From the IMG/VR virus record IMGVR_UViG_2740892214_000006: DNA of 20,655 nucleotides; one strand, written 5' to 3'. This DNA comes from a virus. Its lineage: Duplodnaviria; Heunggongvirae; Uroviricota; Caudoviricetes. How positions within the stretch are numbered: the first letter of the stretch is position 1; each line of letters begins with the position of its first letter. Below, one piece after another: positions 1 to 20,655 of this stretch. The notes beneath the pieces were generated by a model. That model did not search any database. It saw only the letters and a program-made list of their open reading frames with translations, and was not told where the DNA came from. The position numbers and the translations under genes were made by a program.

Positions 1-85
1 AGAAACAGAAGCCACTGGAGCACCTCAAAAACACCATCATACACTAAATCAGTAAGTTGGCAGCATCACCCGTGCCCGAGTCTAT

Positions 86-391
86 ATGCTGCGTACTGGT
101 ATAGAGGGATGGACAGAAAATGACATTCTTCGCTACTGCCGTCTGTCTTCTGGTCGTAACTATGCAACAGAGTTAGAACGCCAGCTTGGAATCACTCTGG
201 AGCGTATCGACGAAAAGAATCCTGATGGTATCGGAACACACCTTCGCTACCGTTTCTCCTGCCGTGGTGATGTTCTGAAAGTGATCACTCATGTTAACCA
301 TCTTGCGAACATAAATGATCACAACGGACTTTCTCAGCAGGAAATTGCCGACATTCTGAAACTCTACCCGGACGCGTTTAACGCCGCCTAA
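86..391 (+). CDS. hypothetical protein (101 aa)
   Basis: First ATG after an in-frame stop at 53-55; ORF ends 12 nt before the next same-strand gene; weak SD; no family recognised. Confidence 0.5.
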   Translation: MLRTGIEGWTENDILRYCRLSSGRNYATELERQLGITLERIDEKNPDGIGTHLRYRFSCRGDVLKVITHVNHLANINDHNGLSQQEIADILKLYPDAFNAA

Positions 392-403
392 CGGAGACTG
401 AAA

Positions 404-1237
404 ATGAACATCGAAAAAAGCAGATTAATTTCTGAGGCCGCCCCTCATCTGAACGCCTCTCTGGGCACAATTAACGGTAATGAATTTGCCGCAATTGTCC
501 CGGTTATTCCTGGTCATATCGGTGGGCGTGAAACCAATATTGTTAGCGCAAAAGCGTTACACAAAGCGTTGGGCGTGGGAAAAGATTTCTCTACATGGAT
601 CACTGATCGCATCTCTGAATATGACTTCACCATTGGGCACGATTACTCAGTCCATAAAACAATCTCCCCAAATTTGGGGAAAAGCCCGAATGGCGCGCCT
701 TACAGCAAGATTAAGCAGTCTGGCAGACCCGGCAAAGACTATCTGTTAAGTGTCGGAATGGCGAAAGAACTGGCAATGATCGAACGCAATGATCAGGGTC
801 GCGCTATCCGTCGTTATTTCATCCAGTGCGAGGAAGAATTACAGCGTAGCGTGCCTGAAATCGCCGCCCGCTATCGTCGCCAGCTAAAAGCCCGTATCAG
901 TGCCGCAAACAACTTTAAGCCAATGTGCGATGCGCTGAATATGGCCCGTGCCGAGATGGGGAAAACGACGCAGCAACACCACTACACAAACGAGAGCAAT
1001 ATGATTTCTCGTATCGTTCTTGGTGGGCTAACTGCTAAGCAGTGGGCGCGGATAAATGGCTATTCTGGCGAACCTCGCGACCATATGAACGCAGAACAGC
1101 TTGAGCACCTCTCATATCTCGAAAGCACCAATATCACGTTAATTGATATGGGCATGGAATATGAGCAGCGCAAAGGAGAACTCACCCGCCTGTCGCAACG
1201 CTGGCTCGCCAAGCGTCTGGAGGCGGTCCATGTTTAA
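404..1237 (+). CDS. phage antirepressor-like regulatory protein (AntA/AntB-type N-terminal domain)
   Basis: 277-aa ORF with SD GGAGAC upstream of ATG 404. N-terminal segment GRETNIVSAKALHKALGVGKDFSTWITDRI resembles the AntA/AntB antirepressor domain as recalled; C-terminal half unassigned. Confidence 0.8.
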   Translation: MNIEKSRLISEAAPHLNASLGTINGNEFAAIVPVIPGHIGGRETNIVSAKALHKALGVGKDFSTWITDRISEYDFTIGHDYSVHKTISPNLGKSPNGAPYSKIKQSGRPGKDYLLSVGMAKELAMIERNDQGRAIRRYFIQCEEELQRSVPEIAARYRRQLKARISAANNFKPMCDALNMARAEMGKTTQQHHYTNESNMISRIVLGGLTAKQWARINGYSGEPRDHMNAEQLEHLSYLESTNITLIDMGMEYEQRKGELTRLSQRWLAKRLEAVHV

Positions 1238-1412
1238 GCCGACAGGAACACCACAACCTCAAAAACGCTACAAAGATGCCCACGGAGCACTCGTTACTGT
1301 CGAAAGCGTGTCTCACAACCGAGTGACGTTTTATCGCGACGGGTATCAATCGCCATGCGTACAACCGCTGGCGCGTTTCATGAAGGAGTTCGCGGAGGTT
1401 AACAAATGCTAA
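1230..1412 (+). CDS. small hypothetical protein (60 aa)
   Basis: ATG 1230 preceded by GGAGG (1219-1223, 6-nt spacer). Start overlaps upstream stop (ATGTTTAA) and stop overlaps next start (ATGCTAA), indicating translational coupling. ORF-track start 1143 is a TTG and probably not used. Confidence 0.5.
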   Translation: MFKPTGTPQPQKRYKDAHGALVTVESVSHNRVTFYRDGYQSPCVQPLARFMKEFAEVNKC

Positions 1413-2434
1413 CCGTCCAGAAGAAGACATTTTCACTGGCTGGTATGTCGCCAAAATACAGCAATATGACAGCAAAGTCAGGCATTAATACAGCAGATAC
1501 AAGCAAAGTTTATCATTTGCTGGTGGTAGGAGCGGATGCCTTAACTATGTCAGAAATTACGGTCGATGGTGTTAGCGTTGAGAAGGTCAGCGGCTGCGCC
1601 AGAGAATTTCTGGTCGTAGATCACCTGTTCTGCTCGTGTAGTGACTCCACAAAAACATTCGTCCACGTGCGTGACGTTAACGAAATGAGCGCGATGTATT
1701 GTGCATCTGGTGCTTCCAATAGTGAGTTTTCGGAGTCCATAAAAAAGAGCTTGCCGTTATGCGGCAACACGGTTTATGGTTATAAGGCACCTCATAAAAC
1801 GGGTGCCGGGATTAGGACCCCGCAGGCAATCGAGGCGATACATGACGCGCCAGCGTCTTTTTTTGTATCGGCGCACACGCACACCTTATCAATGGTGGGC
1901 TGTATGGGGCTGACTTCGGTCAGGCTGGTTTCCTTGATTGCCAGTAGTCCTAACCCTGTACAGTCCACCGCCAGCGAGCTTAGGACCTCCGGCGGTGGCT
2001 ATAAACCATCAATCAAGGAGGCTGCCACATGCTGGCTACTACCCCTACCCAAAAACCGCAATTTATCTGGATTATCGCCGCAGTTCGCCGCGATTGCCCG
2101 ACAATTACCGCCAAAATTCATCATATTGCTGCCGAGTCTGAACGCGATGCTCGCCGTTCTCTGGTGCGCGATCACGTCTGCTTTTTTGCTGGTCGTATCC
2201 GCATGGAGGTGGCACATGATTAAAACCTACGATGTGCATATGGATCCCCTCGAACGCACAAGCCAGATCATCACACTGACAGAAGTGATTAACGACATTC
2301 TGGTGAGCAACTCTCCCTCACGAGACGAAAGGCTGAAGGCGTTACTCGCGATATTGGATCTCGCCGTTCGTGACGTTCATTTCCTGCTGGAAGGTGGACA
2401 AATGCCAGTAAAAACGGGGGCAACCAATGAATAA
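1406..2434 (+). CDS. hypothetical protein; long ORF of uncertain structure (N-terminal ~150 aa protein-like; last 72 codons from ATG 2216 may be a separate gene)
   Basis: ATG 1406 has SD GGAGG (1394-1398) and is coupled to the upstream gene. Frame stays open 1029 nt. Translation of about 1900-2215 looks off-frame-like (L/S/P-rich), and ATG 2216 has its own SD GGAGGTGG. Confidence 0.4.
2029..2223 (+). CDS. small hypothetical protein (64 aa), alternative frame embedded in the long ORF
   Basis: Strong SD AAGGAGG (2015-2021) 7 nt before ATG 2029; stops in this frame at 1981 and 2002 just upstream. Stop TAA 2221-2223 overlaps ATG 2216 (ATGATTAA). Charged, protein-like composition. Confidence 0.35.
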   Translation: MLATTPTQKPQFIWIIAAVRRDCPTITAKIHHIAAESERDARRSLVRDHVCFFAGRIRMEVAHD

Positions 2435-2621
2435 CTCAATTAATACCCCTCGCCTTACGTCCGCACTTCAATTAATCGAGCAAGCAGCGGCTGTCCTGGT
2501 TGCTGTCAGTCTTTCGGCTGAAGAAATGGACGCTGCTGATGTCGTGGATGCGATTAAAGCGTGCTCATCTTTGGTTAACGATGCCCGTGCCGAGCTGGTA
2601 ATTCTTGGGGGTGAAAAATGA
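2427..2621 (+). CDS. small hypothetical protein (64 aa)
   Basis: ATG overlaps upstream stop (ATGAATAA); G-rich SD ACGGGGG upstream; part of a coupled chain of small genes. Confidence 0.55.
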   Translation: MNNSINTPRLTSALQLIEQAAAVLVAVSLSAEEMDAADVVDAIKACSSLVNDARAELVILGGEK

Positions 2622-2881
2622 ATATCAACTCAATTTATCGTCATCCGTGTGAGCTGGAAATTGAATCATTGCTGGGGCGCGAAGAGCCATATCCAGACAC
2701 ATTCACTCCTGCAGATTGCGCGACTGAACGGCTTACCAGAGCGCGCACAGGTCTGGTTCATGTGATGAATGAGATTGTTCCCTCGGTGGGAGGGGAACAG
2801 GCGACAGTAATCAATAGCTGGCTACAAAAAGTTACCTTCCTGATAGATATCGGTTTAATCGATGTGGAGAGTGCGAAATGA
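2618..2881 (+). CDS. hypothetical protein (87 aa)
   Basis: ATGA overlap with upstream stop; SD GGGGGTGA 4 nt upstream. Confidence 0.6.
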   Translation: MNINSIYRHPCELEIESLLGREEPYPDTFTPADCATERLTRARTGLVHVMNEIVPSVGGEQATVINSWLQKVTFLIDIGLIDVESAK

Positions 2882-3099
2882 CCAACATCCAGCTCATTGA
2901 AGCGCAATGTCGCATCGAACAGGTTCAGACTGTTTTAGGGTTCTGGCTTGAAGGGGCCAGCCCAAGCAACAGAGACAAGTTAATGATTGGCGCGGTTATG
3001 TCACTGCTCAATGGCGTACCAGAAGCTATTCAGGAAGCGGACGAATTGTTGGGCAAATATGAGTTACAGAATCATTCAGGCGAGGCGAAACATGAATAA
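2878..3099 (+). CDS. hypothetical protein (73 aa)
   Basis: ATGA overlap with upstream gene; SD GGAGAG upstream. Confidence 0.55.
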   Translation: MTNIQLIEAQCRIEQVQTVLGFWLEGASPSNRDKLMIGAVMSLLNGVPEAIQEADELLGKYELQNHSGEAKHE

Positions 3100-3694
3100 T
3101 TTCTTAACTTTCCATGCAGAAGCAACGCCTGACGGCGTAAACATCATGTACCGCAGCAACGATGGCATGACAGAACGCGTTGAGGCCGTCTCATATATTG
3201 ATGCCGTAAATCGTCTGGATGCCGGGGATTATGACGATAAACCAGATGAAGGTATGTCAATACATCTCGCTATTGCCGATGGCGGCAACCAGGGATATTT
3301 CGATTACACATCACAGCATAACGTCATTATGTGGAGATGGCTGATCGCAACAGTATTCATGCTGGAAATGAGAGAGGAAAACGGCACTGTCAGCATCATT
3401 GATGATACTGGCAATCCTTCCGAAGTGGCTGTTTATTCCAACGGCATCGTCGCCATGCCGCTGTATCCAGTAGCAGAGCGCCTCGCTATGGCAAACAACA
3501 TTGAGGGCGCGATGATAGAACGTTTTGGCATCGAGTCTGGCACAGAACGCGCCATCATTTTCTACAGAGCCATGATGGATGTGGAACAAGGAGCACTGAC
3601 TCCATTTGGTCGTGAAACGCTTGCTGAACTTCACAACAGCTTTATAGCTGAACTGAATGAAAACGGCATGCCAGCGGAACCAGTGACGCACTGA
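3092..3694 (+). CDS. hypothetical protein (200 aa)
   Basis: ATG 3092 overlaps upstream stop (ATGAATAA), SD GAGGCG upstream. The ORF-track start 2987 lies inside the upstream gene and is judged too far 5'. Confidence 0.65.
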   Translation: MNNFLTFHAEATPDGVNIMYRSNDGMTERVEAVSYIDAVNRLDAGDYDDKPDEGMSIHLAIADGGNQGYFDYTSQHNVIMWRWLIATVFMLEMREENGTVSIIDDTGNPSEVAVYSNGIVAMPLYPVAERLAMANNIEGAMIERFGIESGTERAIIFYRAMMDVEQGALTPFGRETLAELHNSFIAELNENGMPAEPVTH

Positions 3695-3704
3695 GGATGG
3701 AGCC

Positions 3705-4046
3705 ATGATTACTAAAAATTTCCGACTGAATGCGCTGGCAAATAAGTATGCGTCGGCACTGTATAACCACATTACCTCCACCAGCGGCGGGGACTATTTC
3801 ATGGTTGATGCGGACGGCGAGGCCGTACGTGTGGAAATCGTCAATGGAGTAAAAGGCGTTCGCAGCCTGATCGATAGCTACACACTGGCAGCCATGAAAG
3901 TGTTCTACCCGCAGTGGGAAACCGTGGGGATCGAGCTTCTTGAGCGTTGCGTCACTAAGGACGGATTGACTGACGTCGGGCGTGAGATATGGCAAAGCAT
4001 GGTTAATGACATGGGCGCAACTGTAGCGGGAGGTTCTCATGCGTGA
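3705..4046 (+). CDS. hypothetical protein (113 aa)
   Basis: SD GAGGATGGAG 5 nt before ATG 3705; starts 10 nt after upstream stop. Confidence 0.65.
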   Translation: MITKNFRLNALANKYASALYNHITSTSGGDYFMVDADGEAVRVEIVNGVKGVRSLIDSYTLAAMKVFYPQWETVGIELLERCVTKDGLTDVGREIWQSMVNDMGATVAGGSHA

Positions 4047-4410
4047 AAATGCAGAAATGGCGCTTAGCTCCGCAATCGGAGAGCAGGTGGCAAAGATTGC
4101 TGGTGCTGTGTGGATTCATAACCTTCATTCTACTGGTGAAGAGAAAATGGCAATTCAGACGCCAGAGGGACGCACCATTACTACATCTCTGAAGCCGTCA
4201 GATGTTTGTGATCTGATTTGCGCATTCATGTACCCAGCAATGAGGACTGTCCACGGCGATAAGTGGAAACTTGCGACAACCGCTGAATTTGATATGTGGC
4301 TAAACAATGATGGCATGCTGACTGATTACGGAATAACCAAGTGGCAGATGCTGGTTAGCCATATCGCAAACGCTATAGACCACGTGGGGTACGGTGATGC
4401 GAAACATTGA
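4039..4410 (+). CDS. hypothetical protein (123 aa)
   Basis: SD GGGAGG upstream of ATG 4039; overlaps upstream stop by 8 nt; stop overlaps primase start region. Confidence 0.65.
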   Translation: MRENAEMALSSAIGEQVAKIAGAVWIHNLHSTGEEKMAIQTPEGRTITTSLKPSDVCDLICAFMYPAMRTVHGDKWKLATTAEFDMWLNNDGMLTDYGITKWQMLVSHIANAIDHVGYGDAKH

Positions 4411-6748
4411 TCTTATCCGTCAGGTTATCAGTGCGTCTGAAAACAACTGGCCTCATGTGCTGGGCTGCCTGAACATAAATGTCCCTGACTCTCCGCGCCA
4501 TCATGCTCCCTGCCCTGCATGTGGGGGCAAAGATCGATTCCGGTTCGATGACAACGGGCGCGGTAGCTTCATCTGTAATCAGTGCGGCGCTGGTGATGGG
4601 CTGGATTTAATTAAACGCGTAAATAACTGCGACACAACAGAGGCGGCGCTTCTTGCCGCTGATGTTCTGGGTATTGATTACCGGACAACGGAAACACCAG
4701 AAGCCACCAGCCAGAAACGGGAACAACTGGAAACCGAGCGCCAGCGACGCGAACAGGAGCGCCTGAAAAGGGCAGAGAAGGATGAACAACAAAGACGGGA
4801 TACGTTTTCCCGTCAGTTTGATGACATGCGCAGAAAGGCTGTAAACGGCAAATCTGATTATCTGGTTGCGAAAGGGGTAGGTGATTTTACATTCCCCGTG
4901 TTGCCAGATGGATCTCTATTGCTGGCGCTGGTGGATAAATCCGGCGCAGTCACAGCAGCACAGACTATTACCTCACATGGTGAAAAAAGACTCCTGACAG
5001 GTTCGGCAAAGCGGGGGGCATATCACGCCATAAACGCACAGAAACGACCTCACAGCATCATAATTGCTGAGGGGGTGGCTACCGCCCTGTCGTGCCATTT
5101 AATTCGCCCTGACGCAATGACAGTGGCAGCAATCGACGCTGGCAACCTGTTGCCAGTAGCGGAAGTCATGCGCAGAACATATCCACAGGCACAAATCATC
5201 ATTGCCGCAGATAACGATCACCAGCAAGGAAACTCCGAAAGTGGAGGGATCAACACGGGGAAAGATGCCGCAGAGAGGGCCGCTATTTCCGTAGCTGGCT
5301 GGGTGTCTCTGCCACCGACTGACTATAAAGCCGACTGGAACGACTATCACCAACAACACGGGCTGGCGGCAGCCACAGCAGCATTTAAAGATTCGATGTA
5401 CCAGCCACGGGGGAAAGGGGCGCAGGTGAAAAATCACAAACAGTCAGTCGGGGCGCTGAATGAGATCAGTTCTGGCGAGGTGTTAAGCGATGATGAAATT
5501 GCTGTCCTCGAAGAAATCAACCGGACGTTTACGCATGTCACCATCGGCGGGAAACACAAGGTGGTGTCGCTAAAGCCTTCTCAAACCGGCGGTGTATCGC
5601 ACGTTTTCGAGGATTTATCACAATTTCAGCATTATTTTCATCATAAACCGAGAGTCGCCAGAAAGCTGGCGGGATCGGCGTGGCTGTCATGGAGTGGGAA
5701 GAACTACAAGCCAGGAGGCGTAGGATTTTATCCAGTACCAGACAAATGCCCTGACGATGTTTTTAATCTGTATGAGGGGCTGGCACTGGAACCAATTGAA
5801 GGAGATTGCACGGTATACCTTAATCACCTGTTGCAGGTTGTCTGTGCCGGTAATGAAGAGGCATACCAATATCTTATCCAGTGGATGGCGCACATTATCC
5901 AAAAGCCTGATGAAAAACCGTCCGTGGCAATCGTGATGAAATCTGTCCCGGGCACAGGGAAAGGCACAACGGTTAAACCACTGCTGCAAATACTGGGGCA
6001 GTACGCCGCCCACATTAACGGGGCGGGACATATTTCAGGGCGCTTCAATTCAATACTTGCTAACAAGCTACTGGTATTTGCTGACGAAGTGACGATCCAC
6101 AAGCCGTCTGAAGCTGACAGACTTAAAGCGATTATTAGCGAACCGACGTTTAACCTTGAGCGCAAGGGAATTGATGCTGAACCAATGCCGAATTTTGCCC
6201 GGTTGATATTTGCCAGTAACAGCACACAGGTATTACAGGCAGGGATAAGAGAGCGTCGCTATCTCGTGCTTGAGCCATCTCCTGAAAAAGCACAGAGCCG
6301 GGAGTATTTTGATCGGCTGTACAGTTGGCTTAATGATGGCGGTGCCGCAAAGTTGCTTTGGCATCTTAAAGGGGTGGATCTCTCAGGTTTTGACCCTCAA
6401 CGAGCGCCACAGACCGATGCCTTACGTGAAGAAATCTTGCTGGGGCTGTCTGGCGTTGAATTGTTTCTTTATGGCGAGCTAATCAATGAACCTCCGTTTA
6501 ATGGCGAAGTCCGTTTGTTTGCAAAGGATATGGTTAGTCGATTTGTAGCGTGGTCGCTTGAGCGTGGGGAAAAGCTTAAAGAACCAGCAGCCAGATCACT
6601 ACTGGGTAAATCACTTGCACAAATGGGGCTGGTGAAGCATGGAAGACCAGACCGAGGGAATGGCGTGTTCTACGAACTACCAGAGGTCGGAGTTCTACAG
6701 GCTGCGTTTGCCCGTCTGATCGGTATGGGGGGATATGATGTTTTTTAA
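4394..6748 (+). CDS. P4-alpha-type DNA primase / SF3 helicase (replication initiator)
   Basis: 784-aa ORF (GTG 4394 or ATG 4397). N-terminal zinc ribbon CPACGG...CNQCG, TOPRIM-like motifs IIIAEGVATAL and IIIAADNDH, C-terminal Walker A SVPGTGKGTT and Walker B LLVFADEV. Iteron clusters lie immediately downstream. Confidence 0.95.
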   Translation: MMRNIDLIRQVISASENNWPHVLGCLNINVPDSPRHHAPCPACGGKDRFRFDDNGRGSFICNQCGAGDGLDLIKRVNNCDTTEAALLAADVLGIDYRTTETPEATSQKREQLETERQRREQERLKRAEKDEQQRRDTFSRQFDDMRRKAVNGKSDYLVAKGVGDFTFPVLPDGSLLLALVDKSGAVTAAQTITSHGEKRLLTGSAKRGAYHAINAQKRPHSIIIAEGVATALSCHLIRPDAMTVAAIDAGNLLPVAEVMRRTYPQAQIIIAADNDHQQGNSESGGINTGKDAAERAAISVAGWVSLPPTDYKADWNDYHQQHGLAAATAAFKDSMYQPRGKGAQVKNHKQSVGALNEISSGEVLSDDEIAVLEEINRTFTHVTIGGKHKVVSLKPSQTGGVSHVFEDLSQFQHYFHHKPRVARKLAGSAWLSWSGKNYKPGGVGFYPVPDKCPDDVFNLYEGLALEPIEGDCTVYLNHLLQVVCAGNEEAYQYLIQWMAHIIQKPDEKPSVAIVMKSVPGTGKGTTVKPLLQILGQYAAHINGAGHISGRFNSILANKLLVFADEVTIHKPSEADRLKAIISEPTFNLERKGIDAEPMPNFARLIFASNSTQVLQAGIRERRYLVLEPSPEKAQSREYFDRLYSWLNDGGAAKLLWHLKGVDLSGFDPQRAPQTDALREEILLGLSGVELFLYGELINEPPFNGEVRLFAKDMVSRFVAWSLERGEKLKEPAARSLLGKSLAQMGLVKHGRPDRGNGVFYELPEVGVLQAAFARLIGMGGYDVF

Positions 6749-6778
6749 TATAGTCTTTTTACAAGAAGATCGTTTTTA

Positions 6779-6881
6779 CCTGTACCACCTATACCACTTT
6801 GCTAATTCAGCATTAAAAACAGTGCGTTATAGTGGTACAGGTCAATATCTTACCTATACCAGACCTGTACCACCTATACCA
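6779..6881. repeat. iteron cluster 1 (candidate origin / cis replication region)
   Basis: 18-bp direct repeat CCTGTACCACCTATACCA at 6779-6796 and 6864-6881, with an inverted core copy TGGTACAGG at 6832-6840; immediately 3' of the primase gene. Confidence 0.6.
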
Positions 6882-6924
6882 TTAACAAACGCATTTCTTC
6901 TGGCTGGCTGAGAGGGAACAACCA

Positions 6925-7155
6925 ATGATGAGCACACCATTTTACAAAGTGCGCCAGTTAGCTTCTTCCTCTGGCTGGCAGCTACGGTTTGAGGGGCGTT
7001 CAGACTGGCTACCCATTGCGGCATGGGCGAATGTTGAAATGTGTATTGACGGCGATACCGTTGAAATCATTATTCCCTGCGTGGCAAGTCGGGACGGCTG
7101 TATAGAGCCAACAGATATGGCAGCAGAAATCAGAGAGGTAAAACATGAACAATAA
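6925..7155 (+). CDS. hypothetical protein (76 aa)
   Basis: SD GAGGGAA upstream of ATG 6925 (second ATG at 6928); 11-nt overlap with the next gene. Confidence 0.5.
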   Translation: MMSTPFYKVRQLASSSGWQLRFEGRSDWLPIAAWANVEMCIDGDTVEIIIPCVASRDGCIEPTDMAAEIREVKHEQ

Positions 7156-7882
7156 CTATTGCATACCGCAGGGAATGACCAGAACGGAGCGCGAAGAATT
7201 AAAAAGTTTCGCTACACAGTGCGGGAATGCTGGCGACATCCAAAGTCTGGAACGCACTTTAATTATGATTGCGCACTGGATGCGCCAGGGGCAAAGAGTT
7301 TCATTTACTGAATATGCCAGCCAGTGGACAGAGGCACAGCGCGAACGGAGCGACGGTAATCACTCAACACCCGAAATGGCGAAGCAATGGCCTTTCAGTG
7401 GTAAACGCTGTATCAGTCCCGGTGGTTCAGATTATTACCCTGCTGGTGTGGGAGATGAGCCATGTTGTGACGAGACTGAAATCCGCCACGCAGTGACAGT
7501 AATTACCGCTGAATACCCACAATTTAACCTTGACGGACTGGCGCTCCACAACCGGAATGCGGACTGGGAAAACCCGCTTGATAACCCATCATTTATCGTA
7601 TCGGCGAAAAGCTGCCTGAAATGGATCAGAGATAACGGGATGAGTAATGCCCAGATTGAGAGCTTCCCGCAGGATAACCCCACATCTGACACGTTGAAGC
7701 ATGAAGTGGAGCGATATAACCAGATAAACCACCAGCACAGTGATCACCCGCACTATATCCCCAACGGAGCATTTATTGCGGCGATGGTGGCAAGCGGCTA
7801 CAAGGTTAAGCCAGCGGGAAGAATGAACGCATTTTTCAATATTTCAAAAAAGGGATTATGTGCTGCTATGGGTAAAAATTAA
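7145..7882 (+). CDS. hypothetical protein (245 aa)
   Basis: SD GAGAGG upstream of ATG 7145; protein-like composition; no family recognised; flanked by both iteron clusters. Confidence 0.65.
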   Translation: MNNNYCIPQGMTRTEREELKSFATQCGNAGDIQSLERTLIMIAHWMRQGQRVSFTEYASQWTEAQRERSDGNHSTPEMAKQWPFSGKRCISPGGSDYYPAGVGDEPCCDETEIRHAVTVITAEYPQFNLDGLALHNRNADWENPLDNPSFIVSAKSCLKWIRDNGMSNAQIESFPQDNPTSDTLKHEVERYNQINHQHSDHPHYIPNGAFIAAMVASGYKVKPAGRMNAFFNISKKGLCAAMGKN

Positions 7883-7887
7883 ATAAA

Positions 7888-7991
7888 TGGTACAGGTCTG
7901 TACAGGTGGGGAGAGGTCATTTTTACCCACCTGTACCACCTGCAGGCCGCGCCACACAAGGGTTTGTGACATGGTGGTACAGGTGGTACAG
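7888..7991. repeat. iteron cluster 2 (candidate origin / cis replication region)
   Basis: Core copies in both orientations: TGGTACAGGT 7888-7897, CTGTACAGGTGG 7898-7909, CACCTGTACCACCTG 7928-7942, GGTGGTACAGGTGGTACAG 7973-7991; shares CCTGTACCACCT with cluster 1. Confidence 0.6.
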
Positions 7992-8356
7992 CAAAAACAG
8001 CGATTTTCTTTATAAGGTATGTTTTGCTCATCTGGCAGACGGAGGTATTCGCTGCGGTTTGGCACGTAGCCCAGAACAGCAAAGAGTTTTACGAGACTTT
8101 TGTAAAATCCAGTGTACAAGGGCGTGACGTTTTTGAAGGAGAGACCTACGAAATTTTCGTAGTTCAAAAAATAGCCTCTGAGATGTTGTTATGCCTGTTC
8201 AGCAAACCATCCGCATAGCTGATCGCGAATCAAATTACCAATGGAGCCAGAAGCAAGGGCAGAACTGGAAAGCGCCTGCCGTGAAGAGTAATGCGACATC
8301 ATAAATATAGTTTTTAGAGTCCATAAAAAACCTGTCAAAACCTGACATACAGAACG

Positions 8357-8390
8357 ATGCCACCAGCTACTGAGCGGTGGCATTTTTTTG
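8357..8390 (+). terminator. rho-independent terminator
   Basis: 8-bp stem ATGCCACC / GGTGGCAT (8357-8364, 8376-8383) with 11-nt loop, followed by a 7-T run (8383-8389). Confidence 0.6.
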
Positions 8391-8419
8391 TGCTATTTGT
8401 TTCATATTTTGCAATCACA

Positions 8420-8455
8420 ATGATGAATGTTGCGTTTTATGAAACTATAATGACT
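8420..8455 (+). promoter_or_regulatory. candidate promoter for the RHH-led operon
   Basis: Perfect TATAAT at 8446-8451 about 35 nt upstream of ATG 8485 in an AT-rich stretch after the terminator; the -35 element is poor. Confidence 0.3.
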
Positions 8456-8484
8456 GTTGTTTTATACAGTTCTAAGGGGGCGTT

Positions 8485-8646
8485 ATGGCTATTTCAGTAA
8501 AGCCGGTATTGATAAGTGAGAAGCAAATGGAAGCGATAAAGAAAATTCAGGAAGAGCAGCGTAAAAAATCAGGAATTGGAGTAGCGCCAACTCTGCATGA
8601 AATTGCACGAGGGTTAATAGATAAGGCGCTGGCAGGCTGTATGTGA
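8485..8646 (+). CDS. ribbon-helix-helix (Arc/MetJ/CopG-like) small DNA-binding protein (53 aa)
   Basis: Below the ORF-track size cutoff. SD AAGGGGG 5 nt before ATG 8485, in-frame stop at 8473-8475. Predicted beta-strand then two helices (VKPVLISEKQMEAIKKIQEEQRK..KSGIG..VAPTLHEIARGLIDKAL). Confidence 0.6.
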   Translation: MAISVKPVLISEKQMEAIKKIQEEQRKKSGIGVAPTLHEIARGLIDKALAGCM

Positions 8647-8662
8647 AAATGGATGGCATCGC

Positions 8663-9124
8663 ATGGAACTAAAATTTATTGATAACCCTGTGCGATTACA
8701 GGCCTTTCTTAACGAGCCAGGCAATACCGAAAATATTGTTGAGCCGGGGCACACGTACTACATCAAGCCTGATGCGGTATATCTCGGCATCTACGAAGGA
8801 TTAGTGCTGGCTGGCGTTCATGAAGTGCGTAACTTCTGGCATAGCGTTGTTGAATGCCATGCGGTGTACGACCCCGGATTCCGTGGTGAATATGCACTGC
8901 AAGGACATCGATTATTCTGCAAATGGCTTCTCGAAAACTCACCATTCCTTAACAGCATCACTATGGTTCCTGACACCACGAAATACGGACGGGCAATTAT
9001 CCGTTTGCTTGGCGCTACCCGTGTTGGTCACCTTGATGATGCTTATATCAGATGTGGTAAACCCGTCGGCGTAACGCTTTATCAGTTAACTCGGCAACAA
9101 TATAAGGAATTCAGCGAATGTTAA
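8663..9124 (+). CDS. hypothetical protein (153 aa); positional analogue of P22 gp14
   Basis: First gene of a coupled four-gene chain; stop overlaps the next start (ATGTTAA). Function inferred only from position. Confidence 0.7.
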   Translation: MELKFIDNPVRLQAFLNEPGNTENIVEPGHTYYIKPDAVYLGIYEGLVLAGVHEVRNFWHSVVECHAVYDPGFRGEYALQGHRLFCKWLLENSPFLNSITMVPDTTKYGRAIIRLLGATRVGHLDDAYIRCGKPVGVTLYQLTRQQYKEFSEC

Positions 9125-9795
9125 TTACCCATATAGCTCATAAACATCTCAATCGTGCCGTATACGAAAAAGGCGGTGATGGTGGTGCCTCTAAAGCTCA
9201 GGCGAAGGCCCAGCAGCAGGCAATTGATTTGCAGCGCGAGCAGTGGAATACGGTGATGAATAATCTCAAGCCGTATGCAGAAGTCGGATTGCCTGCTTTA
9301 CAACAACTGCAAGGACTGATGACTCTGGAAGGGCAGAATAAAGCCGCGAATGATTTCTTTGGTTCTGGTTTATATAAAACACAGGCAGATCAGGCCCGTT
9401 ATCAGAACCTTGTCTCAGCAGAAGCTACCGGGGGGCTTGGCTCAACAGCTACCAGTAACCAGTTATCTTCCATTGCGCCCATGCTTTATAACAATTGGCT
9501 CAGTGGGCAAATGCAAAATTATGGAAACCTGCTAAATGTCGGGATGAATGCGGCATCAGGGCAGGCAACAGCAGGGCAAAACTACGCCAATAATACCGGG
9601 CAACTCTTGCAGGGGCTTGGCGCTATTCGTGCAGGTCAGGCGCAGCAGCCATCCAGTCTTGCGCGTGGTATTGGTGGGGCGGCATCAGGCGCTTTAGCGG
9701 GTGCGCAACTTGGTTCCGTTGTTCCGGGTATAGGTAATGTCGCCGGGGCTATTGGTGGTGGGCTTATTGGTCTTGTTGGGGGGCTTGGATTCTAA
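9118..9795 (+). CDS. putative virion internal/ejection protein (P22 gp7-like by size, order and composition)
   Basis: 225 aa, with Q/N/G/A-rich low-complexity and a Gly-rich hydrophobic C-terminus (GIGGAASGALAGAQLGSVVPGIGNVAGAIGGGLIGLVGGLGF). SD AAGGA upstream; TAATG overlap with the next gene. Confidence 0.75.
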   Translation: MLITHIAHKHLNRAVYEKGGDGGASKAQAKAQQQAIDLQREQWNTVMNNLKPYAEVGLPALQQLQGLMTLEGQNKAANDFFGSGLYKTQADQARYQNLVSAEATGGLGSTATSNQLSSIAPMLYNNWLSGQMQNYGNLLNVGMNAASGQATAGQNYANNTGQLLQGLGAIRAGQAQQPSSLARGIGGAASGALAGAQLGSVVPGIGNVAGAIGGGLIGLVGGLGF

Positions 9796-11093
9796 TGGCG
9801 ACATGGCAACTTGGCGGGCTGCCTAGCATGGCACCGCAAAATGATAATGCTCCTCGTTCTTCCGTTCTTCAGCCTGTGCAGTATCAGCAGCAGCCAAACG
9901 TAGGTTTAATGGCGCTACAGGGGCTAAGAGGCGTTGCTGAGATTAATCAGCAGGCACGTCAACAACAGCGTAAAGCAGAGTTTCAGAAAGCATATGCCGG
10001 GGCTTTTGAGTCTGGAGACAGAAACAAAATGCGCAGTCTTATTTCTGAGTATCCAGAAGAATTTGAAAGCGTTCAGAAAGGGATGGGCTTTATTGATGAC
10101 GACCAGAGAAATTCTATTGGTCATCTTGCGACTAGTGCTCAAATCGCATCTTCGCTCGGAACTGGGGCATTTGGAAAATTCATAGCAGATAACGAAGATG
10201 AAATGCGTCGCTTGGGAATTTCTCCTGAGTCTGTTGCCGAAATGCATGTTAATGATCCACAGGGATTCCAGCGGCTTGCTGGTAGTATGGCACTGTTTTC
10301 TCTCGGTCATGAGAAGTATTTCGATATCAAAGATCAAATGGAAGGTCGTCGACTTGAGCAAGGGCGACTGGATGAAAGTATGCGTCAGGCTGACATGGAG
10401 AACGCGAGAGGATGGGCAAATATCCAGAACGCTCAACTAGACAGGGCTCAGCGAGCACAAATTCACTCAGATGAGATGGGATTGAAGCTAATGGAGCTGG
10501 GGCAAAAAGGTAAGCCGTCAGCAGACTTAATTAAGGGATTAAATTCTGACATTACCAATTTTGGCAAAAATTATAACTCTGTCAGAGCGGCGGCAAACTC
10601 TCTGCAAGCCCTTAGCAAGGTAAATACTGGCGCTGCCCAACTTGGGATTATCTTCAACTACATGAAATCTCTTGACCCGCAGTCAGTCGTTCGTGAAGGC
10701 GAACAGGTTCAGGTAATGCGGTCTGATGGCATATGGGGACAAATCAAAGGATACATAGACCAGCTTAATGCTGGAAACGGCCTGTCGCAGGAGGCAAAGG
10801 ATAACATTGTTAACGCCGCAAAAATCAACGCCAATGCTATGGGGCAGCAGTTTAACCAGCAGGTTGACGAGTATCTCGATACATATGGAGAAACTATTCC
10901 TCAGGGGCTAAGAAAAAGCCTTGAAAGAAGGAAAGCGAAGCTATTTGACGATGTTTCCGGGCAGCCTACATCACAGGCTGGCACTGGACAGGCAAAAGCG
11001 GCAACCGGAGGAATATCAGAAGGCGCAACGGCAACCAACCCTAAAACTGGTCAGAAAATCATTTACAGGAACGGAAAATGGCAGCAAATGTAA
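9795..11093 (+). CDS. putative virion internal/ejection protein (P22 gp20-like by size, order and composition)
   Basis: 432 aa, Q-rich N-terminus, coupled to flanking genes by overlapping start/stop; composition typical of podovirus ejection proteins. Confidence 0.8.
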   Translation: MATWQLGGLPSMAPQNDNAPRSSVLQPVQYQQQPNVGLMALQGLRGVAEINQQARQQQRKAEFQKAYAGAFESGDRNKMRSLISEYPEEFESVQKGMGFIDDDQRNSIGHLATSAQIASSLGTGAFGKFIADNEDEMRRLGISPESVAEMHVNDPQGFQRLAGSMALFSLGHEKYFDIKDQMEGRRLEQGRLDESMRQADMENARGWANIQNAQLDRAQRAQIHSDEMGLKLMELGQKGKPSADLIKGLNSDITNFGKNYNSVRAAANSLQALSKVNTGAAQLGIIFNYMKSLDPQSVVREGEQVQVMRSDGIWGQIKGYIDQLNAGNGLSQEAKDNIVNAAKINANAMGQQFNQQVDEYLDTYGETIPQGLRKSLERRKAKLFDDVSGQPTSQAGTGQAKAATGGISEGATATNPKTGQKIIYRNGKWQQM

Positions 11094-13195
11094 TCTTACC
11101 GGAAGGTTTTGTGCTCGATGAACAACCTGATAACTCACAGTTTCCTGATAGTTCACAGCTTCCTGATGGTTTTGTGCTTGATGCCCAACCAGAACAGCAG
11201 CAATCACCTTTGGTTTCACCAGAGGAAAATTCCAGACAGGAAAATGTTGTTAATAATGCTAACGGTTTCGACCGTTTTATGTATGGCGTTCTCAGTGGAT
11301 TGATGGATGTTGGTAAAGGTGTTGGCCTGTTTCAGGATATGACACCAGAAGAGCAAGCCGCAATTCAGTCTCTACAGCAGAAGTTAGCGGCAAAACCATC
11401 AACCGCACAAGATGTTGGTGAGTTCGTTGGACAAGCAGCGCCATTTGTTAGTGGTGGTGGGATTATTTCTCAGGTTCCCAAAGGGGCGGCAAGACTGGCT
11501 GCCGCCGCAGGGCTTGGTGCTGGAGAAGGGGCTATTGTAGCCAATGGAACAAATAGCGATGTTGCTTCCGGCGCTGCTATTGGCGCTGTGGCTGGCCCTG
11601 TAGCCGAACTTGCTGGCCCTGCAATTAATAAAATAGCTGGGAAATTAACCAAGAAGAATGTTTCTTCGATTCCAGATATTGAGGGGATTACTCCTGCCGA
11701 AGAGAAAATTCGTAAGTTATCTGCACAAGGCAACCCAAATCTTGCCTCTTCGCTTGAAGGGCTAGATCTAAAACCTCAGAAAGAAATTGTTGAGGCTGCA
11801 AATAGGCTTCATGTTGATTCAGTTCTTCCTTCTCATTTATCAGGAAATGAGCAATACCAAGCTGTAGAGCAAGCCCTAAAGTCACGGACAGGATCAGCGT
11901 TAAAAGCTCAAGAAGATAAAGCAATAAGCGAATTAGCCTCTAGTGCTGGCAAGATAATCGATGATGTTGCTGGTGCGCCAGATGCGTTAGCTATGAGCGA
12001 AAAATATATTTATCAGATAAATAGTAGAATGGAAGCACTAAAAAACCGTAGTGATCAGTTATATAAACGTGTTGATTCCGCTCTATCACCAAGAACAAAA
12101 GTCGAAGCAAATAACACAAGCACTATGCTGGAAAAAATCGCTGATGATTTAGGAGGGTGGGATAATCTTGACCCAATAGAAAAGCGAGTTTTTACAGCAA
12201 TAAACCCCGGCCCAGATAGCATCCTAACGTATGCAAATTTAAACAGGCAAAGGCGTTTAGTTGGTGATGCCCTAAATAAAAAGCAGGGGCCATACAAAGA
12301 TGCTGATAAAGAAGCGCTATCAAGACTATATGGAGCTTTAGCTGAAGACCAAAAATCTGTCTTATCCAATACTGGATACTTGCGAGATTTCGAAGTCGCA
12401 CAACGCCTTGTAGCTATGAGAAAAAACTTAGAAAGGCAAATGGTAAATCTTCGCGGGAAAACACTTAATGGGGATATAGCGTATAAAGTAACGAATTCTC
12501 TTCAATCTATGGCAAAAGGTGATGCGAGAGGGTTTCGTGAGATTATGCAAAATACTCCATCAAGAACATTGCGAAGGGAGCTAGTAGGAACAGCATTAAG
12601 AGATATACTTTCCTCTGGGAAGCGTGGGGCCGACTTTAATCCATCTGGCTTTGCAGATTGGTGGCAAAACTTGCAACACAGTGGACAGCTAAAGACTTTG
12701 GCTGAACATTTGCCAAAAGAAACAATGAGCGGACTATATGATGTATACAAAGTTGCCAGAGCAATAAAAAATGCTAAAGCGCATGAAATATCTACTGGTA
12801 AGCTGAATGAGTTTGTAAACAGATTTAATCGGGTAACAGCTCCATACGAACTAGCAGCAAAACACATTCAAAAAATAGGCACGATGGTAGGCGCTCATTT
12901 TGGATCGCTTGGAGCCATTGCTGGGGCTGATATTGGAGCAAGATTGGCGAGTAAAGCTCGATTAGCTGGTGGAGCAGGGGCGGCTGATGCTGCGGATAAA
13001 TTAATTGCCTCGCCAGCCTTCCAGAGCGCAGTAAAAAATCTACACGGAAAAGCGCCTGGGCACATTGTTGATTCACGTATCAGGCGCTCCCCTCAATGGA
13101 AGAGTTTTTTTAACTCTCTTCCTGAACAGGAAAAACGGACCATCGCCAGACTGGGCATCATTACTTGGCTATCTAATGATCCAGATAATGACTAG
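11078..13195 (+). CDS. putative virion internal/ejection protein (P22 gp16-like by size, order and composition)
   Basis: 705 aa; SD AGGAACGG upstream, start overlaps previous gene by 16 nt. N-terminal tandem repeat LPEGFVLDEQP / LPDGFVLDAQP; Gly/Ala-rich blocks flank a lower-GC central part. Confidence 0.8.
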   Translation: MAANVILPEGFVLDEQPDNSQFPDSSQLPDGFVLDAQPEQQQSPLVSPEENSRQENVVNNANGFDRFMYGVLSGLMDVGKGVGLFQDMTPEEQAAIQSLQQKLAAKPSTAQDVGEFVGQAAPFVSGGGIISQVPKGAARLAAAAGLGAGEGAIVANGTNSDVASGAAIGAVAGPVAELAGPAINKIAGKLTKKNVSSIPDIEGITPAEEKIRKLSAQGNPNLASSLEGLDLKPQKEIVEAANRLHVDSVLPSHLSGNEQYQAVEQALKSRTGSALKAQEDKAISELASSAGKIIDDVAGAPDALAMSEKYIYQINSRMEALKNRSDQLYKRVDSALSPRTKVEANNTSTMLEKIADDLGGWDNLDPIEKRVFTAINPGPDSILTYANLNRQRRLVGDALNKKQGPYKDADKEALSRLYGALAEDQKSVLSNTGYLRDFEVAQRLVAMRKNLERQMVNLRGKTLNGDIAYKVTNSLQSMAKGDARGFREIMQNTPSRTLRRELVGTALRDILSSGKRGADFNPSGFADWWQNLQHSGQLKTLAEHLPKETMSGLYDVYKVARAIKNAKAHEISTGKLNEFVNRFNRVTAPYELAAKHIQKIGTMVGAHFGSLGAIAGADIGARLASKARLAGGAGAADAADKLIASPAFQSAVKNLHGKAPGHIVDSRIRRSPQWKSFFNSLPEQEKRTIARLGIITWLSNDPDND

Positions 13196-13214
13196 TGAAT
13201 GGCCACGGATGGCC

Positions 13215-13640
13215 TCAATCTTTATTCTTTGAAATAGAGTCATTGATCTTTTCGAAACACCAATGAAATCCACAAAAGAGAGCTACACCAATATAACAAT
13301 ACAAAACTATCAACCACCTTTCAGTGTCCGAAGGGTAAAAAACATCAATTACATAAGCAACACCAATTGGTATTAATGCTAGTAATAACATCGACACAGG
13401 ACGTACAAACTTCTGAACTATATCAATTTTATAGAACCACAAGGCGGTATGTTTAATGATATAAGTAAAGATGGCTGCGCCAATAATGGCAAAAAACACC
13501 ATCGATAAAGTCGGGTATAACTTTGCGACAATTAAACCCAACAAAATAATTATAACTGCCTGCCCCCTCACACCAACCCTCCCTTTAGCTTTGTTTAGAA
13601 TGGCAATCATCATATATCCAAGACATGGCATTTGGTACAT
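13215..13640 (-). CDS. small integral membrane protein (4 predicted TM helices); candidate superinfection-exclusion protein
   Basis: 141-aa ORF convergent with the ejection-protein operon; four hydrophobic segments; markedly AT-rich (moron-like); occupies the position of sieA in P22-type genomes. Weak RBS, start uncertain. Confidence 0.6.
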   Translation of the reverse strand: MYQMPCLGYMMIAILNKAKGRVGVRGQAVIIILLGLIVAKLYPTLSMVFFAIIGAAIFTYIIKHTALWFYKIDIVQKFVRPVSMLLLALIPIGVAYVIDVFYPSDTERWLIVLYCYIGVALFCGFHWCFEKINDSISKNKD

Positions 13641-13764
13641 AGCTTGGGTCGGGATTTCAAATCCGCTCCCAGTTGATGGGGCCGTTACAGTACGCGCATA
13701 TCCGCTTTATGTGAAACAGGAAGATTTTTCTGATATCACTGCCACAGCAAAACACCAATTTCGA

Positions 13765-13780
13765 GACAAGTACGCGCGCG
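13765..13780. repeat. GACAAGTACGCGCGCG motif, copy 1
   Basis: Exact 16-mer shared with copies at 14050 and 15333; alternating CG palindromic core. Confidence 0.6.
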
Positions 13781-13788
13781 AGGGGTAT

Positions 13789-13812
13789 CAGTTGCAAAAA
13801 GTTTTGCAACTG
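13789..13812. promoter_or_regulatory. operator-like perfect palindrome CAGTTGCAAAA-AG-TTTTGCAACTG
   Basis: 11-bp inverted arms with a 2-nt spacer, in the 450-bp intergenic region upstream of the membrane-protein gene. Confidence 0.4.
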
Positions 13813-14049
13813 CGTCCGACCAGTACGCACACAATGGAGGGAAGTACCATAAAACTGTTCTCTACATAAGACAGAGTGGTGGTGATGTGTTGATTATCGG
13901 CGTATATGCGCACAGGACGCGCTATGACAATGTTTTATGCGGGTACACCAATCACATGTATCTGATGTGATAAATCGCGTTACATGACATCTCTGTTGTG
14001 CTGGTGGTTATCACGACTTTCTGAATCTGGCCTTTGCCTGATATTTTGC

Positions 14050-14065
14050 GACAAGTACGCGCGCG
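14050..14065. repeat. GACAAGTACGCGCGCG motif, copy 2
   Basis: Exact 16-mer; extended palindrome TACGCGCGCGTA; lies about 30 nt beyond the 3' end of the small - strand gene. Confidence 0.6.
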
Positions 14066-14093
14066 TAGCATCGACAGCATACACATTGGATAT

Positions 14094-14315
14094 TCATTTT
14101 GTGACCAATGCGATAAGTAGCGGGATAAGAATTGATAAAATCAACAGGCCGATGATCCACTTTTGATTTTCACTGGCCTTATCTCTATTTTCATCAATCT
14201 TATCAATAATTCGACGCTCCAAGCCGTGCATATCACCGCGAATGGCAATCATCTCATTGCGAACATCCGAGAAGTGGTTGGCTTGATGTTCAATGTGTGG
14301 CGTTCTGCCTTTCAT
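14094..14315 (-). CDS. small tail-anchored membrane protein (73 aa)
   Basis: Hydrophilic charged N-terminal 50 aa followed by one C-terminal TM helix (WIIGLLILSILIPLLIALV); AGGA upstream of ATG. Confidence 0.5.
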   Translation of the reverse strand: MKGRTPHIEHQANHFSDVRNEMIAIRGDMHGLERRIIDKIDENRDKASENQKWIIGLLILSILIPLLIALVTK

Positions 14316-14394
14316 TCCTGATCCTCACCTATCGTCACCACCTGCTGGTGTATAAAGGTATTGGCCCAAGCAGCTTTCCAATGGGCACTCATGT

Positions 14395-14850
14395 TTATAC
14401 GCTGACCTTACAATCAATCACCGCTTTTAACTTTTCAGCATTGCTTCCCTGACGCTTCCACGCGCTGTAAATATCTTTATCCCACGCTTTACCAGCTTTT
14501 GTTTGATAGCCTGCTTCATTGATCCGTTCAGCTATCACACGCCCATTATCAAATCCCTGTTGGATGGTATCGGCAATGATCTTTATAACTGCCGTTTCGT
14601 TATATGGTTTTGGTGGGATGTTCGGCTTTCCGGCAATAAGCGACGCAGCGGCTTTTTCCATGCGCTCCACCAGCCCAAGCATTCGTGAATCAATAGACTT
14701 TTCCGGCTGCCCCAGCTTCATGCGAATCGCATCAACAAGCCAGGAGGTTTTATCTCCTCCAGAAGCGAGAACAGACCGATTAAACTCATCCTGCAATTCA
14801 GATGGGATGCGGAACGCGATCAGATTAGATTTGCTCATTGCAAAGACCAT
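14395..14850 (-). CDS. RHH-domain (Arc/Mnt-like) repressor-like protein with C-terminal extension (151 aa)
   Basis: N-terminus has an RHH signature (beta-strand LIAFRIPSEL followed by helices); divergent from the PerC-like gene across an operator-like region. Start could be ATG 14850 or 14838. Confidence 0.65.
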   Translation of the reverse strand: MVFAMSKSNLIAFRIPSELQDEFNRSVLASGGDKTSWLVDAIRMKLGQPEKSIDSRMLGLVERMEKAAASLIAGKPNIPPKPYNETAVIKIIADTIQQGFDNGRVIAERINEAGYQTKAGKAWDKDIYSAWKRQGSNAEKLKAVIDCKVSV

Positions 14851-14867
14851 ATCAGTGAGTAATATCC

Positions 14868-14899
14868 ATACAGTATACCACTGTATAACACTGTTATAC
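14868..14899. promoter_or_regulatory. operator-like repeats in a divergent promoter region
   Basis: Inverted repeat ATACAGT (14868-14874) / ACTGTAT (14880-14886), followed by direct repeats ACTGTATAAC / ACTGTTATAC (14880-14899), between divergent genes. Confidence 0.4.
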
Positions 14900-15002
14900 G
14901 CTCAAATATCAGCCAGAAAATAACGGACCAATCACAAAGCTATCGCTGTGTTGTTGGTTCAGAGCTGGGCTGTGTTGGTTCAAAATAATCTGAGAGGCAG
15001 AA

Positions 15003-15284
15003 ATGATAAGGGACAGGAAAGCTGAAGAGCTGGAGTCAAAAGGGCTATACCGGAGAGCTGCCGCACGATGGATGGAAGTCATGCTGTTATGCACCGAGGA
15101 CGATGATCGGGAATGGATAAAGCGCCGCCGTGAAACGTGTCTGGAGAACGTGAAGCGCCCGCCCGTGAAGGTTGAGGACTTTGGCGACCTGCATAAAGCT
15201 GTTACCGAAACGCAACACCGCATGGGGATAGCGCAACCGAACGGTAACGCCTTCCGGTTAAATGGCGGCAAGAGGCAAAGGTAG
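15003..15284 (+). CDS. PerC-family-like transcriptional regulator (93 aa)
   Basis: SD GAGAGG 5 nt before ATG 15003. Motif EELESKGLYRRAAARWMEVM...DREWIKRRRETCL matches my recollection of the PerC/Pch family signature. Confidence 0.65.
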   Translation: MIRDRKAEELESKGLYRRAAARWMEVMLLCTEDDDREWIKRRRETCLENVKRPPVKVEDFGDLHKAVTETQHRMGIAQPNGNAFRLNGGKRQR

Positions 15285-15288
15285 ACCA

Positions 15289-15310
15289 CCAGAGGGAAAT
15301 CATCCTCTGG
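15289..15310 (+). terminator. possible weak terminator hairpin
   Basis: 7-bp stem CCAGAGG / CCTCTGG with 8-nt loop, 5 nt after the PerC-like stop; the downstream T-tract is poor. Confidence 0.3.
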
Positions 15311-15332
15311 CTGGCGGTTTCTGGTATTTCGG

Positions 15333-15350
15333 GACAAGTACGCGCGCGCG
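15333..15350. repeat. GACAAGTACGCGCGCG(CG) motif, copy 3
   Basis: Same motif with one extra CG, giving the palindrome TACGCGCGCGCGTA; about 50 nt after the PerC-like stop. Confidence 0.6.
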
Positions 15351-15581
15351 TAGCACCCAATCGGTGAGGAAATAGCGGCGACCTGAATGGTCAAAATCAC
15401 AACGCAGCTATCCCCGTAAGCAGCGCTTAACGGAATAGCAGTAACCTGAATCCAGTGGGGAGGGGGTAGTCAAATCTCTACAGCCCTGACTATCCGGGAC
15501 TGCCCGCCCCATCGTTTTTTTATACCCGCGAAAAATGAAATTTAATCCGGGCGTGTTTCATCCTTCCAGAGGGTATGACGT

Positions 15582-15767
15582 ATGACACCACGCGAAATAG
15601 CCTTATTGACCATCGCCAAACTTGAGCACGGAGGCCACCAGCTTACACAGGCAGATCAACGGGAGATAGAACGATCAGTTAATGCCGATATAGCCCGGCG
15701 CGACAGGTTCCGCGAAATGATGCGAGCACCTGCCTACCAGTGGAAGAAGCCAGCGCCGCGCAGGTAG
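15582..15767 (+). CDS. small hypothetical protein (61 aa)
   Basis: ATG 15582 with AGAGGG about 9 nt upstream; charged and Arg-rich; no family recognised; could be spurious. Confidence 0.35.
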   Translation: MTPREIALLTIAKLEHGGHQLTQADQREIERSVNADIARRDRFREMMRAPAYQWKKPAPRR

Positions 15768-15887
15768 ATATGGGATTATTCCACATGTAACTTATGCGTA
15801 TTAAGCAAATTTCCTTTATTCACCTTTACAGAATTGTGAGTACGTCAGTATCGTTATCCTTCCGATTCGCATTTATTCAGGATTTGC

Positions 15888-16430
15888 ATGTACCAGCTAA
15901 AGATAACCATCCGAGACAGCAAACCACCTATATGGCGGCGTGTGCTGGTTCCAGAGCAAATCCCCTTTAGTAAACTTCATGCCGTGATCCAGTTAGCTTT
16001 TGGCTGGAATGACGAACACCTGTATATGTTCGAGAAAGGGCGTAAAGGTGATCCAGGTAGCGAGTATCGCGTATGGGGTGAGGATGAAAGCATGGGTAAC
16101 GCGGCAATCACGCCACTATGGGCGGCGCTCCAGAATGAGGGTGACAAGCTGGTTTACACGTATGACTTTGGCGACTGGTGGGATTGCGTCATTGTGCTGG
16201 AGAAGCAAACACACGATACGAGTAATCAGCCCATTAGCTGCCTGCGTGGGAAAGGCACCACCCCGGCGGAAAACTCAGGCGGCTTGCATGGTTACAATGA
16301 ATTGCTATTACAGGCCAGAGAGTCTGATAATCCTGAGCAGGCCGAGATCCACAATTTCCTGATGCTGGATATTGAACGCCGGGTTTACGACCTGAGCCGC
16401 ATCAACGACAGATTGCAGGCTATTTACTGA
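15888..16430 (+). CDS. plasmid pRiA4b ORF-3-like (PRiA4_ORF3) domain protein (180 aa)
   Basis: N-terminal YQLKITIRDSKPPIWRRVLVP...LH.VIQ.AFGW..EHLYMF matches the PRiA4_ORF3 signature as recalled; AGGA 5 nt before ATG. Confidence 0.8.
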   Translation: MYQLKITIRDSKPPIWRRVLVPEQIPFSKLHAVIQLAFGWNDEHLYMFEKGRKGDPGSEYRVWGEDESMGNAAITPLWAALQNEGDKLVYTYDFGDWWDCVIVLEKQTHDTSNQPISCLRGKGTTPAENSGGLHGYNELLLQARESDNPEQAEIHNFLMLDIERRVYDLSRINDRLQAIY

Positions 16431-16782
16431 CCCGCATGTATTCACCTGATATTGCGTTGTCAGCGCCGCCAGTATCGCGCATAACAGCGCACTGACCGGG
16501 TAAACCGTAGCGCACGACCGTTGCGTTAGTATCACCGCCGCGCCGTATCTGGCGCGATTCATACACTGTCACCCGCTCAAGCAGTCCACCAGCAACCATG
16601 CTTTCCAGTGTGCGCCGGGTTGATTCGAGCTGGTGACGCTTATCGAACGACACCATGCCATGAAGCAGGTAGGCCACACCCGACACATCGAACGGCGGCG
16701 CACCAATCTCACCAGTCACCCATTCGAGGTTATCCGGTTCAAAGTAGCTAAGTATCTCTTTTTTGCGACTGGTCATTCTCAT
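16420..16782 (-). CDS. hypothetical protein (120 aa)
   Basis: Protein-like ORF convergent with the PRiA4_ORF3-like gene (3' ends overlap by 11 nt); AAGGA about 10 nt upstream of ATG 16782. Confidence 0.6.
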   Translation of the reverse strand: MRMTSRKKEILSYFEPDNLEWVTGEIGAPPFDVSGVAYLLHGMVSFDKRHQLESTRRTLESMVAGGLLERVTVYESRQIRRGGDTNATVVRYGLPGQCAVMRDTGGADNAISGEYMRVSK

Positions 16783-17013
16783 GGCTGGCTGATTCCTTAT
16801 TGTGGGATAGCACTATCATACAATAAGTGGGTTAAAGGGAGAGCGTTACCGCCTGATATGCTGTATGAATAACAACCAAATTTCAGGGGCGGAAAAAGAT
16901 ATGGGGGTACTTTTGGGGGTATCTATAAAAAATGAACAATAAAAAAGGCAACAAAAACAAAGATTATCGCCTATGTGTATTGTTCCTATTATCGCACCAT
17001 TTAAATCAATAAG
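16783..17013. other. attP-like region with core resembling a tRNA-Thr 3' end
   Basis: AT-rich 230-bp non-coding region just 3' of int. 16983-16999 TTCCTATTATCGCACCA resembles the 3' end of thrW as recalled (CTCCTATTATCGGCACCA) with a 1-nt gap. No 5' tRNA portion upstream. Confidence 0.45.
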
Positions 17014-18177
17014 TTACACATCATTAGTACCTTCCTTATTTTTTGACTGGGACAAATTTGGGACCGATGGGTTCAGGATCGAGTCTATTTGCCGTGCGTG
17101 TTCGGTAAGGTGATTAGGTGCAAGGTGAGCATATCGACGAACCATTTCGATAGACTCCCAGCCTCCCATTTCCTGTAACACTGACAACGGGACTCCGGCT
17201 TGAACCAGCCAACTTGCCCAGGTGTGTCTCAAGTCGTGAAATCTGAAATCATCAATACCAGCCCGTCTCAGCGCCGCTTTCCAGGCTGTGTTTGCGTCAT
17301 ACCGCATCTTCCTTACTGTTGGCGCTTTCGTTCCGTCTGGTTTGGTACAGCTTTCCTTGTACACAAATACCCAACGGTGATGATTCCCGATTTGTTTTTT
17401 CAATACGCGACATGCAGTATCATTCAGCGCAACGCCAATTGCGCGGTTTGATTTACTCTCTTCCGGGTTTATCCATGCCACCCGGCGCTGCATATCTATT
17501 TGTTGCCATTCAAGGTTGATGATGTTCGAGCGTCTTAAGCCTGTTGCCAGTGCAAATTCAACAACAGACTTTAATGGCTCCGGACATTCATCAATCAGCC
17601 TTTGTGCTTCATGGGGCTCCAGCCAGCGGATCCGTTTATTCTTTGGTTGAGGCACTTTAATAATTGGTGCCTTATCCAGCATTTTCCATTCACGCTCTGC
17701 GGCTCTTAGTAGGGCCTTTATAAATGAAAGATGCGTAGCCTTCGTTGCAACGGACGCCGGTTTTGGCGTGTATTCTGGAACAGGTTTCCCTTTTTTTCTG
17801 CATGCTTCTGCCCTGAGTTTCCAGTTTTCCTCATGACGCCGGTTCGTCATTTTCTGCATTGCTGAATAAATTTTTGATTCAGTAATGTCTCTTAGTTGCA
17901 TTCCTGCGAAATGTTGAAGCCAGAATCCGATCCGGCTTTTGTCATCGTCCAGTGATTTTTTATGTGCTTTCTCTTCAAGCCACCTGACACACGCTTCCTC
18001 GAACGTTATATCAGGTATTTCACCAAGTTTGCTGACCCGCCATGCTTCAGCCTTTAGCTTGTCATGGAGTTCTGTCGCCTGCCTTTTGTCCTTTGTTCCA
18101 AGAGACTGTTTAAATCTTTTACCGTTCGGCAATGTGAAACTGGCGTACCATATTTCACCTCTGCGGAAGAGTGACAT
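17014..18177 (-). CDS. int: tyrosine integrase, P22-type
   Basis: 387 aa; N-terminus [28 protein letters not shown] matches my recollection of P22 Int; catalytic motifs [10 protein letters not shown] and RRYAHL; strong SD GAGGAAAG upstream. Confidence 0.95.
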
Positions 18178-18404
18178 TTTCTTTCCTCTGTTATGCCATC
18201 ACCCGCGCTCACCTGGACAGTATGCAGCGGAGACTGAAGAGCCGCAATGCAGGCTTGTCGTGTTGTGAGGTAAGGAGATTTATTCTTAGTGGGATCTTTG
18301 CGTGTTGCCTGAAGACGCCCTGTGCGTATCCAGTTAATGGCAGTCGGTCTGGATATCTTGAGAAAATGACAGGCCTCATCGAGTGTGAGGCTGTATGGCT
18401 CCAT
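18054..18404 (-). CDS. xis: excisionase, P22-type
   Basis: 116 aa from ATG 18404 (the ORF-track start 18488 is upstream); SD GAGGTGA before ATG; [33 protein letters not shown] is excisionase-like; 3' end overlaps the int start by 124 nt. Confidence 0.85.
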
Positions 18405-18709
18405 TATTTCACCTCTTGTTGTGACATTGTTGAAAAATGGATACCAGCTCGTTGCTGCCAGACGATCCAACCGAGAGTCATATCCCATGCCATGTATTCG
18501 TTATCGCCGTTTTTTGCTCTCCGACGATCTACTAAGTCACCGAAACGCTTTTCCATGAATAATTCATAAGCTTCGCGTTCATCTGGTTCTACTTCCAGAG
18601 ATAGGAGTGCGATTTCATAAGCACGGCGCTCAATATCGTCTCGCACGTCAAGGCTGCTGATACGCTCTTTAATTTCTTTAATCAGTTCTTTGTCGGTAAA
18701 AGTGGTCAT
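18404..18709 (-). CDS. hypothetical early-left-operon protein (101 aa)
   Basis: Acidic protein-like ORF; start overlaps upstream stop (TAATG) and stop overlaps the xis start. Confidence 0.6.
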   Translation of the reverse strand: MTTFTDKELIKEIKERISSLDVRDDIERRAYEIALLSLEVEPDEREAYELFMEKRFGDLVDRRRAKNGDNEYMAWDMTLGWIVWQQRAGIHFSTMSQQEVK

Positions 18710-19065
18710 TATGCTCCAGCCTCCGGTGCTTTTGGCATTACTGCCCAGTGAGTGATATTGACGTTTTCAAGATCCCCGACCTGAAATGTCCACTGCCATT
18801 CTCCGGTTTCTTTTTGTCCCCAGGTGTACCAGAGAGAACGCCAGCCAATTAGCCAGCCTTCTCCGTTAGCATCGAATAACAAAACACTTTCATTTGCTGG
18901 TGGCAGTTCAGTTGACACTGGTATTACTTTGTTTTCCTGTGCTGCACATTTAGCTTCAAGCGCATCGAATTTACGCACCAGGTATTCAGCATCTGTTTCA
19001 TTCACTTTCAGATCTCGCGGTACACATCTCCCACGAAGAAACCCTTCCATTTCGAAAACATTCAT
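18709..19065 (-). CDS. hypothetical phage protein, Trp-rich (DUF551-like?)
   Basis: Likely start is ATG 19065, overlapping the HD gene stop (ATGA); ORF-track start is 19071. Trp-rich segment GWLIGWRSLWYTWGQKETGEWQW...ITHWAVMP. Confidence 0.65.
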   Translation of the reverse strand: MNVFEMEGFLRGRCVPRDLKVNETDAEYLVRKFDALEAKCAAQENKVIPVSTELPPANESVLLFDANGEGWLIGWRSLWYTWGQKETGEWQWTFQVGDLENVNITHWAVMPKAPEAGA

Positions 19066-19598
19066 GCGCATTTGCGTAACTCCGATAACTCGTTAAAACG
19101 TTCCATAAACATCCCGTAGGCATGGCCCGGTGCCTGTGGAATCACTTTGAACATCTCTGTTGCCGGGATACCTTCCAGTACAGGCCAGAAAGAGCCATCA
19201 TCAAGCCCGAGATCGCGGCGTTCGGTTGCCAGCATAATGAGATCGGCATATTTCACTGGCGTGCTCATAACAGGAGGTAACCCGTATTTCTCACGGATTA
19301 CGGCGTCTATTTTTTCTTCCATCCGTTTATAGTCAGGAAGAAGTCGTTTCAGTGGTGCGGGGATGTCCTGGCAATATGCTTCTGTTGCATCATGCATTAA
19401 AGCTTCAAAAGCAAATTCCTGTGGCACCAGCTGGCTGCAAAGCACCGCATGTTGGGCGACACTGTAGAAGTGTGAAAGATGTCCTGCAAAGCGACAGATA
19501 TTTGAAAGGGAAACCGCGATATCGTTAATAACGATGTCGTCTTTATTTATCCTGTCATAATAAAAATGCTTCCCGGAAAAAGTTTTAATAAATGACAT
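19062..19598 (-). CDS. HD-domain phosphohydrolase (YfbR-like 5'-deoxynucleotidase family)
   Basis: Start ATG 19598 with SD GGAG upstream (ORF-track ATG 19625 lacks one). Motifs H...H (FAGHLSHFYSVAQHAV), HD (ALMHDATEAY) and DIPAPLK resemble YfbR. Confidence 0.85.
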   Translation of the reverse strand: MSFIKTFSGKHFYYDRINKDDIVINDIAVSLSNICRFAGHLSHFYSVAQHAVLCSQLVPQEFAFEALMHDATEAYCQDIPAPLKRLLPDYKRMEEKIDAVIREKYGLPPVMSTPVKYADLIMLATERRDLGLDDGSFWPVLEGIPATEMFKVIPQAPGHAYGMFMERFNELSELRKCA

Positions 19599-19639
19599 TT
19601 TGTTCTCCACGTATATGCGCTGCACCGCGCTGAATTCGG

Positions 19640-20140
19640 GTAAAAGGAAGCCCTCACCGTCCGGCGATTATTGAGTCAATTACATTTCCATAAATGCCCC
19701 CGTAGGGGCGGTTAGTTTCTCCACAAAACAGAGAAGAACACCTGCGGTGGCAGCCGCCCGGATGGATTGGGTTATGAGCCCGTCGTCCGGTGATGCTCTT
19801 CTCTGTTTTGTAAAAAGGACGGTACCAGCCGGAAGCAAGGGTACAAGCTGGTACCGCCAAGACTACACACAGCATAAAGTTGTGGTGCCGGGTGCCTCCC
19901 GGTGCCTGGCGAAGGTTGCACACCAGGCGGGTGGGTATCCACAGAAGGTCGACTGTCAGCCTCAACCTTAACCCGCGTGCGCTGAGCCGCATTCACCACA
20001 ACGCTAAGGATTCTCTCTGGTTGAAAATACTTAGCTGTTATGTGCCTGCTTTTAGCCACATCAGGCGAGGTGGACCTAGTTATTCCCCAACAACAAGGAT
20101 TCGGTTAATCTGGTTATCCCCAACAACGTAAAAGGAAAAG
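19640..20140. other. GC-rich structured non-coding region (candidate ncRNA or recombination/regulatory site)
   Basis: About 500 bp with only overlapping Arg/Pro-rich ORFs on both strands. 14-bp inverted repeat CAAAACAGAGAAGA / TCTTCTCTGTTTTG (19724-19737, 19797-19810) encloses 59 nt with nested hairpins; 9-bp stem GGTACCAGC / GCTGGTACC (19821-19855); more GC hairpins to about 19950. Confidence 0.3.
20080..20127. promoter_or_regulatory. tandem repeats TTAT(T)CCCCAACAAC upstream of a low-GC gene
   Basis: Copies at 20080-20094 and 20114-20127, 16-50 nt upstream of ATG 20143; candidate operator or promoter element. Confidence 0.35.
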
Positions 20141-20142
20141 AA

Positions 20143-20577
20143 ATGTCCGGTAATATCTATACGCTGTACAAATCCCACTGTGAAAATGTTGGAAAGTATC
20201 GGGGCATTGAAATCAGTGGGGTAGTGTCATCAGTCGAAATAAGCAAAGTTGAATCAAGGGCAACATTACTTACTCTTTTGGACCTTGTCTTACATGAGCA
20301 CCGGAAGAAATTCGGCACTCCCTATAATCAGTTGAATGGGAAAAAGGCTCTGGTTCACCTTATTCTGATGAAGCATCACTGGATGCCAAAACAGATTAAT
20401 GAGATGAAATTTGATGAACTTCTTCTTTCAATTCAGGATGAACTCACACTTGATAAAATAAGCGTAACCGCCCAGAAATTTTTAGATTATCGAGACTGGA
20501 GATCACAAATTCATCACTTTGATGATTTTGACGAAAATGAATGGGATCCTAATTTGTCTGCACAATATCTAAAGTAA
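20143..20577 (+). CDS. hypothetical protein (144 aa), low-GC moron
   Basis: AAGGA upstream of ATG 20143; coding sequence is AT-rich next to a GC-rich upstream region; no family recognised. Confidence 0.65.
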   Translation: MSGNIYTLYKSHCENVGKYRGIEISGVVSSVEISKVESRATLLTLLDLVLHEHRKKFGTPYNQLNGKKALVHLILMKHHWMPKQINEMKFDELLLSIQDELTLDKISVTAQKFLDYRDWRSQIHHFDDFDENEWDPNLSAQYLK

Positions 20578-20655
20578 CATCCTGGGCACTGTTGCAAAGT
20601 TAGCGATGAGGCAGCCTTTTGTCTTATTCAAAGGCCTTACATTTCAAAAACTCTG

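Follow-up and report, generated by a model that had tools for sequence, protein, structure and literature searches.

Composition of the window

The window, by which we mean the whole 20,655-nucleotide stretch of DNA analyzed here, is an entire draft-assembly contig (BBUW01000054.1). Its ends are copies of two insertion sequences, and between them two elements stand in tandem, joined via a shared att core derived from thrW (tRNA-Thr). The larger (71–17017) is a phage-inducible chromosomal island (PICI) of the thrW locus, a satellite of P22-like podoviruses that resembles EcCIMP1, the PICI of E. coli MP1 (Pick, Stadel & Raivio, ISME J 2025, PMC11773190). The smaller (16984–20584; 98.6% identity) comes from a separate prophage of the SfIV/SfII/SfV type, of which it represents the int/xis/early-left arm. 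As a whole, the window is very probably an E. coli contig from the thrW hotspot in which an EcCIMP1-like island and an SfIV-type prophage arm lie between IS copies.

1–70: end of an IS1 copy at the left contig break, cutting the island (100% match to IS1 ends in 4962 E. coli genomes)
20585–20655: end of an IS26 copy at the right contig break (100% match to IS26 in 3371 genomes)

An initial annotation described a single mosaic phage element without capsid, tail, terminase or lysis genes. The first part of this description does not hold, as the window contains two elements and the two IS ends. The second part does: none of the ORFs scanned matched a family of capsid, portal, terminase, tail or lysis proteins, and neither a pac site nor a small terminase was identified.

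Island backbone and replication module

The left part of the island contains the following features.

86–391, plus strand: last 101 codons of a conserved backbone gene for a 143-aa protein, interrupted by IS1 (99–100% identical to the 3' part of a 432-bp gene in MS15236, H10407 and MP1)
404–1237, plus strand: AntA/AntB-type antirepressor (PF08346, 1.4e-21; phrog_5817)
1230–1412, plus strand: DUF4222 small protein (PF13973, 6e-25)
1406–2434, plus strand: Ash-family protein (PF10554, 2.5e-14)
2427–4410, plus strand: six small unassigned backbone ORFs of 64, 87, 73, 200, 113 and 123 aa (89–100% identical to EcCIMP1)
4394–6748, plus strand: primase-helicase (matches to Zn_Ribbon_Prim, Toprim_3 and DUF5906 (P-loop) domains)
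6778–6880: iteron cluster 1, six ACCTRTACC copies, putative origin
6925–7882, plus strand: two ORFs of 76 and 245 aa between the iteron clusters, part of the DUF5906 replication-module allele
7889–7984: iteron cluster 2, three ACCTGTACC copies in partly inverted orientation

Nucleotide identity to EcCIMP1 is 94.5–99.75% over 71–5418, 8083–9955 and 14985–17001. The first of these stretches (94.5%) covers AntA, DUF4222, Ash, the small ORFs and the N-terminal half of the primase, with proteins 83–100% identical. The 53-aa gene, gp14 and gp7 described below match at 98%, and the right end with PerC and PRiA4 at 99.75%. This PICI-type backbone is kept across genera without any other P22 gene; the six small ORFs are likewise kept across genera, and the 200-aa ORF matches phrog_1515.

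The window and EcCIMP1 have different alleles of the C-terminal half of the primase. The window combines a DUF5906 domain with iterons, whereas MP1 has a 918-aa DUF927 protein, and the 76- and 245-aa ORFs are absent from EcCIMP1. The ACCTRTACC iteron occurs nine times in the two clusters compared with 0.14 copies expected by chance. An earlier reading of this module as a P4-alpha-type primase with external iterons is correct as to the primase-helicase and the iterons, but membership in the P4 family is not upheld, since the match to the P4-family model TIGR01613 reaches 20.4 bits where the cut-off is 108.7.

Neither the integrase nor the AlpA protein of the island was found in the window; both are present in MS15236, H10407 and MP1. 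In the relatives the island's own P4-like integrase and AlpA lie beside thrW, a place that falls left of the IS1 break. Since IS1 terminates the contig within the gene downstream of alpA, we place both genes outside the window. Relatives of the island are located at thrW, and in MS15236 and MP1 the island adjoins thrW and carries its own integrase and HTH gene. A second site (yicC-dinD) is occupied in L1_E925, with a different integrase.

The ejection-protein block

Downstream of the replication module are a 53-aa gene and homologues of P22 genes 14, 7, 20 and 16.

8485–8646, plus strand: 53-aa gene heading the virion-protein cargo slot (no family match)
8663–9124, plus strand: P22 gene 14 homologue, DUF2824 (PF11039, 1.5e-61; phrog_651)
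9118–9795, plus strand: P22 gp7-type ejection protein, P22_gp7 (PF25688, 1.9e-72)
9795–11093, plus strand: P22 gp20-type ejection protein, Inj_translocase (PF16928, 5.5e-48; phrog_917)
11078–13195, plus strand: gp16-position DNA-transfer protein of 705 aa, no SLT domain (phrog_6704, 1e-174; phrog_770)

The gp14/gp7/gp20/gp16 genes are intact and overlapping, and with the family matches listed they bear out the P22-type ejection block proposed initially. The short distance from the primase stop to gene 14, 1.9 kb, is likewise confirmed. The gene order, the overlapping starts and stops, and the gp14, gp7 and gp20 families are those of P22-like podoviruses (Lederbergvirus: Kapi1, P22, Sf101), and the gp16-position protein has homologues in the corresponding proteins of Kapi1, E212 and Sf101. 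However, the island has no portal, scaffold, coat, gp4, gp10, gp26, tailspike, terminase or lysis genes, and the block follows a satellite replication module rather than gene 26. From the Lederbergvirus set (including portal, scaffold, coat, terminase, tail hub, needle, tailspike and lysis genes) only 14, 7, 20 and 16 are found in the window, and complete att-bounded relatives of the island likewise lack the remaining P22-like morphogenesis genes. In P22, gp7, gp20 and gp16 are virion proteins. By carrying homologues of all three, the island departs from the classical Gram-negative PICI trait of having no virion structural genes.

The proteins at the end of the block differ considerably between islands. 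The gp20 of the window is 66% identical to that of Kapi1 and 39% identical to the EcCIMP1 copy. The gp16-position protein is 41% identical to Kapi1 gp16 (its 90%-identity cluster has 433 members) and unrelated to its EcCIMP1 counterpart, which has 906 aa and an SLT domain. EcCIMP1 and Kapi1 are a proven satellite-helper pair, and identity between them is 84% for gp14, 57% for gp7, 26% for gp20 and 23% for gp16. This strong difference between the ejection proteins of an island and those of its helper, together with the varied slot cargo of sister islands described below, appears to be unreported. Island-to-island dN/dS of the ejection genes is 0.07–0.08 (window compared with Leclercia), a signal to which selection in phage ancestors may have contributed in part, should the blocks have been gained independently. 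The block is damaged or reduced in some island copies: gp20 contains a stop codon in H10407, IS1 lies inside gp16 in L1_E925, and gp14 and gp7 are missing from both.

In sister islands of other Enterobacterales the same slot can hold different virion proteins. Islands of E. coli and Leclercia carry the full P22 ejection-protein set, those of Klebsiella, Buttiauxella, Pluralibacter and Lonsdalea a full-length tape-measure protein, those of Klebsiella, Enterobacter, Cedecea and Pantoea SLT-domain lytic or internal virion proteins, and those of Pantoea and Apirhabdus baseplate-hub proteins. The cargo may thus be the envelope-penetrating conduit part of differing virion types in different lineages, on one shared backbone. 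Most sister islands have a homologue of the 53-aa gene ahead of the ejection-protein, tape-measure or SLT-protein genes; the Pantoea island L007 has it after the SLT protein. By eye, the 53-aa protein has the look of a ribbon-helix-helix protein.

Right part of the island

13215–13640, minus strand: 141-aa protein at the P22 sieA position (multi-pass membrane topology, read from hydrophobic sequence only)
14094–14850, minus strand: two small ORFs of 73 and 151 aa in the variable region (no family or PADLOC match; stretch differs from EcCIMP1)
15003–15284, plus strand: PerC-family regulator (PF06069; 99% identical to the EcCIMP1 PerC-family gene)
15582–16782: right-end backbone with a 61-aa ORF, PRiA4_ORF3 (PF07929, 15888–16430) and a 120-aa minus-strand ORF (99.75% nucleotide identity to EcCIMP1)

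The sieA/immI label formerly attached to 13215–16800 is not retained. The putative 141-aa membrane protein has no phage homologue, just sub-threshold Bax1-I and CBO0543 matches, and the remainder consists of PerC, PRiA4_ORF3 and small unassigned genes. No PADLOC defence-system match was found in the island. We take the matching PerC-family gene of EcCIMP1 to be EcCIMP1_025, which silences LEE1 expression in C. rodentium (PMC11773190).

The att junction and prophage arm

16984–17017: att junction with a short stretch copied from the 3' end of thrW (TTCCTATTATC-GCACCATT) at which the island attR is fused to the prophage int arm
17014–18177, minus strand: tyrosine integrase of an SfIV/SfII/SfV-type thrW prophage (PF00589; 100% amino acid identity to SfIV Int, 98.6% nucleotide)
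18054–18488, minus strand: excisionase of the same SfIV-type prophage (HTH_17; annotated as excisionase in SfIV)
18404–20584: early-left accessory genes of the SfIV-type prophage, including an HD-type 5'-deoxynucleotidase (19062–19625)

In alignments, the window retains only about 19 nt of the 46-bp thrW core (TTCCTATTATC-GCACCATT, 16984–17003, with one base deleted) and lacks the 5' 29 bp. On the left, the junction is flanked not by a phage P arm but by sequence identical to the H10407 island's right end, which in that genome abuts the chromosomal yagP/pao genes. Similarity to SfIV begins exactly at 16984, and the right flank is SfIV-like. The junction is a hybrid of the island attR and the prophage attL, and not the intact attP that had been proposed. 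The published att core of EcCIMP1 is TCCTATTATC (PMC11773190); its right-end copy lies at 16985–16994, within 16984–17003, and the left end is off the contig.

The int-xis-early-left arms of SfIV, SfII and SfV, whose thrW integrases are of the P22 Int type, are 98–99% identical to 16984–20584. However, the window has this arm only: island DNA replaces the gtr side of attP, approximately 1.3 kb of SfIV is missing, and the arm is cut by IS26. The tyrosine integrase and HTH_17 excisionase described initially as P22-type Int/Xis are thus present but belong to the neighboring prophage rather than to the island.

Relationship to known satellites

EcCIMP1 occupies the same thrW locus, has the same TCCTATTATC att core and likewise is without head, tail and lysis genes. 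Its excision and transduction take place only with Kapi1, a P22-like helper, its mobility depends on alpA and int, and transduction is low and leaves the helper titre unaffected (PMC11773190). Compared with EcCIMP1, the window has a different variable region and no adjoining vat island, and int and alpA are off the contig.

The island also resembles satellite P4 in its tRNA-adjacent integrase (in complete relatives), Ash-family gene, primase-helicase fusion with nearby iterons, and helper dependence. However, no ORF matches psu, sid or delta, and the primase falls below the P4-family model. Furthermore, the helper of P4 is P2 while the helper type of the island is a podovirus, and the island carries virion ejection proteins. 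A tape-measure protein has been reported or proposed for other satellites (mycobacterial EPIPs and the PLE11 proposal; PMC12822802). Like the sister islands described here, these would carry a DNA-conduit or tail-length protein of the type found in the helper virion, but backbones and hosts are unrelated and EPIPs also encode capsid and connector proteins.

Origin and possible role of the ejection-protein genes

It is highly improbable that the window derives from one mosaic temperate phage, or a defective derivative, in attP configuration with P22-type Int/Xis and its morphogenesis genes elsewhere. All modules do lie on one contig, with a thrW-like core beside int. However, SfIV similarity starts exactly at the junction, the left flank is the island end that abuts yagP/pao in H10407, the 5' 29 bp of the core are missing, complete islands encode an integrase of their own at the opposite end, and the contig ends are IS copies; the proposed unconventional temperate podovirus is accordingly unsupported. 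The satellite-like alternative, with replication and ejection genes and no morphogenesis genes, is right for 71–17017 once Int, Xis and att are assigned to the neighboring prophage. We also consider it improbable that the island is a decaying P22-like prophage remnant with the ejection genes as leftover debris, despite stretches of up to approximately 90% nucleotide identity to Kapi1 in these genes and the pseudogenes in some island copies. The PICI-type backbone persists across genera without other P22 genes, the units are bounded by att repeats, EcCIMP1 is mobile, the ejection genes are under purifying selection and intact in most copies, and other conduit proteins fill the slot in other genera. 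The label of a reduced or defective P22 fits the island poorly because complete relatives are att-bounded units of ~20–21 kb, one of them experimentally mobile (PMC11773190).

Two other roles for the block can be considered. Pick et al. proposed packaging or capsid hijacking for EcCIMP1_017-019; the block is downstream of the primase, the usual site of PICI packaging modules, and DUF2824/phrog_651 is labelled 'head morphogenesis'. Nevertheless, we regard this as unlikely, since three of the four proteins specifically match P22 ejection proteins with no known packaging role (PMC10883804), and sister islands carry tape-measure or hub proteins, which have no packaging role. A function in defence or interference, instead of satellite entry, is somewhat less doubtful, although still not the expected one: gp20 and gp16 (or the tape-measure or hub proteins) would poison helper or competitor assembly or injection, or underlie EcCIMP1 superinfection immunity. 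In lysogens EcCIMP1 confers additional immunity to Kapi1, tail-assembly-interference systems are known from PICIs, and mismatched gp16/gp20 pairs lead to non-infectious P22 particles. However, EcCIMP1 does not lower the Kapi1 titre, PADLOC yields no matches, and complete co-adapted gp7-gp20-gp16 sets are kept rather than lone poison subunits.

The divergence of the ejection proteins from those of the helper, together with the varied slot cargo, suggests a family that brings its own DNA-delivery proteins. In EcCIMP1, induction of the Kapi1 helper switches on alpA, the island integrase excises at the TCCTATTATC core, and the island is transduced inside helper particles (PMC11773190). In the island of the window, the primase-helicase would replicate the excised circle from the ACCTRTACC iterons, and the gp14/gp7/gp20/gp16 genes would be expressed as island late genes. 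Their products could be loaded into hijacked procapsids and form a conduit for DNA across the cell envelope during infection by the satellite particle. The island unit of ~20–21 kb is roughly half a helper genome, so two copies per headful are plausible. P22 virions function with foreign ejection-protein sets, and escape from SieA maps to gp16 and gp20 (PMC10883804).

We tentatively propose that EcCIMP1-like islands represent a previously unrecognized satellite strategy, a possibility rather than an expectation, in which hijacked particles are re-equipped with DNA-delivery proteins brought by the satellite. Current satellite finders forbid tail genes in PICIs and would miss such elements. SieA-type exclusion acts on gp20 and gp16, and since these island proteins differ from those of the helper, they could admit satellite DNA where helper-type particles are excluded. 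If the proposal is correct, the DNA of such satellites could enter cells that exclude helper-type injection.

Island and prophage arm

Megablast divides the window in two. The segment 71-17017 has counterparts in many E. coli genomes, chromosomal islands that are 97.5–98.7% identical to it, including those of MS15236 and ETEC H10407, and the segment 16984-20584 is 98–99% identical to the int-xis-early-left arm of the Shigella phages SfIV, SfII and SfV. The initial annotation, which read the window as a single mosaic phage element, is partly confirmed: the single-element reading is wrong, as an island lies beside a separate prophage arm, but for 71-17017 the satellite-like alternative that it offered is right. 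The window is the entire draft contig BBUW01000054.1 (assembly GCA_001592595.1). Bases 1-70 are an IS1 terminus and the last 71 bases (20585-20655) are an IS26 terminus, so assembly halted at repeats, and genes missing past the ends are consequently uninformative about the replicon.

In MS15236 and in E. coli MP1 the island begins at the tRNA-Thr gene thrW. An integrase of its own and a small HTH gene come first, followed by a 143-aa gene, AntA, DUF4222, Ash, small ORFs, the primase, the ejection block, PerC and PRiA4_ORF3. The window joins this order within the 143-aa gene, right after IS1. As this backbone gene is cut by the insertion sequence, the linkage of int and alpA to the island in this genome may or may not persist. 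A related island in strain L1_E925 appeared to share the IS1 junction, but this was rejected; its IS1 is another copy, inside gp16, at another chromosomal site.

The boundary between the two segments was examined by aligning window 16880-17060 with thrW, the attP of SfIV and the H10407 island's right end. SfIV holds a complete core identical to thrW (…ATTCGTAATGCGAAGGTCGTAGGTTCGACTCCTATTATCGGCACCA…), whereas the window core is reduced to TTCCTATTATC-GCACCATT with one base deleted. Left of the junction, the window and the H10407 island end are identical, and in H10407 that end borders the chromosomal yagP/pao genes; right of it, the identity is to the SfIV int arm. The junction is thus an island attR fused to a prophage attL, a tandem array at thrW, and not the attP configuration that had been proposed. 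The att copy is a mere fragment, because a tRNA scan found no tRNA gene in the window. Within the prophage arm, the DUF2303/YfdQ region of the SfIV early-left sequence, approximately 1.3 kb, is absent (window 19625-20143 compared with 6616-8465 of locus L005), and the ORFs called at 19654-20059 look spurious.

Gene content of the window

The principal features are as follows.

4394-6748, primase ORF with Zn_Ribbon_Prim, Toprim_3 and DUF5906 domains
6778-6880 and 7889-7984, two iteron clusters, together nine copies of ACCTRTACC
8366-8391, terminator-like hairpin
8485-8646, 53-aa gene
8663-9124, DUF2824/gp14
9118-9795, P22_gp7
9795-11093, Inj_translocase/gp20
11078-13195, gp16-position DNA-transfer protein, 705 aa
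15003-15284, PerC-family gene
17014-18177, minus strand, tyrosine integrase
18054-18488, minus strand, HTH_17 excisionase

The replication module, the iterons, the ejection block and the Int/Xis genes were all recognized correctly by the initial annotation. The primase ORF matches phage primase PHROGs; its P4-alpha-type label, however, was rejected on the TIGR01613 score. Only about 0.14 matches to the iteron are expected in the whole window. The four ORFs of the ejection block are overlapping and intact, and the gp16-position protein matches phrog_6704 (1e-174) and phrog_770. None of the ORFs scanned in the window matched capsid, portal, terminase, tail or lysis families, in agreement with the reported absence of morphogenesis genes. 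A SieA identity was considered for a 141-aa membrane protein and dropped, since tblastn found no phage homologue and family matches were sub-threshold. PADLOC returned zero matches for the variable-region and cargo proteins, and a known defence system is therefore unsupported. A promoter and terminator scan of 6700-13700 gave counts at or below shuffle expectation; its one noteworthy feature is the terminator-like hairpin, upstream of the 53-aa gene.

Relationship to EcCIMP1

The closest published relative is EcCIMP1, a 19,963-bp PICI located in E. coli MP1 at tRNA-Thr between proA and yagU (Pick, Stadel and Raivio, ISME J 2025, PMC11773190). Its att core is TCCTATTATC, it requires its own int and alpA, and it does not circularize unless the P22-like helper vB_EcoP_Kapi1 is both present and induced; Kapi1 transduces it at low frequency (PMC11773190). 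Nucleotide identity between EcCIMP1 and the window is 94.5% over 71-5418, 98% over 8083-9955 and 99.75% over 14985-17001. Between these blocks, sequence is replaced at 5418-8083 (the C-terminal half of the primase, the iterons, and 76- and 245-aa ORFs; MP1 has a DUF927 primase), at 9955-13646 (the C-terminal part of gp20, and gp16), and at 14074-14985. The G+C content falls to 0.41–0.42 over 11.5–14 kb, compared with about 0.50 elsewhere, coinciding with the gp16 allele and the variable region, both unlike those of EcCIMP1, which fits a swapped-in module. In L1_E925 the same backbone (6285-23337 of locus L034, NZ_LR883050.1) has a different integrase and is found at a second site, flanked by yicC and dinD, pointing to mobility and modular integrases. 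The window island is a new modular variant of the published PICI type.

The PerC-family gene is 99% identical to that of EcCIMP1, which we take to be EcCIMP1_025. EcCIMP1_025 silences, rather than activates, LEE1 expression in Citrobacter rodentium (PMC11773190).

The ejection block

At least 80% of window 6700-13200 is present in 65 of 5,426 complete E. coli genomes, and many more hold only the gp14, gp7 and N-terminal gp20 part at approximately 98% identity. The 705-aa protein belongs to a 90%-identity cluster of 433 members. Between the window and a Leclercia island dN/dS is 0.07 for gp14 and 0.08 for gp7, with dS above 1.4. Decayed variants also occur: both H10407 and L1_E925 are without gp14 and gp7, and in addition gp20 carries a stop codon in H10407 and gp16 an IS1 in L1_E925. 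Two E. coli proteins, 559 and 579 aa long, match 59% of the gp16-position protein at 100% identity but also have an integrase Arm DNA-binding domain, suggesting that in some genomes this gene is fused or is the site of a further element with an integrase.

Amino-acid identity of island ejection proteins to those of Kapi1

Island: gp14, gp7, gp20, gp16
EcCIMP1: 84%, 57%, 26%, 23%
Window: 85%, 57%, 66%, 41%

The authors describing EcCIMP1 identified no structural genes and considered EcCIMP1_017-019 ('DNA transfer', DUF2824) candidate packaging genes (PMC11773190). The 'DNA transfer' genes of EcCIMP1-type islands are a complete set of P22 ejection proteins, distinct from the set that the helper encodes.

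Sister islands carry other virion proteins

A scan seeded with the primase and covering one genome per species yielded 27 loci, many of which have in common the 143-aa, AntA, DUF4222, Ash, 200-aa and 113-aa backbone genes. The sister islands are located at tRNA-Thr(cgt) or tRNA-Arg(tct). In most, the cargo is preceded by a homologue of the 53-aa gene; the order is reversed in Pantoea L007, where the homologue follows the SLT protein.

Virion-protein cargo of sister islands

P22 E-proteins: Escherichia sp. (L008); Leclercia (L027)
Full-length tape-measure protein (TMP): Klebsiella michiganensis, L011 17561-20557, 998 aa
Full-length TMP: Buttiauxella, L014 15485-18466, 993 aa, assigned by length and matching gene layout only
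Full-length TMP: Pluralibacter, L012 15133-17724, 863 aa
Full-length TMP, split (584 + 315 aa): Lonsdalea, L016 14439-17056
SLT-domain lytic-tail or internal-virion protein: Klebsiella, L009 17927-20548; Enterobacter, L017 14298-16085; Cedecea, L023 16258-18012
SLT-domain and baseplate-hub proteins: Pantoea, L007 12038-15306
Baseplate-hub protein: Apirhabdus, L030 14191-16235

The Lonsdalea island is 17.6 kb in length with a 19-bp repeat (TCCTATTATCGGCACCATT) on both bounds, and the TMP is its sole recognizable virion gene. The Klebsiella TMP is 58–63% identical to TMPs of Hafnia and Enterobacter phages across 92–93% of its length, and the Cedecea protein is akin to the lytic tail protein of Edwardsiella phage GF-2. 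PADLOC gave zero matches among the sister-island cargo proteins. The Pantoea locus also holds a 208-aa ORF (L007 16611-17237) with a weak small-terminase match (phrog_57, 8e-08), possibly a packaging gene of this branch of the island family.

Tail profiles are forbidden components for PICIs in SatelliteFinder (PMC10085698), and according to a 2025 preprint satellites otherwise lack TMPs (PMC12822802). Our literature search on satellites with ejection proteins returned the EcCIMP1 paper as the relevant match and was otherwise mostly fruitless, and beyond that paper we found no discussion of the EcCIMP1 E-proteins among the papers searched. The divergence between island and helper E-sets, together with the varied cargo of the sister islands, appears to be an unreported pattern.

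Possible role of the ejection proteins

For EcCIMP1 it has been shown that the helper induces alpA expression, that excision at the att core depends on Int, and that the island is transduced in helper particles (PMC11773190). We propose that the island would replicate through its primase-helicase acting at the iterons, and that the E block, preceded by the hairpin upstream of the 53-aa gene, may be expressed as its own unit. The island E-proteins would then be loaded into helper procapsids and provide an alternative conduit at entry, possibly evading SieA-type exclusion. In P22, SieA blocks injection, and mutations that escape it lie in the C-terminal parts of gp16 and gp20, two proteins that have to match each other; foreign E-protein sets assemble and function in P22 virions, and the HK620 set is partly SieA-resistant there (Leavitt et al., mBio 2024, PMC10883804). 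The unit length is 19,963 bp in EcCIMP1 and about 21.3 kb in MS15236, roughly half of the 39,436-bp Kapi1 genome, making two island copies per helper headful plausible on size.

Besides the packaging role suggested for EcCIMP1, the E block may act in interference or immunity through mismatched subunits. EcCIMP1 does increase superinfection immunity against Kapi1; however, it does not lower the Kapi1 titre (PMC11773190), which argues against interference.

The apparent head-less mosaic phage is thus a satellite of a published type with an ordinary prophage arm next to it, and IS copies break the contig at both ends. At the position of the P22 E-set, related islands of other genera have tape-measure, transglycosylase or hub proteins. 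The Kapi1/EcCIMP1 system already allows a direct test of conduit replacement. If it is routine, satellites would be undercounted by detection tools that forbid tail genes, and the swapping of conduit proteins in stolen particles would explain how satellites reach cells guarded by injection-blocking exclusion.

Follow-up and report, generated by a model that had tools for sequence, protein, structure and literature searches.

The window (the whole 20,655-bp stretch of DNA that was analysed) carries a primase-helicase gene, whose product is referred to below as the replicase, followed by two clusters of short repeats with two small protein-coding genes nested between them. The features needed below are the following, a repeat unit being CCTRTACC/GGTAYAGG, with '+' meaning that GGTAYAGG lies on the + strand:

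4397–6748, + strand: primase-helicase (RefSeq start at 4397; the mechanical ORF start is a GTG at 4394)
5419–8082, + strand: exchangeable replication module: helicase/C-terminal half of the replicase, the two clusters, p76 and p245
6749–6778, no strand: A/T tract from the primase stop to half A, 77% A+T, the mirror of the tract at 7993–8030
6779–6880, no strand: cluster 1, candidate origin half A, with six 8-bp units at 6779–6786 (−), 6788–6795 (−), 6834–6841 (+), 6853–6860 (−), 6864–6871 (−) and 6873–6880 (−)
6797–6832, no strand: internal spacer of half A, 36 bp, 67% A+T against 52% in the window; candidate melting region
6925–7155, + strand: p76, hypothetical protein of 76 aa in the RefSeq E. 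coli annotation, nested between the halves
7145–7882, + strand: p245, hypothetical protein of 245 aa in the RefSeq E. coli annotation; its start overlaps the end of p76
7889–7992, no strand: cluster 2, candidate origin half B, with five units at 7889–7896 (+), 7899–7906 (+, degenerate, TGTACAGG), 7930–7937 (−), 7976–7983 (+) and 7985–7992 (+, GGTACAGC)
7938–7975, no strand: spacer of half B, 38 bp, G+C-rich
7993–8030, no strand: A/T tract after the last tandem pair, beginning CAAAAACAGCGATTTTCTTTATAAGG, 71% A+T; candidate unwinding/start region

The gene content of the window is that of an EcCIMP1-like phage-inducible chromosomal island (PICI) of E. coli, a kind of element of about 10–18 kb: integrase, AlpA/HTH regulator, primase and PerC genes are present and transcribed in one direction, the gene layout matches that published for EcCIMP1, and there is no full set of phage structural and lysis genes in the island (RefSeq context of loci L001–L003; Pfam, PHROGs). 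The downstream module is P22-like (DUF2824/gp14, gp7, gp20 and a gp16-like protein), and the EcCIMP1 paper describes PICIs of this family as mobilised by a P22-like phage; it contains no description of an origin. None of the ∼25 ORFs scanned belongs to the sid, psu or delta families, so the element is not a P4-like satellite.

The first repeat unit, at 6779, begins 30 bp past the replicase stop at 6748, which places the repeats immediately 3′ of the initiator gene, as had been noticed in an earlier examination of the bare sequence (the sequence-only reading). A window-wide count, proposed there as a check, gave six exact copies of the core GGTACAGG/CCTGTACC (at 6779, 6834, 6864, 7889, 7930 and 7976) against the 0.26 expected from dinucleotide-preserving shuffles, none of 100 of which reached six; every copy is confined to the clusters at 6779–6880 and 7889–7992. 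When one mismatch was allowed, five further units appeared within the clusters (GGTATAGG at 6788, 6853 and 6873, TGTACAGG at 7899 and GGTACAGC at 7985), giving 11 in total, six on the − strand and five on the + strand, while the remaining 19 one-mismatch matches were dispersed over the other ∼20 kb. The two clusters and the presence of both orientations thus agree with the sequence-only reading, as does the 12-mer that it saw in both clusters (CCTGTACCACCT, at 6779–6790, 6864–6875 and 7930–7941); its count of at least eight copies has to be replaced by six exact ones, or 11 with one mismatch. Another recurring motif, TTCTGGCWGGC, had five matches in the window against 0.89 expected. Megablast of the region against a phage collection found no match, and Rfam searches at gathering thresholds found no RNA family in 6700–8700, the sole hits being C4 and isrK near 1.8 kb.

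The two clusters form an inverted duplication of a single ∼135-bp unit: reverse-complementing half A brings it into register with half B (61% identity over 130 columns; alignment score 25.5, shuffles giving −21.8 ± 4.8). The unit opens with two or three direct iterons and one inverted iteron; a 38-bp spacer separates these from a 9-bp tandem pair, and an A/T tract closes it. As the two copies are inverted, their tandem pairs and A/T tracts point outward. The 1.0 kb of DNA between the iteron sets is coding and about 50% G+C, and the A/T-rich stretches are moderate (67–77%), namely the 36-bp spacer within half A (67%) and the tracts at the outer ends (71–77%). Searches of 6700–8100 for DnaA boxes (TTATCCACA with at most one mismatch, or TTWTNCACA) and for the IHF consensus found none, which is to be expected if the initiator is self-sufficient.

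The replicase would be an initiator of that type. Its N-terminal part is a Zn-ribbon and Toprim primase, followed by a DUF5906 helicase of superfamily 3 (SF3) and, at the C-terminus, by a helical/beta-hairpin domain; the Pfam matches are to Zn_Ribbon_Prim, Toprim_3 and DUF5906, the PHROGs match to DNA primase. An AlphaFold2 model of residues 345–784 contains the SF3 helicase and the C-terminal domain, the latter with a pLDDT of 85–93. When this C-terminal half was compared as a whole with Foldseek (alignments of ∼350–530 columns, the C-terminal domain lying within it), matches were obtained to the NrS-1 helicase region (E = 8e-10), SaPI1 Rep1 (7PDS, 1.5e-6) and SaPI5 PriRep5 (7OLA, 1.3e-5). 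SaPI PriRep5 and Rep1 are self-loading initiators whose C-terminal winged helix binds iterons (PMC9371898). The modelled fold suits a self-loading SF3 initiator with a C-terminal DNA-binding domain. A search of PDB sequences with the C-terminal 132 residues returned nothing meaningful, and no match to P4's 1KA8.

The repeats are conserved together with the replicase. Repeated copies of the core TGGTACAG follow directly on the stop codon of a homologous DUF5906 replicase in Salmonella, Raoultella, Buttiauxella, Xenorhabdus, Moellerella, Methylobacter and Alishewanella; altogether the core is conserved in at least 17 loci of Enterobacterales, Methylococcales and Alteromonadales, whose replicase C-terminal halves are 46–81% identical to that of the window, and in most of these ∼13-kb loci almost all exact copies fall at that place. 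The same offset of the iterons from the replicase stop was found in at least 20 related loci. The positions and orientations of the half A units (from +27/+32 to +113/+128 past the stop) are kept in six enterobacterial genera, Xenorhabdus, Moellerella and Methylobacter, and the half B spacing, (+) ∼41 (−) ∼43 (+)(+) ending in the 9-bp tandem pair, in Salmonella, Buttiauxella, Xenorhabdus and Methylobacter. The invariant columns of the alignment are the iterons; spacer sequence diverges between genera, the length of the half A spacer being retained, and the motif CAAAAAnnGCGATTTT downstream of the tandem pair is retained all the way from E. coli to Methylobacter.

What lies between the halves varies. 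They are parted by p76 and p245 in the window and by p76 alone in Xenorhabdus, and are at most ∼120 bp apart in relatives that lack p76. The repeats do not depend on either gene, as loci devoid of both (L014, L015, L020–L022 and L030) still carry them. These maps bear on the outermost units, which form a 24-nt inverted repeat (6774–6797/7974–7997, 88% complementary, 1.18 kb apart) accompanied by subterminal repeats and could on that ground be the ends of a mobile cassette of the Tn7 or Mu kind that carries the two genes. The comparative maps led to the rejection of this idea, now a highly improbable one: the repeats always abut the stop of a replicase of this family, in the same order, across bacterial orders; there is nothing between them in L021, L015 and L030, only p76 in Xenorhabdus, and p245 may lie outside; hardly any exact copies occur in other parts of the loci; and p76 and p245 match no transposase or recombinase family.

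Both halves are kept together in E. coli, Salmonella, Raoultella, Buttiauxella, Xenorhabdus and Methylobacter. Some relatives have half A only (L005, L038) or half B only (L009), which counts against a two-part origin: either one half suffices or these copies have decayed, and cooperation of the halves is putative. The smallest relatives (L026, L027 and L030) have four iterons within 50 bp. Such single-half and minimal variants would suit an arrangement in which just one cluster is the origin and the other is an auxiliary site in cis where no initiation takes place, acting as an enhancer in the manner of P4 crr or negatively on copy number ('handcuffing'); P4 itself has one ori, with the same iterons recurring in a separate crr. 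This division of labour appears unlikely, since each half is an inverted copy of the other and has its own tandem pair and A/T tract, so that neither looks specialised, and since the two are conserved together in the six genera listed, from E. coli to Methylobacter.

Both small ORFs that the sequence-only reading placed inside the origin region exist and are annotated in RefSeq E. coli genomes. Neither p76 nor p245 has a match in Pfam, PHROGs (apart from one marginal), NCBIfam, PADLOC or PDB sequences. Homologs of p76 lie between the halves in Pantoea, Buttiauxella, Raoultella, Salmonella, Enterobacter and Xenorhabdus; where present, the gene is always nested there, and its dN/dS of 0.05–0.28 indicates purifying selection. 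A p76 profile run against 1.8 billion representative proteins returned only 10 matches and no distant relatives, and four close sequences were usable for its alignment. The behaviour of p245 differs: in Xenorhabdus it lies outside the repeats, and elsewhere it follows unrelated AAA_25 replicases, which speaks against the suggestion that it is a replication accessory; p76 may be one.

The link between repeats and replicase is also seen among sister islands of E. coli, which are 95–99% identical on both flanks of an exchanged block. Homology to one of these (L002) covers 71–5418 of the window at 94.6% and resumes from 8083 at 98.7%; in place of 5419–8082, L002 has a DUF927 helicase half with iterons of its own, GTTGGTTCA, in a compact origin where an A/T-rich spacer lies between three GTTGGTTCA and three copies in inverse orientation. 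Islands with an AAA_25 replicase have AAGTGGGKA repeats in the equivalent position, and an Endozoicomonas replicase that is 33% identical to that of the window is accompanied by ∼10 copies of yet another repeat, ACCTGATAC. Because sister islands differ in the helicase half and, at the equivalent place, in the iterons, the comparison indicates that the iteron sequence is specific to the cognate helicase half and inherited with it, and that EcCIMP1-type replication modules are swapped as helicase half and origin together.

This linkage also bears on other functions that such repeats could have. Transcriptional operators for p76–p245 and the P22-like operon downstream, with the origin elsewhere, might be expected where cluster 1 is found, upstream of p76, and where cluster 2 is found, in a stretch of ∼600 bp with no gene annotated before the next operon; with no terminator between primase and p76, a bound protein could act as a roadblock. 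The P22-like module, however, is 98.7% identical in sister islands with wholly different repeats, the clusters stand directly together past the replicase in relatives without p76 and p245, and the terminator and A/T-rich promoter-like region of the next operon lie 370–480 bp beyond cluster 2. The operator model was set aside because a promoter/terminator scan found no sigma-70-like promoter at either cluster and no terminator from the primase to 8366, and it is very unlikely to be correct. A packaging (pac) or partition site is hardly credible. Satellites do need a packaging site in cis for the helper phage, and centromere-like sites do contain short repeats, but the repeats change with the helicase module and not with the conserved P22-like, packaging-side module, the scanned ORFs yielded no homolog of ParA/ParB or TerS, and position and layout fit known Rep-bound origins.

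Taken together, the findings make it probable (we would put it at about 0.75) that each cluster is one half of the origin from which an EcCIMP1-like PICI replicates vegetatively, and that the island's own replicase binds there. The origin proposed by the sequence-only reading has in this way gained comparative support from the repeat–replicase linkage, the conserved layout and the P4-ori order of elements, and has lost its accessory-gene part as far as p245 is concerned. In the scheme that we infer, after induction and excision of the island the primase-helicase would bind the TGGTAYAGG iterons through its C-terminal domain, and hexamers would assemble on units of opposite orientation. Bridging the 1.0 kb between these would need protein-mediated looping, such as has been described for P4 ori and crr. 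The replicase would then melt an adjacent A/T-rich stretch, load itself and prime with its own Toprim domain, and a host polymerase would complete theta replication. The ancestral origin was probably compact, p76, and in some cases also p245, having come between the halves in the enterobacterial lineage.

A more elaborate proposal, tentative and rather doubtful, is that of a split origin in which inverted P4-ori-like units cooperate over 0.04–1.0 kb of arbitrary DNA through looping by the replicase, each loading one outward- or inward-facing hexamer, and in which p76 is an initiation regulator embedded in the origin (for example a copy control like that of P4 Cnr, or expression coupled to origin occupancy). 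Were it true, the element order common to P4 and the family of the window would point to an ancient loading geometry common to satellite primase-helicases, because that order is shared though the helicase halves show no BLAST similarity.

In practical terms, EcCIMP1-type islands, for which no origin had been described, gain an assigned candidate. Primase–origin pairs of PICIs and P4 serve as conditional replicons for phage-delivered payloads (PMC11338833); the DUF5906 replicase and TGGTAYAGG would add a third specificity, an orthogonal pair next to the DUF927 and AAA_25 sister systems, on one backbone. The relatives also provide a natural series (a 50-bp four-iteron origin, adjacent halves, a one-gene split and a two-gene split) that makes testable a long-standing question about P4, namely the cooperation of separated iteron clusters and the spacing tolerated between them.

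Among known systems, P4 is the one to which the sequence-only reading compared the locus. In the P4 record (NC_001609), type-1 repeats TGTTCACC/GGTGAACA form crr, directly downstream of alpha, and ori, ∼4.5 kb away. The likeness holds for the presence of two separate clusters of the same octamer-type iteron, one of them adjoining the replicase gene (crr in P4, half A in the window), and for the order of elements in P4 ori, which also has 9-bp tandem pairs and runs through direct iterons, one inverted iteron, a 35–38-bp spacer, a tandem pair and an A/T tract. It does not extend to the C-terminal half of the replicase or to the island genes. Alpha shares the N-terminal Zn-ribbon/Toprim primase (32% identity over 335 residues), only residues 8–338 aligning; BLAST of the C-terminal 440 residues against alpha found no similarity, and the NCBIfam model of the P4 primase C-terminus, TIGR01613, scored 20.4 bits against a cutoff of 108.7. 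The annotated record bears out the remark that the iterons differ in sequence (TGGTAYAGG in the window, GGTGAACAG in P4): the units of the window are CCTRTACC/GGTAYAGG and not the type-1 iteron TGTTCACC. The clusters of the window are, moreover, inverted copies 1.0 kb apart and both downstream of the replicase gene, whereas the P4 ori is 4.5 kb distant, upstream of the operon, and crr consists of a direct duplication of 120 bp.

The DUF927 and AAA_25 sister islands share the backbone and the position of the origin with the window, and the DUF927 sister also shares the 9-bp tandem periodicity, its unit GTTGGTTCA agreeing with GGTGGTACA at 7/9 positions. Their origins differ in being compact (about 115–400 bp), with no interruption and an evident A/T-rich centre; p76 is missing from them, and p245, if present, is downstream of the whole origin. 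Iteron plasmid origins (RepA/pi/TrfA), in which DnaA boxes and IHF sites adjoin the iterons and host DnaA and DnaB loading are required, are set apart by the lack of DnaA and IHF sites in 6700–8100 and by an initiator that is an SF3 helicase-primase.

In the textbook PICI origin, two iteron sets flank an A/T-rich centre. The origins of SaPIs (SaPI1, SaPIbov1, SaPI5) and, by description, of EcCICFT073 resemble the candidate in lying immediately 3′ of the initiator gene, in having short iterons in both directions (at least two each) whose sequence is specific to the Rep type, and in relying on a self-loading SF3 helicase, predicted here, which carries a DNA-binding domain at its C-terminus and, like that of SaPI5, is fused to a primase; rightward transcription in one direction and the integrase, AlpA-like, primase and PerC genes are further traits that the window shares with PICIs. 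The window is unlike them in that its iteron sets are 1.0 kb apart, with two protein genes and no short A/T-rich centre between them, each set being composite, with internal inverted iterons and an A/T tract of its own; its units are of 8–11 bp rather than penta- or hexanucleotides; and its helicase domain is DUF5906, with 10–13% identity to SaPI Reps at fold level. Right after rep is the canonical origin position in SaPIs and Gram-negative PICIs (PMC9371898; PMC6092414), and a plasmid maintenance assay has been published for the pri-rep-ori region of EcCICFT073 (PMC6092414). Because the likeness to alpha is N-terminal only and the island is EcCIMP1-like with P22-like genes, assignment to PICIs and SaPIs is preferred over P4: the best reading of the locus is a PICI/SaPI-type origin with a split, P4-like layout, most likely a known kind of origin in a new layout rather than a new kind of system.

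Two clusters of TGGTAYAGG-type repeats (iterons), here called half A and half B, follow the gene for the DUF5906 primase-helicase (the replicase), and two small genes lie between them:

4394/4397-6748 (+): replicase
6779-6880: half A, with exact cores at 6779, 6834 and 6864 and the one-mismatch unit GGTATAGG at 6788, 6853 and 6873
6925-7155: gene for a 76-aa product (p76)
7145-7882: gene for a 245-aa product (p245)
7889-7992: half B, with exact cores at 7889, 7930 and 7976 and the one-mismatch units TGTACAGG at 7899 and GGTACAGC at 7985

The repeat finding is real. The six copies of the exact core GGTACAGG/CCTGTACC are the only ones in the 20,655 bp of the window, 0.26 being expected, and none of 100 dinucleotide-preserving shuffles contained six. 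The sequence-only reading had counted at least eight, a figure reached only when degenerate copies are included; the genome-wide count confirmed the enrichment, and the remainder of its description was correct, including the 12-mer CCTGTACCACCT common to both clusters (6779, 6864 and 7930). Allowing one mismatch added the five units listed, the remaining 19 such matches being scattered across the other ~20 kb. Units frequently form 9-bp tandem pairs (ACCTGTACCACCTATACCA at 6778 and 6863; GGTACAGGTGGTACAGC at 7976), the outermost of which generate a 24-nt inverted repeat (6774-6797/7974-7997; 88% complementary). When reverse-complemented, half A lined up in register with half B, 61% of 130 columns being identical; the global score was 25.5, against –21.8 ± 4.8 for 500 shuffles, and half A in forward orientation scored –3. 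Both halves also share the element order of the ori of satellite phage P4: two or three direct iterons, an inverted one, 35-38 bp of spacer, a tandem pair and an A/T tract, the last two facing outward in each half. The alignment and this common order argue that the clusters are a single composite unit duplicated in inverted orientation. In half B, the 38-bp spacer that separates the inverted iteron from the last tandem pair (7938-7975) is G+C-rich (61%), unlike its A/T-rich equivalent in half A; Buttiauxella and Methylobacter share part of its sequence (gctacaggccgcgcc...), and the Xenorhabdus spacer is A/T-rich.

A scan with an alignment of replicase C-terminal halves (A1), using one genome per species, returned 27 loci. 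The top repeated 8-mer right 3′ of the replicase was TGGTACAG/CTGTACCA in Buttiauxella, Xenorhabdus (six species), Moellerella, Methylobacter, Methylomonas and Alishewanella; in the majority of these loci, no more than one exact core within ~13 kb lay anywhere else. Measured from the stop codon, the units keep the same places and orientations across loci:

Half A, ~+20 to +128 after the stop: (–)(–), ~37-bp spacer, (+), (–)(–)(–)
Half B: (+)[(+)], ~41 bp, (–), ~43 bp, (+)(+), then CAAAAAnnGCGATTTT

Three extra loci fetched by protein identity gave the same picture, with both halves kept in Raoultella (L036) and Salmonella (L037) and half A only in Enterobacter (L038). In multi-genus alignments the invariant columns were the iterons, while the spacers diverged. 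Endozoicomonas (L031), the replicase of which is only 33% identical, carries ~10 copies of another repeat, ACCTGATAC, in one orientation first and the opposite orientation after.

Of 5,426 complete E. coli genomes, 130 matched the 1.8-kb region at 97-99% identity over at least 80% of its length; megablast against the phage collection gave no match. Its E. coli setting is a ~17-kb island adjoining a tyrosine integrase and encoding an HTH regulator, an AntA antirepressor, an Ash-family protein, the 'DUF5906' primase-helicase, two hypothetical proteins, P22-like ejection-protein homologs, Abi and PerC. Pfam and PHROGs assigned Zn_Ribbon_Prim, Toprim_3 and DUF5906 to the 4394-6748 product, and DUF2824/gp14, gp7, gp20 and a gp16-like protein to 8663-13195. 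Gene content and order match those of EcCIMP1, an E. coli PICI known from the literature that the P22-like phage Kapi1 mobilises; the paper on it gives no origin (PMC11773190). The P22 gp14, gp7 and gp20 homologs and the 705-aa gp16-like protein (+ strand) make up the ejection set of the presumed P22-like helper; a satellite with its own ejection proteins is unusual, and the EcCIMP1 paper noted these genes only as 'DNA transfer' candidates (PMC11773190). Rfam placed isrK (1787-1863, 63 bits) and C4 antisense RNA (1888-1975, 80 bits) in tandem on the + strand inside the Ash-family ORF (1406-2434), 3′ of the AntA antirepressor, an arrangement resembling, in a PICI, the RNA-controlled antirepressor switch of P1 immI or Gifsy-1. 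Past the island, a PRiA4_ORF3-like gene (15888-16430), a second tyrosine integrase (17014-18177, – strand) and small prophage-type genes (DUF551, YfbR-like; 17014-20577 with the integrase) suggest that another integrated element, possibly a prophage, abuts the PICI.

A more sensitive search found several hundred further E. coli genomes that match only from 8083 on. Two sister islands (L002, L003) are homologous to window 71-5418 and again from 8083 (95-99% identity). The window's block that is swapped in them (5419-8082, compared with 9069-11000 of L002) holds both clusters, both small genes and the part of the replicase gene that encodes its helicase and C-terminal half. The sister replicase joins the shared N-terminal primase domain (85% identity, 45% of the query) to a DUF927 helicase, and directly after its stop codon come three 9-bp tandem GTTGGTTCA, a ~40-bp A/T-rich spacer and three inverted TGAACCAAC, by its sequence a predicted origin of textbook form. 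Islands with an AAA_25 replicase carry AAGTGGGKA repeats at the equivalent place. Since the iterons differ with DUF927 or AAA_25 replicases while the P22-like side is constant, the repeats change with the helicase half. The breakpoint falls inside the replicase coding sequence, past residue ~342; E. coli and Klebsiella islands thus join a single conserved primase domain to DUF5906, DUF927 or DUF5906+D5_N helicase halves. That the repeats are operators conflicts with both the swap and the comparative maps and is improbable; the same evidence leaves very little chance that the inverted repeat marks the ends of a mobile cassette, and a pac or par site, with which it also conflicts, is highly improbable.

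The distance between the halves differs among relatives. At loci without p76 (L014, L015, L020, L021, L022) the gap is at most ~120 bp, and in L026, L027 and L030 the entire origin is four iterons, (–)(–)(+)(+), in 50 bp. In Xenorhabdus the halves lie ~300 bp apart and enclose a p76 homolog alone; a separation of 1.0 kb, with p76 and p245 both inside, is seen in E. coli, Buttiauxella (L006), Raoultella and Salmonella. The suggestion that both genes may be replication accessories finds no support for p245: its homologs lie 3′ of half B in Xenorhabdus L009 and L010, and in L032 and L035 they follow the whole origin that belongs to an unrelated replicase, which makes p245 a 'post-origin' island gene, not an origin component. 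Where present, p76 is always between the halves; its dN/dS (0.05-0.28) indicates a real gene. It has no family annotation, and its family is tiny (12 clusters in one search; 10 matches among 1.8 billion representative proteins). The motif TTCTTCTGGCTGGC occurs around p76 (6895-6908, 6966-6979, and on the – strand 7315-7328 and 7809-7823) and adjoins the origin in relatives (L008, L014, L015), also where p76 is absent; TTCTGGCWGGC with up to one mismatch has five matches in the window, versus 0.89 expected.

Some relatives keep a single half. Pantoea stewartii (L005) and Enterobacter L038 retain half A and p76 and lack half B, p245 being truncated in the former; Xenorhabdus ehlersii (L009) retains p76 and half B and has lost most of half A. 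These natural deletion variants are either decayed replicons or a sign that one half suffices. They favour one half being an auxiliary or handcuffing site, which we regard as unlikely though worth keeping in mind.

No terminator was found from the primase until 8366-8390, and a promoter scan gave no match at either cluster; p76 and p245 thus seem to share a transcript with the primase, and occupancy of the origin could, speculatively, also modulate their expression. The stretch 8083-8484, without an annotated gene and ~98% identical in the sister islands, holds paired palindromes (TACGAGACTTTTGTA/TACGAAATTTTCGTA), a 37-codon ORF (8191-8304) and the strong intrinsic terminator at 8366-8390, after which the DNA 5′ of the next operon has a G+C content of 28-30%; the region's RNA fold z-score is –2.1.

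An AlphaFold2 model of replicase residues 345-784 (mean pLDDT 74; 85-93 over the last ~110 residues) matched the NrS-1 helicase region, DNA-bound SaPI1 Rep1 (7PDS) and SaPI5 PriRep5 (7OLA). Module swap, conserved layout, unit structure and replicase fold give good computational support to the prediction, already made in the sequence-only reading, that the clusters are a replication origin. The C-terminal domain of the replicase would bind the TGGTAYAGG units, hexamers assembling on the two inverted units, which, 1 kb apart, might be bridged by looping; the replicase could then melt a nearby A/T-rich stretch (6749-6778 and 6797-6832, or 7993-8030), load itself and prime synthesis. No DnaA box or IHF site was found around the origin (6700-8100). 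We found no description of such replicase specificity in the PICI/SaPI literature looked at.

In the annotated P4 genome, crr directly follows alpha and ori lies at a distance of 4.5 kb; the units of both are GGTGAACA/TGTTCACC, frequently arranged as 9-bp tandem pairs. Likeness to the alpha protein is confined to the primase domain (32% identity over 335 residues); BLAST against alpha returned nothing in the C-terminal half of the replicase, which scored far under the cutoff of the NCBIfam P4-family model. SaPI initiators are described as having their origin immediately 3′ of rep, with 6-12 iterons that flank an A/T-rich region, two or more per side and in opposite directions, bound by a C-terminal winged helix without ATP or loader (PMC9371898); Gram-negative PICIs are reported to share this organisation, with a functional pri-rep-ori test (PMC6092414). 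The predicted origin is of this PICI/SaPI type, in a split, P4-like layout with two genes embedded.

Follow-up and report, generated by a model that had tools for sequence, protein, structure and literature searches.

Organization of the locus

The window, by which we mean the whole stretch of 20,655 nucleotides analysed, contains at 8357-13195 the sole virion-protein operon of a phage satellite resembling EcCIMP1. The features of the operon and its surroundings are as follows:

4394-6748, + strand: satellite primase-helicase (Pfam Zn_Ribbon_Prim, Toprim_3 and DUF5906), which marks the element as a PICI-type satellite
8357-8390, + strand: intrinsic terminator, a hairpin and a run of seven U, ending the primase-side transcription unit and insulating the cassette
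8400-8415, + strand: operator-like quasi-palindrome 1, TTTCATATTTTGCAAT, centred approximately 50 bp upstream of the predicted transcription start
8423-8451, + strand: sigma-70-type promoter as read from the sequence, with a weak -35 element, ATGAAT (8423-8428), a 17-nt spacer and a -10 element, TATAAT (8446-8451)
8429-8444, - strand: operator-like quasi-palindrome 2, TTTCATAAAACGCAAC, occupying the -35/-10 spacer
8485-8646, + strand: 53-aa leader protein, a satellite-backbone gene with a strong Shine-Dalgarno sequence, AAGGGGG, at 8474-8480
8663-9124, + strand: homologue of P22 gene 14, 153 aa (DUF2824; "head morphogenesis" or ejection-protein assembly factor), matching Pfam PF11039 at 1.5e-61 and phrog_651 at 1e-66
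9118-9795, + strand: P22 gp7-type ejection protein, 225 aa, matching Pfam PF25688 (P22_gp7) at 1.9e-72 and phrog_598
9795-11093, + strand: P22 gp20-type ejection protein, 432 aa, mosaic, matching Pfam PF16928 (Inj_translocase) at 5.5e-48 and phrog_917 at 8.5e-102
11078-13195, + strand: ejection ("DNA transfer") protein in the gp16 position, 705 aa, mosaic, matching phrog_6704 at 1.2e-174 and phrog_770 at 5.6e-51
13215-13640, - strand: convergent gene for a 141-aa membrane protein (four TM segments predicted), located where P22 has sieA after gene 16
16984-16993, + strand: attR core, TCCTATTATC, which marks the satellite's right end and matches the EcCIMP1 att core exactly

All five ORFs of the operon are intact. 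The overlapping starts and stops reported in the preliminary description hold for three of the four junctions (7, 1 and 16 nt) but not for the leader, which a 16-nt gap separates from the gene 14 homologue. The same description's remark on Gly, Ala, Gln and Asn was accurate: these residues make up 49.8%, 37.3% and 32.5% of the last three proteins versus 25.9% in the other ORFs of the window.

The carrier of the cassette is an EcCIMP1-like phage-inducible chromosomal island at tRNA-Thr (thrW), not a prophage. A locus in E. coli MS15236 is 99.2% identical to the window and has the same five intact CDS in its RefSeq annotation. The gene order there is tRNA-Thr, int, DUF6387, HTH, AntA, Ash, primase, the 53-aa gene and the cassette, and the satellite at this locus has no capsid, terminase, tail or lysis genes. 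Indeed, no tail-accessory genes adjoin the block, as first noted; it is detached from any head/tail cluster because its host element is a satellite. The attR core occurs once in the window (0.06 expected). Immediately beyond it lies an SfIV-like prophage, whose integrase gene begins at 17014; SfIV-type phages are presumably myoviruses, hence this prophage would not be a P22-like helper. The satellite also has an immunity region comprising AntA and C4-RNA.

EcCIMP1, a PICI of E. coli MP1 mobilized by the helper vB_EcoP_Kapi1 (Pick, Stadel & Raivio, ISME J 2025, PMC11773190), has the same tRNA-Thr site between proA and yagU, the same att core and the same backbone: AntA, Ash, small ORFs, primase, the 53-aa gene, gp14, gp7, gp20 and gp16. 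The synteny around the primase is identical, although the EcCIMP1 primase is a DUF927 protein of 918 aa and that of the window a DUF5906 protein of 784 aa. The two gp20 proteins diverge after residue 50. The last gene of EcCIMP1 encodes 906 aa with an SLT domain, whereas the 705-aa protein lacks this domain and is 23% identical.

The cassette encodes a P22-type ejection set

Profile searches, with matches well beyond chance, relate the four proteins behind the leader to the products of the P22 block 14-7-20-16, a full ejection set, as true homologues. P22 gp14, gp7, gp20 and gp16 are themselves assigned to PHROG 651, 598, 917 and 770, the families of the four cassette proteins. The proposed resemblance to gp7, gp20 and gp16 behind a gp14-like protein is thereby upheld; the other option raised, that similar proteins make up a different system, finds no support. 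The similarity is most distant for the last gene. P22 gp16 matches phrog_770 at 2.3e-266, and the resemblance of the 705-aa protein to it is at the profile level only: BLASTP between the two detected no direct similarity, and a Pfam search of the 705-aa protein returned no P22_gp16 match.

The cassette and the P22 block have the same families, gene order and tight coupling (order and coupling are also those of Kapi1), and in both a convergent membrane-protein gene follows the last gene. They differ in context. In P22, the block lies within the late operon, directly after the tail-needle gene 26, with neither a promoter nor a leader of its own; the cassette is a stand-alone unit on an element without head or tail genes.

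The operon is a mosaic. The gp14 homologue is 98% identical to that of EcCIMP1 and 84% to that of Kapi1. For the gp7-type protein, the values are 99.6% and 57%, and identity to any phage of the collection is at most approximately 70%. The gp20-type protein is 98% identical to EcCIMP1 over its first 50 residues and 8-38% thereafter; its C-terminal ~230 residues match Kapi1 at 76-100% identity, with 92-100% in the first ~200 of these. Similarly, residues 1-150 of the 705-aa protein are 78-100% identical to Kapi1, whereas residues 204-701 share 62.5% identity with Sf101/APC_JM3.2 and just 14-48% with Kapi1. The gp20-C/gp16-N segment was co-inherited. GC content is 0.38-0.41 across 11751-12750 versus 0.46-0.48 in the flanks, and the mosaic joint of the 705-aa gene lies just upstream of this drop. 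The recombination inside this gene that had been suspected from its low-GC centre is supported.

A dedicated promoter and leader

The terminator placed at 8357-8390 in the preliminary description was borne out by its U run, by a consensus terminator scan and by RNA folding: the hairpin has a free energy of -24.1 kcal/mol (z = -4.9), and none of 200 shuffled sequences folded as well. An equivalent GC hairpin and T-run occur at the same relative position in loci L008, L013, L016, L018 and L020. A simple consensus scan did not detect the promoter at 8423-8451, as its -35 element is poor. However, the TATAAT box is kept across genera, as are the Shine-Dalgarno sequence, the two 16-bp quasi-palindromes and an ACTGTAT..A motif 3' of the -10 box. 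Conservation of this breadth carries far more weight than a match in a single sequence.

A search of the window with the palindrome motif yielded four matches versus 0.74 expected, and two of them, exact or nearly so, flank the promoter. Fourteen of the 16 loci aligned, which represent different genera, retain the pattern TTTCAT...TGCAAT. The overlap of palindrome 2 with the promoter core suggests repression, and we infer that the 53-aa protein binds both palindromes as candidate operators.

The 53-aa protein is 100% identical to its EcCIMP1 homologue, and its family is confined to Enterobacterales. Between satellites, its dN/dS is 0.025-0.05, with dS saturated. The gene had been called an RHH gene, which goes beyond the evidence: the protein has no sequence-family match in Pfam, PHROG or PDB, and hhalign against Arc and Mnt gave a probability of 1%. 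The AlphaFold model (pLDDT 86) has an extended N-terminus and two helices, a topology compatible with RHH, and the top Foldseek match, the RHH domain of PutA, is non-significant. The leader is a probable small DNA-binding regulator, with RHH as a plausible candidate fold.

The layout recalls the Pant-arc-ant operon of P22 immI, in which the RHH autorepressor Arc is encoded first. In common are a 53-aa first gene, a palindrome between -35 and -10, and downstream genes that are likely harmful when over-expressed. The analogy is one of layout only, as the leader resembles neither Arc nor Mnt in sequence or profile and its DNA binding is putative. On the P22 map, the late operon has no such small leader gene, in agreement with the earlier view that a block headed in this way is atypical there. 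The phrase "autonomously regulated ejection cassette" is essentially right, since the cassette has its own terminator and promoter and a small leader that the P22 late operon lacks.

The leader heads interchangeable DNA-delivery modules

We surveyed 73 loci with the leader gene from many Enterobacterales genera. The 53-aa gene with its terminator, promoter and palindromes is a conserved leader across these loci. In at least 62 of the 73, DNA-delivery proteins of differing helper types are encoded directly downstream: P22-type ejection proteins, T7-like internal virion proteins, a tape measure protein (TMP), or a TMP and a baseplate hub. Four further loci have a baseplate-hub-like protein. Many satellites carry a minimal gp20 and gp16 cassette. 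The leader gene thus heads interchangeable DNA-delivery modules in related satellites.

These data bear on whether the leader acts on proteins rather than on transcription, either as an adaptor for incorporating conduit proteins or as an Rta-like inhibitor of their helper counterparts. The leader is always the first gene of the module and has no DNA-binding family match. In the Vibrio cholerae satellite PLE, TMPs are taken up selectively by an unknown mechanism, and PLE11 encodes a small inhibitor of the helper TMP, the 80-aa Rta (Mathur et al. 2026, PMC12987554). Nevertheless, a role of this kind seems rather improbable. The leader is 58-100% conserved while the proteins downstream come from podovirus, siphovirus and myovirus families that are not related, so a common protein partner is unlikely; moreover, the leader is accompanied by conserved palindromes at its own promoter, and Rta is unlinked to the PLE tail cluster (Mathur et al. 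2026, PMC12987554).

The survey also bears on the proposal of Pick et al. (2025, PMC11773190), who labelled the EcCIMP1 genes only "similar to DNA transfer/DUF2824 proteins", stated that phage structural genes were absent and suggested a packaging role. In such a role, the genes past the primase would redirect helper packaging or capsid assembly to satellite DNA. The slot is where characterized PICIs hold packaging genes, a TerS-like gene ends the same operon in some sister satellites, and gp14 and gp16 are named "head morphogenesis" in PHROG families and in the P22 RefSeq record. We nonetheless judge it quite improbable. P22 mutants defective in genes 7, 16 or 20 still make DNA-filled particles that fail at injection, which counts against packaging. 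Pfam and PHROG searches of 8485-13195 revealed no terminase, pac-recognition or capsid-size homologue, and TMPs and baseplate hubs, which have no packaging role, fill the equivalent slot in other satellites. Finally, P22 gp7, gp20 and gp16 leave the capsid and build a trans-envelope conduit for DNA injection (Leavitt et al. 2024).

That the cassette is an inert remnant of a P22-like prophage, decayed beside or recombined into a genomic island, is highly improbable and already largely refuted. The region was earlier called a defective prophage (Pick et al. 2025, PMC11773190), and the mosaic joints with Kapi1- and Sf101-like phages could be read in the same way. However, every ORF is intact and purifying selection between satellite copies is strong (for the gp14 homologue, dN/dS is 0.049 versus satellite L028, with dS saturated). 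The leader is present in approximately 500 of 5,426 complete E. coli genomes, and the same architecture occurs in about 9%. The promoter and leader are dedicated and conserved, dozens of satellites in other genera have analogous modules, and the mobility of EcCIMP1 is experimental (Pick et al. 2025, PMC11773190).

Proposed role in helper virions

We favour, with a probability of roughly 0.6, the reading that the cassette is the satellite's own regulated ejection operon, whose products load into helper virions and confer a benefit at DNA entry. The 53-aa protein would be a small dimeric DNA-binding regulator, possibly RHH, in an Arc/Pant-like arrangement, acting at the two palindromes to limit expression of the membrane-active ejection proteins. 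On induction of a P22-like helper (for instance, a Lederbergvirus of the Kapi1 type), the satellite gp7, gp20 and gp16 would enter helper-built procapsids, aided by gp14. The resulting transducing particles would be chimeric and deliver DNA via a satellite-specified conduit.

The nearest functional precedent is the TAC-TMP-BhuB module of PLE, a pirate of helper virions that encodes its own DNA-delivery core proteins: its TMP and BhuB are built into chimeric tails, and tmp is required for transduction (Mathur, Boyd et al., Nature 2026, PMC12987554). Sister satellites of the window have TMP or TMP and baseplate hub modules at exactly the position of the cassette. PLE belongs to a separate, unrelated family of satellites, and its helper, ICP1, is a lytic myovirus; short-tailed-phage ejection proteins are not involved, and descriptions of PLE include no conserved leader gene or promoter. 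For PLE, both the incorporation of these proteins and the need for them have been demonstrated; for the cassette, we infer loading into helper virions by analogy.

Studies of P22 make such loading credible: highly divergent E-proteins assemble into its virions and function, gp7 is interchangeable, and gp16 and gp20 must match as a pair (Leavitt et al. 2024). The pairing requirement fits both the minimal gp20 and gp16 cassettes and the co-inherited gp20-C/gp16-N segment. Excision of EcCIMP1 occurs only with Kapi1, which also transduces it, very inefficiently (~5e3 particles per ml), and its authors were unable to define a role for these genes (Pick et al. 2025, PMC11773190). Of 21 strains with EcCIMP1, just 2 also contain a prophage resembling Kapi1, so the cassette often lacks an obvious helper.

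The same proteins could instead harm the helper or incoming phages, through mismatched gp16/gp20 in helper virions or an envelope block to superinfecting DNA. This has a small but appreciable likelihood. EcCIMP1 adds superinfection immunity against Kapi1, and known defence systems were not found on it (Pick et al. 2025, PMC11773190); PADLOC similarly detected no defence system in ten other ORFs of the window, the leader included. P22 particles with mismatched gp16/gp20 are non-infectious (Leavitt et al. 2024), and EcCIMP1 gp20 and gp16 are approximately 25% identical to those of Kapi1. The 141-aa membrane protein occupies the sieA position; its membership of the module is uncertain, and it has neither SieA similarity nor a RYPxEA motif. 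At its position, sister satellites L024, L025 and L034 have a 204-aa ORF that bears RYPGEA in L024 and L025 and, in L024, matches phrog_7745 ("SieA-like") at 4.4e-4. However, EcCIMP1 leaves post-induction Kapi1 titres unchanged (Pick et al. 2025, PMC11773190), poisoning of virions would hit the particles with satellite DNA just as hard, and the AntA and C4-RNA region is an equally good candidate for the immunity phenotype.

For the favoured ejection operon, the benefit probably lies at DNA entry, the least certain step of the mechanism. SieA blocks generalized transduction too, and escape from it has been mapped to the C-terminal ends of gp16 and gp20 (Leavitt et al. 2024). Of the foreign E-protein sets, those of Sf6, L and CUS-3 gave no escape and that of HK620 alone a partial one (Leavitt et al. 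2024); allele swapping is therefore no general bypass of exclusion. Once loaded into helper virions, satellite ejection proteins would perhaps evade SieA-type exclusion. The EcCIMP1-type cassette was not recognized as a full ejection-protein set by Pick et al. (2025, PMC11773190). With its own matched pair of gp20 and gp16, the targets of SieA-type exclusion, such a satellite may bring its DNA into recipients, including lysogens, that are closed to helper-type conduits.

Organization and control region of the operon

The 53-aa leader gene is followed by the four genes of the ejection-protein cassette. The preliminary description had named five ORFs in this region. All five were recovered at the same positions, and RefSeq annotates the same five coding sequences in L002, the E. 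coli MS15236 locus that is 99.2% identical to the window. Each gene listed below is supported by both the ORF call and the RefSeq CDS of that locus.

Features of the operon and its control region
8357-8390: terminator
8400-8415: quasi-palindrome site 1, candidate operator, of the form TTTCAT-N4-TGCAAT, conserved
8423-8428: weak -35 element (ATGAAT)
8429-8444: quasi-palindrome site 2, candidate operator, filling the -35/-10 spacer, conserved
8446-8451: TATAAT box
8485-8646, +: 53-aa leader gene
8663-9124, +: 153-aa gene (gp14 type)
9118-9795, +: 225-aa gene (gp7 type)
9795-11093, +: 432-aa gene (gp20 type)
11078-13195, +: 705-aa gene (gp16 position)

The terminator proved to be real: its stability was -24.1 kcal/mol (z = -4.9), none of 200 shuffled sequences was as stable, and it is followed by seven U. 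The TATAAT box was likewise found, at a spacing of 17 nt from the -35 element. The genes had been described as coupled. This held for three junctions of the cassette, which overlap by 7, 1, and 16 nt, and not for the leader and second gene, which are separated by a 16-nt gap. The order 14-7-20-16 with coupled junctions is that of P22 and of Kapi1, a P22-like helper phage. The cassette does not lie inside a late virion-assembly operon after a tail needle gene; what lies upstream is a terminator, a promoter, and the 53-aa gene.

The 200 nt 5' of the leader were aligned for 16 loci from more than 10 genera. Two TTTCAT-N4-TGCAAT quasi-palindromes, the TATAAT box, an ACTGTAT..A motif, and a Shine-Dalgarno sequence were conserved in 14 of these regions, the two atypical loci being the exceptions, and a hairpin and T-run terminator was present upstream of the leader in many of the 16. 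Within the window, the quasi-palindrome motif had four matches versus 0.74 expected. The suggestion that the cassette is autonomously regulated is thus borne out by its own terminator, promoter, and leader, and by an upstream region conserved across genera.

A search of Rfam over 7883-8484 returned no match, the sole Rfam matches (C4 and isrK) lying far upstream. After the primase-side ORFs, a non-coding stretch of approximately 470 bp (7883-8356) holds GGTACAGGT(GG) repeats in both direct and inverted orientation, mainly at 7888-7990, including perfect inverted arms of 14 nt (7927-7940 and 7973-7986). These repeats are a candidate satellite replication origin or candidate iterons.

Identity and mosaicism of the ejection proteins

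The four cassette proteins were assigned to families as follows.

Family assignments of the cassette proteins
153 aa: Pfam DUF2824 (1.5e-61); phrog_651
225 aa: Pfam P22_gp7 (1.9e-72); phrog_598
432 aa: Pfam Inj_translocase (5.5e-48); phrog_917
705 aa: no Pfam family match; phrog_6704 (1.2e-174) and phrog_770, 'DNA transfer protein' (5.6e-51)

P22's own gp14, gp7, gp20, and gp16 are also members of phrog_651, 598, 917, and 770. The resemblance to these proteins noted earlier was therefore upheld, with all four PHROG families common to P22 and three Pfam matches. Comparison of the 705-aa protein with P22 gp16 by BLASTP gave E = 0.51, i.e., no pairwise similarity, and Pfam PF26808 did not match. 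Such similarity is not expected because the gp16 position is hypervariable, the gp16 types of P22-like phages being only 22-26% identical (Leavitt 2024). The low-complexity character attributed to the last three proteins was also evident: Gly, Ala, Gln, and Asn together account for 50%, 37%, and 33% of their residues versus 26% in the window's other ORFs. Sequence searches found no solved structures for gp14, gp7, gp20, or gp16, and a single-sequence AlphaFold model of gp14 had a pLDDT of 40.

Relative to Kapi1, the cassette is a mosaic.

Amino acid identity to Kapi1
gp14: 84%
gp7: 57%
gp20, N-terminal 200 aa: 24-44%
gp20, C-terminal ~230 aa: 76% in the final block, 92-100% in the ~200 aa before it
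gp16 position, residues 1-150: 78-100%
gp16 position, remainder: 14-48%

Over residues 204-701, the 705-aa protein was 62.5% identical to the C-terminal portion of the final ejection protein in Sf101 and APC_JM3.2. The Kapi1-like N-terminal part and Sf101-like remainder place a joint at approximately nt 11,530-11,690, immediately 5' of a segment (11751-12750) with a GC content of 0.38-0.41, in support of the recombination proposed within this gene. In P22-like phages, gp16 has to be matched to gp20, whereas gp7 can be exchanged (Leavitt 2024). The co-inherited segment spanning the gp20 C-terminus and gp16 N-terminus fits this requirement, which also accounts for the many satellites that hold only gp20 and gp16. 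Recent capture of the cassette from the helper was rejected: the best phage matches of the window's gp7 and gp20 were approximately 70% and 66% identical, and gp20 and gp16 of EcCIMP1, the published PICI of E. coli MP1, are approximately 25% identical to those of Kapi1.

Satellite context

By its gene content, the window's element is a satellite of EcCIMP1 architecture, not a prophage. The MS15236 element adjoins tRNA-Thr and contains, in order, genes for an integrase, DUF6387, HTH, the AntA antirepressor, DUF4222, Ash, and small ORFs, followed by a primase-helicase, two ORFs, the 53-aa gene, the cassette, and cargo (PerC and others); the vat island lies next to the element. The window has the gene content of this island, with the primase at 4394-6748 and the attR core, TCCTATTATC, at 16984. 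In the MS15236 locus (98.7-99.2% identical), the integrase gene and tRNA-Thr are found immediately outside the window's left end. An HTH/AlpA gene is present upstream in L002 and in two other loci carrying the leader, L003 and L005; for the window, AlpA falls outside its limits.

No capsid, portal, terminase, tail, or lysis genes were found among the larger ORFs scanned (1-16993) or in the RefSeq annotation of L002. This agrees with the preliminary description, which had noted the lack of adjacent tail genes. A full P22-like prophage was rejected on the absence of head and tail genes. In this respect the element matches the PICI type, although the ejection proteins are themselves virion proteins. 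PADLOC detected no known defence system in ten other window ORFs.

EcCIMP1 is a 19,963-bp PICI at the same site as the window element; excision occurs only in the presence of Kapi1, the element's own alpA and int are required, and transduction is infrequent (Pick et al. 2025). The 53-aa proteins of the two elements are identical, and gp14 and gp7 are 98% and 99.6% identical, respectively. However, gp20 of EcCIMP1 diverges from the window's after residue 50, and its last gene encodes a 906-aa SLT-containing type. In the main text of the MP1 transcriptome paper, we found no gene-level data for the cassette. The leader region occurs in approximately 500 of 5,426 complete E. coli genomes (~9%), where the commonest variant contains gp20 and gp16 only, gp14 and gp7 being absent.

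Two further observations concern the window's flanks. An 'Ash family protein' ORF (1406-2434) contains Rfam matches to isrK (1787-1863, 63 bits) and C4 antisense RNA (1888-1975, 80 bits), and both RNAs overlap the Pfam Phage_ASH match of the ORF (aa 124-219, nt 1775-2062). This ORF may be partly an RNA locus. Since isrK and C4 lie within it, the satellite may use P1/P4-style antisense-RNA immunity beside the AntA antirepressor. EcCIMP1 has an Icd-like gene at this position. Immediately beyond the attR core, at 16984-20655, a prophage of the SfIV/SfII/SfV type begins with its int-xis-early-left region (98.6% identity to SfIV), which contains an integrase gene (17014-18177, -), a DUF551 gene, and an HD-domain gene; the insertion at thrW is thus a tandem one. 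As phages of the SfIV type are myoviruses, this prophage would not be the P22-like helper expected.

The 53-aa leader protein

The leader had been described as an RHH protein. Sequence comparisons did not support this: searches of Pfam, PHROG, and the PDB (phmmer) found no relative, a relaxed Pfam scan of all 14 members of the leader family gave no RHH match, and hhalign against an Arc/Mnt alignment returned a probability of 1%. In an AlphaFold model (pLDDT 86), residues 1-11 are extended and precede helices at 12-28 and 37-52. This shape is compatible with an RHH monomer, in which the strand would form only in the dimer. The best Foldseek match of the model, the RHH DNA-binding domain of PutA, was not significant (E = 0.79, TM 0.54-0.60).

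The leader family is tight and confined to Enterobacterales. Between satellites, leader dN/dS was 0.025-0.05 at saturated dS, indicating strong purifying selection; gp14 is likewise under purifying selection. The best inference is that the leader is a small DNA-binding regulator, possibly RHH, that would bind 8400-8415 and 8429-8444. Rather than fold evidence, the main ground for this reading is that the protein and the palindromes at its promoter are conserved together.

In L014 and L064, a leader-like 53-aa domain lies at the C-terminal end of an extended ORF (89-95 aa), and the conserved promoter is absent. In L064 (9881-17757), the fused ORF heads a complete myovirus-like cluster: major head, neck, sheath, tube, chaperone, and TMP (tape measure protein). 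This arrangement may be the phage form from which the leader gene descends, or else belong to a satellite that makes its own capsid.

Modules behind the leader in related satellites

Representative genomes and IMG/VR were scanned and, with two context look-ups, yielded 72 related loci (73 with the window), which span many genera but are not all independent. In nearly all of them, the leader lies within the same backbone (AntA, Ash, DUF5906 or DUF927 primase) and is directly followed by virion proteins encoded on the same strand. L014 and L064, with their fused leader domain, are the two exceptions to the following pattern.

Modules found behind the leader
gp14-gp7-gp20-gp16: 13 loci
gp20-gp16 only: 7 loci
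T7-like internal virion proteins (PF24072 T7_gp14-like, SLT-containing ~840-900-aa protein, phrog_3003/342, phrog_684): 15 loci
108-aa protein and full-length siphovirus TMP (PF20155): 10 loci
584-608-aa TMP/transglycosylase-like protein: 6 loci
TMP (phrog_2276), tail proteins, and baseplate hub (phrog_196): 11 loci
Baseplate-hub-like protein: 4 loci

The nearest phage relatives of the T7-like class are podoviruses, e.g., Pseudomonas Ab31 and Pelagibacter podophages. The satellite siphovirus TMPs are 59% identical to that of Erwinia phage Midgardsormr38 and 49% to that of ES18. For the 108-aa TMP partner as a tail assembly chaperone, there was no Pfam match and a PDB profile search was uninformative. 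The downstream genes are thus replaced module-wise across satellites behind a conserved leader and control region. As judged from family assignments, the common denominator of the modules is proteins predicted to leave the virion to cross the recipient envelope.

These data bear on two alternative readings. The description of EcCIMP1 reported no structural genes and suggested a packaging role (Pick et al. 2025); such a role for the cassette is unlikely, as the known function of its homologues and the occupants of the same slot in other satellites point elsewhere. That the cassette is an inert remnant is essentially excluded by its occurrence in ~500 E. coli genomes, the conserved control region, purifying selection, and the modules of related satellites.

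Two side observations were made in these loci. A TerS-like HTH protein (phrog_57, 1.5e-10) ends the same operon in L005 (12095-12649) and in L059/L062 (~5.1 kb downstream of the leader); the window yielded no such gene. An 832-aa protein of the internal-virion-protein class in L019 (12716-15214) has a weak DarB-like antirestriction match (phrog_10089, 6e-8), which hints that co-injected satellite proteins might also have anti-defence functions.

The gene convergent with the cassette

An ORF at 13215-13640 (-), convergent with the last ejection gene, encodes a 141-aa protein with four predicted TM segments. Its position and polytopic topology match SieA, the P22 superinfection exclusion protein. 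The assignment was rejected: the FxRYPxEAxxFNK motif is absent, BLASTP gave E = 2.1, and there was no PHROG match. The convergent gene is polymorphic among satellites (the window; L023, 5463-5882; L024, 10982-11596). A 139-aa form has only the first ~25 residues in common with the 141-aa form, and a 204-aa form contains RYPGEA, as in the SieA motif, and weakly matches phrog_7745, 'SieA-like'. Because sieA has been reported only in P22-like prophages (Leavitt et al.), a satellite with a sieA-like gene would be a first. SieA blocks DNA entry, including that of generalized transduction, and escape from it maps to the C-termini of gp16 and gp20 (Leavitt 2024).

Proposed function

Protein identities, genomic context, and the independent, conserved control region together establish an ejection-protein operon that is satellite-borne and, by its predicted signals, autonomously controlled. 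The nearest precedent is PLE, a Vibrio cholerae satellite. PLEs encode a TAC, a TMP, and a baseplate hub; the latter two were detected in PLE virions, where they replace their helper counterparts, and deletion of tmp cuts transduction by 96-99.9% (Mathur et al. 2026). The window's satellite likewise encodes its own homologues of the helper's core DNA-delivery proteins. Particle incorporation and the requirement in transduction have been demonstrated only for PLE.

In the proposed mechanism, the satellite's ejection proteins would enter procapsids made by the helper, assisted by gp14, so that chimeric particles result, and the leader protein would autoregulate the operon. The selective value would lie at DNA entry into recipients, as exclusion bypass or host-factor independence. 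Divergent E-proteins assemble into P22 virions and function (Leavitt 2024). Against the mechanism, EcCIMP1 transfer is very inefficient and a Kapi1-like prophage is missing from most EcCIMP1 carriers (Pick et al. 2025); against exclusion bypass, most foreign E-protein sets failed to escape SieA in hybrids (Leavitt 2024). A role in interference or exclusion, with the satellite's ejection proteins acting against the helper or an incoming phage, is suggested by the unexplained superinfection immunity that EcCIMP1 adds (Pick et al. 2025) and by the dominant-negative potential of mismatched gp16/gp20 (Leavitt 2024), but helper titres are unaffected by EcCIMP1 (Pick et al. 2025).

To a broader reading we assign a probability of roughly 45%. 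According to this reading, a widespread, EcCIMP1-like lineage in Enterobacterales would carry, as essentially its sole virion genes, a swappable 'DNA-injection conduit' module, always behind the same leader and terminator/promoter/operator region. The content would depend on helper morphotype: P22-type ejection proteins, T7-type internal core proteins, a siphovirus TMP with its 108-aa partner, or a myovirus TMP with a baseplate hub. The window would be the short-tailed version of chimeric-virion construction, which to date has been demonstrated only for PLE tails, the envelope-facing part being replaced, plausibly to circumvent SieA-type exclusion or host-factor needs at DNA entry.

Novelty and implications

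Satellites pirate capsids and redirect packaging. The element described here is of a published satellite type and its proteins belong to known families. Two aspects appear new: the recognition that a short-tailed phage's satellite has an ejection-protein operon that is complete and under separate control, and interchangeable conduit modules behind one conserved leader in a large satellite lineage. In the searchable literature, we found no satellites with ejection or internal virion proteins beyond EcCIMP1, and no description of a satellite ejection operon or of leader-led interchangeable modules. Predicted tmp genes have been noted in other satellites (Mathur et al. 2026), and according to a December 2025 preprint, TMPs are not known in satellites except PLE11.

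Because the satellite brings a complete set of ejection proteins, the locus suggests that the chimeric-tail logic of PLE also holds for short-tailed helpers. The survey further suggests a rule for one large satellite lineage, in which the backbone is kept and the DNA-delivery module is swapped to fit the helper. If true, the annotation of these islands, which occur in ~9% of complete E. coli genomes and have been said to contain no structural genes, would be corrected; EcCIMP1-like islands often adjoin virulence islands such as vat. EcCIMP1 and Kapi1 would also provide a tractable E. coli system for why satellites replace conduit proteins, a question left open by the PLE study. Finally, DNA entry, through exclusion and host factors, would be indicated as a main barrier to satellite spread.

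What the first reader, a model, noticed from the sequence alone, without database searches (positions are those of the whole stretch)
13215..14850. Low-GC three-gene minus-strand module at the sieA/immI position: candidate superinfection-exclusion or defence locus
Directly after the gp16-like gene, on the opposite strand, lie a 4-TM membrane protein (141 aa), a tail-anchored 73-aa protein and a 151-aa RHH-domain protein, separated by a 450-bp region dense in palindromes. The genes are markedly AT-richer than their surroundings. P22 carries sieA, hkcC and mnt at this position, and the location is known to be variable. None of the three proteins matches a family I can name, so this is the most plausible place in the window for an undescribed exclusion or immunity system.
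Basis: partly seen in the sequence, partly recalled or inferred. Interest (0 to 1): 0.6.

Follow-up and report, generated by a model that had tools for sequence, protein, structure and literature searches.

The report
Ant-moron/sieA cargo slots on satellite-like island
The three genes are real but are not one system: they are a conserved Arc/Mnt-type repressor plus two independently swappable cargo slots, where sister islands carry a true SieA exclusion protein or AbiD, next to P22-type DNA-ejection genes on a small E. coli island, which makes the orphan membrane protein an untested candidate phage-exclusion factor.

Summary
All three minus-strand ORFs exist as described. Only A (13215-13640) is AT-rich (GC 0.36); C matches the window average. 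The element is not a P22 prophage. It is a primase/antirepressor integrative island, seen at about 18 kb in ETEC H10407, that carries a P22-type gp14-7-20-16 ejection cassette and the adjacent 'ant-moron'-like region.

The genes are three separately inherited parts.
- **C** is a core gene of this island family in at least 20 enterobacterial genera. It is an Arc/Mnt-like RHH protein with a second conserved helical domain. Its operator, GTATAAC-N3-GTTATAC, overlaps its own promoter and covaries with the β-strand.
- **B** is a tail-anchored, XhlA/phrog_6324-type membrane protein. An 83%-identical homologue lies downstream of mnt in genuine P22-like prophages. In sister islands its slot holds AbiD.
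- **A** is an orphan 4-TM protein: 7 hits among 1.84 billion representative proteins. Its slot holds a true SieA homologue in 103 E. coli genomes, and other envelope proteins elsewhere. A is strictly linked to one gp16 allele.

The 'module' claim does not. An exclusion function for A and B is inferred, not shown.

The parts
8663..13195 (+). P22-type internal/ejection protein cassette: gp14-like 8663-9124, gp7 9118-9795, gp20 9795-11093, gp16-like 11078-13195. This is the context that defines the locus.
   Evidence: Pfam DUF2824 1.5e-61, P22_gp7 1.9e-72, Inj_translocase 5.5e-48; phrog_6704/phrog_770 for the 705-aa protein. The proteins are 43-82% identical to those of genuine P22-like prophages. 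The 3' half of this gp16 allele plus the start of A is found in 87 E. coli genomes, all at >=99% identity. The same number of genomes carry A.
13215..13640 (-). Gene A (slot 1, the sieA position): orphan 4-TM inner-membrane protein, GC 0.357. The likely start is 13610/13613 (131-132 aa).
   Evidence: ORF. Hydropathy. Only 16 k-mer-indexed hits and 7 hits among 1.84 billion representatives. No phage match. No PHROG or PADLOC hit. Weak sub-threshold Bax1-I and CBO0543 matches. AF2 pLDDT 60, four long helices. Not homologous to P22 SieA (E=2.1) or to the island SieA-like allele (E=0.8).
13568..14074 (.). Conserved non-coding anchor, plus the first codons of the slot-1 gene, lying between the two cargo slots.
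   Evidence: Present at 91-99% identity in 545 of 5426 complete E. coli genomes, against 87 for full A. Substitutions show no 3-nt periodicity. Stretches 13683-13761 and 13872-13928 are invariant in 9 islands. No Rfam hit. RNA folding z-scores are -0.7 and -1.1. No homology to P22 or any phage record.
13789..13812 (.). Perfect 11+11 palindrome CAGTTGCAAAA-AG-TTTTGCAACTG, about 175-200 nt upstream of A's start. Candidate regulator-binding site.
   Evidence: longest in the window, reached by 0 of 300 shuffles. The loop varies and the stem is largely kept among islands.
13765..13780 (+). Copy 1 of the 16-mer GACAAGTACGCGCGCG.
   Evidence: Exact 13-mer present three times in the window. The same motif is in the Serratia, Tatumella, Morganella, Providencia and Symbiopectobacterium islands, always on the main-operon strand.
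14050..14065 (+). Copy 2 of the 16-mer, containing the palindrome TACGCGCGCGTA. The left junction of slot 2 lies 9-10 nt beyond it.
   Evidence: Sequences diverge after ...GTAGCATCGA in islands that carry AbiD or AlpA instead of B.
14094..14315 (-). Gene B (slot 2): 73-aa tail-anchored coiled-coil membrane protein, phrog_6324/XhlA-like. It has a good SD (GAGGA) and lies 79 nt downstream of C.
   Evidence: phrog_6324 3e-11, holin phrog_689 0.004. An in-frame 7-codon indel variant confirms it is coding. Relatives hit Pfam XhlA at 8e-7, 4e-4 and 0.013, all below the gathering score, and holin phrog_689 at 1.4e-8. The 83%-identical homologue P0148 lies mnt-123aa-B-small membrane protein, convergent on gp16, in P22-like prophages.
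14395..14850 (-). Gene C: island-core Arc/Mnt-type RHH protein (residues ~5-50) with a highly conserved helical C-terminal domain (residues ~80-150). The likely start is 14838.
14872..14899 (-). C promoter/operator: inverted repeat GTATAAC-ACT-GTTATAC (14883-14899), immediately upstream of an extended -10 TGGTATACT (the -10 hexamer is 14872-14877 on the minus strand).
   Evidence: Single exact copy in the window and in the whole H10407 island. It is conserved 40-46 nt upstream of the start codon in all genera. It is replaced by the direct repeat TGTCTTAC-N2-TGTCTTAC exactly where the β-strand changes from NL[VI]AFR to [LI]SVTFR.
14952..14982 (+). Two TGTTGGTTCA repeats, the remnant of a five-repeat array between C and perC. 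The window lacks 97 bp at position 14985/14986 that relatives carry.
   Evidence: 7 matches in L001 against 1.8 expected. The same TGAACCAACA repeats lie upstream of C in Pantoea, Erwinia and Mixta loci.
15003..15284 (+). Divergent perC gene, occupying the position of arc/ant in P22.
   Evidence: Pfam PerC 1.7e-30.
15333..15348 (+). Copy 3 of the 16-mer, just after perC.

Best explanation
The interval is the accessory 'ant-moron / sieA-immI' region that travels with a P22-type ejection-protein cassette. Here it sits on a primase- and antirepressor-encoding integrative island (about 18 kb in ETEC H10407, satellite-like), not on a P22 prophage. It consists of three independently inherited parts.

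1. **C** is a core island gene. It encodes an Arc/Mnt-type ribbon-helix-helix protein that most likely binds the inverted repeat GTATAAC-N3-GTTATAC overlapping its own promoter, and so autoregulates the C-B transcript. Its second, very conserved helical domain has an unknown partner.
2. **Slot 2** holds B in this window. B is a tail-anchored XhlA/phrog_6324-type membrane protein that P22-like prophages carry downstream of mnt. It is therefore probably made in the lysogenic, uninduced state. Sister islands carry AbiD in this slot.
3. **Slot 1** is the true sieA position. In this window it holds A, an orphan 4-TM inner-membrane protein inherited as a unit with one gp16 allele.

Most likely function of A (inferred, not shown): it is a functional analogue, not a homologue, of SieA. 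It would sit in the inner membrane and interfere with the gp20/gp16 DNA-delivery conduit of incoming P22-like phages. B would be a second constitutively expressed membrane-acting accessory factor, for exclusion or abortive infection.

Shown: gene reality, synteny, slot variability and slot contents, C family breadth, operator conservation and covariation. Inferred: DNA binding by C, expression state, and any exclusion activity.
For: Synteny and origin:
- Gene-for-gene synteny with P22.
- The cassette proteins are P22 gp14/7/20/16 families and are 43-82% identical to those of real P22-like prophages.
- The region is described in the literature as the variable 'ant moron' holding mnt, arc, ant, sieA and hkc genes (PMC2629481).

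Slot 1:
- Six alleles were seen: A; a 42%-identical 4-TM variant; a signal-peptide protein (phrog_2651); a lipoprotein with a LAGC lipobox; the 204-aa SieA homologue; and small TM proteins in P22-like prophages.
- All are envelope proteins.
- The SieA-like allele is in 103 genomes. A is in 87.

Slot 2:
- It holds B or AbiD (PADLOC 5e-58, Pfam Abi_2 2e-52), or B and C are replaced by an AlpA-like HTH.
- The two slots combine freely.

C:
- 49 loci in at least 20 genera, without A or B.
- The operator is conserved and covaries perfectly with the β-strand, 29/29 and 21/21.
- There is a single operator copy per island.

B: the homologue sits in the mnt operon of P22-like prophages.

Against: - A has no detectable similarity to any SieA type, lacks the FxRYPxEAxxFNK motif, and has no PADLOC or PHROG hit.
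- A has almost no relatives. It is >=99% identical in all carriers, so purifying selection cannot be shown.
- Its structure model is poor.
- Strict linkage of A to one gp16 allele could be mere adjacency, or could point to a role with gp16 rather than against incoming phage.
- No promoter above chance was found for A.
- B's XhlA relationship is transitive and below Pfam thresholds. B itself gives no Pfam hit.
- C's RHH assignment rests on weak E-values (1e-3 to 1e-2) and gets no Pfam Arc hit. The two-state operator covariation may reflect a single evolutionary event.
Confidence: 0.55

Rival explanations
1. The three genes form one co-evolved three-component exclusion/immunity system.
For: In E. 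coli, 82 of the 87 genomes with A also carry B and C contiguously. All three are on one strand, downstream of one autoregulated promoter.
Against: B and C occur with four other slot-1 alleles. C occurs with AbiD instead of B. A's variant occurs with AlpA instead of B and C. C is found in at least 20 genera without A or B. B's homologue functions next to a different repressor, Mnt, in P22-like prophages. The A+B+C combination is a near-clonal island variant at >=97% identity.
Confidence: 0.05
2. C and B form a type II toxin-antitoxin-like pair. C would be an RHH antitoxin that autoregulates the operon. B would be a small membrane-depolarising, holin-like toxin that could act as an abortive-infection switch.
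For: The architecture fits: an autoregulated RHH gene followed 79 nt later by a small tail-anchored membrane protein with a good SD. B relatives resemble the holin and XhlA families. The alternative occupant of the slot is an Abi protein.
Against: C is conserved across the order without any B-like gene downstream; usually a convergent p61 gene follows. B homologues sit after Mnt and a 123-aa protein in prophages, and among tail genes in a Klebsiella phage, with no C. C carries an extra, highly conserved 70-aa domain that is atypical of antitoxins.
Confidence: 0.08
3. A, and perhaps B, is not anti-phage. It may serve the island's or phage's own biology together with its linked gp16 allele, for example by helping or timing assembly of the delivery conduit or lysis. 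Or it may be a host-fitness moron of another kind (membrane stress, virulence).
For: There is strict 87/87 linkage of A with one gp16 allele at >=99% identity. The lipoprotein allele is linked with the SLT-domain gp16-like allele. There is no defence-database hit. Many morons have non-defence roles.
Against: A is on the opposite strand from the late-type cassette, as sieA is. The same slot holds a real SieA homologue. Every allele is an envelope protein, as expected for entry blockers. The second gp16 type pairs with three different slot-1 alleles, so there is no obligatory pairing.
Confidence: 0.2
4. A is a decaying or spurious ORF in AT-rich junk left by recombination, with no function.
For: It is an orphan with 7 relatives in 1.84 billion proteins. 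It has low GC, a weak SD at the first ATG, and no promoter above chance.
Against: Diverged full-length relatives at 48%, 42% and 37% identity keep the same four-helix layout and motifs (LGLIVxKLYP, YPSxTERW). The ORF is intact in all carriers examined. The upstream leader and 450-bp region are conserved in 545 genomes.
Confidence: 0.1

Closest known systems
P22 'ant moron' (sieA - orf59a/hkcC - mnt | arc - sar - ant) between gene 16 and tailspike gene 9 of P22-like phages
   Same: The gene-for-gene layout and strand pattern after 14-7-20-16 are identical. Variability is of the same kind as that described for this region (PMC2629481). B has an 83%-identical homologue in that region of E. coli P22-like prophages. 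Sister islands carry a SieA homologue in the same slot.
   Different: There are no arc, sar or ant genes and no tailspike. perC and other island genes follow instead. There is no DNA homology to P22 itself. The repressor position is filled by a larger island-core RHH protein. The whole region sits on a primase-bearing island that lacks coat, portal, terminase and tail genes in the ~8.6 kb of this window upstream of the cassette and throughout the H10407 copy.
SieA superinfection-exclusion protein (types A-C; Leavitt et al. 2024, PMC10883804)
   Same: Small polytopic inner-membrane protein encoded convergently right after gene 16. It is allelic with a true SieA homologue in sister islands.
   Different: There is no sequence similarity (E=2.1). 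The FxRYPxEAxxFNK cytoplasmic motif is absent. A has four predicted helices with a short tail, against three or four plus a cytoplasmic C-terminal region. No phenotype is known.
P22 Mnt / Arc ribbon-helix-helix repressors
   Same: The N-terminal MSK-β-strand-FR(I/V)P-helix-helix pattern aligns in register. The operator overlaps the protein's own promoter. It occupies the position of mnt.
   Different: It is 143-151 aa with an additional invariant helical, HTH-like domain. There is no Pfam Arc hit. The operator is 7-3-7 inverted, or an 8-2-8 direct repeat in one clade. There is only one operator per island, so no evidence that it controls an antirepressor.
XhlA (PF10779) / phrog_689 holin-like tail-anchored phage membrane proteins
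   Same: About 70 aa, with an N-terminal coiled coil and a single C-terminal TM. Family relatives hit XhlA and the holin PHROG.
   Different: All hits are below Pfam's gathering score and B itself gives none. It is not in a lysis cassette and no endolysin is nearby.
Defence hotspots of P2 phages and P4 satellites (Rousset et al. 2022, PMC9122126)
   Same: Variable cargo, including Abi-type genes, lies between conserved anchors in a small integrative phage-related element. Alleles are exchanged by recombination at the anchors.
   Different: The element family is different: no psu, delta or sid was seen. The hotspot derives from the P22 ant moron. Slot 1 is restricted to envelope proteins.

Membership tests
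SieA family (for A) | Detectable sequence homology to SieA types A, B or C | tested here: not met
   BLASTP A vs P22 SieA E=2.1. A vs the island SieA-like 204-aa allele E=0.8. A gives no PHROG hit, whereas P22 SieA hits phrog_7745 at 9e-109 and the 204-aa allele at 4e-4.
SieA family (for A) | Conserved cytoplasmic motif FxRYPxEAxxFNK near the C-terminus (PMC10883804) | tested here: not met
   The motif is absent from A by direct reading. It is present as NRYPGEA in the sister allele.
SieA family (for A) | Polytopic inner-membrane protein encoded between gene 16 and the immI/tailspike side | tested here: met
   Four hydrophobic segments by hydropathy and four long helices in the AF2 model. Position is immediately after gp16 on the opposite strand. 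Membrane localisation itself is predicted, not shown.
SieA family (for A) | Blocks DNA injection of P22-like phages | not testable with these tools
   Needs plating, K+ efflux and DNA-entry assays.
Arc/Mnt ribbon-helix-helix repressors (for C) | N-terminal β-strand/helix/helix domain with recognisable sequence similarity | tested here: inconclusive
   BLASTP vs Mnt E=1e-3 (27% over 37 aa). hhalign vs Mnt E=0.004 and vs Arc E=0.01, but with low probability values. No Pfam Arc or RHH hit. One database source names a homologue 'Arc-like DNA binding domain protein'. AF2 predicts helices at 17-29 and 34-45, but the monomer model has low confidence there.
Arc/Mnt ribbon-helix-helix repressors (for C) | Repeat operator overlapping the regulated (own) promoter | tested here: met
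   GTATAAC-N3-GTTATAC abuts an extended -10, 40-46 nt upstream of the start codon in all genera. The switch to TGTCTTAC repeats coincides exactly with the β-strand change. Binding itself was not tested.
XhlA / holin-like (for B) | Score above Pfam PF10779 gathering threshold | tested here: not met
   B gives no Pfam hit at E<=10. Relatives score 29.6, 20.8 and 16.1 bits against a threshold of 34.7.
XhlA / holin-like (for B) | Short protein with an N-terminal coiled coil and a single C-terminal TM | tested here: met
   Sequence and hydropathy. phrog_6324 3e-11.
Known anti-phage defence systems (PADLOC) | HMM match of any of A, B or C to a catalogued defence protein | tested here: not met
   No hits at E<=0.1. 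Sister-island occupants do hit AbiD.
Type II toxin-antitoxin pair (C+B) | Conserved co-occurrence of the antitoxin and toxin genes | tested here: not met
   C lacks a downstream B in all non-E. coli loci. B homologues occur without C.
P22-like prophage (host element) | Coat, portal, terminase, tail and tailspike genes around the 14-7-20-16 cassette | tested here: not met
   Upstream genes in the window are AntA, Ash, primase (Zn_Ribbon_Prim/Toprim_3/DUF5906) and unknowns. H10407 annotation shows int-HTH-antA-ash-primase-ejection genes only.
P4-like / PICI phage satellites (host element) | Integrase + AlpA-type regulator + primase, size 10-20 kb, plus helper-exploitation genes (sid/psu/delta, ppi/rpp) and helper-dependent packaging | tested here: inconclusive
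   Integrase, a small HTH regulator and a primase are present in the ~18-kb H10407 copy. IMG/VR-24 kb proviruses. No capsid-redirection gene was recognised among the window ORFs scanned with Pfam/PHROGs, and H10407's own annotation names none. Mobilisation is not testable here.

The most novel reading that the evidence does not exclude
A satellite-like island family has captured the P22 ejection-protein cassette together with its sieA locus and uses them as matched pairs. The island-encoded inner-membrane protein (SieA, or non-homologous replacements such as A) would shut the door to helper-type P22-like phages. Island-encoded gp16/gp20 alleles, packaged into hijacked particles, would be the cognate 'keys' that still pass. 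This would make A a new, sequence-unrelated class of DNA-entry blocker co-evolving with one gp16 allele.
Probability: 0.12. Interest if true: 0.8.

Novelty: new variant of a known kind. Interest (0 to 1): 0.45.

Why it matters
Comparative evidence makes A an orphan membrane protein allelic with SieA. It is a cheap, well-motivated candidate for a new superinfection-exclusion protein. How SieA-type proteins stop the gp20/gp16 conduit is still unresolved (PMC10883804), so a non-homologous analogue tied to one gp16 allele would be a useful second handle on that question.

The context may matter more. A primase-bearing island that carries only the ejection proteins and the ant-moron of a podovirus was not described in the papers I could search. 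It also extends where sieA genes live: in the cases the 2024 study examined in detail, they lay in P22-like prophages.

The C protein and its covarying operator form a clean, testable regulator-operator pair conserved across Enterobacterales.

Tried and rejected
- **Defence and family databases.** PADLOC on the three proteins and seven neighbours gave nothing. Pfam and NCBIfam on A gave only sub-threshold hits (Bax1-I, CBO0543), which I treated as transmembrane composition.
- **RNA.** Rfam was searched at gathering threshold and at E<=1 over 13100-15700 and found nothing in the interval. Folding the 453-nt spacer on both strands gave z-scores of -0.7 and -1.1, not significant. I therefore dropped the sRNA/riboswitch idea.
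- **Promoters and terminators.** The scan gave counts at or below chance, with no terminator.
- **Homology to phages.** The region has no DNA homology to P22 or to 50,697 phage records.
- **Structure of A.** The model has pLDDT 60, so I ran no fold search on it.
- **Rejected hypotheses.** The toxin-antitoxin reading of C+B fails on co-occurrence. An integron-like cassette site at the 16-mer fails because only one of the four slot junctions coincides with a copy. C as a master repressor of the island is unlikely, because there is only one operator copy in the whole H10407 island.
Full report
**1. Observation.** They lie directly after a 705-aa gp16-like gene. That gene closes a P22-type cassette of gp14-like (DUF2824), gp7, gp20 (Inj_translocase) and gp16-like genes.
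- Hydropathy supports four membrane segments in A and one C-terminal segment in B.
- The probable true starts are later than the longest ORFs. For A it is 13610/13613, as RefSeq annotates. For C it is M5 at 14838, where all orthologues begin with MSKS.
- The composition claim holds only for A (GC 0.357). B is 0.419. C (0.465) and the spacer (0.466) match the window average of 0.475.
- The spacer contains one exceptional perfect palindrome of 11+11 nt at 13789-13812, reached by 0 of 300 shuffles, and a few short ones.
- The spacer also holds two of the three exact copies of the 13-mer AAGTACGCGCGCG at 13768 and 14053. The third, at 15336, lies just after perC.

**2. What element this is.** The DNA is E. 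coli chromosomal. It is 99% identical to strain STEC383 and 97.5% to ETEC H10407, with no nucleotide match among 50,697 phage records.
- In H10407 the element runs integrase, small HTH, AntA/AntB, Ash, primase, ejection genes, A, B, C, PerC, a 61-aa protein, a pRiA4b-ORF3 protein and a 120-aa protein, and then meets host paoD.
- The window's left part matches this: AntA, Ash, a Zn-ribbon/Toprim/DUF5906 primase, and C4 antisense and IsrK RNAs.
- There are no coat, portal, terminase, tail or tailspike genes in the ~8.6 kb of the window upstream of the cassette or in the H10407 copy. It is therefore an integrative, satellite-like island (about 18 kb in H10407), not a P22 prophage.
- IMG/VR lists relatives as 17-24 kb proviruses with C near one end.

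**3. Synteny with P22.** P22 has 14-7-20-16 on one strand. It then has sieA, a ~380-bp gap, orf59a and mnt on the other strand, followed by divergent arc-ant. The window has the same pattern, with A, a 453-bp gap, B, C, and then divergent perC.
- At the sequence level, A is unrelated to SieA (E=2.1) and B is unrelated to orf59a.
- C's N-terminus aligns with the Mnt RHH (E=1e-3; hhalign 0.004) and with Arc (0.01).
- This region of P22-like phages is known as the highly variable 'ant moron' (PMC2629481).

**4. The three genes are not one module.** C has more than 350 homologues of about 143 aa. It was found in 49 loci from species-representative genomes of at least 20 enterobacterial genera. These loci usually have a primase, PerC, and the 61-aa and 120-aa proteins nearby, but never A or B. 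A and B are essentially confined to E. coli.
- Among 5426 complete E. coli genomes, the non-coding spacer is present in 545. Full A is in 87. C is in 361. B and C together are in 166.
- Sampling sister islands shows two cargo slots on either side of the conserved spacer.
- Slot 1 holds one of: A; a 42%-identical 4-TM variant; a signal-peptide protein; a lipoprotein on the other strand; or a 204-aa membrane protein.
- Slot 2 holds B or an AbiD gene (PADLOC 5e-58, Pfam Abi_2). Alternatively, B and C are replaced by an AlpA-like HTH.
- The slot alleles occur in many combinations.
- The A+B+C arrangement of this window is one near-clonal variant.

**5. Slot 1 is a real sieA locus.**
- The 204-aa allele (L065:9279-9893, and also in L072) is a SieA homologue. 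BLASTP against P22 SieA gives E=8e-8 with 29% identity over 108 aa. It contains the family's RYPGEA motif and hits phrog_7745 'SieA-like' at 4e-4.
- It sits behind the same leader remnant, in islands whose gp14, gp7, perC, p61, pRiA4 and p120 are 99-100% identical to the window's.
- It occurs in 103 E. coli genomes.
- Every slot-1 allele seen is an envelope protein.
- A is an orphan, with 7 hits among 1.84 billion representative proteins. Its diverged relatives at 48%, 42% and 37% identity keep the same layout.
- A is inherited with one gp16 allele. The gp16-A junction is in 87 genomes, all at >=99% identity, the same number that carry A.
- The second gp16 type pairs with three different slot-1 alleles. 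Pairing is therefore not obligatory in general.

**6. B.**
- B belongs to phrog_6324 (3e-11), with a weak holin PHROG hit.
- An in-frame 7-codon indel variant shows it is coding.
- Its relatives reach Pfam XhlA at 8e-7 to 0.013, all below the gathering score, and the holin phrog_689 at 1.4e-8. B itself gives no Pfam hit.
- Its 83%-identical homologue P0148 lies in genuine E. coli P22-like prophages in the order arc | mnt - 123 aa - B-like - small membrane protein, convergent on gp16-gp20-gp7-gp14, with Ant and tailspike beyond.
- B is thus a bona fide ant-moron gene of the mnt operon. By inference it is expressed in the lysogenic state.

**7. C and its operator.**
- An alignment of 30 homologues shows an RHH-like N-terminus, a variable linker and an almost invariant C-terminal domain, including GKAWDKDIYSAWKRQ.
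- AlphaFold gives pLDDT >90 for residues 80-150, which are helical.
- Structure searches return only generic HTH-type DNA-binding domains or nothing significant. Pfam's recombinase-like HTH_62 appears at E=0.25.
- Immediately upstream of C, in every genus and 40-46 nt before the start codon, lies GTATAAC-N3-GTTATAC abutting an extended -10 (TGnTATAAT/TATACT).
- In the Pantoea/Erwinia/Tatumella/Rosenbergiella clade this is replaced by TGTCTTAC-N2-TGTCTTAC.
- The switch coincides exactly with a change of the predicted DNA-reading β-strand from NL[VI]AFR (29/29) to [LI]SVTFR (21/21). This is two states, perhaps one event. It is therefore consistent with RHH-operator recognition but is not statistical proof.
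- The operator is unique in the window and in the whole H10407 island. I therefore infer autoregulation of the C-B transcript rather than control of the whole island.

**8. The spacer.**
- It is the most widely conserved piece (545 genomes). It is non-coding by its substitution pattern.
- It has no Rfam match, no significant RNA fold and no phage homologue.
- It probably carries the slot-1 promoter and regulatory sites, including the 24-bp palindrome, and acts as the recombination anchor between the slots.
- The 16-mer GACAAGTACGCGCGCG recurs in islands of Serratia, Tatumella, Morganella, Providencia and Symbiopectobacterium, always on the main-operon strand. Its role is unexplained.

**9. Mechanism and verdict.**
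- *Best reading (confidence about 0.55 overall).* This is an ant-moron-derived, two-slot accessory region beside an autoregulated Arc/Mnt-type regulator. The architecture is well supported. The functions are inferred.
- *Role of A.* A is most plausibly a non-homologous functional analogue of SieA acting at the inner membrane against the gp20/gp16 conduit of P22-like phages. SieA biology is taken from PMC10883804.
- *Role of B.* B is a second membrane-acting moron.
- *Rivals.* These are a single three-gene system (largely refuted), a C/B toxin-antitoxin pair (co-occurrence fails), a non-defence role linked to gp16, or junk.
- *Novelty.* It is a new variant of a known kind. Variable ant morons and satellite or prophage defence hotspots are established. 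The orphan A, the C regulator-operator pair, and above all the island that carries only a podovirus's ejection proteins and sieA locus, appear undescribed in the literature I could search.

Noticed in passing
window 1-16800 (island), esp. 4394-6748 and 8663-13195: This is a primase/AntA/Ash integrative island that carries only the P22 gp14-7-20-16 internal/ejection proteins. No coat, portal, terminase or tail genes were found. Sister islands swap the gp16 type, including a 906-aa SLT-domain version, and some lack gp14 and gp7. I found no description of such satellite-like elements in the searchable literature.
   Followed up: partly
L065:9279-9893, L072:10318-10932 (sister islands): A genuine SieA homologue (E=8e-8 against P22 SieA, RYPGEA motif) sits on these non-P22 islands, in 103 complete E. 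coli genomes. The 2024 SieA study reported that, in all cases it examined in detail, sieA genes lay in P22-like prophages.
   Followed up: partly
window 1787-1975: Rfam IsrK (63 bits) and C4 antisense RNA (80 bits) lie side by side inside or in front of the 'Ash family' ORF 1406-2434, downstream of the AntA/AntB gene. This looks like a P1/P7-type immI antisense control module on the island.
   Followed up: no
window 14952-14986; L001 15933-16046: Relatives have five TGTTGGTTCA/TGAACCAACA repeats, three direct at 21-bp spacing and two inverted, between the C operator and perC. This window has a 97-bp deletion that removes three of them and the likely perC -35/-10. The same repeats flank C's operator in Pantoea, Erwinia and Mixta islands. 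They may be iterons or sites for another regulator.
   Followed up: partly
window 13765-13780, 14050-14065, 15333-15348: The 16-mer GACAAGTACGCGCGCG, which contains the palindrome TACGCGCGCGTA, occurs three times. It is always on the + (main-operon) strand and in intergenic DNA, and is conserved in islands of distant genera. Its function is unknown.
   Followed up: partly
L061:7690-8582, L010:6541-7433 (sister islands, between p61 and pRiA4b-ORF3): Some sister islands insert a Panacea-domain (SocA-like antitoxin) gene plus a 144-aa partner in the perC operon. This suggests a third cargo position, with a toxin-antitoxin or defence flavour.
   Followed up: no
window 16420-18177: A second tyrosine integrase (17014-18177, minus strand) directly follows the 120-aa gene across an AT-rich gap (GC 0.37 at 16750-17050). 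The same p120-integrase adjacency recurs in L071 and, next to C, in Klebsiella and Symbiopectobacterium islands. This integrase may belong to the island family rather than to a neighbouring prophage.
   Followed up: no
window 15582-15767 and 16420-16782: The 61-aa and 120-aa proteins of unknown function co-occur with C across genera. The 61-aa gene is usually convergent on C, and the 120-aa gene usually lies just upstream. Together with C they look like a conserved island-end gene set.
   Followed up: no

Follow-up and report, generated by a model that had tools for sequence, protein, structure and literature searches.

Repeats in an EcCIMP1-like phage-inducible island of Escherichia coli resemble segments of helper small-terminase genes and are candidate pac-type packaging sites

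The window analysed here, namely the whole 20,655-nt stretch of IMG/VR record IMGVR_UViG_2740892214_000006, is an EcCIMP1-like phage-inducible chromosomal island (PICI) of E. coli. It is 94.5–99.8% identical in DNA to EcCIMP1 over the shared parts, carries the antirepressor, the ash/isrK/C4 region, a primase and PerC, holds no capsid or terminase genes, and belongs to the tRNA-Thr/yag locus; the primase type differs between the two islands (DUF5906 versus TOPRIM/DUF927). The integrase of the island lies outside the window, to its left. Kapi1, a P22-like phage, induces and transduces EcCIMP1, a PICI that has neither terminase nor capsid genes (PMC11773190). The EcCIMP1 authors gave the packaging mechanism as unknown, with no known redirection genes and a packaging module unlike that of characterised PICIs, reported that transduction by Kapi1 was extremely low, and suspected in their 2025 study that several helpers are used (PMC11773190).

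The central part of the window encodes homologues of the P22 head morphogenesis gene 14 and of the genes for three ejection proteins, 7, 20 and 16 (Table 1), with tblastn matches to HK620 gp7 and gp20 in the same region, and these homologues tie the island to P22-like helpers. The minus-strand gene for a 141-aa membrane protein that follows appears, from gene order, to occupy the position of sieA after gene 16 in P22. The adjoining region 13640–14094 contains 1-nt indels between strains and the remnant of a DUF4222 pseudogene, and is therefore regarded as decaying DNA.

A repeated motif is located in and beyond this region. The exact 16-mer GACAAGTACGCGCGCG was found, as the initial annotation had claimed, at 13765–13780, 14050–14065 and 15333–15348, all on the plus strand; three copies were reached in 0/100 shuffles (mean 0.17, maximum 1), and the window has no further match on either strand at up to three mismatches. 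The conserved unit is longer than the 16-mer, being the asymmetric and non-palindromic 21-mer TTYGNGACAAGTACGCGCGCG that starts at 13760, 14045 and 15328, with every copy of this type on the plus strand. Between copy 1 and a degenerate fourth copy, which is nearer the consensus in locus L001 (GACCAGTACGCACGCG), there is a near-perfect hairpin, the loop of which varies and the arms of which are mostly kept among strains, L001 and L004 carrying substitutions. The gene-relative positions given earlier hold, as copy 1 is found 125 nt upstream from the 141-aa gene, and copies 2 and 3 follow the stops of a minus-strand 73-aa gene and of perC by 28 and 49 nt, respectively. The flanking letters fit less regularly: the upstream TTT(C/T)G is present in copies 1 and 3 (TTTCGA and TTTCGG) and is shifted by one base in copy 2 (TTTTGC), and the TAGCA described after copies 2 and 3 follows copy 2, whereas in copy 3 it comes only after an extra CG. 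Similarly, the alternating-CG palindrome of the core is perfect over 12 and 14 nt in copies 2 (TACGCGCGCGTA, 14056–14067) and 3 (TACGCGCGCGCGTA, 15339–15352) but missing from copy 1 (TACGCGCGCGAG), and the motif is followed in other islands by GGGT (L029) or CGAC (L344); dyad symmetry is therefore not a conserved property.

Table 1. Features of the window discussed in the text
Feature	Position	Strand	Basis
P22-gene-3-family terS fragment, codons about 87–124, no own reading frame	1554–1667	−	gp3-family HMM E=1e-14
22-mer at P22 pac-site position, GAATGTTTTTGTGGAGTCACTA	1639–1660	−	21/22 to live P0038-type terS allele; 0/100 shuffles
Homologues of P22 genes 14, 7, 20 and 16 (head morphogenesis and three ejection proteins)	8663–13195	+	PHROG 651, 598, 770; Pfam PF16928
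141-aa membrane protein gene	13215–13640	−	weak Bax1-I match, below Pfam cut-off
P22-gene-3-type pac-like unit, GGAAGATTTTTCTGATATCACTGC, 19 nt upstream of copy 1	13718–13741	+	18/21 to gene 3 allele
Copy 1, Sf6-type terS-derived unit, TTCGAGACAAGTACGCGCGCG	13760–13780	+	exact match and alignment to Sf6 gene 1
Hairpin, CAGTTGCAAAA-AG-TTTTGCAACTG	13789–13812		read off sequence
Degenerate fourth copy, GACCAGTACGCACACA	13818–13833	+	sequence inspection
Copy 2, TTTGCGACAAGTACGCGCGCG	14045–14065	+	exact match and alignment to Sf6 terS
Copy 3, TTCGGGACAAGTACGCGCGCGCG, one extra CG	15328–15350	+	exact match and alignment to Sf6 terS

An identical 21-mer stands between unalignable flanks in five unrelated contexts, namely the three window copies, L029 and L344; among close relatives, the conservation of the motif is just modestly above that of its flanks. 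In a check for REP/BIME-type dispersal, all motif matches at up to three mismatches in 164 kb of E. coli loci fell inside the island, and the median number of places per genome with the 2.4-kb region was one. A 16-mer scan of genome contigs gave, among the matches listed, single chance matches in high-GC genomes and was uninformative for Enterobacteria. The motif reads FRDKYAR in the frame of a 132-aa ORF, yet this ORF has 1-nt indels among strains and its database homologues are short local ORFs or fusions only, so it is considered a pseudogene-like relic and no gene. A known RNA or tRNA at the copies was likewise rejected, as Rfam gives only isrK and C4, distant at 1787–1975, and no tRNA is present; with regard to a possible C4 RNA target, the window holds no complement of the motif.

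The motif corresponds to a piece of a helper phage gene. In the 39-kb Kapi1 genome, the sole match to TTYGNGACAAGTACGCG is TTCGCGACAAGTACGCG, a 17/17 match inside the small-terminase gene terS (shuffles 0/100), and this segment is also found within the terS of Sf6 and HK620. The window copies align to nt 163–183 of Sf6 terS with local alignment scores of 31–33 against shuffle maxima of 25–28 (0/500); copy 1 scores 31 against nt 165–183 of Sf6 gene 1 (shuffle mean 16.7, maximum 26; 0/500) and copy 2 scores 33 (0/500). Further upstream, GCAAAACACCAA before copy 1 resembles the terS codons AKHED, and CTGGCTGGC, 17 nt before copy 3, is identical to the RWLA codons found in some Sf6-type terS alleles. 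The tail differs, because island units end in CGCGCG and all of the 80 Sf6-type terS genes examined have AAGG; no helper terS with the exact GCGCGCG version was present among these 80 genes, the IMG/VR matches or the metagenome matches, and DKYARA with the island's codons is encoded, in the IMG/VR and metagenome matches, only by non-enteric terS genes. Direct DNA search of the region or the 70-nt unit against phage genomes gave nothing useful because the shared piece is too short. On these alignments, we take the repeats to be short pieces of an Sf6/HK620/Kapi1-type terS surviving as non-coding DNA in a terminase-less satellite. The pac sites of P22-like phages are located inside terS (PMC8022706), and Sf6 TerS recognises a specific pac site (PMC7672466). 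A homology of the P22 pac codons with FRDKYA of Sf6 was tried and rejected, as BLASTP gave E=5.5 and the hhalign profile-profile alignment of the two TerS families, at a probability of 1.4%, took another register in which FRDKYA is not opposite the P22 pac codons.

Additionally, the island holds pieces of a second terS family, the P22-gene-3 type, so that its units come from at least two families: the Sf6 type, with three copies and one decayed copy, and the P22-gene-3 type, with two. The first of the latter is a 114-nt minus-strand fragment that aligns in DNA to nt 260–374 of a P0038-type gene 3, matches Pfam GP3_package (E=1.3e-4) and the PHROG 606 terS family (1e-7), shares about 90% identity with P22 gene 3 across 102 nt, and is present in EcCIMP1, H10407 and L082 as well. 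A 22-mer within it coincides in position with the P22 pac site, which is annotated at gene 3 nt 268–289. The second is the unit close to copy 1, which matches nt 266–287 of a P0066-type gene 3 allele (EGFSDITT), that is, the mapped P22 pac position; GAAGATTTNTCTGA has one match in the window, and any match arose in 3/100 shuffles. Hypervariability within the gp3 family falls exactly on the pac codons, as would be expected if the site and its specificity co-vary. Related islands swap terS fragments within one slot: L344 has an Sf6-type unit in the leader slot that holds the gene 3 fragment in the window, and the Sf6-type unit of L029, L340 and L353 directly adjoins a gene-3-like stretch that corresponds to what immediately precedes P22 pac, the L029 junction placing the Sf6-type unit where the gene 3 pac would begin.

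Based on these findings, we propose, with moderate confidence, that the repeats are putative terS-derived, pac-type recognition sites that would recruit the helper terminase. This reading is suggested first by EcCIMP1, which has the same three exact copies and is moved by Kapi1, whose only match is in terS, and by the alignment of each copy to Sf6 terS above all shuffles. It also draws on the second terS family, represented by the gene 3 fragment with its pac-position 22-mer and by the 18/21 unit beside copy 1, on the exchange of terS fragments within a single slot, and on the identity of the 21-mer in five contexts with unalignable flanks. Properties of a pac site are found in the motif, in that the sequence lies within or derives from the helper terS region (Kapi1, Sf6 and HK620; 21/22 for the gene 3 fragment) and the site is asymmetric with a defined orientation. 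All copies are co-oriented, and in the P22-like prophage L071, which carries copies 1 and 2, they are also co-oriented with its own terS, 13 kb away.

In the proposed mechanism, induction of a P22-like helper would let the island excise and replicate, the helper TerS ring could recognise the asymmetric, co-oriented units as pac-type sites, and TerL would cut nearby, so that the island DNA could be headful-packaged into helper capsids. TerS binding, cleavage and packaging initiation at the repeats are steps that we infer from the sequence. With units from at least two terS families, the island could use helpers of differing packaging specificity, and DNA ends made at such sites could account for the clustering of mosaic junctions and deletions at the copies. 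Several points weigh against the pac reading: the very low transduction of EcCIMP1 by Kapi1 is contrary to the prediction for three good pac sites; the units carry the CGCGCG tail in place of AAGG, and their exact sequence was found in no enterobacterial terS among the IMG/VR or metagenome matches; FRDKYA does not stand opposite the P22 pac codons in the profile-profile alignment; the motif is just modestly better conserved than its flanks among close relatives; and L071, a genuine P22-like prophage, carries copies 1 and 2 with no obvious phage need for them. More tentatively, and as one joint reading that we rate as possible rather than probable, EcCIMP1-type satellites may possess a set of interchangeable pac modules that were excised from terS genes belonging to at least two, perhaps three, terminase families, and may hence be multi-helper parasites of P22-like phages that need neither a terminase nor a redirection protein, with the 21-mer being the Sf6/HK620/Kapi1 pac and terminase cuts driving the turnover of the adjacent defence cassettes.

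An alternative, which we regard as unlikely, is that the units are inert scars, namely terminase-cut helper ends next to pac that were joined into the island by illegitimate recombination, were later duplicated and have no present function. The gene 3 fragment indeed resembles the left end of a first headful, as it starts about 8 nt ahead of the pac-position 22-mer and extends downstream from there, the gene-3-like stretch of L029 stops exactly where the pac 22-mer would start, the region around copies 1 and 2 is decaying, and the degenerate copy is proof that copies can decay. However, neutral decay should hit the core as well as the flanks, and the same 21-mer is exact in five contexts with flanks beyond alignment; moreover, whichever of the two or three terS families a piece comes from, it contains the pac-region segment, and the pieces adjoin each other. 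Since capture of any pac-bearing fragment would immediately give a functional site, scarring accounts for the origin of the units better than for their maintenance.

Recombination had been offered in the initial annotation as another role, and the junctions of the island give it some substance. Homology with six relatives (L002, L004, L005, L006, L009 and L010) ends at 14074, 9 nt past copy 2, and the cargo beyond varies, being Abi, ImmA/IrrE, an HTH gene or hypothetical genes; deletion hybrids with the left flank of copy 1 and the right flank of copy 2 occur in L007 and L313, and P0035 has a hybrid that joins copy 1 to the degenerate copy. Copy 3 lies within a segment, 15297–15457, that is missing or replaced in some relatives. 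Nevertheless, it is improbable that the repeats are primarily recombination sites bounding exchangeable cassettes, used by a site-specific recombinase or for short-homology crossover, because six other mosaic breakpoints or ranges are away from the copies (13509, 13568, 14428–14440, 14985, 15296 and 15458), no dedicated recombinase is tied to the motif and the right-hand cassette boundary is without a copy. Deletions between 16-nt direct repeats require no special system, and recombination would leave the identity with the helper terS and the other terS fragments unexplained. Instead, the loss of homology and the deletion hybrids seen at the copies may be a side effect of the pac-type function.

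Still less probable is an action as RNA, in which antisense transcripts of the terS-like pieces would pair with helper terS mRNA and reduce helper packaging. It could be argued that the gene 3 fragment is antisense to the plus-strand leader of the island, which also encodes the isrK and C4 regulatory RNAs, that it has the high identity to P22 gene 3 given above, and that copies 1 and 2 lie among minus-strand genes, the transcripts of which would carry the complement of the terS segment. Against this, copy 3 follows a plus-strand gene and would be transcribed in sense, the Sf6-type copies all have one DNA orientation whatever the local transcription, and pairing with helper terS mRNA would span only 17–18 nt. 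That the copies represent a shared cis-acting site is supported as a general notion, and a partition function is indicated by nothing in the data; that the site is an operator common to the RHH-type or PerC-like regulators encoded nearby is highly improbable, for although copies 2 and 3 contain perfect palindromes and the copies are intergenic, near the PerC gene and another whose product has an RHH-like N-terminus, neither copy 1 nor the copies of L029 and L344 show the palindrome, no sigma-70-like promoter or intrinsic-terminator-like site was found at any copy and two copies are at gene 3′ ends, the PerC-bearing islands L008 and L011 lack the motif, the L071 locus, searchable to about 750 nt beyond copy 2, has the motif with no PerC homologue detected, and the TGTTGGTTCA repeats directly upstream of perC are a better operator or iteron candidate.

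The repeats thus provide a concrete candidate for how EcCIMP1-type DNA is chosen for packaging, namely terS-derived recognition sites of more than one specificity; the initial annotation, made from the letters alone, could not see this relation of the motif to a helper phage terS. If the pac reading is true, pac-type and multi-specific mimicry of packaging sites would join the known cos-type cases, the location of the Sf6-type pac site would be hinted at, and orphan terS fragments could be a simple signature for satellites that current tools score as defective. The packaging cuts may then also be linked to the shuffling of the anti-phage cargo adjoining the sites.

Compared with known systems, one island copy stands at the border of a slot whose cargo is variable and defence-like, as integron attC or cassette-boundary sites do; unlike these, the repeats have no attC-like inverted-repeat architecture and no linked integron integrase, and only the left slot edge has a copy. 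P22 pac is a 22-bp asymmetric site in the terS gene 3, of which the island holds a 21/22 copy of the equivalent 22-mer and the 18/21 unit, and the Sf6-type repeats likewise correspond to a terS-internal segment. Unlike P22 pac, the island units are outside any terS, non-coding and in several copies, in an element without terminase, and their pac role is putative; unlike phage terS, the Sf6-type unit has the CGCGCG tail. Chromosomes and plasmids contain pseudo-pac sites, sequences beyond the phage genome that look like pac and that TerS recognises in generalised transduction (PMC8494744). Such sites are chance resemblances used at low frequency, whereas the island units are evidently derived from terS, with a 21-mer identical in several unrelated contexts. 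In EcCICFT073-type PICIs, Rpp redirects TerS of the helper towards the cos site of the PICI (cited in PMC11773190). The island resembles these E. coli PICIs in its integrase, AlpA, primase and PerC-type genes, but is without Rpp or a cos module. Satellites that carry the packaging site of their helper include P4, with a P2-type cos, and SaPIbov5, with the helper cos, the cos being present once. The island may follow the same logic, in which a satellite without the matching terminase specificity is packaged via the recognition sequence of its helper; unlike those cos sites, its putative sites would be pac-type, repeated, taken from two or three terS families and apparently exchanged in a dedicated slot.

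Judged by its sequence, the thrice-repeated motif is a piece of a helper small-terminase gene (terS), as its in-frame reading is (F)RDKYAR and the exact 16-mer is present in many unrelated viral contigs within PF20901 (Sf6-type small terminase) genes encoding ...(F/I)RDKYARA.... In the P22-like phages Sf6 and HK620, TTTCGCGACAAGTACGCGAAGG lies at nt 165-187 of the terS genes (gene 1 and gene 3, respectively), and in the 39-kb genome of Kapi1, the helper of the related island EcCIMP1, the sole match to TTYGNGACAAGTACGCG is in terS, with zero matches in shuffles. Aligned individually to Sf6 terS, the window copies scored 31-33, where the highest values among shuffles were 25-28 (0/500), and the similarity reaches slightly beyond the unit in copy 1 (GCAAAACACCAA-TTTCGA versus terS GCAAAGCATGAGGATTTTCGC, AKH..FR codons) and copy 3 (RWLA codons, CTGGCTGGC, 17 nt upstream). 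These stretches are no live gene, because their frames are broken and single-base indels occur between strains. None of the 80 Sf6-type terS genes that were compared has the CGCGCG tail of the island units, and the search turned up no enteric terS carrying exactly the island's version.

The three exact same-orientation copies of GACAAGTACGCGCGCG noticed in the initial annotation were borne out, with no further match at ≤3 mismatches in the window; such a number was reached in 0/100 dinucleotide shuffles, and all three copies also occur in EcCIMP1. The perfect palindrome ascribed to them holds in copies 2 and 3 only, whereas copy 1 continues AGG, and alignment of the copies gave a conserved unit that is longer than the 16-mer and asymmetric, TTYGNGACAAGTACGCGCGCG. 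In other islands the 21-mer is followed by GGGT or CGAC instead of the AGG after copy 1, a hairpin lies between copy 1 and a decayed fourth copy, and conservation of the motif among close relatives is only modestly above that of its flanks.

Features of the island and related loci (window positions unless a contig is named)
Feature	Position	Strand	Remark
P22-gene-3-type terS fragment, 114 nt	1554-1667	-	DNA alignment to nt 260-374 of a gene 3 allele
pac-position 22-mer	1639-1660	-	21/22 identity to live P0038-type allele
isrK and C4 antisense RNA genes	1787-1975		
Homologues of P22 genes 14, 7, 20, 16	8663-13195		ejection proteins
DUF4222-like C-terminal remnant	13641-13760		upstream of copy 1; resembles intact copy 1230-1412
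Copy 1	13765	+	
Decayed fourth copy	13818		
Copy 2	14050	+	
Variable cargo slot	14066-14440		right of copy 2; equivalents in L002, L004, L005, L006, L009, L010, L181
Iteron-like repeats TGTTGGTTCA	14950-14986; L001 17730-17865; L002 8790-8935		directly upstream of perC
Copy 3	15333	+	
Second tyrosine integrase	17014-18177	-	just past island right end
HRNYRMAYAAGNMKTDSINRKAKELLDNGKIAARVAEFEQM stretch	L004 3967-4092		non-coding; also after copy 2 in L002, L005, L006, L009, L010, L181

The region was matched in ~670 of 5426 complete E. coli genomes, mostly at one place per genome, and lies in an island that carries genes for an integrase, an AlpA-like HTH protein, an AntA/B antirepressor, DUF4222, an 'ash' ORF overlapping the isrK and C4 RNAs, a P4-type primase, PerC and pRiA4b-ORF3. 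Across shared parts the window is 94.5-99.8% identical to EcCIMP1 of E. coli MP1, an experimentally verified PICI that is excised only upon induction of the P22-like Kapi1 and transduced by it at a very low rate, for which the authors could not identify capsid or terminase genes, gave the packaging mechanism as unknown and considered several helpers probable (PMC11773190). The satellite in the window is without capsid, portal or terminase genes. The homologues of P22 genes 14, 7, 20 and 16 are followed, up to 13640, by a (-) membrane protein at the sieA position, and possibly helper virions receive ejection proteins made by the satellite, or these proteins serve in superinfection exclusion. 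In the window, perC is preceded by two direct TGTTGGTTCA copies, with a ~97-106 nt deletion at 14985/14986, while in relatives the direct copies number four and are joined by two or three inverted ones (TGAACCAAC); the repeats are a candidate operator or replication origin. The second tyrosine integrase shows that another element is integrated next to the island, and this flank varies between strains (pao/yag genes, MarR-Vat island or dinD in others).

Besides the Sf6-type units, a profile built from 120 homologues of P22 gp3, the TerS of that phage, matched at 1678-1556 (-) with E=1e-14. In P22 itself, the annotated pac site spans nt 268-289 of gene 3, and the hypervariability of the gp3 family falls exactly on the pac-position codons. 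This gene 3 fragment is common to EcCIMP1, ETEC H10407 and the locus L082, and is not in Kapi1 or HK620; GGAAGATTTTTCTGATATCAC, 19 nt upstream of copy 1, agrees at 18/21 positions with this pac-position segment as found in a different gene 3 allele. The 130 nt that follow copy 2 in most relatives weakly match only a third terS family (phrog_51, E=0.022, the single PHROG match of HRNYRMAYAAGNMKTDSINRKAKELLDNGKIAARVAEFEQM, a stretch not in the window). In the metagenome contig L344 an Sf6-type unit lies in the leader, directly against sequence of window 1666-1745, the flank of the gene 3 fragment, and in three further loci (L029, L340, L353) the unit directly adjoins sequence similar to nt 247-268 of gene 3, the part immediately 5' of the P22 pac site; therefore, one place is filled by differing terS pieces in related islands.

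The repeats could be inert scars where pac-proximal phage DNA ends were joined, which accounts well for their origin but leaves identical 21-mers in five unrelated contexts unexplained, and we regard this as unlikely. Homology of the window to six relatives stops at 14074, 9 nt past copy 2, beyond which the cargo varies (Abi, ImmA/IrrE, HTH or hypothetical genes), two loci (L007, L313) join the copy 1 left flank to the copy 2 right flank, and in the database ORF P0035 copy 1 is fused with the decayed copy; the remaining mosaic breakpoints lie away from the copies, and a dedicated cassette recombination site seems improbable. In the window the slot right of copy 2 encodes a 73-aa membrane protein; its equivalents hold a gene of the Abi family, a pair of genes for ImmA/IrrE peptidase, one small HTH gene or two genes of hypothetical products, and the slot looks like a defence or accessory hotspot. 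Another database ORF, P0022, fuses the DUF4222 remnant and the intact copy, which implies that some genome has lost all the sequence that separates the two. A real P22-like prophage, L071 (same IMG/VR contig as L146), with a portal gene, gp10 99% identical to that of HK620 and an Sf6-type terS, carries the membrane-protein gene and copies 1 and 2 directly after gene 16 (12416-13262), 13 kb from its own terS, which suggests recombination between helper phages and islands.

Within the 'ash family' ORF (1406-2434), the gene 3 fragment has the DUF4222 gene on one side and the isrK/C4 RNAs on the other. A leader transcript of the + strand would carry it in antisense to the terS mRNA of the helper. 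Regulation of that mRNA by antisense terS-like pieces is attractive for this fragment, itself antisense to the isrK/C4 leader, but misfits the single orientation that all Sf6-type copies share in the DNA, and we consider it quite improbable. As isrK and C4 lie inside it, the 'ash' ORF is probably, at least partly, a translation of RNA genes and the terS fragment. By eye, a C4 loop (ccttgattg) looks complementary to caatcaagg in the RBS region (~2011-2019) of a small ORF starting at 2029. The RHH or PerC operator suggested in the initial annotation is very improbable.

The units are related in sequence to terS, and we propose that they are pac-type sites for helper TerS. In Sf6, the pac site reportedly lies where gene 1 codes for the DNA-binding domain (Leavitt et al. 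2013). In P22-like phages, a pac site inside terS starts headful packaging (PMC8022706; PMC7672466). Helper TerS would recognize the island's units, its partner TerL would then cut near them and island concatemers would be packaged; units from several terS families may serve several helpers, and DNA ends made at the units could promote the deletions and cassette exchange seen. A caveat to the pac-type function is the very inefficient transduction of EcCIMP1 by Kapi1, and homology between the P22 pac codons and FRDKYA was not supported by hhalign. The missing CGCGCG tail in the terS genes compared, the presence of copies 1 and 2 in the prophage L071 far from its terS, and the modest conservation of the motif relative to its flanks are further caveats.

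In the searchable literature, neither a PICI that uses orphan terS fragments as its pac sites nor a packaging determinant for EcCIMP1 was found described. Satellites that mimic cos packaging sites are known, as in P4/P2 and SaPIbov5. Chromosomes and plasmids are known to contain pseudo-pac sites (PMC8494744).

Follow-up and report, generated by a model that had tools for sequence, protein, structure and literature searches.

The window analysed here is the whole stretch of 20,655 nucleotides. Counts out of 19 refer throughout to the loci with an intact orf120 in a co-occurrence sample of 30 species-level loci plus E. coli totals. The following features were found at the locus, each listed with its supporting evidence:

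14395–14850, minus strand: orf151, a conserved island backbone gene forming the left flank of the cluster (homologues adjoin the 120-aa gene in 8/19 species-level loci)
15003–15284, plus strand, 93 aa: PerC-family small regulator, orthologue of EcCIMP1_025 (PF06069, E=1.7e-30)
15458–15581, plus strand: conserved leader of the 61-aa gene (80–91% identical ahead of orf61 in other genera)
15582–15767, plus strand, 61 aa: orf61, conserved small backbone protein (phrog_7271, E=2e-6)
15771–16428, plus strand: cargo cassette of about 660 bp, consisting of a 120-bp AT-rich leader (15768–15887) and the PRiA4_ORF3 gene (15888–16430, 180 aa) (empty-site alignment)
16420–16782, minus strand, 120 aa: orf120, conserved terminal backbone gene, predicted winged helix (AlphaFold2 model)
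16796–16827, no strand: 32-bp imperfect palindrome CTTATTGTGGGATAG-CA-CTATCATACAATAAG, 14–45 nt upstream of the orf120 ATG (conservation)
16902–16921, no strand: two TGGGGGTA repeats, at 16902–16909 and 16914–16921 (read from the sequence)
16984–17000, no strand: att core TCCTATTATC at 16984–16993, within a longer stretch that matches the 3' end of thrW (sequence comparison; the same core has been published for EcCIMP1)
17014–18177, minus strand: integrase of a separate SfV/SfII/SfIV-like prophage, outside the cluster (PF00589, E=3e-48)

The four open reading frames of the cluster had been placed at these coordinates in the first-pass annotation, and all of them held. They are not chance frames, because NCBI's PGAP called these four CDS across hundreds of E. 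coli genomes, the 120-aa family is wide and the 61-aa gene is conserved beside it. The proximity of the cluster to an att site was likewise confirmed, the att core being located 200 bp from the 120-aa gene. For the flanking orf151, no Pfam or PADLOC match was obtained.

Comparison of window positions 14985–17004 with the right end of the island EcCIMP1 of E. coli MP1 gave 99.7% identity with all four genes covered, and the backbone blocks were 96–98% identical to those of MP1 EcCIMP1. EcCIMP1 is a phage-inducible chromosomal island (PICI, a phage satellite) at the tRNA-Thr gene thrW (GenBank OR778291; Pick, Stadel & Raivio, ISME J 2025, PMC11773190), for which excision, phage Kapi1-dependent transfer and the att core have been reported; orf61, PRiA4_ORF3 and orf120 are not discussed in that paper. 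The four genes are the last genes of this already published satellite and not cargo of the neighbouring prophage. Collinear islands occurred in other genomes, with 96–100% identity within shared blocks and the common gene order thrW - int - alpA-like HTH - AntA - Ash - primase - P22-type ejection genes - PerC - orf61 - PRiA4 - orf120 - att - yagP'/paoD. Gram-negative PICIs are recognised by an ordered set of integrase, AlpA-type regulator and primase genes, a size of about 15–20 kb and site-specific att repeats, and the element agrees with this description; the primase, AntA and Ash domains lie inside the window, and int and alpA were read from the collinear islands, as the window begins downstream of the island's own copies. 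The identity of the element and its boundaries were observed directly. Its behaviour as a PICI, like the LEE1 repression discussed below, is carried over to the present variant from the literature on EcCIMP1.

Homology to EcCIMP1 stopped at 17004 and SfV-like homology began at 16984, and the sequence comparison places the junction of the attR of the PICI and the attL of a tandem prophage at the att core. The int-xis region of this prophage shared 98–99.7% DNA identity with SfIV, SfV and SfII; left of 16984, the genomes of SfV, SfII and SfIV had nothing in common with the window. In ETEC H10407, STW0522-31 and MP1, the same cluster abuts yagP'/paoD without the SfV-like integrase. The earlier description of the four genes as a 'moron cluster' of the integrase-bearing prophage was therefore abandoned, since the core separates them from the phage homology and they also occur without the phage. 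The TGGGGGTA repeat pair recurs at attL in SW07164, where it adjoins the integrase of the island (locus L003, 4507–4530), and the repeats are probably arm-type sites for the integrase of the island.

We interpret the cluster as the attR-proximal end of an EcCIMP1-type PICI at thrW, with an SfV-like prophage apparently inserted in tandem into the right-hand att copy of the island. The cluster would comprise three conserved backbone genes (PerC-family, orf61, and orf120) and one mobile cargo gene (PRiA4_ORF3). Taken as a whole, and with orf120 as a predicted winged-helix protein, this explanation appears highly probable. Its main value is a correction, in that the cluster should be annotated as a satellite end in a tandem array at thrW and not as prophage morons.

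The PerC assignment was confirmed by profile search (PF06069, 105.6 bits against a cut-off of 22.6), residues 1–85 of the protein matching profile positions 1–85 of 90. The ANR family model NF033650 covered residues 5–50 with 31.4 bits, just below its cut-off of 32, and a PDB sequence search gave no match for this protein. It shared 98.9% identity with the MP1 protein EcCIMP1_025; its closest Pch relative, PchE of O157 Sakai, was 54% identical. EcCIMP1_025 silenced LEE1-lux in Citrobacter rodentium and EPEC perC activated it, the repression having been seen on overexpression in a heterologous host (PMC11773190). The first-pass annotation had expected activation of host virulence loci; the sole experiment on the protein, made with its 98.9%-identical counterpart, gave LEE1 repression (PMC11773190), and the gene is not to be taken for a virulence activator. 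The PerC-family protein would be a small helical regulator, a near-identical orthologue of which represses the LEE1 promoter, and, instead of activating, it probably works in an ANR-like manner, by protein-protein interaction with AraC-type activators or H-NS.

These data also bear on the proposal that the genes are morons of an integrase-bearing lambdoid prophage beside its attP, with a PerC/Pch-like activator that turns on host virulence genes in lysogeny. The PerC family assignment is solid, an integrase gene is located about 230 bp from the cluster with the att core adjoining, and the LEE is activated by some PICI- or prophage-encoded PerC homologues (PMC6092414). However, the closest Pch relative of the present protein is PchE, its near-identical counterpart acted as a repressor, and LEE1-lacZ fusions did not respond to the PerC-like genes of two other PICIs, EcCIEDL933 and EcCICFT073 (PMC11773190). 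Together with the lack of shared sequence with SfV, SfII and SfIV to the left of the core, and with the occurrence of the identical cluster in many genomes that have no SfV-like integrase there, this renders the prophage proposal extremely improbable.

The 61-aa protein had no Pfam match. Its homologues (24 ORFs across loci, by jackhmmer) were located next to or near the 120-aa gene in 15/19 species-level loci. In the leader of orf61, at about 15457–15526, U7 comes directly after a long GC-rich hairpin. A non-coding RNA between the PerC gene and orf61 was unsupported, with no match in Rfam and fold z-scores of only −1.6 (the leader) and −1.3. Neither orf61 nor orf120 showed similarity to the regulator RgdR, and both were ruled out as candidates for it.

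Profile searches also upheld the PRiA4_ORF3 assignment (PF07929, E=1.1e-42, 146.2 bits against a cut-off of 26.6), and the protein matched MM3350 (PDB 2I1S) over residues 1–167 (E=3.2e-21). The boundaries of the cassette were obtained by alignment with empty sites in Shimwellia and Pseudomonas lundensis. PRiA4_ORF3 was present in 8/19 intact species-level loci and absent from 11/19, and the content of the slot is variable: in related islands it holds SoFic, an M78 peptidase with a membrane protein, a CHAD protein or DUF2280, or it is empty. We regard PRiA4_ORF3, with its MM3350-like fold, as a self-contained cassette lodged where orf61 and orf120 converge. The convergent 3' overlap of 11 nt that had been reported between PRiA4_ORF3 and orf120 is real (16420–16430), and its length is 8 or 11 nt between loci. 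Judged from the sequences, the overlap is an insertion junction, at which the cassette end would have taken the place of the last two codons of orf120. A promoter/terminator scan returned sites no commoner than chance and no terminator. A metagenomic PRiA4 (L035) with 61% protein identity was ruled out as a divergent copy, being the same cassette at 93–97% DNA identity; its low protein identity most likely reflects frame errors in the contig. The defined cargo slot between orf61 and orf120 in EcCIMP1-type islands is a place to seek new accessory or defence genes.

PRiA4_ORF3 and the 120-aa gene had been suggested to form a two-gene unit, which the co-occurrence analysis did not bear out, since 11/19 loci and about 112 E. 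coli genomes have the 120-aa gene but no PRiA4_ORF3. As a dedicated unit, the 120-aa protein could be, e.g., a winged-helix regulator or antitoxin of a PRiA4_ORF3 effector, with expression coupled by the convergent overlap. The overlap and the lack of a terminator between the genes are consistent with this, as are the almost constant association of PRiA4 (371–375 genomes) with the close orf120 allele (about 379 genomes) within E. coli and the retention of the pair at 71–74% identity in Klebsiella sp. WOUb02; this linkage may reflect a functional tie of some kind. In contrast, orf120 remains intact in the species-level loci that lack PRiA4, Shimwellia orf120 alleles that are 90–92% identical carry no cassette, the O157 island has orf120 without PRiA4, and a 76%-identical Serratia PRiA4 adjoins Phd/Fic with no orf120 there. 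Moreover, no conserved neighbour or partner was found at distant PRiA4_ORF3 homologues, the overlap varies in length as a product of the insertion junction, and the palindrome of orf120 is the same with or without PRiA4. Co-occurrence and adjacency across lineages, by which an obligate two-gene module would be recognised, were not found, and a dedicated unit is considered quite improbable.

Compatible with the satellite interpretation, and extending it, would be a role of the cassette as an anti-phage or superinfection-exclusion gene behind the Kapi1 immunity of EcCIMP1. EcCIMP1 confers immunity to Kapi1 superinfection and no known system was detected behind it (PMC11773190). Sister islands fill the slot with the recognised defence gene SoFic (PADLOC E=1.6e-46) or a capP-like M78 peptidase, an Abi gene is present in the neighbouring variable region, and homologues of PRiA4_ORF3 adjoin SocA/Panacea, Phd-Doc and PIN modules. 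However, PRiA4_ORF3 had no PADLOC match, PADLOC-DB 2.0 returning none at E<=0.1 for the four cluster proteins or four neighbours, and scans of the four proteins against PADLOC, PHROGs and NCBIfam gave no functional lead beyond PerC/ANR. Additionally, 2/3 distant homologues were among housekeeping genes, the status of the family as a passenger of Mutator-type transposons (PMC3942029) points to a DNA-transaction or regulatory role, and the P22-type ejection-protein homologues of the island are an equally good candidate for the immunity. A defence role is unlikely. Its more specific form, in which the cassette would be a new single-gene anti-phage or superinfection-immunity determinant in a satellite slot with the winged-helix orf120 as the slot's resident regulator, is distinctly unlikely; if true, it would explain the Kapi1 immunity of EcCIMP1 and provide a first function for the MM3350/pRiA4b ORF-3 domain. 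The PRiA4_ORF3 domain is widespread, and EcCIMP1 in MP1 offers a tractable system for it.

The orf120 family comprised 541 clusters at 90% identity across Enterobacterales, and 90 representatives at 50% identity. No Pfam match or other sequence-profile match was obtained for orf120, and the PDB sequence search was empty. A first AlphaFold2 run with a shallow alignment reached a pLDDT of 55 and was redone after an exhaustive representative search; the resulting model, from a 37-sequence alignment, had a pLDDT of 81 and consisted of five helices and a long beta-hairpin. Since Foldseek returned only weak winged-helix matches (RTP, PadR/LmrR, and a methyltransferase wH domain; best PDB E=8e-3, range to 0.2, TM 0.4–0.54), the term 'winged helix' rests on topology. 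One relative in BFVD was matched with E=2e-8.

The palindrome ahead of orf120 was kept at all the distinct orf120 loci compared (24 loci, which gave 21 different upstream sequences), the sequences further upstream being unrelated, and was present also at the O157 island and at a Pseudomonas orf120 locus. Complementarity was seen in 82% of cells vs. 28–48% in slid registers, with no covariation. Exact matches in IMG/VR stood ahead of orf120 in 17/20 cases and ahead of truncated copies in 2 more. Neither the window nor the island holds a second copy of the palindrome, and a search for extra operator copies in phages was likewise negative. Its half-sites read CTTATTGT and ACAATAAG. An RNA hairpin was ruled out, as covariation did not go beyond that of shuffles and a likely −10 element is located in the left arm. 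The palindrome includes this likely −10 element and a Shine-Dalgarno sequence, and part of its conservation may for this reason reflect the promoter or ribosome-binding site and not an operator.

We consider the palindrome the putative operator/promoter of orf120, and infer from it and from the structural model that orf120 is an autoregulated DNA-binding protein. By binding the conserved palindrome that overlies its promoter it would repress itself, and sites beyond the island may also be among its targets. The winged-helix model and the conserved palindrome upstream of the start codon are what is new in this analysis; together they represent a candidate regulator common to at least two PICI lineages, including the O157:H7 island.

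Winged-helix folds occur in excisionases as well, and orf120 could alternatively be a recombination-directionality or att-site accessory factor, for which the palindrome, 160 bp from the core, would be an architectural att-arm site. Orf120 and the palindrome invariably come last ahead of the att arm, and in the excised circle attP would be flanked by orf120 and int, as would suit such a factor. However, the orf120 homologue of the O157 island is internal and faces a PerC gene and not an att site, and the fixed distance of the palindrome is to the orf120 ATG and not to the core, the palindrome persisting at different integration sites. Furthermore, the excision factor of EcCIMP1 is a canonical alpA, which excision requires (PMC11773190). 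An att-site function is therefore very unlikely, and autoregulation by orf120 is the preferred reading.

Compared with known systems, the island of the window agrees with EcCIMP1 in its integration site, att core, right-end 2 kb and backbone (AntA, Ash, primase, and P22-type ejection genes), but it is a mosaic variant, in which the N-terminal 352 residues of the primase are only 85% identical. The interval between the ejection genes and PerC holds orf141/orf73/orf151 in the window's island and alpA_1 in EcCIMP1, and the neighbour is an SfV-like prophage in the former and the vat island in the latter. The PerC-like protein shares with PerC/Pch (EPEC PerC; EHEC PchA-E) a full-length Pfam PerC match, the identity to PchE and a mobile-element location, whereas E. 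coli plasmid-borne PerC-family genes are only about 36–43% identical to it and its orthologue represses LEE1 with no activation. Its N-terminal 50 residues resemble the ANR family (Aar), likewise located on mobile elements, although its score falls just under the cut-off of that model. RgdR (ECs1581) is another small regulator, a PICI-encoded LEE regulator said to occur in all analysed E. coli PICIs, but it is no member of the cluster; the window has a relative of it in the DUF4222 ORF at 1143–1412 (38% identity, E=3e-11).

The homology of PRiA4_ORF3 to the MM3350 (PDB 2I1S)/pRiA4b ORF-3 family spans the entire domain and takes in the YTYDFGDxW and SGG..GY motifs. The Mutator-family transposase that adjoins a Klebsiella PRiA4 homologue echoes the passengers of Mutator-type transposons (ISAzba1 group; PMC3942029), but here the gene forms a stand-alone satellite cassette without a transposase. 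Its slot is similar to satellite accessory and defence hotspots (the P4 psu-int hotspot; PICI accessory regions) in being fixed between conserved genes near the att end, with variable content that includes SoFic, whereas most of its fillings are not recognised defence systems and PRiA4_ORF3 has no defence annotation. Orf120 differs from MarR/PadR-type autoregulated winged-helix repressors in having no sequence-profile membership and weak structural matches, but resembles them in its predicted helix bundle with a long beta-wing, in the basic residues conserved in the LESTRRTL helix, and in the palindrome over its own promoter.

The four genes that the first-pass annotation had called in the cluster were all located exactly where it placed them, and its PerC and PRiA4_ORF3 assignments held in a profile search, with both Pfam scores far above threshold. 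These genes and the other features considered here are:

8663–13195: P22-type block; DUF2824 (gp14-like), gp7, gp20 Inj_translocase and a 705-aa protein in the gp16 position
15003–15284 (+): PerC-like gene, 93 aa; Pfam PerC PF06069, 105.6 bits
15582–15767 (+): orf61, 61 aa; no match to Pfam, NCBIfam or PADLOC models
15888–16430 (+): PRiA4_ORF3 gene, 180 aa; Pfam PF07929, 146.2 bits
16420–16782 (−): orf120, 120 aa; no match to Pfam, NCBIfam or PADLOC models
16796–16827: 32-bp imperfect palindrome, directly upstream of the orf120 start codon
17014–18177 (−): tyrosine integrase, on the SfV/SfII/SfIV-like prophage side of the junction

The PRiA4_ORF3 gene and orf120 are convergent and share the 11 nt claimed for their 3′ ends. 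Overall, what had been observed was correct and its interpretation partly right.

Positions 14985–17004 were 99.7% identical to EcCIMP1, a 19,963-bp phage-inducible chromosomal island (PICI) of E. coli MP1 (Pick, Stadel & Raivio, ISME J 2025; PMC11773190), whose locus ends with PerC, a 61-aa protein, a pRiA4b ORF-3 family protein and a 119-aa hypothetical protein. The cluster thus forms the right-hand end of a satellite of the EcCIMP1 type. EcCIMP1 itself lies in tRNA-Thr, with proA and yagU on either side and TCCTATTATC at its flanks; its excision and transduction require the P22-like helper phage Kapi1 (PMC11773190). The islands of ETEC H10407 and STW0522-31 run from thrW (tRNA-Thr) through integrase, a small HTH regulator, AntA/AntB, DUF4222, Ash, Toprim/DUF5906 primase, P22-type ejection-protein genes, PerC, orf61, PRiA4_ORF3, orf120 and an att repeat to chromosomal yagP'/paoD; SW07164 keeps this order only up to a divergent PerC gene (54% identity), directly followed by another integrase. 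The same backbone domains were present in the window, and its remaining backbone blocks were 96–98% identical to EcCIMP1. Over the N-terminal 352 residues of the primase, however, identity fell to 85%, and the stretch from the ejection genes to PerC was different, so that the island is a mosaic variant. At least 80% of 14900–16900 was carried by about 300 of 5426 complete E. coli genomes.

The P22-type block consists of satellite-borne homologues of P22 virion and ejection proteins, part of it about 90% identical in DNA to Kapi1; the P22-type genes of EcCIMP1 were noted in its description (PMC11773190), and they may serve in packaging, ejection or immunity. Between the ejection genes and PerC lies a second variable region (window about 13200–14900; 7532–8494 in locus L001; 11402–11560 in the MP1 locus, L037), which holds orf141(−), orf73(−) and orf151(−) in the window, an Abi family gene in E. 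coli STW0522-31 and SW07164, and the Xis-like alpA_1 in MP1. The MP1 island also has a second orf61 copy, 62% identical, upstream of its PerC gene (L037 10931–11149), whereas the window holds a single copy. The 297-bp, GC-rich PerC–orf61 spacer (15285–15581) contains a stem-loop right after the PerC stop codon and a long hairpin with U7 at about 15457–15526; its last 124 nt accompany orf61 in other genera at 80–91% identity. The spacer had no Rfam match and its fold z-score was not significant.

The cluster had been described as lying next to attP, which is correct as geometry, but the nearby integrase is part of a separate element. Matches to the Shigella phages SfIV, SfV, SfII and SfI (DNA similarity 98–99.7%) set in abruptly at 16984 and were limited to int, xis and early genes to its right, while DNA to the left matched another element. 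The 3′ end of thrW, TCCTATTATCGGCACCA, is repeated at 16984–17000 as TCCTATTATCGCACCAT, and H10407 has the same stretch between orf120 and the core where its island meets the chromosome. The satellite's att copy at thrW served as insertion site for the SfV-like prophage, which lies in tandem with the satellite; the prophage portion of the window (16984–20655) comprises int, xis and YfdQ/YfdR-type early genes. This exact combination was found in none of the complete E. coli genomes in the collection, the best match covering 78% of the window. A repeat pair, TGGGGGTA, occurs on both arms of island att sites (window 16902–16921; SW07164 locus L003, 4507–4530) and probably represents arm-type integrase binding sites.

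The suggestion that PRiA4_ORF3 and orf120 form a two-gene unit did not survive a co-occurrence scan. The 120-aa family is mostly confined to Enterobacterales (541 clusters at 90% identity, 90 representatives at 50%). With one genome per species, 30 loci were compared, 19 with an intact 120-aa gene; the convergent neighbour was PRiA4_ORF3 in eight of these (Lonsdalea, Enterobacter, Atlantibacter, Kluyvera and a Klebsiella sp. among the bearers) and PRiA4_ORF3 was absent from 11. In the latter, orf120 lay directly against orf61 (Shimwellia, Pseudomonas lundensis), against orf151 or an integrase, or the gap held other genes: SoFic (PADLOC E=1.6e-46), a capP-like M78 peptidase with a membrane protein, a CHAD protein or DUF2280. 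In Atlantibacter a SocA/Panacea pair adjoins PRiA4_ORF3. Conversely, Serratia carries a 76%-identical PRiA4_ORF3 beside Phd/Fic without the 120-aa gene, and three further homologues (34–38% identity) had no neighbour in common. Within E. coli the pair is nearly always together (PRiA4_ORF3 in 371–375 genomes, orf120 in about 379); another 120-aa allele, divergent and present in about 112 E. coli genomes, O157:H7 included, lacks PRiA4_ORF3 and lies, with PerC genes on either side, in a further PICI-like island at cspD-clpS. In that island of O157:H7 F8798 (L036 8098–9780), the orf120 homologue has the same palindrome and is divergent from a PerC gene, with three PerC-family ORFs and a ProQ/FinO gene flanking.

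Alignment of filled and empty sites delimited a cassette of about 660 bp (15771–16428), consisting of a 120-bp leader and the PRiA4_ORF3 gene. The final two codons of orf120 and its stop come from the right end of this cassette; the genes overlap by 11 nt in the window and by 8 nt in Kluyvera. Judged from these aligned boundaries, the overlap is an insertion scar and, since each gene occurs without the other, their pairing is facultative. The two may still be linked functionally in a looser way, because a Klebsiella locus retains both genes at 71–74% identity.

PRiA4_ORF3 shares homology with MM3350, a structural-genomics protein (PDB 2I1S, E=3e-21). A literature search returned no assigned function; its few mentions were annotation lists, and it also appears as a passenger of Mutator-type transposons. 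In Klebsiella sp. WOUb02 (L015 6350–8365), the homologue is immediately preceded by a Mutator-family (IS256-like) transposase gene on the same strand, recalling transposons with pRiA4_Orf3-like passenger genes. An anti-phage role was considered because the cargo slot holds SoFic in other islands and because the superinfection immunity to Kapi1 conferred by EcCIMP1, in which no known defence system was detected (PMC11773190), is unexplained. We regard it as improbable, since PRiA4_ORF3 had no PADLOC match, some homologues have housekeeping genes as neighbours, and the immunity could be due just as well to the island's P22-type ejection-protein homologues.

For the 120-aa protein, an AlphaFold2 model (pLDDT 81; 37-sequence alignment) showed five helices, a long beta-hairpin and a disordered tail. 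Foldseek matches were weak and confined to winged-helix proteins (replication terminator protein, PadR/LmrR, VanR, a methyltransferase wH domain, TFIIE; best E=8e-3), apart from one uncharacterised viral relative (E=2e-8). Conservation is highest at LESTRRTL, in the long helix ahead of the wing; RYGLPG is in the wing. The palindrome was kept in every distinct orf120 locus examined, Pseudomonas and O157 copies included, while DNA further upstream differed completely by integration site. Its arms were complementary in 82% of cells, against 28–48% in shifted registers, but no compensatory variation was found across orf120 loci; this is the behaviour expected of a conserved site in DNA, and an RNA helix was rejected. 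It is single-copy in both the window and the whole H10407 island, and of 20 exact IMG/VR matches, 17 preceded orf120, two truncated copies and one was unrelated. We infer that orf120 encodes a putative DNA-binding protein regulating its own promoter, although the palindrome also overlaps the probable −10 element and ribosome-binding site, which may account for part of its conservation. Identity of orf120 with RgdR (ECs1581), the other small PICI regulator, which controls type III secretion and motility in O157:H7, was rejected; the window's relative of RgdR is the DUF4222 ORF at 1143–1412 (38% identity to the RgdR core, E=3e-11).

The PerC-like protein had been compared with prophage-borne PerC/Pch regulators that activate virulence loci; the family assignment stands, the implied activation is not supported. 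It differs by one residue from EcCIMP1_025, which, expressed in Citrobacter rodentium, silenced LEE1-lux dose-dependently, whereas EPEC perC activated it, and which its authors suggested behaves like an ANR-family repressor (PMC11773190). The ANR model NF033650 scored 31.4 bits over residues 5–50, against a cut-off of 32. Identity was 54% to PchE of O157 Sakai and only about 36–43% to E. coli PerC-family genes located on plasmids. Many Gram-negative PICIs carry PerC homologues, and according to the literature only some activate the LEE. The element and its PerC-like gene have thus already been described and partly characterised by experiment; the additions made here are confined to a defined cargo slot, the account of the overlap as an insertion junction, and a predicted autoregulated winged-helix protein with its conserved palindrome.

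Follow-up and report, generated by a model that had tools for sequence, protein, structure and literature searches.

How should half a kilobase of non-coding DNA at the head of a phage operon be read? The question is raised by positions 19640-20140 of the 20,655-nucleotide window analysed here, a term that designates the whole stretch of DNA. The first-pass annotation had left three options: a structured non-coding RNA, a recombination site or a remnant of an inserted element. No strand was assigned, and the links to STnc100, DicF and RprA were not recognised. The answer proposed here, with a probability of about 70%, is that a gene missed by annotation occupies the region and encodes a folded regulatory RNA, lying on the minus strand at the head of the early-left operon of the prophage. 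The minus strand is indeed the strand of this operon in an SfV/SfII-like lambdoid prophage, and the modules line up on it, 5' to 3', as a 38-nt box, a 5' hairpin, a 124-nt core, a linker, a terminator, a three-way-junction hairpin and the yfdR leader.

The non-coding gap extends over 19599-20142, since yfdR begins at an ATG at 19598, the start also given by PGAP. An excess of G and C is present (0.525 for 19640-20140 versus 0.475 for the whole window, among the top 10% of 500-nt windows), but it is only moderate. The part assigned to the small RNA (sRNA), 19812-20002, reaches 0.59, and the flanking genes are at 0.46 and 0.38. The overlapping open reading frames noticed on both strands were found again, with three frames of 112, 52 and 95 aa on the minus strand and two of 74 and 83 aa on the plus strand; a Pfam search of these five frames gave no match in any. 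The 112-aa frame (19654-19992, minus strand) is annotated as a coding sequence in SfII (SfII_35), SKA5 and others, and by PGAP as a "frameshifted hypothetical protein", from which one might read the region as the gene of a small basic protein or as the pseudogene of a disrupted one. This is hardly credible. The frame is broken among homologues while the nucleotide structure is kept: read from the same ATG, it runs into a stop after 7 codons in ST64B, 18 in LLS, 25 in mEp460 and 41 in phiES15. Stops occur after 7-41 codons across five lineages, and several IMG/VR variants are broken as well. One-nucleotide indels are tolerated, and substitutions track base pairing, not codons. With a broken frame and no Pfam match, its coding potential was rejected, and it is not regarded as a gene. 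The remnant of an inserted element or of a disrupted gene fares no better, the modules being kept as RNA structures and the open reading frames not.

The centre of the unit is a five-helix, cloverleaf-like core of 124 nt (19879-20002, minus strand), delineated with the Rfam STnc100 model and with R1, a covariance model built here from the window-type core subfamily. Helix P1 pairs UUGUGGUG with CACCACAA, P2 is UGCG-GCUCAG-CGCA, P3 and P4 follow, and P5 is CCGGG-AGGCA-CCCGG. The Rfam search that had been advised returns STnc100 (RF02076) on the minus strand, at 19809-20032 and over the full length of the model (1-206), with 43.4 bits and E=5.3e-8; this is below the gathering cut-off of 47 bits, and in gathering mode there is no match. 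Sub-threshold STnc100 matches are also found at the equivalent position in SfII, phiES15 and ST64B. In the other direction R1, which gives 125 bits at the window core, detects the canonical STnc100 downstream of stx2B with 33.5 bits (E=3.3e-7) and all 128 positions aligned, the Rfam model itself giving 153.8 bits on that copy. As judged from these model matches, the core is a sub-threshold relative of Rfam STnc100. Its relatives have been characterised as sRNAs: EcOnc27 of E. coli O157, an RNA of about 235-247 nt that overlaps STnc100, binds Hfq (PMC4104026 supplement; PMC12711010), and PasD1 and PasD2 of EPEC, which are Hfq-dependent on Northern blots (PMC8550237), have been linked to STnc100 (bioRxiv 10.64898/2026.05.13.724894).

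Compensatory changes were found among homologous loci, both in the core and in the three-way-junction hairpin discussed below. In core alignments of 19 to 35 distinct sequences, 92-95% of the cells are paired, a share that drops to 32-49% when the partners are slid; in 9-11 pairs both bases have changed, from U-A to C-G in P1, from U-A to G-C in P3, and from U-A to C-G or G-C in P4. P5 changes from CCGGG/CCCGG to GGUGG/CCACC around an unchanged AGGCA loop. Internal hairpins and terminators are swapped wholesale among relatives and are still hairpins. The further stable stems reported at first are present, two of them perfect (9 bp, 19879-19887/19994-20002; 10 bp, 19820-19829/19847-19856), and the minus strand of 19812-20076 folds with -107.6 kcal/mol (z -3.2) versus a z of only -1.7 for the plus strand. 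Also, G-U pairs are frequent, pair 27-94 being G-U in 14/19 core sequences. The minus strand could thus be assigned because of these G-U pairs, of its better fold and of a U-run that follows the terminator on this strand only. Covariation, reciprocal model matches with STnc100, the terminator and the strand-specific G-U pairs all support the structured RNA among the three initial options.

On its 5' side, the core is abutted by the hairpin GCUAAG...CUUAGC (20003-20035, minus strand), which appears in both MFE and centroid folds. At this place phiES15 (12 bp), ST64B (8 bp), LLS/Kp4866 and Qin also have a hairpin, unrelated in sequence. Further upstream lies the conserved 38-nt box CCACCUCGCCUGAUGUGGCUAAAAGCAGGCACAUAACA (20036-20073, minus strand), found with 97% identity over 38 nt in the Cronobacter phage phiES15 and with 93% over about 30 nt in LLS and Eeyore, between differing flanks in each case. 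In phage LLS this box follows the predicted pL promoter, about 10-40 nt further down. The unit may have its 5' end here, or the box may be bound by a protein or cut by an RNase.

On its 3' side, the core is followed by a linker, UUUAUGCUGUGUGUAGUCUU (19859-19878, minus strand), unpaired in the centroid fold. Alignment with K-12 rprA shows that 19874-19859 is identical, 16/16 nt, to the conserved RprA 3' stretch UUGCUGUGUGUAGUCUU preceding the RprA terminator; these 16 nt are in upper case, which means highly conserved, in the Rfam RprA consensus. The stretch is present in 97/124 complete IMG/VR extracts and is, from its sequence, a putative seed; RNase E may cleave in the AU-rich 5' part of the linker. 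In LLS and Eeyore the identity with RprA runs over 26 nt, into an RprA-like terminator, and the Rfam RprA model matches LLS with 40.8 bits (E=0.0016) over the 3' half only. The same model (RF00034; cut-off 70 bits) finds no match in the window at E<=10. RprA regulates rpoS, csgD and ydaM (PMC5861431; PMC13501541). The RprA-rpoS duplex predicted by RNAduplex lies mostly upstream of the shared stretch, and on rpoS the window RNA picks another site than RprA.

The linker leads into an intrinsic terminator (19812-19858, minus strand), the stem of which pairs GGCGGUACCAGC (19847-19858) with GCUGGUACCGUC (19818-19829) and is followed by C and UUUUU (19812-19816). The homologous terminators of phiES15, ST64B and LLS have other stems and always a U-run. 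The 5' arm resembles that of DicF (UUGGCGGUACCAG versus UUGGCGGUAUCAG). The Rfam DicF model (RF00039; cut-off 48 bits, not reached) gives 19.4 bits with E=0.15 at 19817-19871 on the minus strand, and the best BLAST match of DicF in the window falls at the terminator, with E=0.4. A global alignment of the window RNA with DicF has 48/69 identical columns and beats 500/500 shuffles. Since neither BLAST nor nhmmer similarity is significant on its own, the link with DicF rests on architecture. From the core start (20002) to the end of the U-run (19812) the unit measures 191 nt. In K-12 Qin, dicF is immediately preceded by a variant core, undetected by R1, which has the same 5' hairpin; core and DicF together thus measure about 190 nt. 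Experiments on DicF have found species of 190 nt and 53 nt, the longer one made by an RNase III cut. By coordinate arithmetic combined with this published experiment, the cut maps to the base of the equivalent 5' hairpin in Qin. The hairpin of the window has only about 12 paired bases, which is short for RNase III. A second core in Qin, of the window type (R1 72.6 bits, E=1.7e-17), follows dicF and lies upstream of dicB. With RNAduplex on ftsZ, 162/300 shuffles were as good as the window RNA, in a comparison that barely distinguishes DicF itself (50/300). Neither the ftsZ nor the rpoS prediction pointed to a target.

The inverted repeat that had first attracted attention lies beyond the terminator. 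It encloses exactly 59 nt, as stated, but its arms (19723-19737 and 19797-19811) are perfect over 15 bp, not 14, and can be extended to 25 nt with 84% complementarity. It does form a hairpin, although a separate one: a three-way junction (19714-19816, minus strand) downstream of the sRNA terminator, and not the sRNA itself. It was delineated with RNAalifold and by folding (z -5.0 for 19626-19875, with 0/200 shuffles as good). The outer stem of about 25 bp takes in the U-run of the terminator, which pairs with GGAGAAA; one inner hairpin, CCGGACGACGGGCUCAUAACCCAAUCCAUCCGG, is conserved and the second is variable. Among 13 variants RNAalifold retains 38 pairs, 9 of them with compensatory changes and many of them G-U. 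The junction and the terminator also occur in mEp460, cdtI and Stx2c phages without a BLAST-detectable core. RNase III may cleave this hairpin in read-through transcripts.

A perfect 15-bp inverted repeat could also point to an element acting as DNA: a site of recombination or attachment, a cruciform, or what a small mobile element with inverted repeats on its flanks has left behind. Module borders do coincide with mosaic joints between phages, and partial copies are numerous in E. coli genomes (median 2, up to 8 per genome). Such a reading is nevertheless very improbable. The copies are all at the equivalent prophage position and not dispersed; neither target-site duplications nor a transposase were found in the region, only short direct repeats of 8-18 nt; and G-U pairs are frequent and conserved, where a DNA cruciform, or the opposite strand, would have mismatches of A with C. 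A recombination site as the function likewise finds no support, the modules being conserved as RNA structures in phages of five genera (Escherichia, Shigella, Salmonella, Cronobacter and Klebsiella). Because the borders are mosaic joints between phages, recombination there is better seen as an evolutionary by-product.

A small GC hairpin, GCCCCUACGGGGGC (19698-19711, minus strand), marks where the three-way-junction module meets the yfdR leader; hairpins of different sequence are found there in mEp460, LLS and F1055, and homology blocks overlap at this point. The yfdR 5' leader (19599-19697, minus strand) is homologous to the yfdQ-yfdR spacer of K-12 CPS-53; 19600-19709 is 93.6% identical to positions 4874-4983 of locus L006. 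Both yfdP and yfdQ are absent from this prophage. At the other end, homology with SfII and phiES15 stops at 20073. The remaining spacer, 20074-20142, lies upstream of a plus-strand gene of the ECs1072 family and contains two copies of TTATYCCCCAACAAC (20081-20095 and 20114-20128). It is also conserved upstream of another plus-strand gene in Salmonella phage F1055, and is probably the control region of the ECs1072-family moron, outside the conserved RNA unit. The repeat was considered as an operator and rejected, being absent from the cI-cro interval of the full prophage. A sigma-70 consensus scan of 19400-20655 found no promoter near the unit, and by manual inspection there is no acceptable -35 upstream of TAAAAG; since no sigma-70-like promoter adjoins it, the unit may be silent in a repressed lysogen. 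In this prophage, pL transcripts must first cross the ECs1072-family gene in antisense orientation.

The most likely product is an Hfq-type sRNA, generated by termination and RNase processing, according to a scheme in which the promoter, the processing steps, Hfq binding, action in trans and the targets are all proposed. Transcription would enter from the right, most likely from pL beside the gene of a LexA-like repressor, about 1.2 kb past 20142 and outside the window. The nascent RNA would fold successively into the 5' hairpin, the cloverleaf-like core, the single-stranded linker and the terminator, and the RNA released by termination at 19812 would measure between about 190 nt, counted from the core, and about 260 nt, counted from the 38-nt box. 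As is the case for dicF in Qin, RNase III could cut at the 5' hairpin and give a form of about 190 nt, and RNase E could cut in the AU-rich linker and give a form of about 65 nt. The latter, made of the seed UGCUGUGUGUAGUCUU, the terminator hairpin and the U-tail, may act as an Hfq-dependent base-pairing sRNA with a seed copying that of the host envelope-stress sRNA RprA. In read-through RNA the 25-bp three-way-junction hairpin, probably a target of RNase III, would form, and the transcript would extend through yfdR, yfdS, yfdT, xis and int.

The position of the unit also suggests another role, in which the core, with or without the 38-nt box, would be a leader acting in cis on the polymerase or on the downstream message, the released RNA being a by-product. 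It could work by processive antitermination of the HK022 put type, by regulated attenuation at the terminator, or by control of the stability or translation of the next gene. The unit is promoter-proximal in a long operon, before a terminator that has to be passed for yfdR through int, with no promoter in between; no N gene is present in the annotated loci examined of these phages; in LLS only about 10 nt separate pL from the start of the unit, which is all that stands before the terminator. The same core, without a terminator, is found in the dicB 5' UTR and upstream of P1 tciA and of membrane-protein genes, and the canonical STnc100 too is within a long antiterminated operon. This explanation nevertheless appears unlikely. 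There is no similarity to HK022 putL, and a five-helix fold is unlike the two-stem, V-shaped put RNA (PMC9378689). The linker, kept across divergent cores and terminators, resembles a trans-acting seed and equals that of RprA, and the relatives of the unit are Hfq-bound sRNAs with RIL-seq partners. A better put-like candidate, in this family of prophages, is a separate two-hairpin box right after pL (L001 7245-7308), the fold of which is, like that of putL, unremarkable. Homology to HK022 put was sought by comparing the leaders with the cI-nun interval (BLAST word size 7) and was rejected, the matches being of 14-19 nt and at chance level (E about 0.05-0.08).

The element is widespread. Its place is constant in about 10 phage types belonging to 5 genera, with the repressor gene on one side and the first early-left gene on the other. 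With a 561-bp query (window 19600-20160), parts of the element were found in 3004/5426 complete E. coli genomes, 658 of which carry at least 80% of the query. The records examined leave it without annotation or call it a hypothetical protein or a pseudogene, and a literature search turned up no sRNA at the equivalent position in ST64B, SfV or CPS-53. HnrS and StxS were considered and set aside as unrelated late-region RNAs. Related cores also occur upstream of dicB and in the tRNA-tciA region of P1/P7. Where the core lies in P1-like phages or ahead of dicB, an open reading frame or a tRNA comes straight after it, with neither seed nor terminator, so that the core must have a role of its own that base pairing in trans does not explain.

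One candidate for this role is a tRNA-like module recognised by factors that process or bind tRNAs, serving either as a platform for processing or stability or as a decoy that draws off host defences directed at tRNAs, with the seed and terminator as an interchangeable add-on. By inspection, the helix order and linkers of a class II tRNA are mirrored: closing stem, 2-nt linker, 4-bp arm, 1-nt linker, long arm, extra arm, and a 5-bp arm that directly adjoins the closing stem. P1-like cores are interspersed with tRNA genes (in locus L092 the core ends 5 nt before a tRNA-Ser), the canonical STnc100 copy lies about 1.4 kb downstream of ileZ-argN-argO, and the related leaders of Kp4866-6 and F1055 have hairpins that resemble a T-arm, with UUCGAUU as their loop. 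The P2 and P5 loops of mEp460 are complementary over 6 nt, which suggests a contact like that of the D-loop and T-loop; in window-type cores the complementarity is only 3 bp with a wobble. This contact was not retained, since it is convincing only in mEp460 and the window type varies too little. Such a role is quite improbable for the window RNA: the Rfam tRNA model has no match over 19500-20300, ARAGORN predicts no tRNA at related loci with the same or variant cores, and there is neither a CCA end nor an anticodon-like loop, the P5 loop having 5 nt and not 7.

A broader view is tentative, and we hold it to be possible but doubtful: the core may be a mobile tRNA-like RNA cassette of temperate enterobacterial phages, a processing and stability platform to which swappable seed-and-terminator tails copied from host sRNAs are attached. 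The locations concerned would be the pL leaders of SfV/ST64B/mEp460-type phages, the Stx late operon, the P1/P7 tRNA-tciA-ban operon and, in Qin, the two flanks of dicF; the tails would be an RprA-type seed here, the whole 3' half of RprA in LLS and Eeyore, and DicF in the case of Qin. If this is true, induction would hijack host sRNA regulons, the 190-nt form of DicF, the dicB leader and STnc100/PasD would be one family, and the RprA 3' half would share ancestry with the phage tails.

The regulatory RNA gene proposed here has consequences of its own. Its recognition corrects existing hypothetical-protein and pseudogene annotations and adds, as far as its sequence tells, a prophage sRNA with a seed equal to that of RprA; because of this equality, prophage induction could touch the stress and biofilm circuitry of the host. 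Four RNAs handled apart so far are now linked, namely STnc100/EcOnc27/PasD, the long form of DicF, the dicB leader and an unnoticed element of P1. The idea that phages assemble sRNAs from a common structured platform and swappable seeds can be tested.

Several known systems can be compared with this unit. With HK022 put it has in common a promoter-proximal structured RNA upstream of a terminator, in a lambdoid early operon without an annotated N gene; it differs in sequence, in having five helices instead of the two stems of the roughly 70-nt put RNA, and in ending at its own terminator. The RNase III hairpins of the lambda N-leader and of sib are the natural reference for the three-way-junction hairpin: all are long, near-perfect hairpins of a pL transcript, part of a terminator tail being included in a structure that forms only in read-through RNA. 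The hairpin of the window, in contrast, is a three-way junction with conserved inner loops and no sequence similarity to them, and its cleavage by RNase III is putative.

The likeness to DicF is one of organisation. Both RNAs come from a pL-like operon downstream of a repressor gene and display a 5' hairpin, a closed multi-helix domain, a single-stranded stretch and a terminator over about 190 nt in total, the 5' arms of their terminators being alike (UUGGCGGUAYCAG). They differ by a model score of only 19.4 bits, by another seed and by another core variant upstream of dicF. With RprA, the unit shares the 16 nt of UGCUGUGUGUAGUCUU, the most conserved single-stranded stretch of RprA, just before the terminator, but it lacks the RprA 5' stem-loop and the CCCCUGAGUGAAACAACGAAUU stretch predicted to pair with the rpoS leader. 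RprA is, moreover, a core-genome envelope-stress sRNA encoded at ydiK-ydiL, whereas the locus of the window is in a prophage.

The comparison with STnc100/EcOnc27/PasD concerns the whole unit. In the window, the P2 and P3 hairpins are different, the outer helix of the Rfam model gives way to the 5' hairpin, the linker carries the RprA-type seed and a three-way-junction hairpin follows the terminator. The location also differs: the early-left leader, between the repressor gene and yfdR, for the window unit, and the late region, downstream of stx2B or near Q-lpxR, for STnc100. Both are nevertheless prophage-borne RNAs that detect each other in reciprocal model searches, with a multi-helix core closed by a GGUG...CACC helix, the CCGGG-AGGCA-CCCGG hairpin beside the 3' strand of this helix, and an intrinsic terminator after the core, that of the window (19812-19858) aligning to the terminator of the model.

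The region between yfdR and the next plus-strand gene carries, on the minus strand, a structured unit that is probably a small-RNA gene, is a relative of the Rfam family STnc100 (RF02076), is built like the long form of DicF and contains a putative seed of the RprA type. The window covers the left arm of an SfV/SfII-like lambdoid E. coli prophage. On the minus strand, xis, yfdT-like and yfdS-like genes lie between int (17014-18177) and yfdR (19062-19598), which encodes an HD-domain 5'-deoxynucleotidase; on the plus strand, an ECs1072-family gene starts at 20143. In the identical prophage of strain LR-06, the LexA-like repressor gene lies with cro and cII about 0.9-1.5 kb rightward, past the window end. 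The element thus has the repressor region to its right and yfdR, the first early-left gene, to its left. The yfdR leader (19599-19709, minus) is of the ordinary type, homologous to the K-12 yfdQ-yfdR spacer, yfdP and yfdQ being absent from this prophage compared with K-12. A small GC hairpin (19698-19711) joins the three-way-junction module to this leader (compare K-12 CPS-53, L006 4874-4983) and resembles the mEp460 hairpin found 5' of yfdP; a deletion or exchange at this point is likely. On the other side, the direct repeat TTATYCCCCAACAAC occurs twice (20081-20095 and 20114-20128, plus) 5' of the ECs1072-family gene. Salmonella phage F1055 keeps it as well, 5' of another plus-strand gene. 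It was not found in the cI-cro interval, and its surroundings are possibly the control region of inserted morons. Elsewhere in the window, isrK (63 bits, 1787-1863, plus) and the adjoining C4 antisense RNA (80 bits, 1888-1975, plus), both above their Rfam gathering scores, form a P1/P7-type immI antirepressor control module; the pair is also present in the mEp460 and ST64B loci.

The first-pass annotation had noticed a GC-rich, structured, apparently non-coding region here, and the observation as a whole was correct: the element is real. At 0.525, the GC content of the region exceeds the 0.475 of the whole window and ranks in the highest 10% of 500-nt windows; the central 190 nt reach 0.59. 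Five overlapping ORFs were indeed found on the two strands, with no Pfam match. The inverted repeat described as 14 bp around a 59-nt segment does enclose exactly 59 nt, although its arms comprise 15 perfect base pairs (19723-19737/19797-19811), and the further stable stems correspond to perfect pairing at 19820-19829/19847-19856 and 19879-19887/19994-20002. The structured-RNA option was supported by the Rfam scan, covariation and folding against shuffles. Minus-strand folding gave z values of -3.2 and -5.0 for the two halves of the region, versus only -1.7 for the first half on the plus strand.

The Rfam comparison returned no STnc100 match in gathering mode. In a permissive scan, the sole clear match was to STnc100, over its full length (19809-20032, minus; 43.4 bits, E=5.3e-8). 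Since this score is just below the curated cut-off of 47 bits, gathering-mode scans and public annotation miss the element. Sub-threshold matches occur at the equivalent position in SfII, Cronobacter phage phiES15 and Salmonella phage ST64B. The relationship is reciprocal, since R1, a covariance model built here from the core subfamily, in turn matches the canonical STnc100 copy that lies 3' of stx2B (33.5 bits, E=3e-7; 153.8 bits with the Rfam model). By BLAST, 3004 of the 5426 complete E. coli genomes contain parts of the region, as do Escherichia, Shigella, Salmonella, Cronobacter and Klebsiella phages. Wherever the locus is annotated, the element is flanked by the repressor gene on one side and by the first early-left gene on the other, be it yfdP, yfdR, kil or a recombination gene. 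Homology is modular: the sub-blocks shared differ from phage to phage, and their borders coincide with hairpins.

A pattern taken from an invariant part of the 124-nt core (19879-20002, minus) retrieved at least 120 IMG/VR contigs and five GTDB genomes, with 37 distinct cores. Five helices were defined on 19 distinct sequences aligned with MAFFT, an alignment that was not fitted to structure. Helix P1 (UUGUGGUG/CACCACAA) closes the core, P2, P3 and P4 lie between its strands and are followed by P5 (CCGGG-AGGCA-CCCGG). The covariation check proposed at first pass was carried out on this alignment: 92.2% of cells pair, a share that falls to 34-46% in controls with slid 3' partners, nine pairs are changed on both sides versus 2-4 in these controls, and the covariation score is 0.20 versus about 0.05. 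R1 finds the element in nine phage types and 35 distinct IMG/VR sequences; the derived alignments show 92-95% pairing and 10-11 doubly changed pairs, values biased towards structure by the model fitting. Compensation is seen in helix P1 (U-A to C-G in P1-like phages) and in helix P5, where CCGGG/CCCGG becomes GGUGG/CCACC around an unchanged AGGCA loop (LLS, Eeyore and Kp4866-6). The internal core hairpins are swapped wholesale in phiES15 and in loci L046 and L123. G-U pairs are frequent in the core and in the three-way junction. The opposite strand, or DNA, would have A-C mismatches at these positions, which identifies the minus-strand RNA as the functional molecule.

The unit is non-coding. 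Helix P2 contains the ATG that opens the 112-aa ORF, which is listed as SfII_35 and which PGAP calls a 'frameshifted' pseudogene. The same ATG leads to a stop after 7 codons in ST64B, 18 in LLS, 25 in mEp460 and 41 in phiES15 while the pairing pattern persists, and the ORF was therefore rejected as a gene. Public CDS or pseudogene calls lie over or antisense to the RNA, namely SfII_35 (KC736978.1 27535-27873), mEp460_036, F1055_0036 and QUE22_RS17815 (PGAP); these annotations are probably spurious.

Upstream of the core, the 5' hairpin (20003-20035, minus) has a wholly different sequence in phiES15, ST64B, LLS and Qin and is always a hairpin. In this hairpin region, the leaders of Kp4866-6 and F1055 display two T-arm-like hairpins with a UUCGAUU loop (CUGGUUCGAUUCCAG, GUCCGUUCGAUUCGGAC), where ARAGORN calls no tRNA. 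Further upstream, a 38-nt box (20036-20073, minus) keeps 93-97% identity as far as phages of Cronobacter and Klebsiella. In LLS, a phage without the inserted genes, only about 10 nt separate the predicted pL start from this box. Downstream of the core, a single-stranded 20-nt linker leads to an intrinsic terminator (19812-19858, minus), whose stems vary by lineage, the U-run always coming next. Then comes the three-way junction (19714-19816, minus), which has 38 pairs, nine of them compensatory by RNAalifold. Its outer stem, the inverted repeat seen at first pass, takes in the terminator U-run, so that the junction can form only in read-through RNA.

A weak Rfam RprA match on phage Eeyore prompted alignment of K-12 rprA with the phage tails. 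The window stretch 19874-19859, UGCUGUGUGUAGUCUU, has no mismatch to the best-conserved part of RprA, located just 5' of the RprA terminator. In LLS and Eeyore the identity extends over 26 nt, into an RprA-like terminator; this tail type scores 40.8 bits (E=0.0016) with the Rfam RprA model, the 3' half alone being aligned. Of 124 complete IMG/VR extracts, 97 have this stretch and the other 27 are the P1-like loci. The seed of Hfq-dependent small RNAs is usually a conserved single-stranded stretch directly 5' of the terminator. According to RNAduplex, the RprA-rpoS duplex lies mostly upstream of the common stretch, and activation of rpoS by the phage RNA thus cannot be assumed.

By analogy with its homologues, the unit would be transcribed from pL on de-repression, and termination would yield RNAs of about 190-260 nt, which RNase III and RNase E may process to forms of about 190 and 65 nt. 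Hfq binding is expected from the STnc100 relatives EcOnc27 (PMC4104026 supplement) and PasD (PMC8550237), for which it is known. The RprA-type seed might then base pair in trans. No promoter was seen between the terminator and yfdR, and the early-left genes must therefore be reached by read-through. From its anatomy, the read-through RNA would form a 25-bp junction hairpin, a probable RNase III site, where cleavage would part the small RNA from the yfdR-to-int message. This hairpin is reminiscent of the lambda N-leader and sib. About 0.6 kb past the right window end, a two-hairpin box of about 62 nt (L001 7245-7308, minus) lies directly 3' of the predicted pL (TTGCCA-N17-TAGATT), beside the LexA-like repressor gene. 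It is kept in SfII (100%), ST64B, F1055 and Eeyore, and its second hairpin covaries (CCUGG/CCAGG versus CCGGU/ACCGG). The box is a candidate antiterminator, matching HK022 putL in position, with no detectable similarity.

The core is also found alone. In P1, P7, SJ46 and related contigs, it has tRNA genes on one side and tciA/terB or small membrane-protein genes on the other (L035 11278-11401 and 11957-12091, minus; L083 5115-5238, minus; L092 4354-4477, minus; phage P1 OP279344.1 66305-66526). It is directly followed there by a ribosome-binding site, or by tRNA-Ser in L092, with neither seed nor terminator. These phages have one or two copies among tRNA-Asn, tRNA-Thr and tRNA-Ser genes, and the L092 core ends 5 nt before tRNA-Ser. 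In the K-12 prophage Qin, R1 matches between dicF and dicB (L140 2955-3082, plus; 72.6 bits, E=1.7e-17; 34.4 bits with Rfam STnc100); this window-type core is the 5' UTR of dicB, unannotated in the K-12 RefSeq record. Taken with the dicB-leader copy, the P1-like contexts show that the core serves a purpose of its own. In helix order and in the lengths of its linkers it is like a class II tRNA cloverleaf, a likeness that is a lead only; neither the Rfam tRNA model, applied to window 19500-20300, nor ARAGORN, applied to related loci with the same or variant cores, recognises it. In the divergent core of mEp460 (L003 3174-3308, minus) and Stx2a_WGPS2, the P2 loop AGGCUGAU is complementary over 6 nt to the P5 loop AGAUCAGCA, which suggests, from sequence, a loop-loop contact like that of the tRNA elbow.

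Directly 5' of dicF, Qin carries a variant core of the F1055 type, with a GUUGUGG...CAAC closing helix, an AA linker and a P2-type hairpin, not detected by R1. This multi-helix domain is bounded by GUUGUGGC...GCUGCAAC and preceded by a long hairpin, GAAAGCGCA/UGCGCUUCC, also present in LLS and Kp4866-6; hairpin and domain span L140 ~2682-2882 (plus). The Qin core and DicF together measure about 190 nt. Two DicF species have been described, one of 190 nt, whose 5' end RNase III generates, and one of 53 nt, produced by RNase E; both derive from the pL-like dicBp transcript, no internal promoter having been found (bioRxiv 10.1101/2023.04.14.536235). The hairpin, the variant domain and DicF would account for this 190-nt species. 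The window unit measures 191 nt when counted from the first core position (20002) to the last U of the run (19812). The similarity of its tail to DicF is weak (cmscan E=0.15, BLAST E=0.4; UUGGCGGUAYCAG in common), which limits the claim to shared architecture and position, and does not extend it to membership. The window unit is thus like the long form of DicF in these two respects and, compared with STnc100, is a divergent relative placed in an early-left leader.

Follow-up and report, generated by a model that had tools for sequence, protein, structure and literature searches.

An ECs1072-family gene as a candidate moron in the early-left region of SfIV/SfV-type lambdoid prophages, and the conserved repeats that frame its slot

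Lambdoid phages carry morons in their immunity regions, among them rexAB of lambda, sieB of P22 and bstA of BTP1. A second described system with which the present locus can be compared is the dicB operon of the Qin prophage, which has the order ydfA-ydfB-ydfC-dicF-dicB. We analysed a stretch of 20,655 nucleotides from a virus of the Caudoviricetes (IMG/VR record IMGVR_UViG_2740892214_000006), referred to here as the window, which contains near its right end an open reading frame (ORF) of 144 aa. The coordinates of the features discussed are presented in Table 1. Like rexAB, sieB and bstA, the 144-aa ORF is a low-GC accessory gene near cI and pL, it is one of the exchangeable cargoes of a slot, and its transcription is probably independent of that of the lytic operons. 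In contrast to them, it lies antisense within the pL operon and is not cotranscribed with cI, and its protein has no sequence or fold similarity to theirs and no match in PADLOC. The layout shared with the dicB operon consists of a ydfC-family gene, an sRNA with a DicF-like terminator and the early-left genes; however, in the window's type a reversed gene and repeats are found between ydfC and the sRNA, and the sRNA is of the STnc100/PasD type, whereas the Qin operon contains DicF proper. Concerning the protein family (NF033230 in NCBIfam, PHROG 5286), the window protein is a plain member showing no difference from a family that has neither a Pfam domain nor a structure. The ECs1072-family gene itself is already catalogued and identical to many database entries. 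New here are the anatomy of the slot, in which antisense cargo stands between ydfC and the STnc100-like RNA; the conserved frame, made up of the repeats, their inverted copy, a terminator and a boxA; the ydfC partner that recurs in convergent orientation; and the truncation by IS26 in the window.

Table 1. Features around the 144-aa ORF, in positions of the 20,655-nt window (L numbers denote loci used for comparison).
Feature	Position	Strand	Remarks
Long hairpin	19723..19811	-	25-nt arms (19723-19747, 19787-19811); follows the sRNA on the transcript made in the pL direction
STnc100/PasD-like structured RNA	19809..20032	-	"GC-rich region" of the initial annotation; occupies the DicF slot of a dicB-type operon
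Left border element GCCTGCTTTTAGCCACATCAGGCGAGGTGG	20046..20075		Common to the repeat-less loci SfII, L209, L297 and L299
Repeat R1 TTATTCCCCAACAAC	20080..20094	+	Over the expected -35 position (TTCCCC); followed by SD-like AAGGA
Candidate -10 (GTTAAT/TAATCT)	20104..20111	+	Putative; between the repeats; missed by the consensus scan
Repeat R2 with left flank TAATCTGGTTATCCCCAACAAC	20106..20127	+	Left arm of the cassette-bracketing inverted repeat in relatives
Shine-Dalgarno-like AAGGAAAAG	20131..20139	+	Upstream of the ATG of the 144-aa ORF
144-aa ORF	20143..20577	+	ATG start; ECs1072-family phage-associated protein (NF033230; PHROG 5286), predicted all-alpha
3' remnant QDVTLDIVQTN* of the convergent ydfC-family gene (PHROG 1744)	20549..20584	-	Overlaps the 3' end of the ORF by 29 nt
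IS26 terminal inverted repeat and first bases	20585..20655		Begins 7 nt past the stop codon of the ORF

The protein matches the NCBIfam model NF033230 with 157.8 bits (cutoff 70), residues 4-144 aligning to positions 2-142 of the 142 in the profile, and PHROG 5286 over its full length (E = 1.5e-90, 1-144 of 144). Proteins with 100% identity to it are gp36 of SfIV, those of the phages Kati, 569R4 and 689R6, and those encoded in hundreds of E. coli genomes; at least 1000 contigs carry it. When 1.84 billion representative proteins were searched exhaustively with an HMM, only 76 relatives were found, each a single-domain protein of about 145-155 aa. These homologues, together with columns whose conservation persists at identities as low as about 25%, show that the ORF is a real gene. 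The residues conserved across the family are L50, R54, L64, G66, A69, H72 and W134. A confident AlphaFold model made with 44 sequences contains eight helices (pLDDT 92.9, pTM 0.86), and the model predicts a conserved, soluble, all-alpha protein whose fold has no match among solved structures. Beyond the models of the family itself, nothing was found in Pfam (searched with the single sequence and with 44 family members), NCBIfam, PADLOC-DB 2.0 (0 families at E <= 1) or the PDB sequence profiles, and Foldseek (two models against the PDB, and also BFVD) gave nothing below E = 1.7, with TM-scores of at most 0.3. Homology to a core phage protein, which would have spoken against an accessory gene, is thus absent from the Pfam, PADLOC, PHROG and NCBIfam searches. 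Weak leads of two kinds were rejected. The first are Foldseek matches to HEPN-type toxins (6m6u, 7ae9, 1wwp; E >= 1.7, TM <= 0.25), and the sole R-x4-H of the protein (R120...H125), as compared with the HEPN Rx4-6H motif, is not conserved across the family. The second is a Bcl-2 fold, which fails on the TM-score and on missing motifs.

The initial annotation had described a gene markedly AT-richer than its surroundings, preceded by tandem repeats. Exact computation gives a GC content of 37.9% for the ORF (GC3 38.2%), compared with 47.5% for the window and 54.9% for the adjoining 430 bp (19650-20079); the ORF is matched in this by only 1% of the 435-bp sliding windows, so the composition is not uniform. 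The contrast is therefore one between a low-GC cargo gene and the structured, STnc100-like RNA gene beside it. The two near-identical repeats 16-63 nt upstream of the start are also present as described: R2 proper is TTATCCCCAACAAC at 20114-20127, ending 15 nt before the ATG, and R1 and R2 share identical 10-nt cores CCCCAACAAC at 20085 and 20118, 33 nt apart, in the motif form TTAT(T)CCCCAACAAC. A 14-mer search with up to two mismatches found three sites in the window against 0.15 expected, a number reached by none of 100 shuffles. The repeats are not tandem, being two direct copies with a 19-nt spacer rather than a head-to-tail array. Iterons (at least three head-to-tail copies) were rejected too: in relatives there are the two spaced direct copies and a single inverted one, 0.55-0.7 kb away. 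As a whole, the observation made in the initial annotation was confirmed and its interpretation partly supported.

The right end of the cassette is missing from the window, and the intact relatives E. coli LR-06 (= L005), SfIV and Kati were used in its place (window position = L005 coordinate + 15599). The IS26 sequence, whose terminal repeat begins GGCACTGTTGCAAA and has matches in at least 5000 plasmid records that carry an IS26 annotation, replaces the inverted repeat copy, the terminator, boxA, pL/oL and cI; of the convergent ydfC-family gene the last 11 codons are left and the remainder has been cut by IS26. The order in intact relatives is cI, pL/oL, a conserved leader, a hairpin with a perfect rrn-type boxA, the ydfC-family gene, the ECs1072-family gene on the opposite strand, the two repeats, the STnc100/PasD-like sRNA, yfdP/Q/R-type genes, xis and int. 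In these genomes cI follows about 0.4 kb further on, and int is about 2 kb from the ECs1072 gene on the other side. The oL operator CTAACTTAACTTAGTTA of the relatives matches both oR operators between cI and cro, and it is accompanied by a leftward promoter-like site. Thus pL is situated on the right-hand side of the gene, which runs antisense within the early-left operon. The position "at the edge of the integration module" that had been proposed for it does not hold, since oL/pL and cI are found downstream of it in intact relatives. A rho-independent terminator on the + strand follows the ECs1072 gene in relatives. Elsewhere in the window, a guess that the ORFs at 14.4-16.8 kb are gtr genes proved wrong.

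On the other side of the repeats, the GC-rich region matches the Rfam family RF02076 (STnc100) on the minus strand over the whole model (1-206) with 43.4 bits and E = 7.4e-8, a score below the gathering score of 47. The likeness to STnc100/PasD thus lies in a full-model match of a strongly structured RNA (folding z = -7.2), and its terminator at 19817-19871 is DicF-like. This RNA is a neighbour of the ECs1072 gene and lies outside the gene itself. STnc100 and the related PasD sRNAs are prophage-encoded and are expressed in lysogens (Zhu, Shabalina & Storz, bioRxiv 10.64898/2026.05.13.724894). The operon of PhiR42_1 contains ydfA-ydfB-ydfC, a GC-rich STnc100-like RNA and dicB. Pairing of the STnc100-like RNA in trans with the leader of the gene was rejected: the predicted duplex (-32.7 kcal/mol) is weaker than the shuffle mean (-36.4 kcal/mol; z = +0.98).

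Comparison by megablast places mosaic breakpoints at about 20073 (SfII, SKA5), 20127 (PhiR29, PhiR49) and 20584 (SfIV, Kati). The same slot contains a 64-aa ORF in SfII, a 171-aa PHROG 1244 protein in PhiR29 and no cargo in PhiR42_1. ECs1072 homologues of 31-56% identity are found in the antisense slot next to cI in L206, L208, L209, L297, L298 and L299; others, also antisense, precede the holin gene in ST64B and L300, and further ones are found beside an IS21 element (L212) and in a non-phage chromosomal neighbourhood (L210). Based on the low GC content, the breakpoints, the different cargo of the slot, the second hot-spot and the non-phage contexts, the suggestion that the gene was acquired independently is supported. 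Judged from these comparisons, the ECs1072 gene behaves as a moron, or accessory cassette, of an SfIV/SfV-type lambdoid prophage: its base composition deviates, and it is present, absent or replaced at the same site. Concerning transcription signals of its own, a terminator is present in relatives and was lost here to IS26, and there is a weak conserved -10 candidate but no consensus promoter. Of 5426 complete E. coli genomes, 408 (about 7.5%) contain the GC-rich region, the repeats and the ORF as one uninterrupted block, and the gene also occurs in Shigella serotype-converting phages. A profile scan of viral contigs added no diversity, as the protein was 100% identical in the 80 loci that it gave and their flanks hardly differed; the broad family alignment was too divergent to seed a locus scan.

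The repeats have a wider distribution than the gene. When a single genome was scanned for each species, the double motif, its 43-nt span unchanged, was found in Enterobacter (two species), Scandinavium, Trabulsiella and E. coli; most matches of this genome-wide scan were chance or coding ones, and six enterobacterial loci were relevant. In the loci outside E. coli the repeats precede a PHROG 1244 gene, the GTG or ATG start of which is 16-18 nt past R2. A PHROG 1244 gene, with a product of as little as 55% identity, is present at 80 further viral loci, in which the two CCCCAACAAC cores hardly vary and the spacer drifts; across genera the cores are invariant while the cargo protein diverges to 55-68% identity. 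In L298 the repeats are found before an ECs1072 homologue of 34% identity. The initial annotation had treated the repeats as part of the 144-aa gene, which is contradicted by the same pair standing before an unrelated one; on this comparative basis we read them as a conserved framing element of the slot and not of the gene. The motif is a local element, since phage Kati (46 kb) contains it nowhere but at the three sites of this locus. Some ECs1072 homologues have another upstream module, GTGGTATCTTGG..GTTCTCACAC..CCAAGAAGG, with the promoter-like arrangement TTcACC-16/17-TATCTT; the -10-like hexamer TATCTT follows the left border element in SfII, L209, L297 and L299.

All seven loci that were examined in detail contain, directly after the cargo, an inverted copy of R2 and its flank, AATCTGGATATCCCCAACA, followed by (G/T)TTAAAGAGC, a hairpin and a T-run. 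Read in the direction of the pL transcript, this segment of the relatives consists of a hairpin and then GCUCUUUAACAA, which abuts the inverted copy. GCUCUUUAACAA comprises the rrn boxA and the start of the spacer (ugcucuuua acaauuua; PMC2724277) and has one occurrence in the Kati genome. Over GCUCUUUAACAA the pL transcript of the relatives is thus identical to the rrn site; compared with the rrn/lambda boxA sites of Nus-factor antitermination, the difference is that it falls outside the window, owing to the IS26 loss. A second boxA on the pR side was not found in Kati, and neither an N-like protein nor a boxB was identified. The frame of two C/A-rich repeats, inverted copy, terminator and boxA suggests how lambdoid phages may insulate a backward-facing cargo in an essential operon. 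It also provides a simple sequence signature for locating such cargo in other Enterobacteriaceae.

With respect to the regulation of the gene, we favour a weak cassette promoter combined with an unstructured, C/A-rich leader. This is based on the -10 variants across genera, on the leader itself and on the fixed distance from R2 to the start codon. The -10 candidate GTTAAT (20104-20109) reads GATAAT, TTTAAT or TATAAT in other genera. In the window it is without the critical -11 A, the -35 candidate matches at three of six positions, and a scan of the + strand for sigma-70 consensus promoters found none. The predicted fold of the leader (20076-20175) has -9 kcal/mol and z = +1.9, and 197 of 200 shuffles fold at least as well. 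In front of two unrelated genes the C/A-rich, unstructured R2 ends 15-18 nt ahead of the start codon. C/A-rich leader elements reportedly act as translational enhancers and as targets of the sRNA GcvB; the putative likeness to them is an unstructured C/A-rich R2 near start codons, and the differences are that R1 may fall outside the mRNA and that no sRNA partner was identified. The initial annotation had considered the gene to be separately regulated. This is plausible, because the gene points against the operon and has its own rho-independent terminator in relatives; what is missing is a strong, detectable sigma-70 promoter.

Under the explanation that we favour, the ECs1072 gene would be a separate, oppositely oriented transcription unit with the repeats in its 5' control region. 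R1 would lie over the -35 of the weak promoter and the -10 between the repeats, and transcription would start at about 20116-20119, the beginning of R2. R2 would then open a short, C/A-rich leader with unusually little structure, ending 15 nt ahead of the ATG. The transcript would stop at the rho-independent terminator seen in relatives, which would protect pL and cI. The gene would probably be expressed in the lysogen and, on induction, be overrun by antisense transcription from pL. The repeats, the inverted third copy and the terminator form the conserved frame of a slot with exchangeable cargo, namely the ECs1072 family with ydfC in some loci and the PHROG 1244 gene in others. We consider this explanation as a whole (a moron cassette of the early-left operon with its own weak promoter, an R2 leader, expression in the lysogen and a framed slot) slightly better than an even bet. 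A transcription start at R2 would leave the exact conservation of R1 unexplained by a leader function, and the conservation of this repeat is incompletely explained.

The main rival concerns RNA of the opposite strand. The R2 complement, GUUGUUGGGGAUAnCCAGAUU, would pair in the pL transcript with the inverted copy after boxA, forming a helix of 19-21 bp that loops out the 0.55-0.7-kb segment of the antisense moron and could be an RNase III-type processing or insulating structure. The N leader of lambda has an RNase III-sensitive stem after nutL. In addition to the seven loci studied in detail, the inverted copy is found in 19 distinct arm pairs, and it abuts the perfect boxA GCUCUUUAACAA. The predicted duplex is on average more stable on the minus strand than on the plus strand (-27.4 vs -24.4 kcal/mol; more stable in 14 of 19 pairs), and 90.3% of the cells are paired on the minus compared with 87.5% on the plus strand. 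Two columns vary only via G-U wobbles that are valid on the minus strand alone (e.g. CG:13, UG:6, none unpaired), and sliding the register lowers the pairing to 24-49%. However, the covariation of the helix is not significant, with two double-sided changes and a score reached by 50 of 500 shuffles, and one central position is mismatched in most sequences. Nor is the conservation accounted for by pairing alone, given that R1 lacks a partner and that the arm which would pair with R2 varies far more than the R2 core; this arm is, moreover, absent from the window. Overall, we regard this reading as possible but rather unlikely.

A different proposal is that the ECs1072 and ydfC-family genes are a functional two-gene module, in which the product made in the lysogen would be switched off or neutralised by the pL-induced product or by antisense transcription through the overlapping 3' ends. 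The 68-aa minus-strand ORF of the intact relatives belongs to the YdfC family (PHROG 1744) and overlaps the 3' end of the ECs1072 gene by 29 nt. The initial annotation had proposed looking for a partner just beyond the window end. There is one, the convergent ydfC-family ORF, which IS26 has cut in this window. A ydfC-family ORF converges on the ECs1072 gene and overlaps its 3' end (by 29-95 nt) in six of six immunity-region loci with cI close by (LR-06/SfIV, L207, L208, L209, L297 and L299), the homologues being 31-72% identical unless near-identical. The small ydfC-family proteins have the invariant residues E5, P6, A10, E17, W21, M22 and K25. Obligate co-occurrence of the two genes was not found, since each is also present alone: ECs1072 occurs in only 6 of 25 phage records with ydfC-family genes, and homologues without a ydfC partner are found in L206, L298, the chromosomal L210, the IS-associated L212 and, before the holin, ST64B and L300. 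The pairing may reflect position, as ydfC is a regular constituent of operons of the dicB type. A functional module appears improbable on this evidence.

The repeats could alternatively be DNA operators, with two direct copies three helical turns apart over -35/+1 and a third, inverted site at the far end that would allow looping. The spacing of 33-34 bp fits this, the cores are invariant in both copies while the spacer drifts, and many R2 and inverted-copy arms contain the palindrome GGATATCC; the latter is nevertheless missing from the E. coli ECs1072-type copy GGTTATCC. Against the operator of a dispersed regulon, the motif is found nowhere else in the complete Kati genome. The repeats also stay constant while the cI/Cro immunity types and the cargo genes change, and no candidate binding protein co-varies with them. 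We consider operators a little less probable still than the two-gene module. It is very improbable that the gene was brought into the prophage by a small mobile cassette (non-autonomous, MITE/MIC-like) ending in the inverted repeats: imperfect 19-21-bp inverted repeats do flank a cargo of 0.55-0.7 kb, but every copy found is in one slot, with the same left border element and with the same boxA and terminator at the right, no consistent target-site duplication is seen, and the right arm runs straight into boxA, which is a functional element of the operon. Taken together, the operator, mobile-cassette and sRNA-pairing ideas find little support.

Returning to the favoured promoter and leader, the product made from the cassette may have a role in host or phage interaction, such as superinfection exclusion or defence, in the lysogen. 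This class of function is suggested by genomic position only, by analogy to rexAB, sieB and bstA, given that the protein has no PADLOC match and no structural analogue. A more specific version, which we hold to be quite doubtful, is that the ECs1072 protein could be a new prophage exclusion, defence or host-modulating factor that is made in the lysogen and silenced by convergent pL transcription and the ydfC partner, with the helix at boxA as its processing or insulating element. If it were an exclusion or defence factor expressed in lysogens, a classical hot-spot would gain a small system made of a single protein. Literature searches found nothing under the RefSeq accessions, and ECs1072 itself is mentioned once, in a microarray study: in O157 Sakai its transcript was detected in uninduced cells and falls about 4-fold at entry into stationary phase, an observation that concerns the namesake of the family and not the window sequence (PMC2241611).

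At the right end of the window, the insertion sequence IS26 begins 7 nt after the stop codon of the 144-aa ECs1072-family ORF and cuts the convergent ydfC-family gene. The element also parts the early-left genes (yfdR-like, xis and int) from pL and cI; because of this separation, the prophage arm probably lacks normal immunity control. Alternatively, the contig may simply stop at the repeat. The coordinates of the individual features are listed in the table.

Features of the window and of related loci
Feature	Position	Strand	Remarks
AntA-like ORF	404-1237		flanks isrK/C4 pair
Ash-family ORF	1406-2434		flanks isrK/C4 pair
Second low-GC patch of the window	13215-13640		weak Bax1-I-like match
PRiA4_ORF3-like protein	15888-16430
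112-aa ORF	19654-19992	-	annotated in SfII; marked frameshifted in LR-06
GCCCCCGTAGGGGC hairpin	19696-19710	-
Hairpin, 25-nt arms	19723-19747 + 19787-19811	-
IS26 left end (GGCACTGTTGCAAA...)	20585-20655
Perfect rrn-type boxA GCTCTTTAACAA	L005:5215-5250 (LR-06); L302:818-829 (Kati)	pL transcript	3' of hairpin; beyond window

To the left of the ECs1072-family ORF, positions 19640-20079 (minus strand) are strongly structured and non-coding (MFE -187 kcal/mol, z = -7.2). They contain, in this order, an STnc100/PasD-like RNA whose terminator resembles that of DicF, the 25-nt-arm hairpin and the GCCCCCGTAGGGGC hairpin; the 112-aa ORF annotated here is probably spurious. Within the STnc100-like RNA gene, CCACAACGCTAAGGATTC (19996-20013) resembles the upstream repeat R1 plus its spacer (CCCCAACAACAAGGATTC) with 78% identity, which may reflect an old duplication or chance. 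An STnc100-like RNA is also found in phage PhiR42_1 (L215:2720-3270), where the order is ydfC, RNA, dicB; DicF occupies exactly this position in the dicB operon of Qin. The two opposite-strand ORFs annotated in this PhiR42_1 interval are probably not genes.

The boxA of the related loci is present in a single copy in the phage, and a scan of the phage found no second boxA on the pR side. Downstream of it lies about 1 kb of untranslated RNA, consisting of the antisense cargo and the sRNA; this arrangement suggests protection from Rho by Nus factors. No protein resembling N was found.

A second conserved module, CAGTGGTATCTTGG..GTTCTCACAC..CCAAGAAGG, is seen upstream of the slot cargo in L209, L297, L299, L214, L210 and SfII (L004). 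It accompanies ECs1072 homologues even at the non-phage chromosomal site L210, which is flanked by PhoX and DUF1275 genes. In an AT-rich prophage, a gene for a CsrA homologue (L208:2-169) directly adjoins that of an ECs1072 homologue (38% identity).

Elsewhere in the window, several small accessory ORFs are located between the tail or ejection genes and int (13215-16782), among them the second low-GC patch and the PRiA4_ORF3-like protein; none is a gtr gene. isrK (63 bits) and C4 antisense RNA (80 bits) are adjacent at 1787-1975 and, together with the AntA-like and Ash-family ORFs, constitute an immI-type antirepressor control region.
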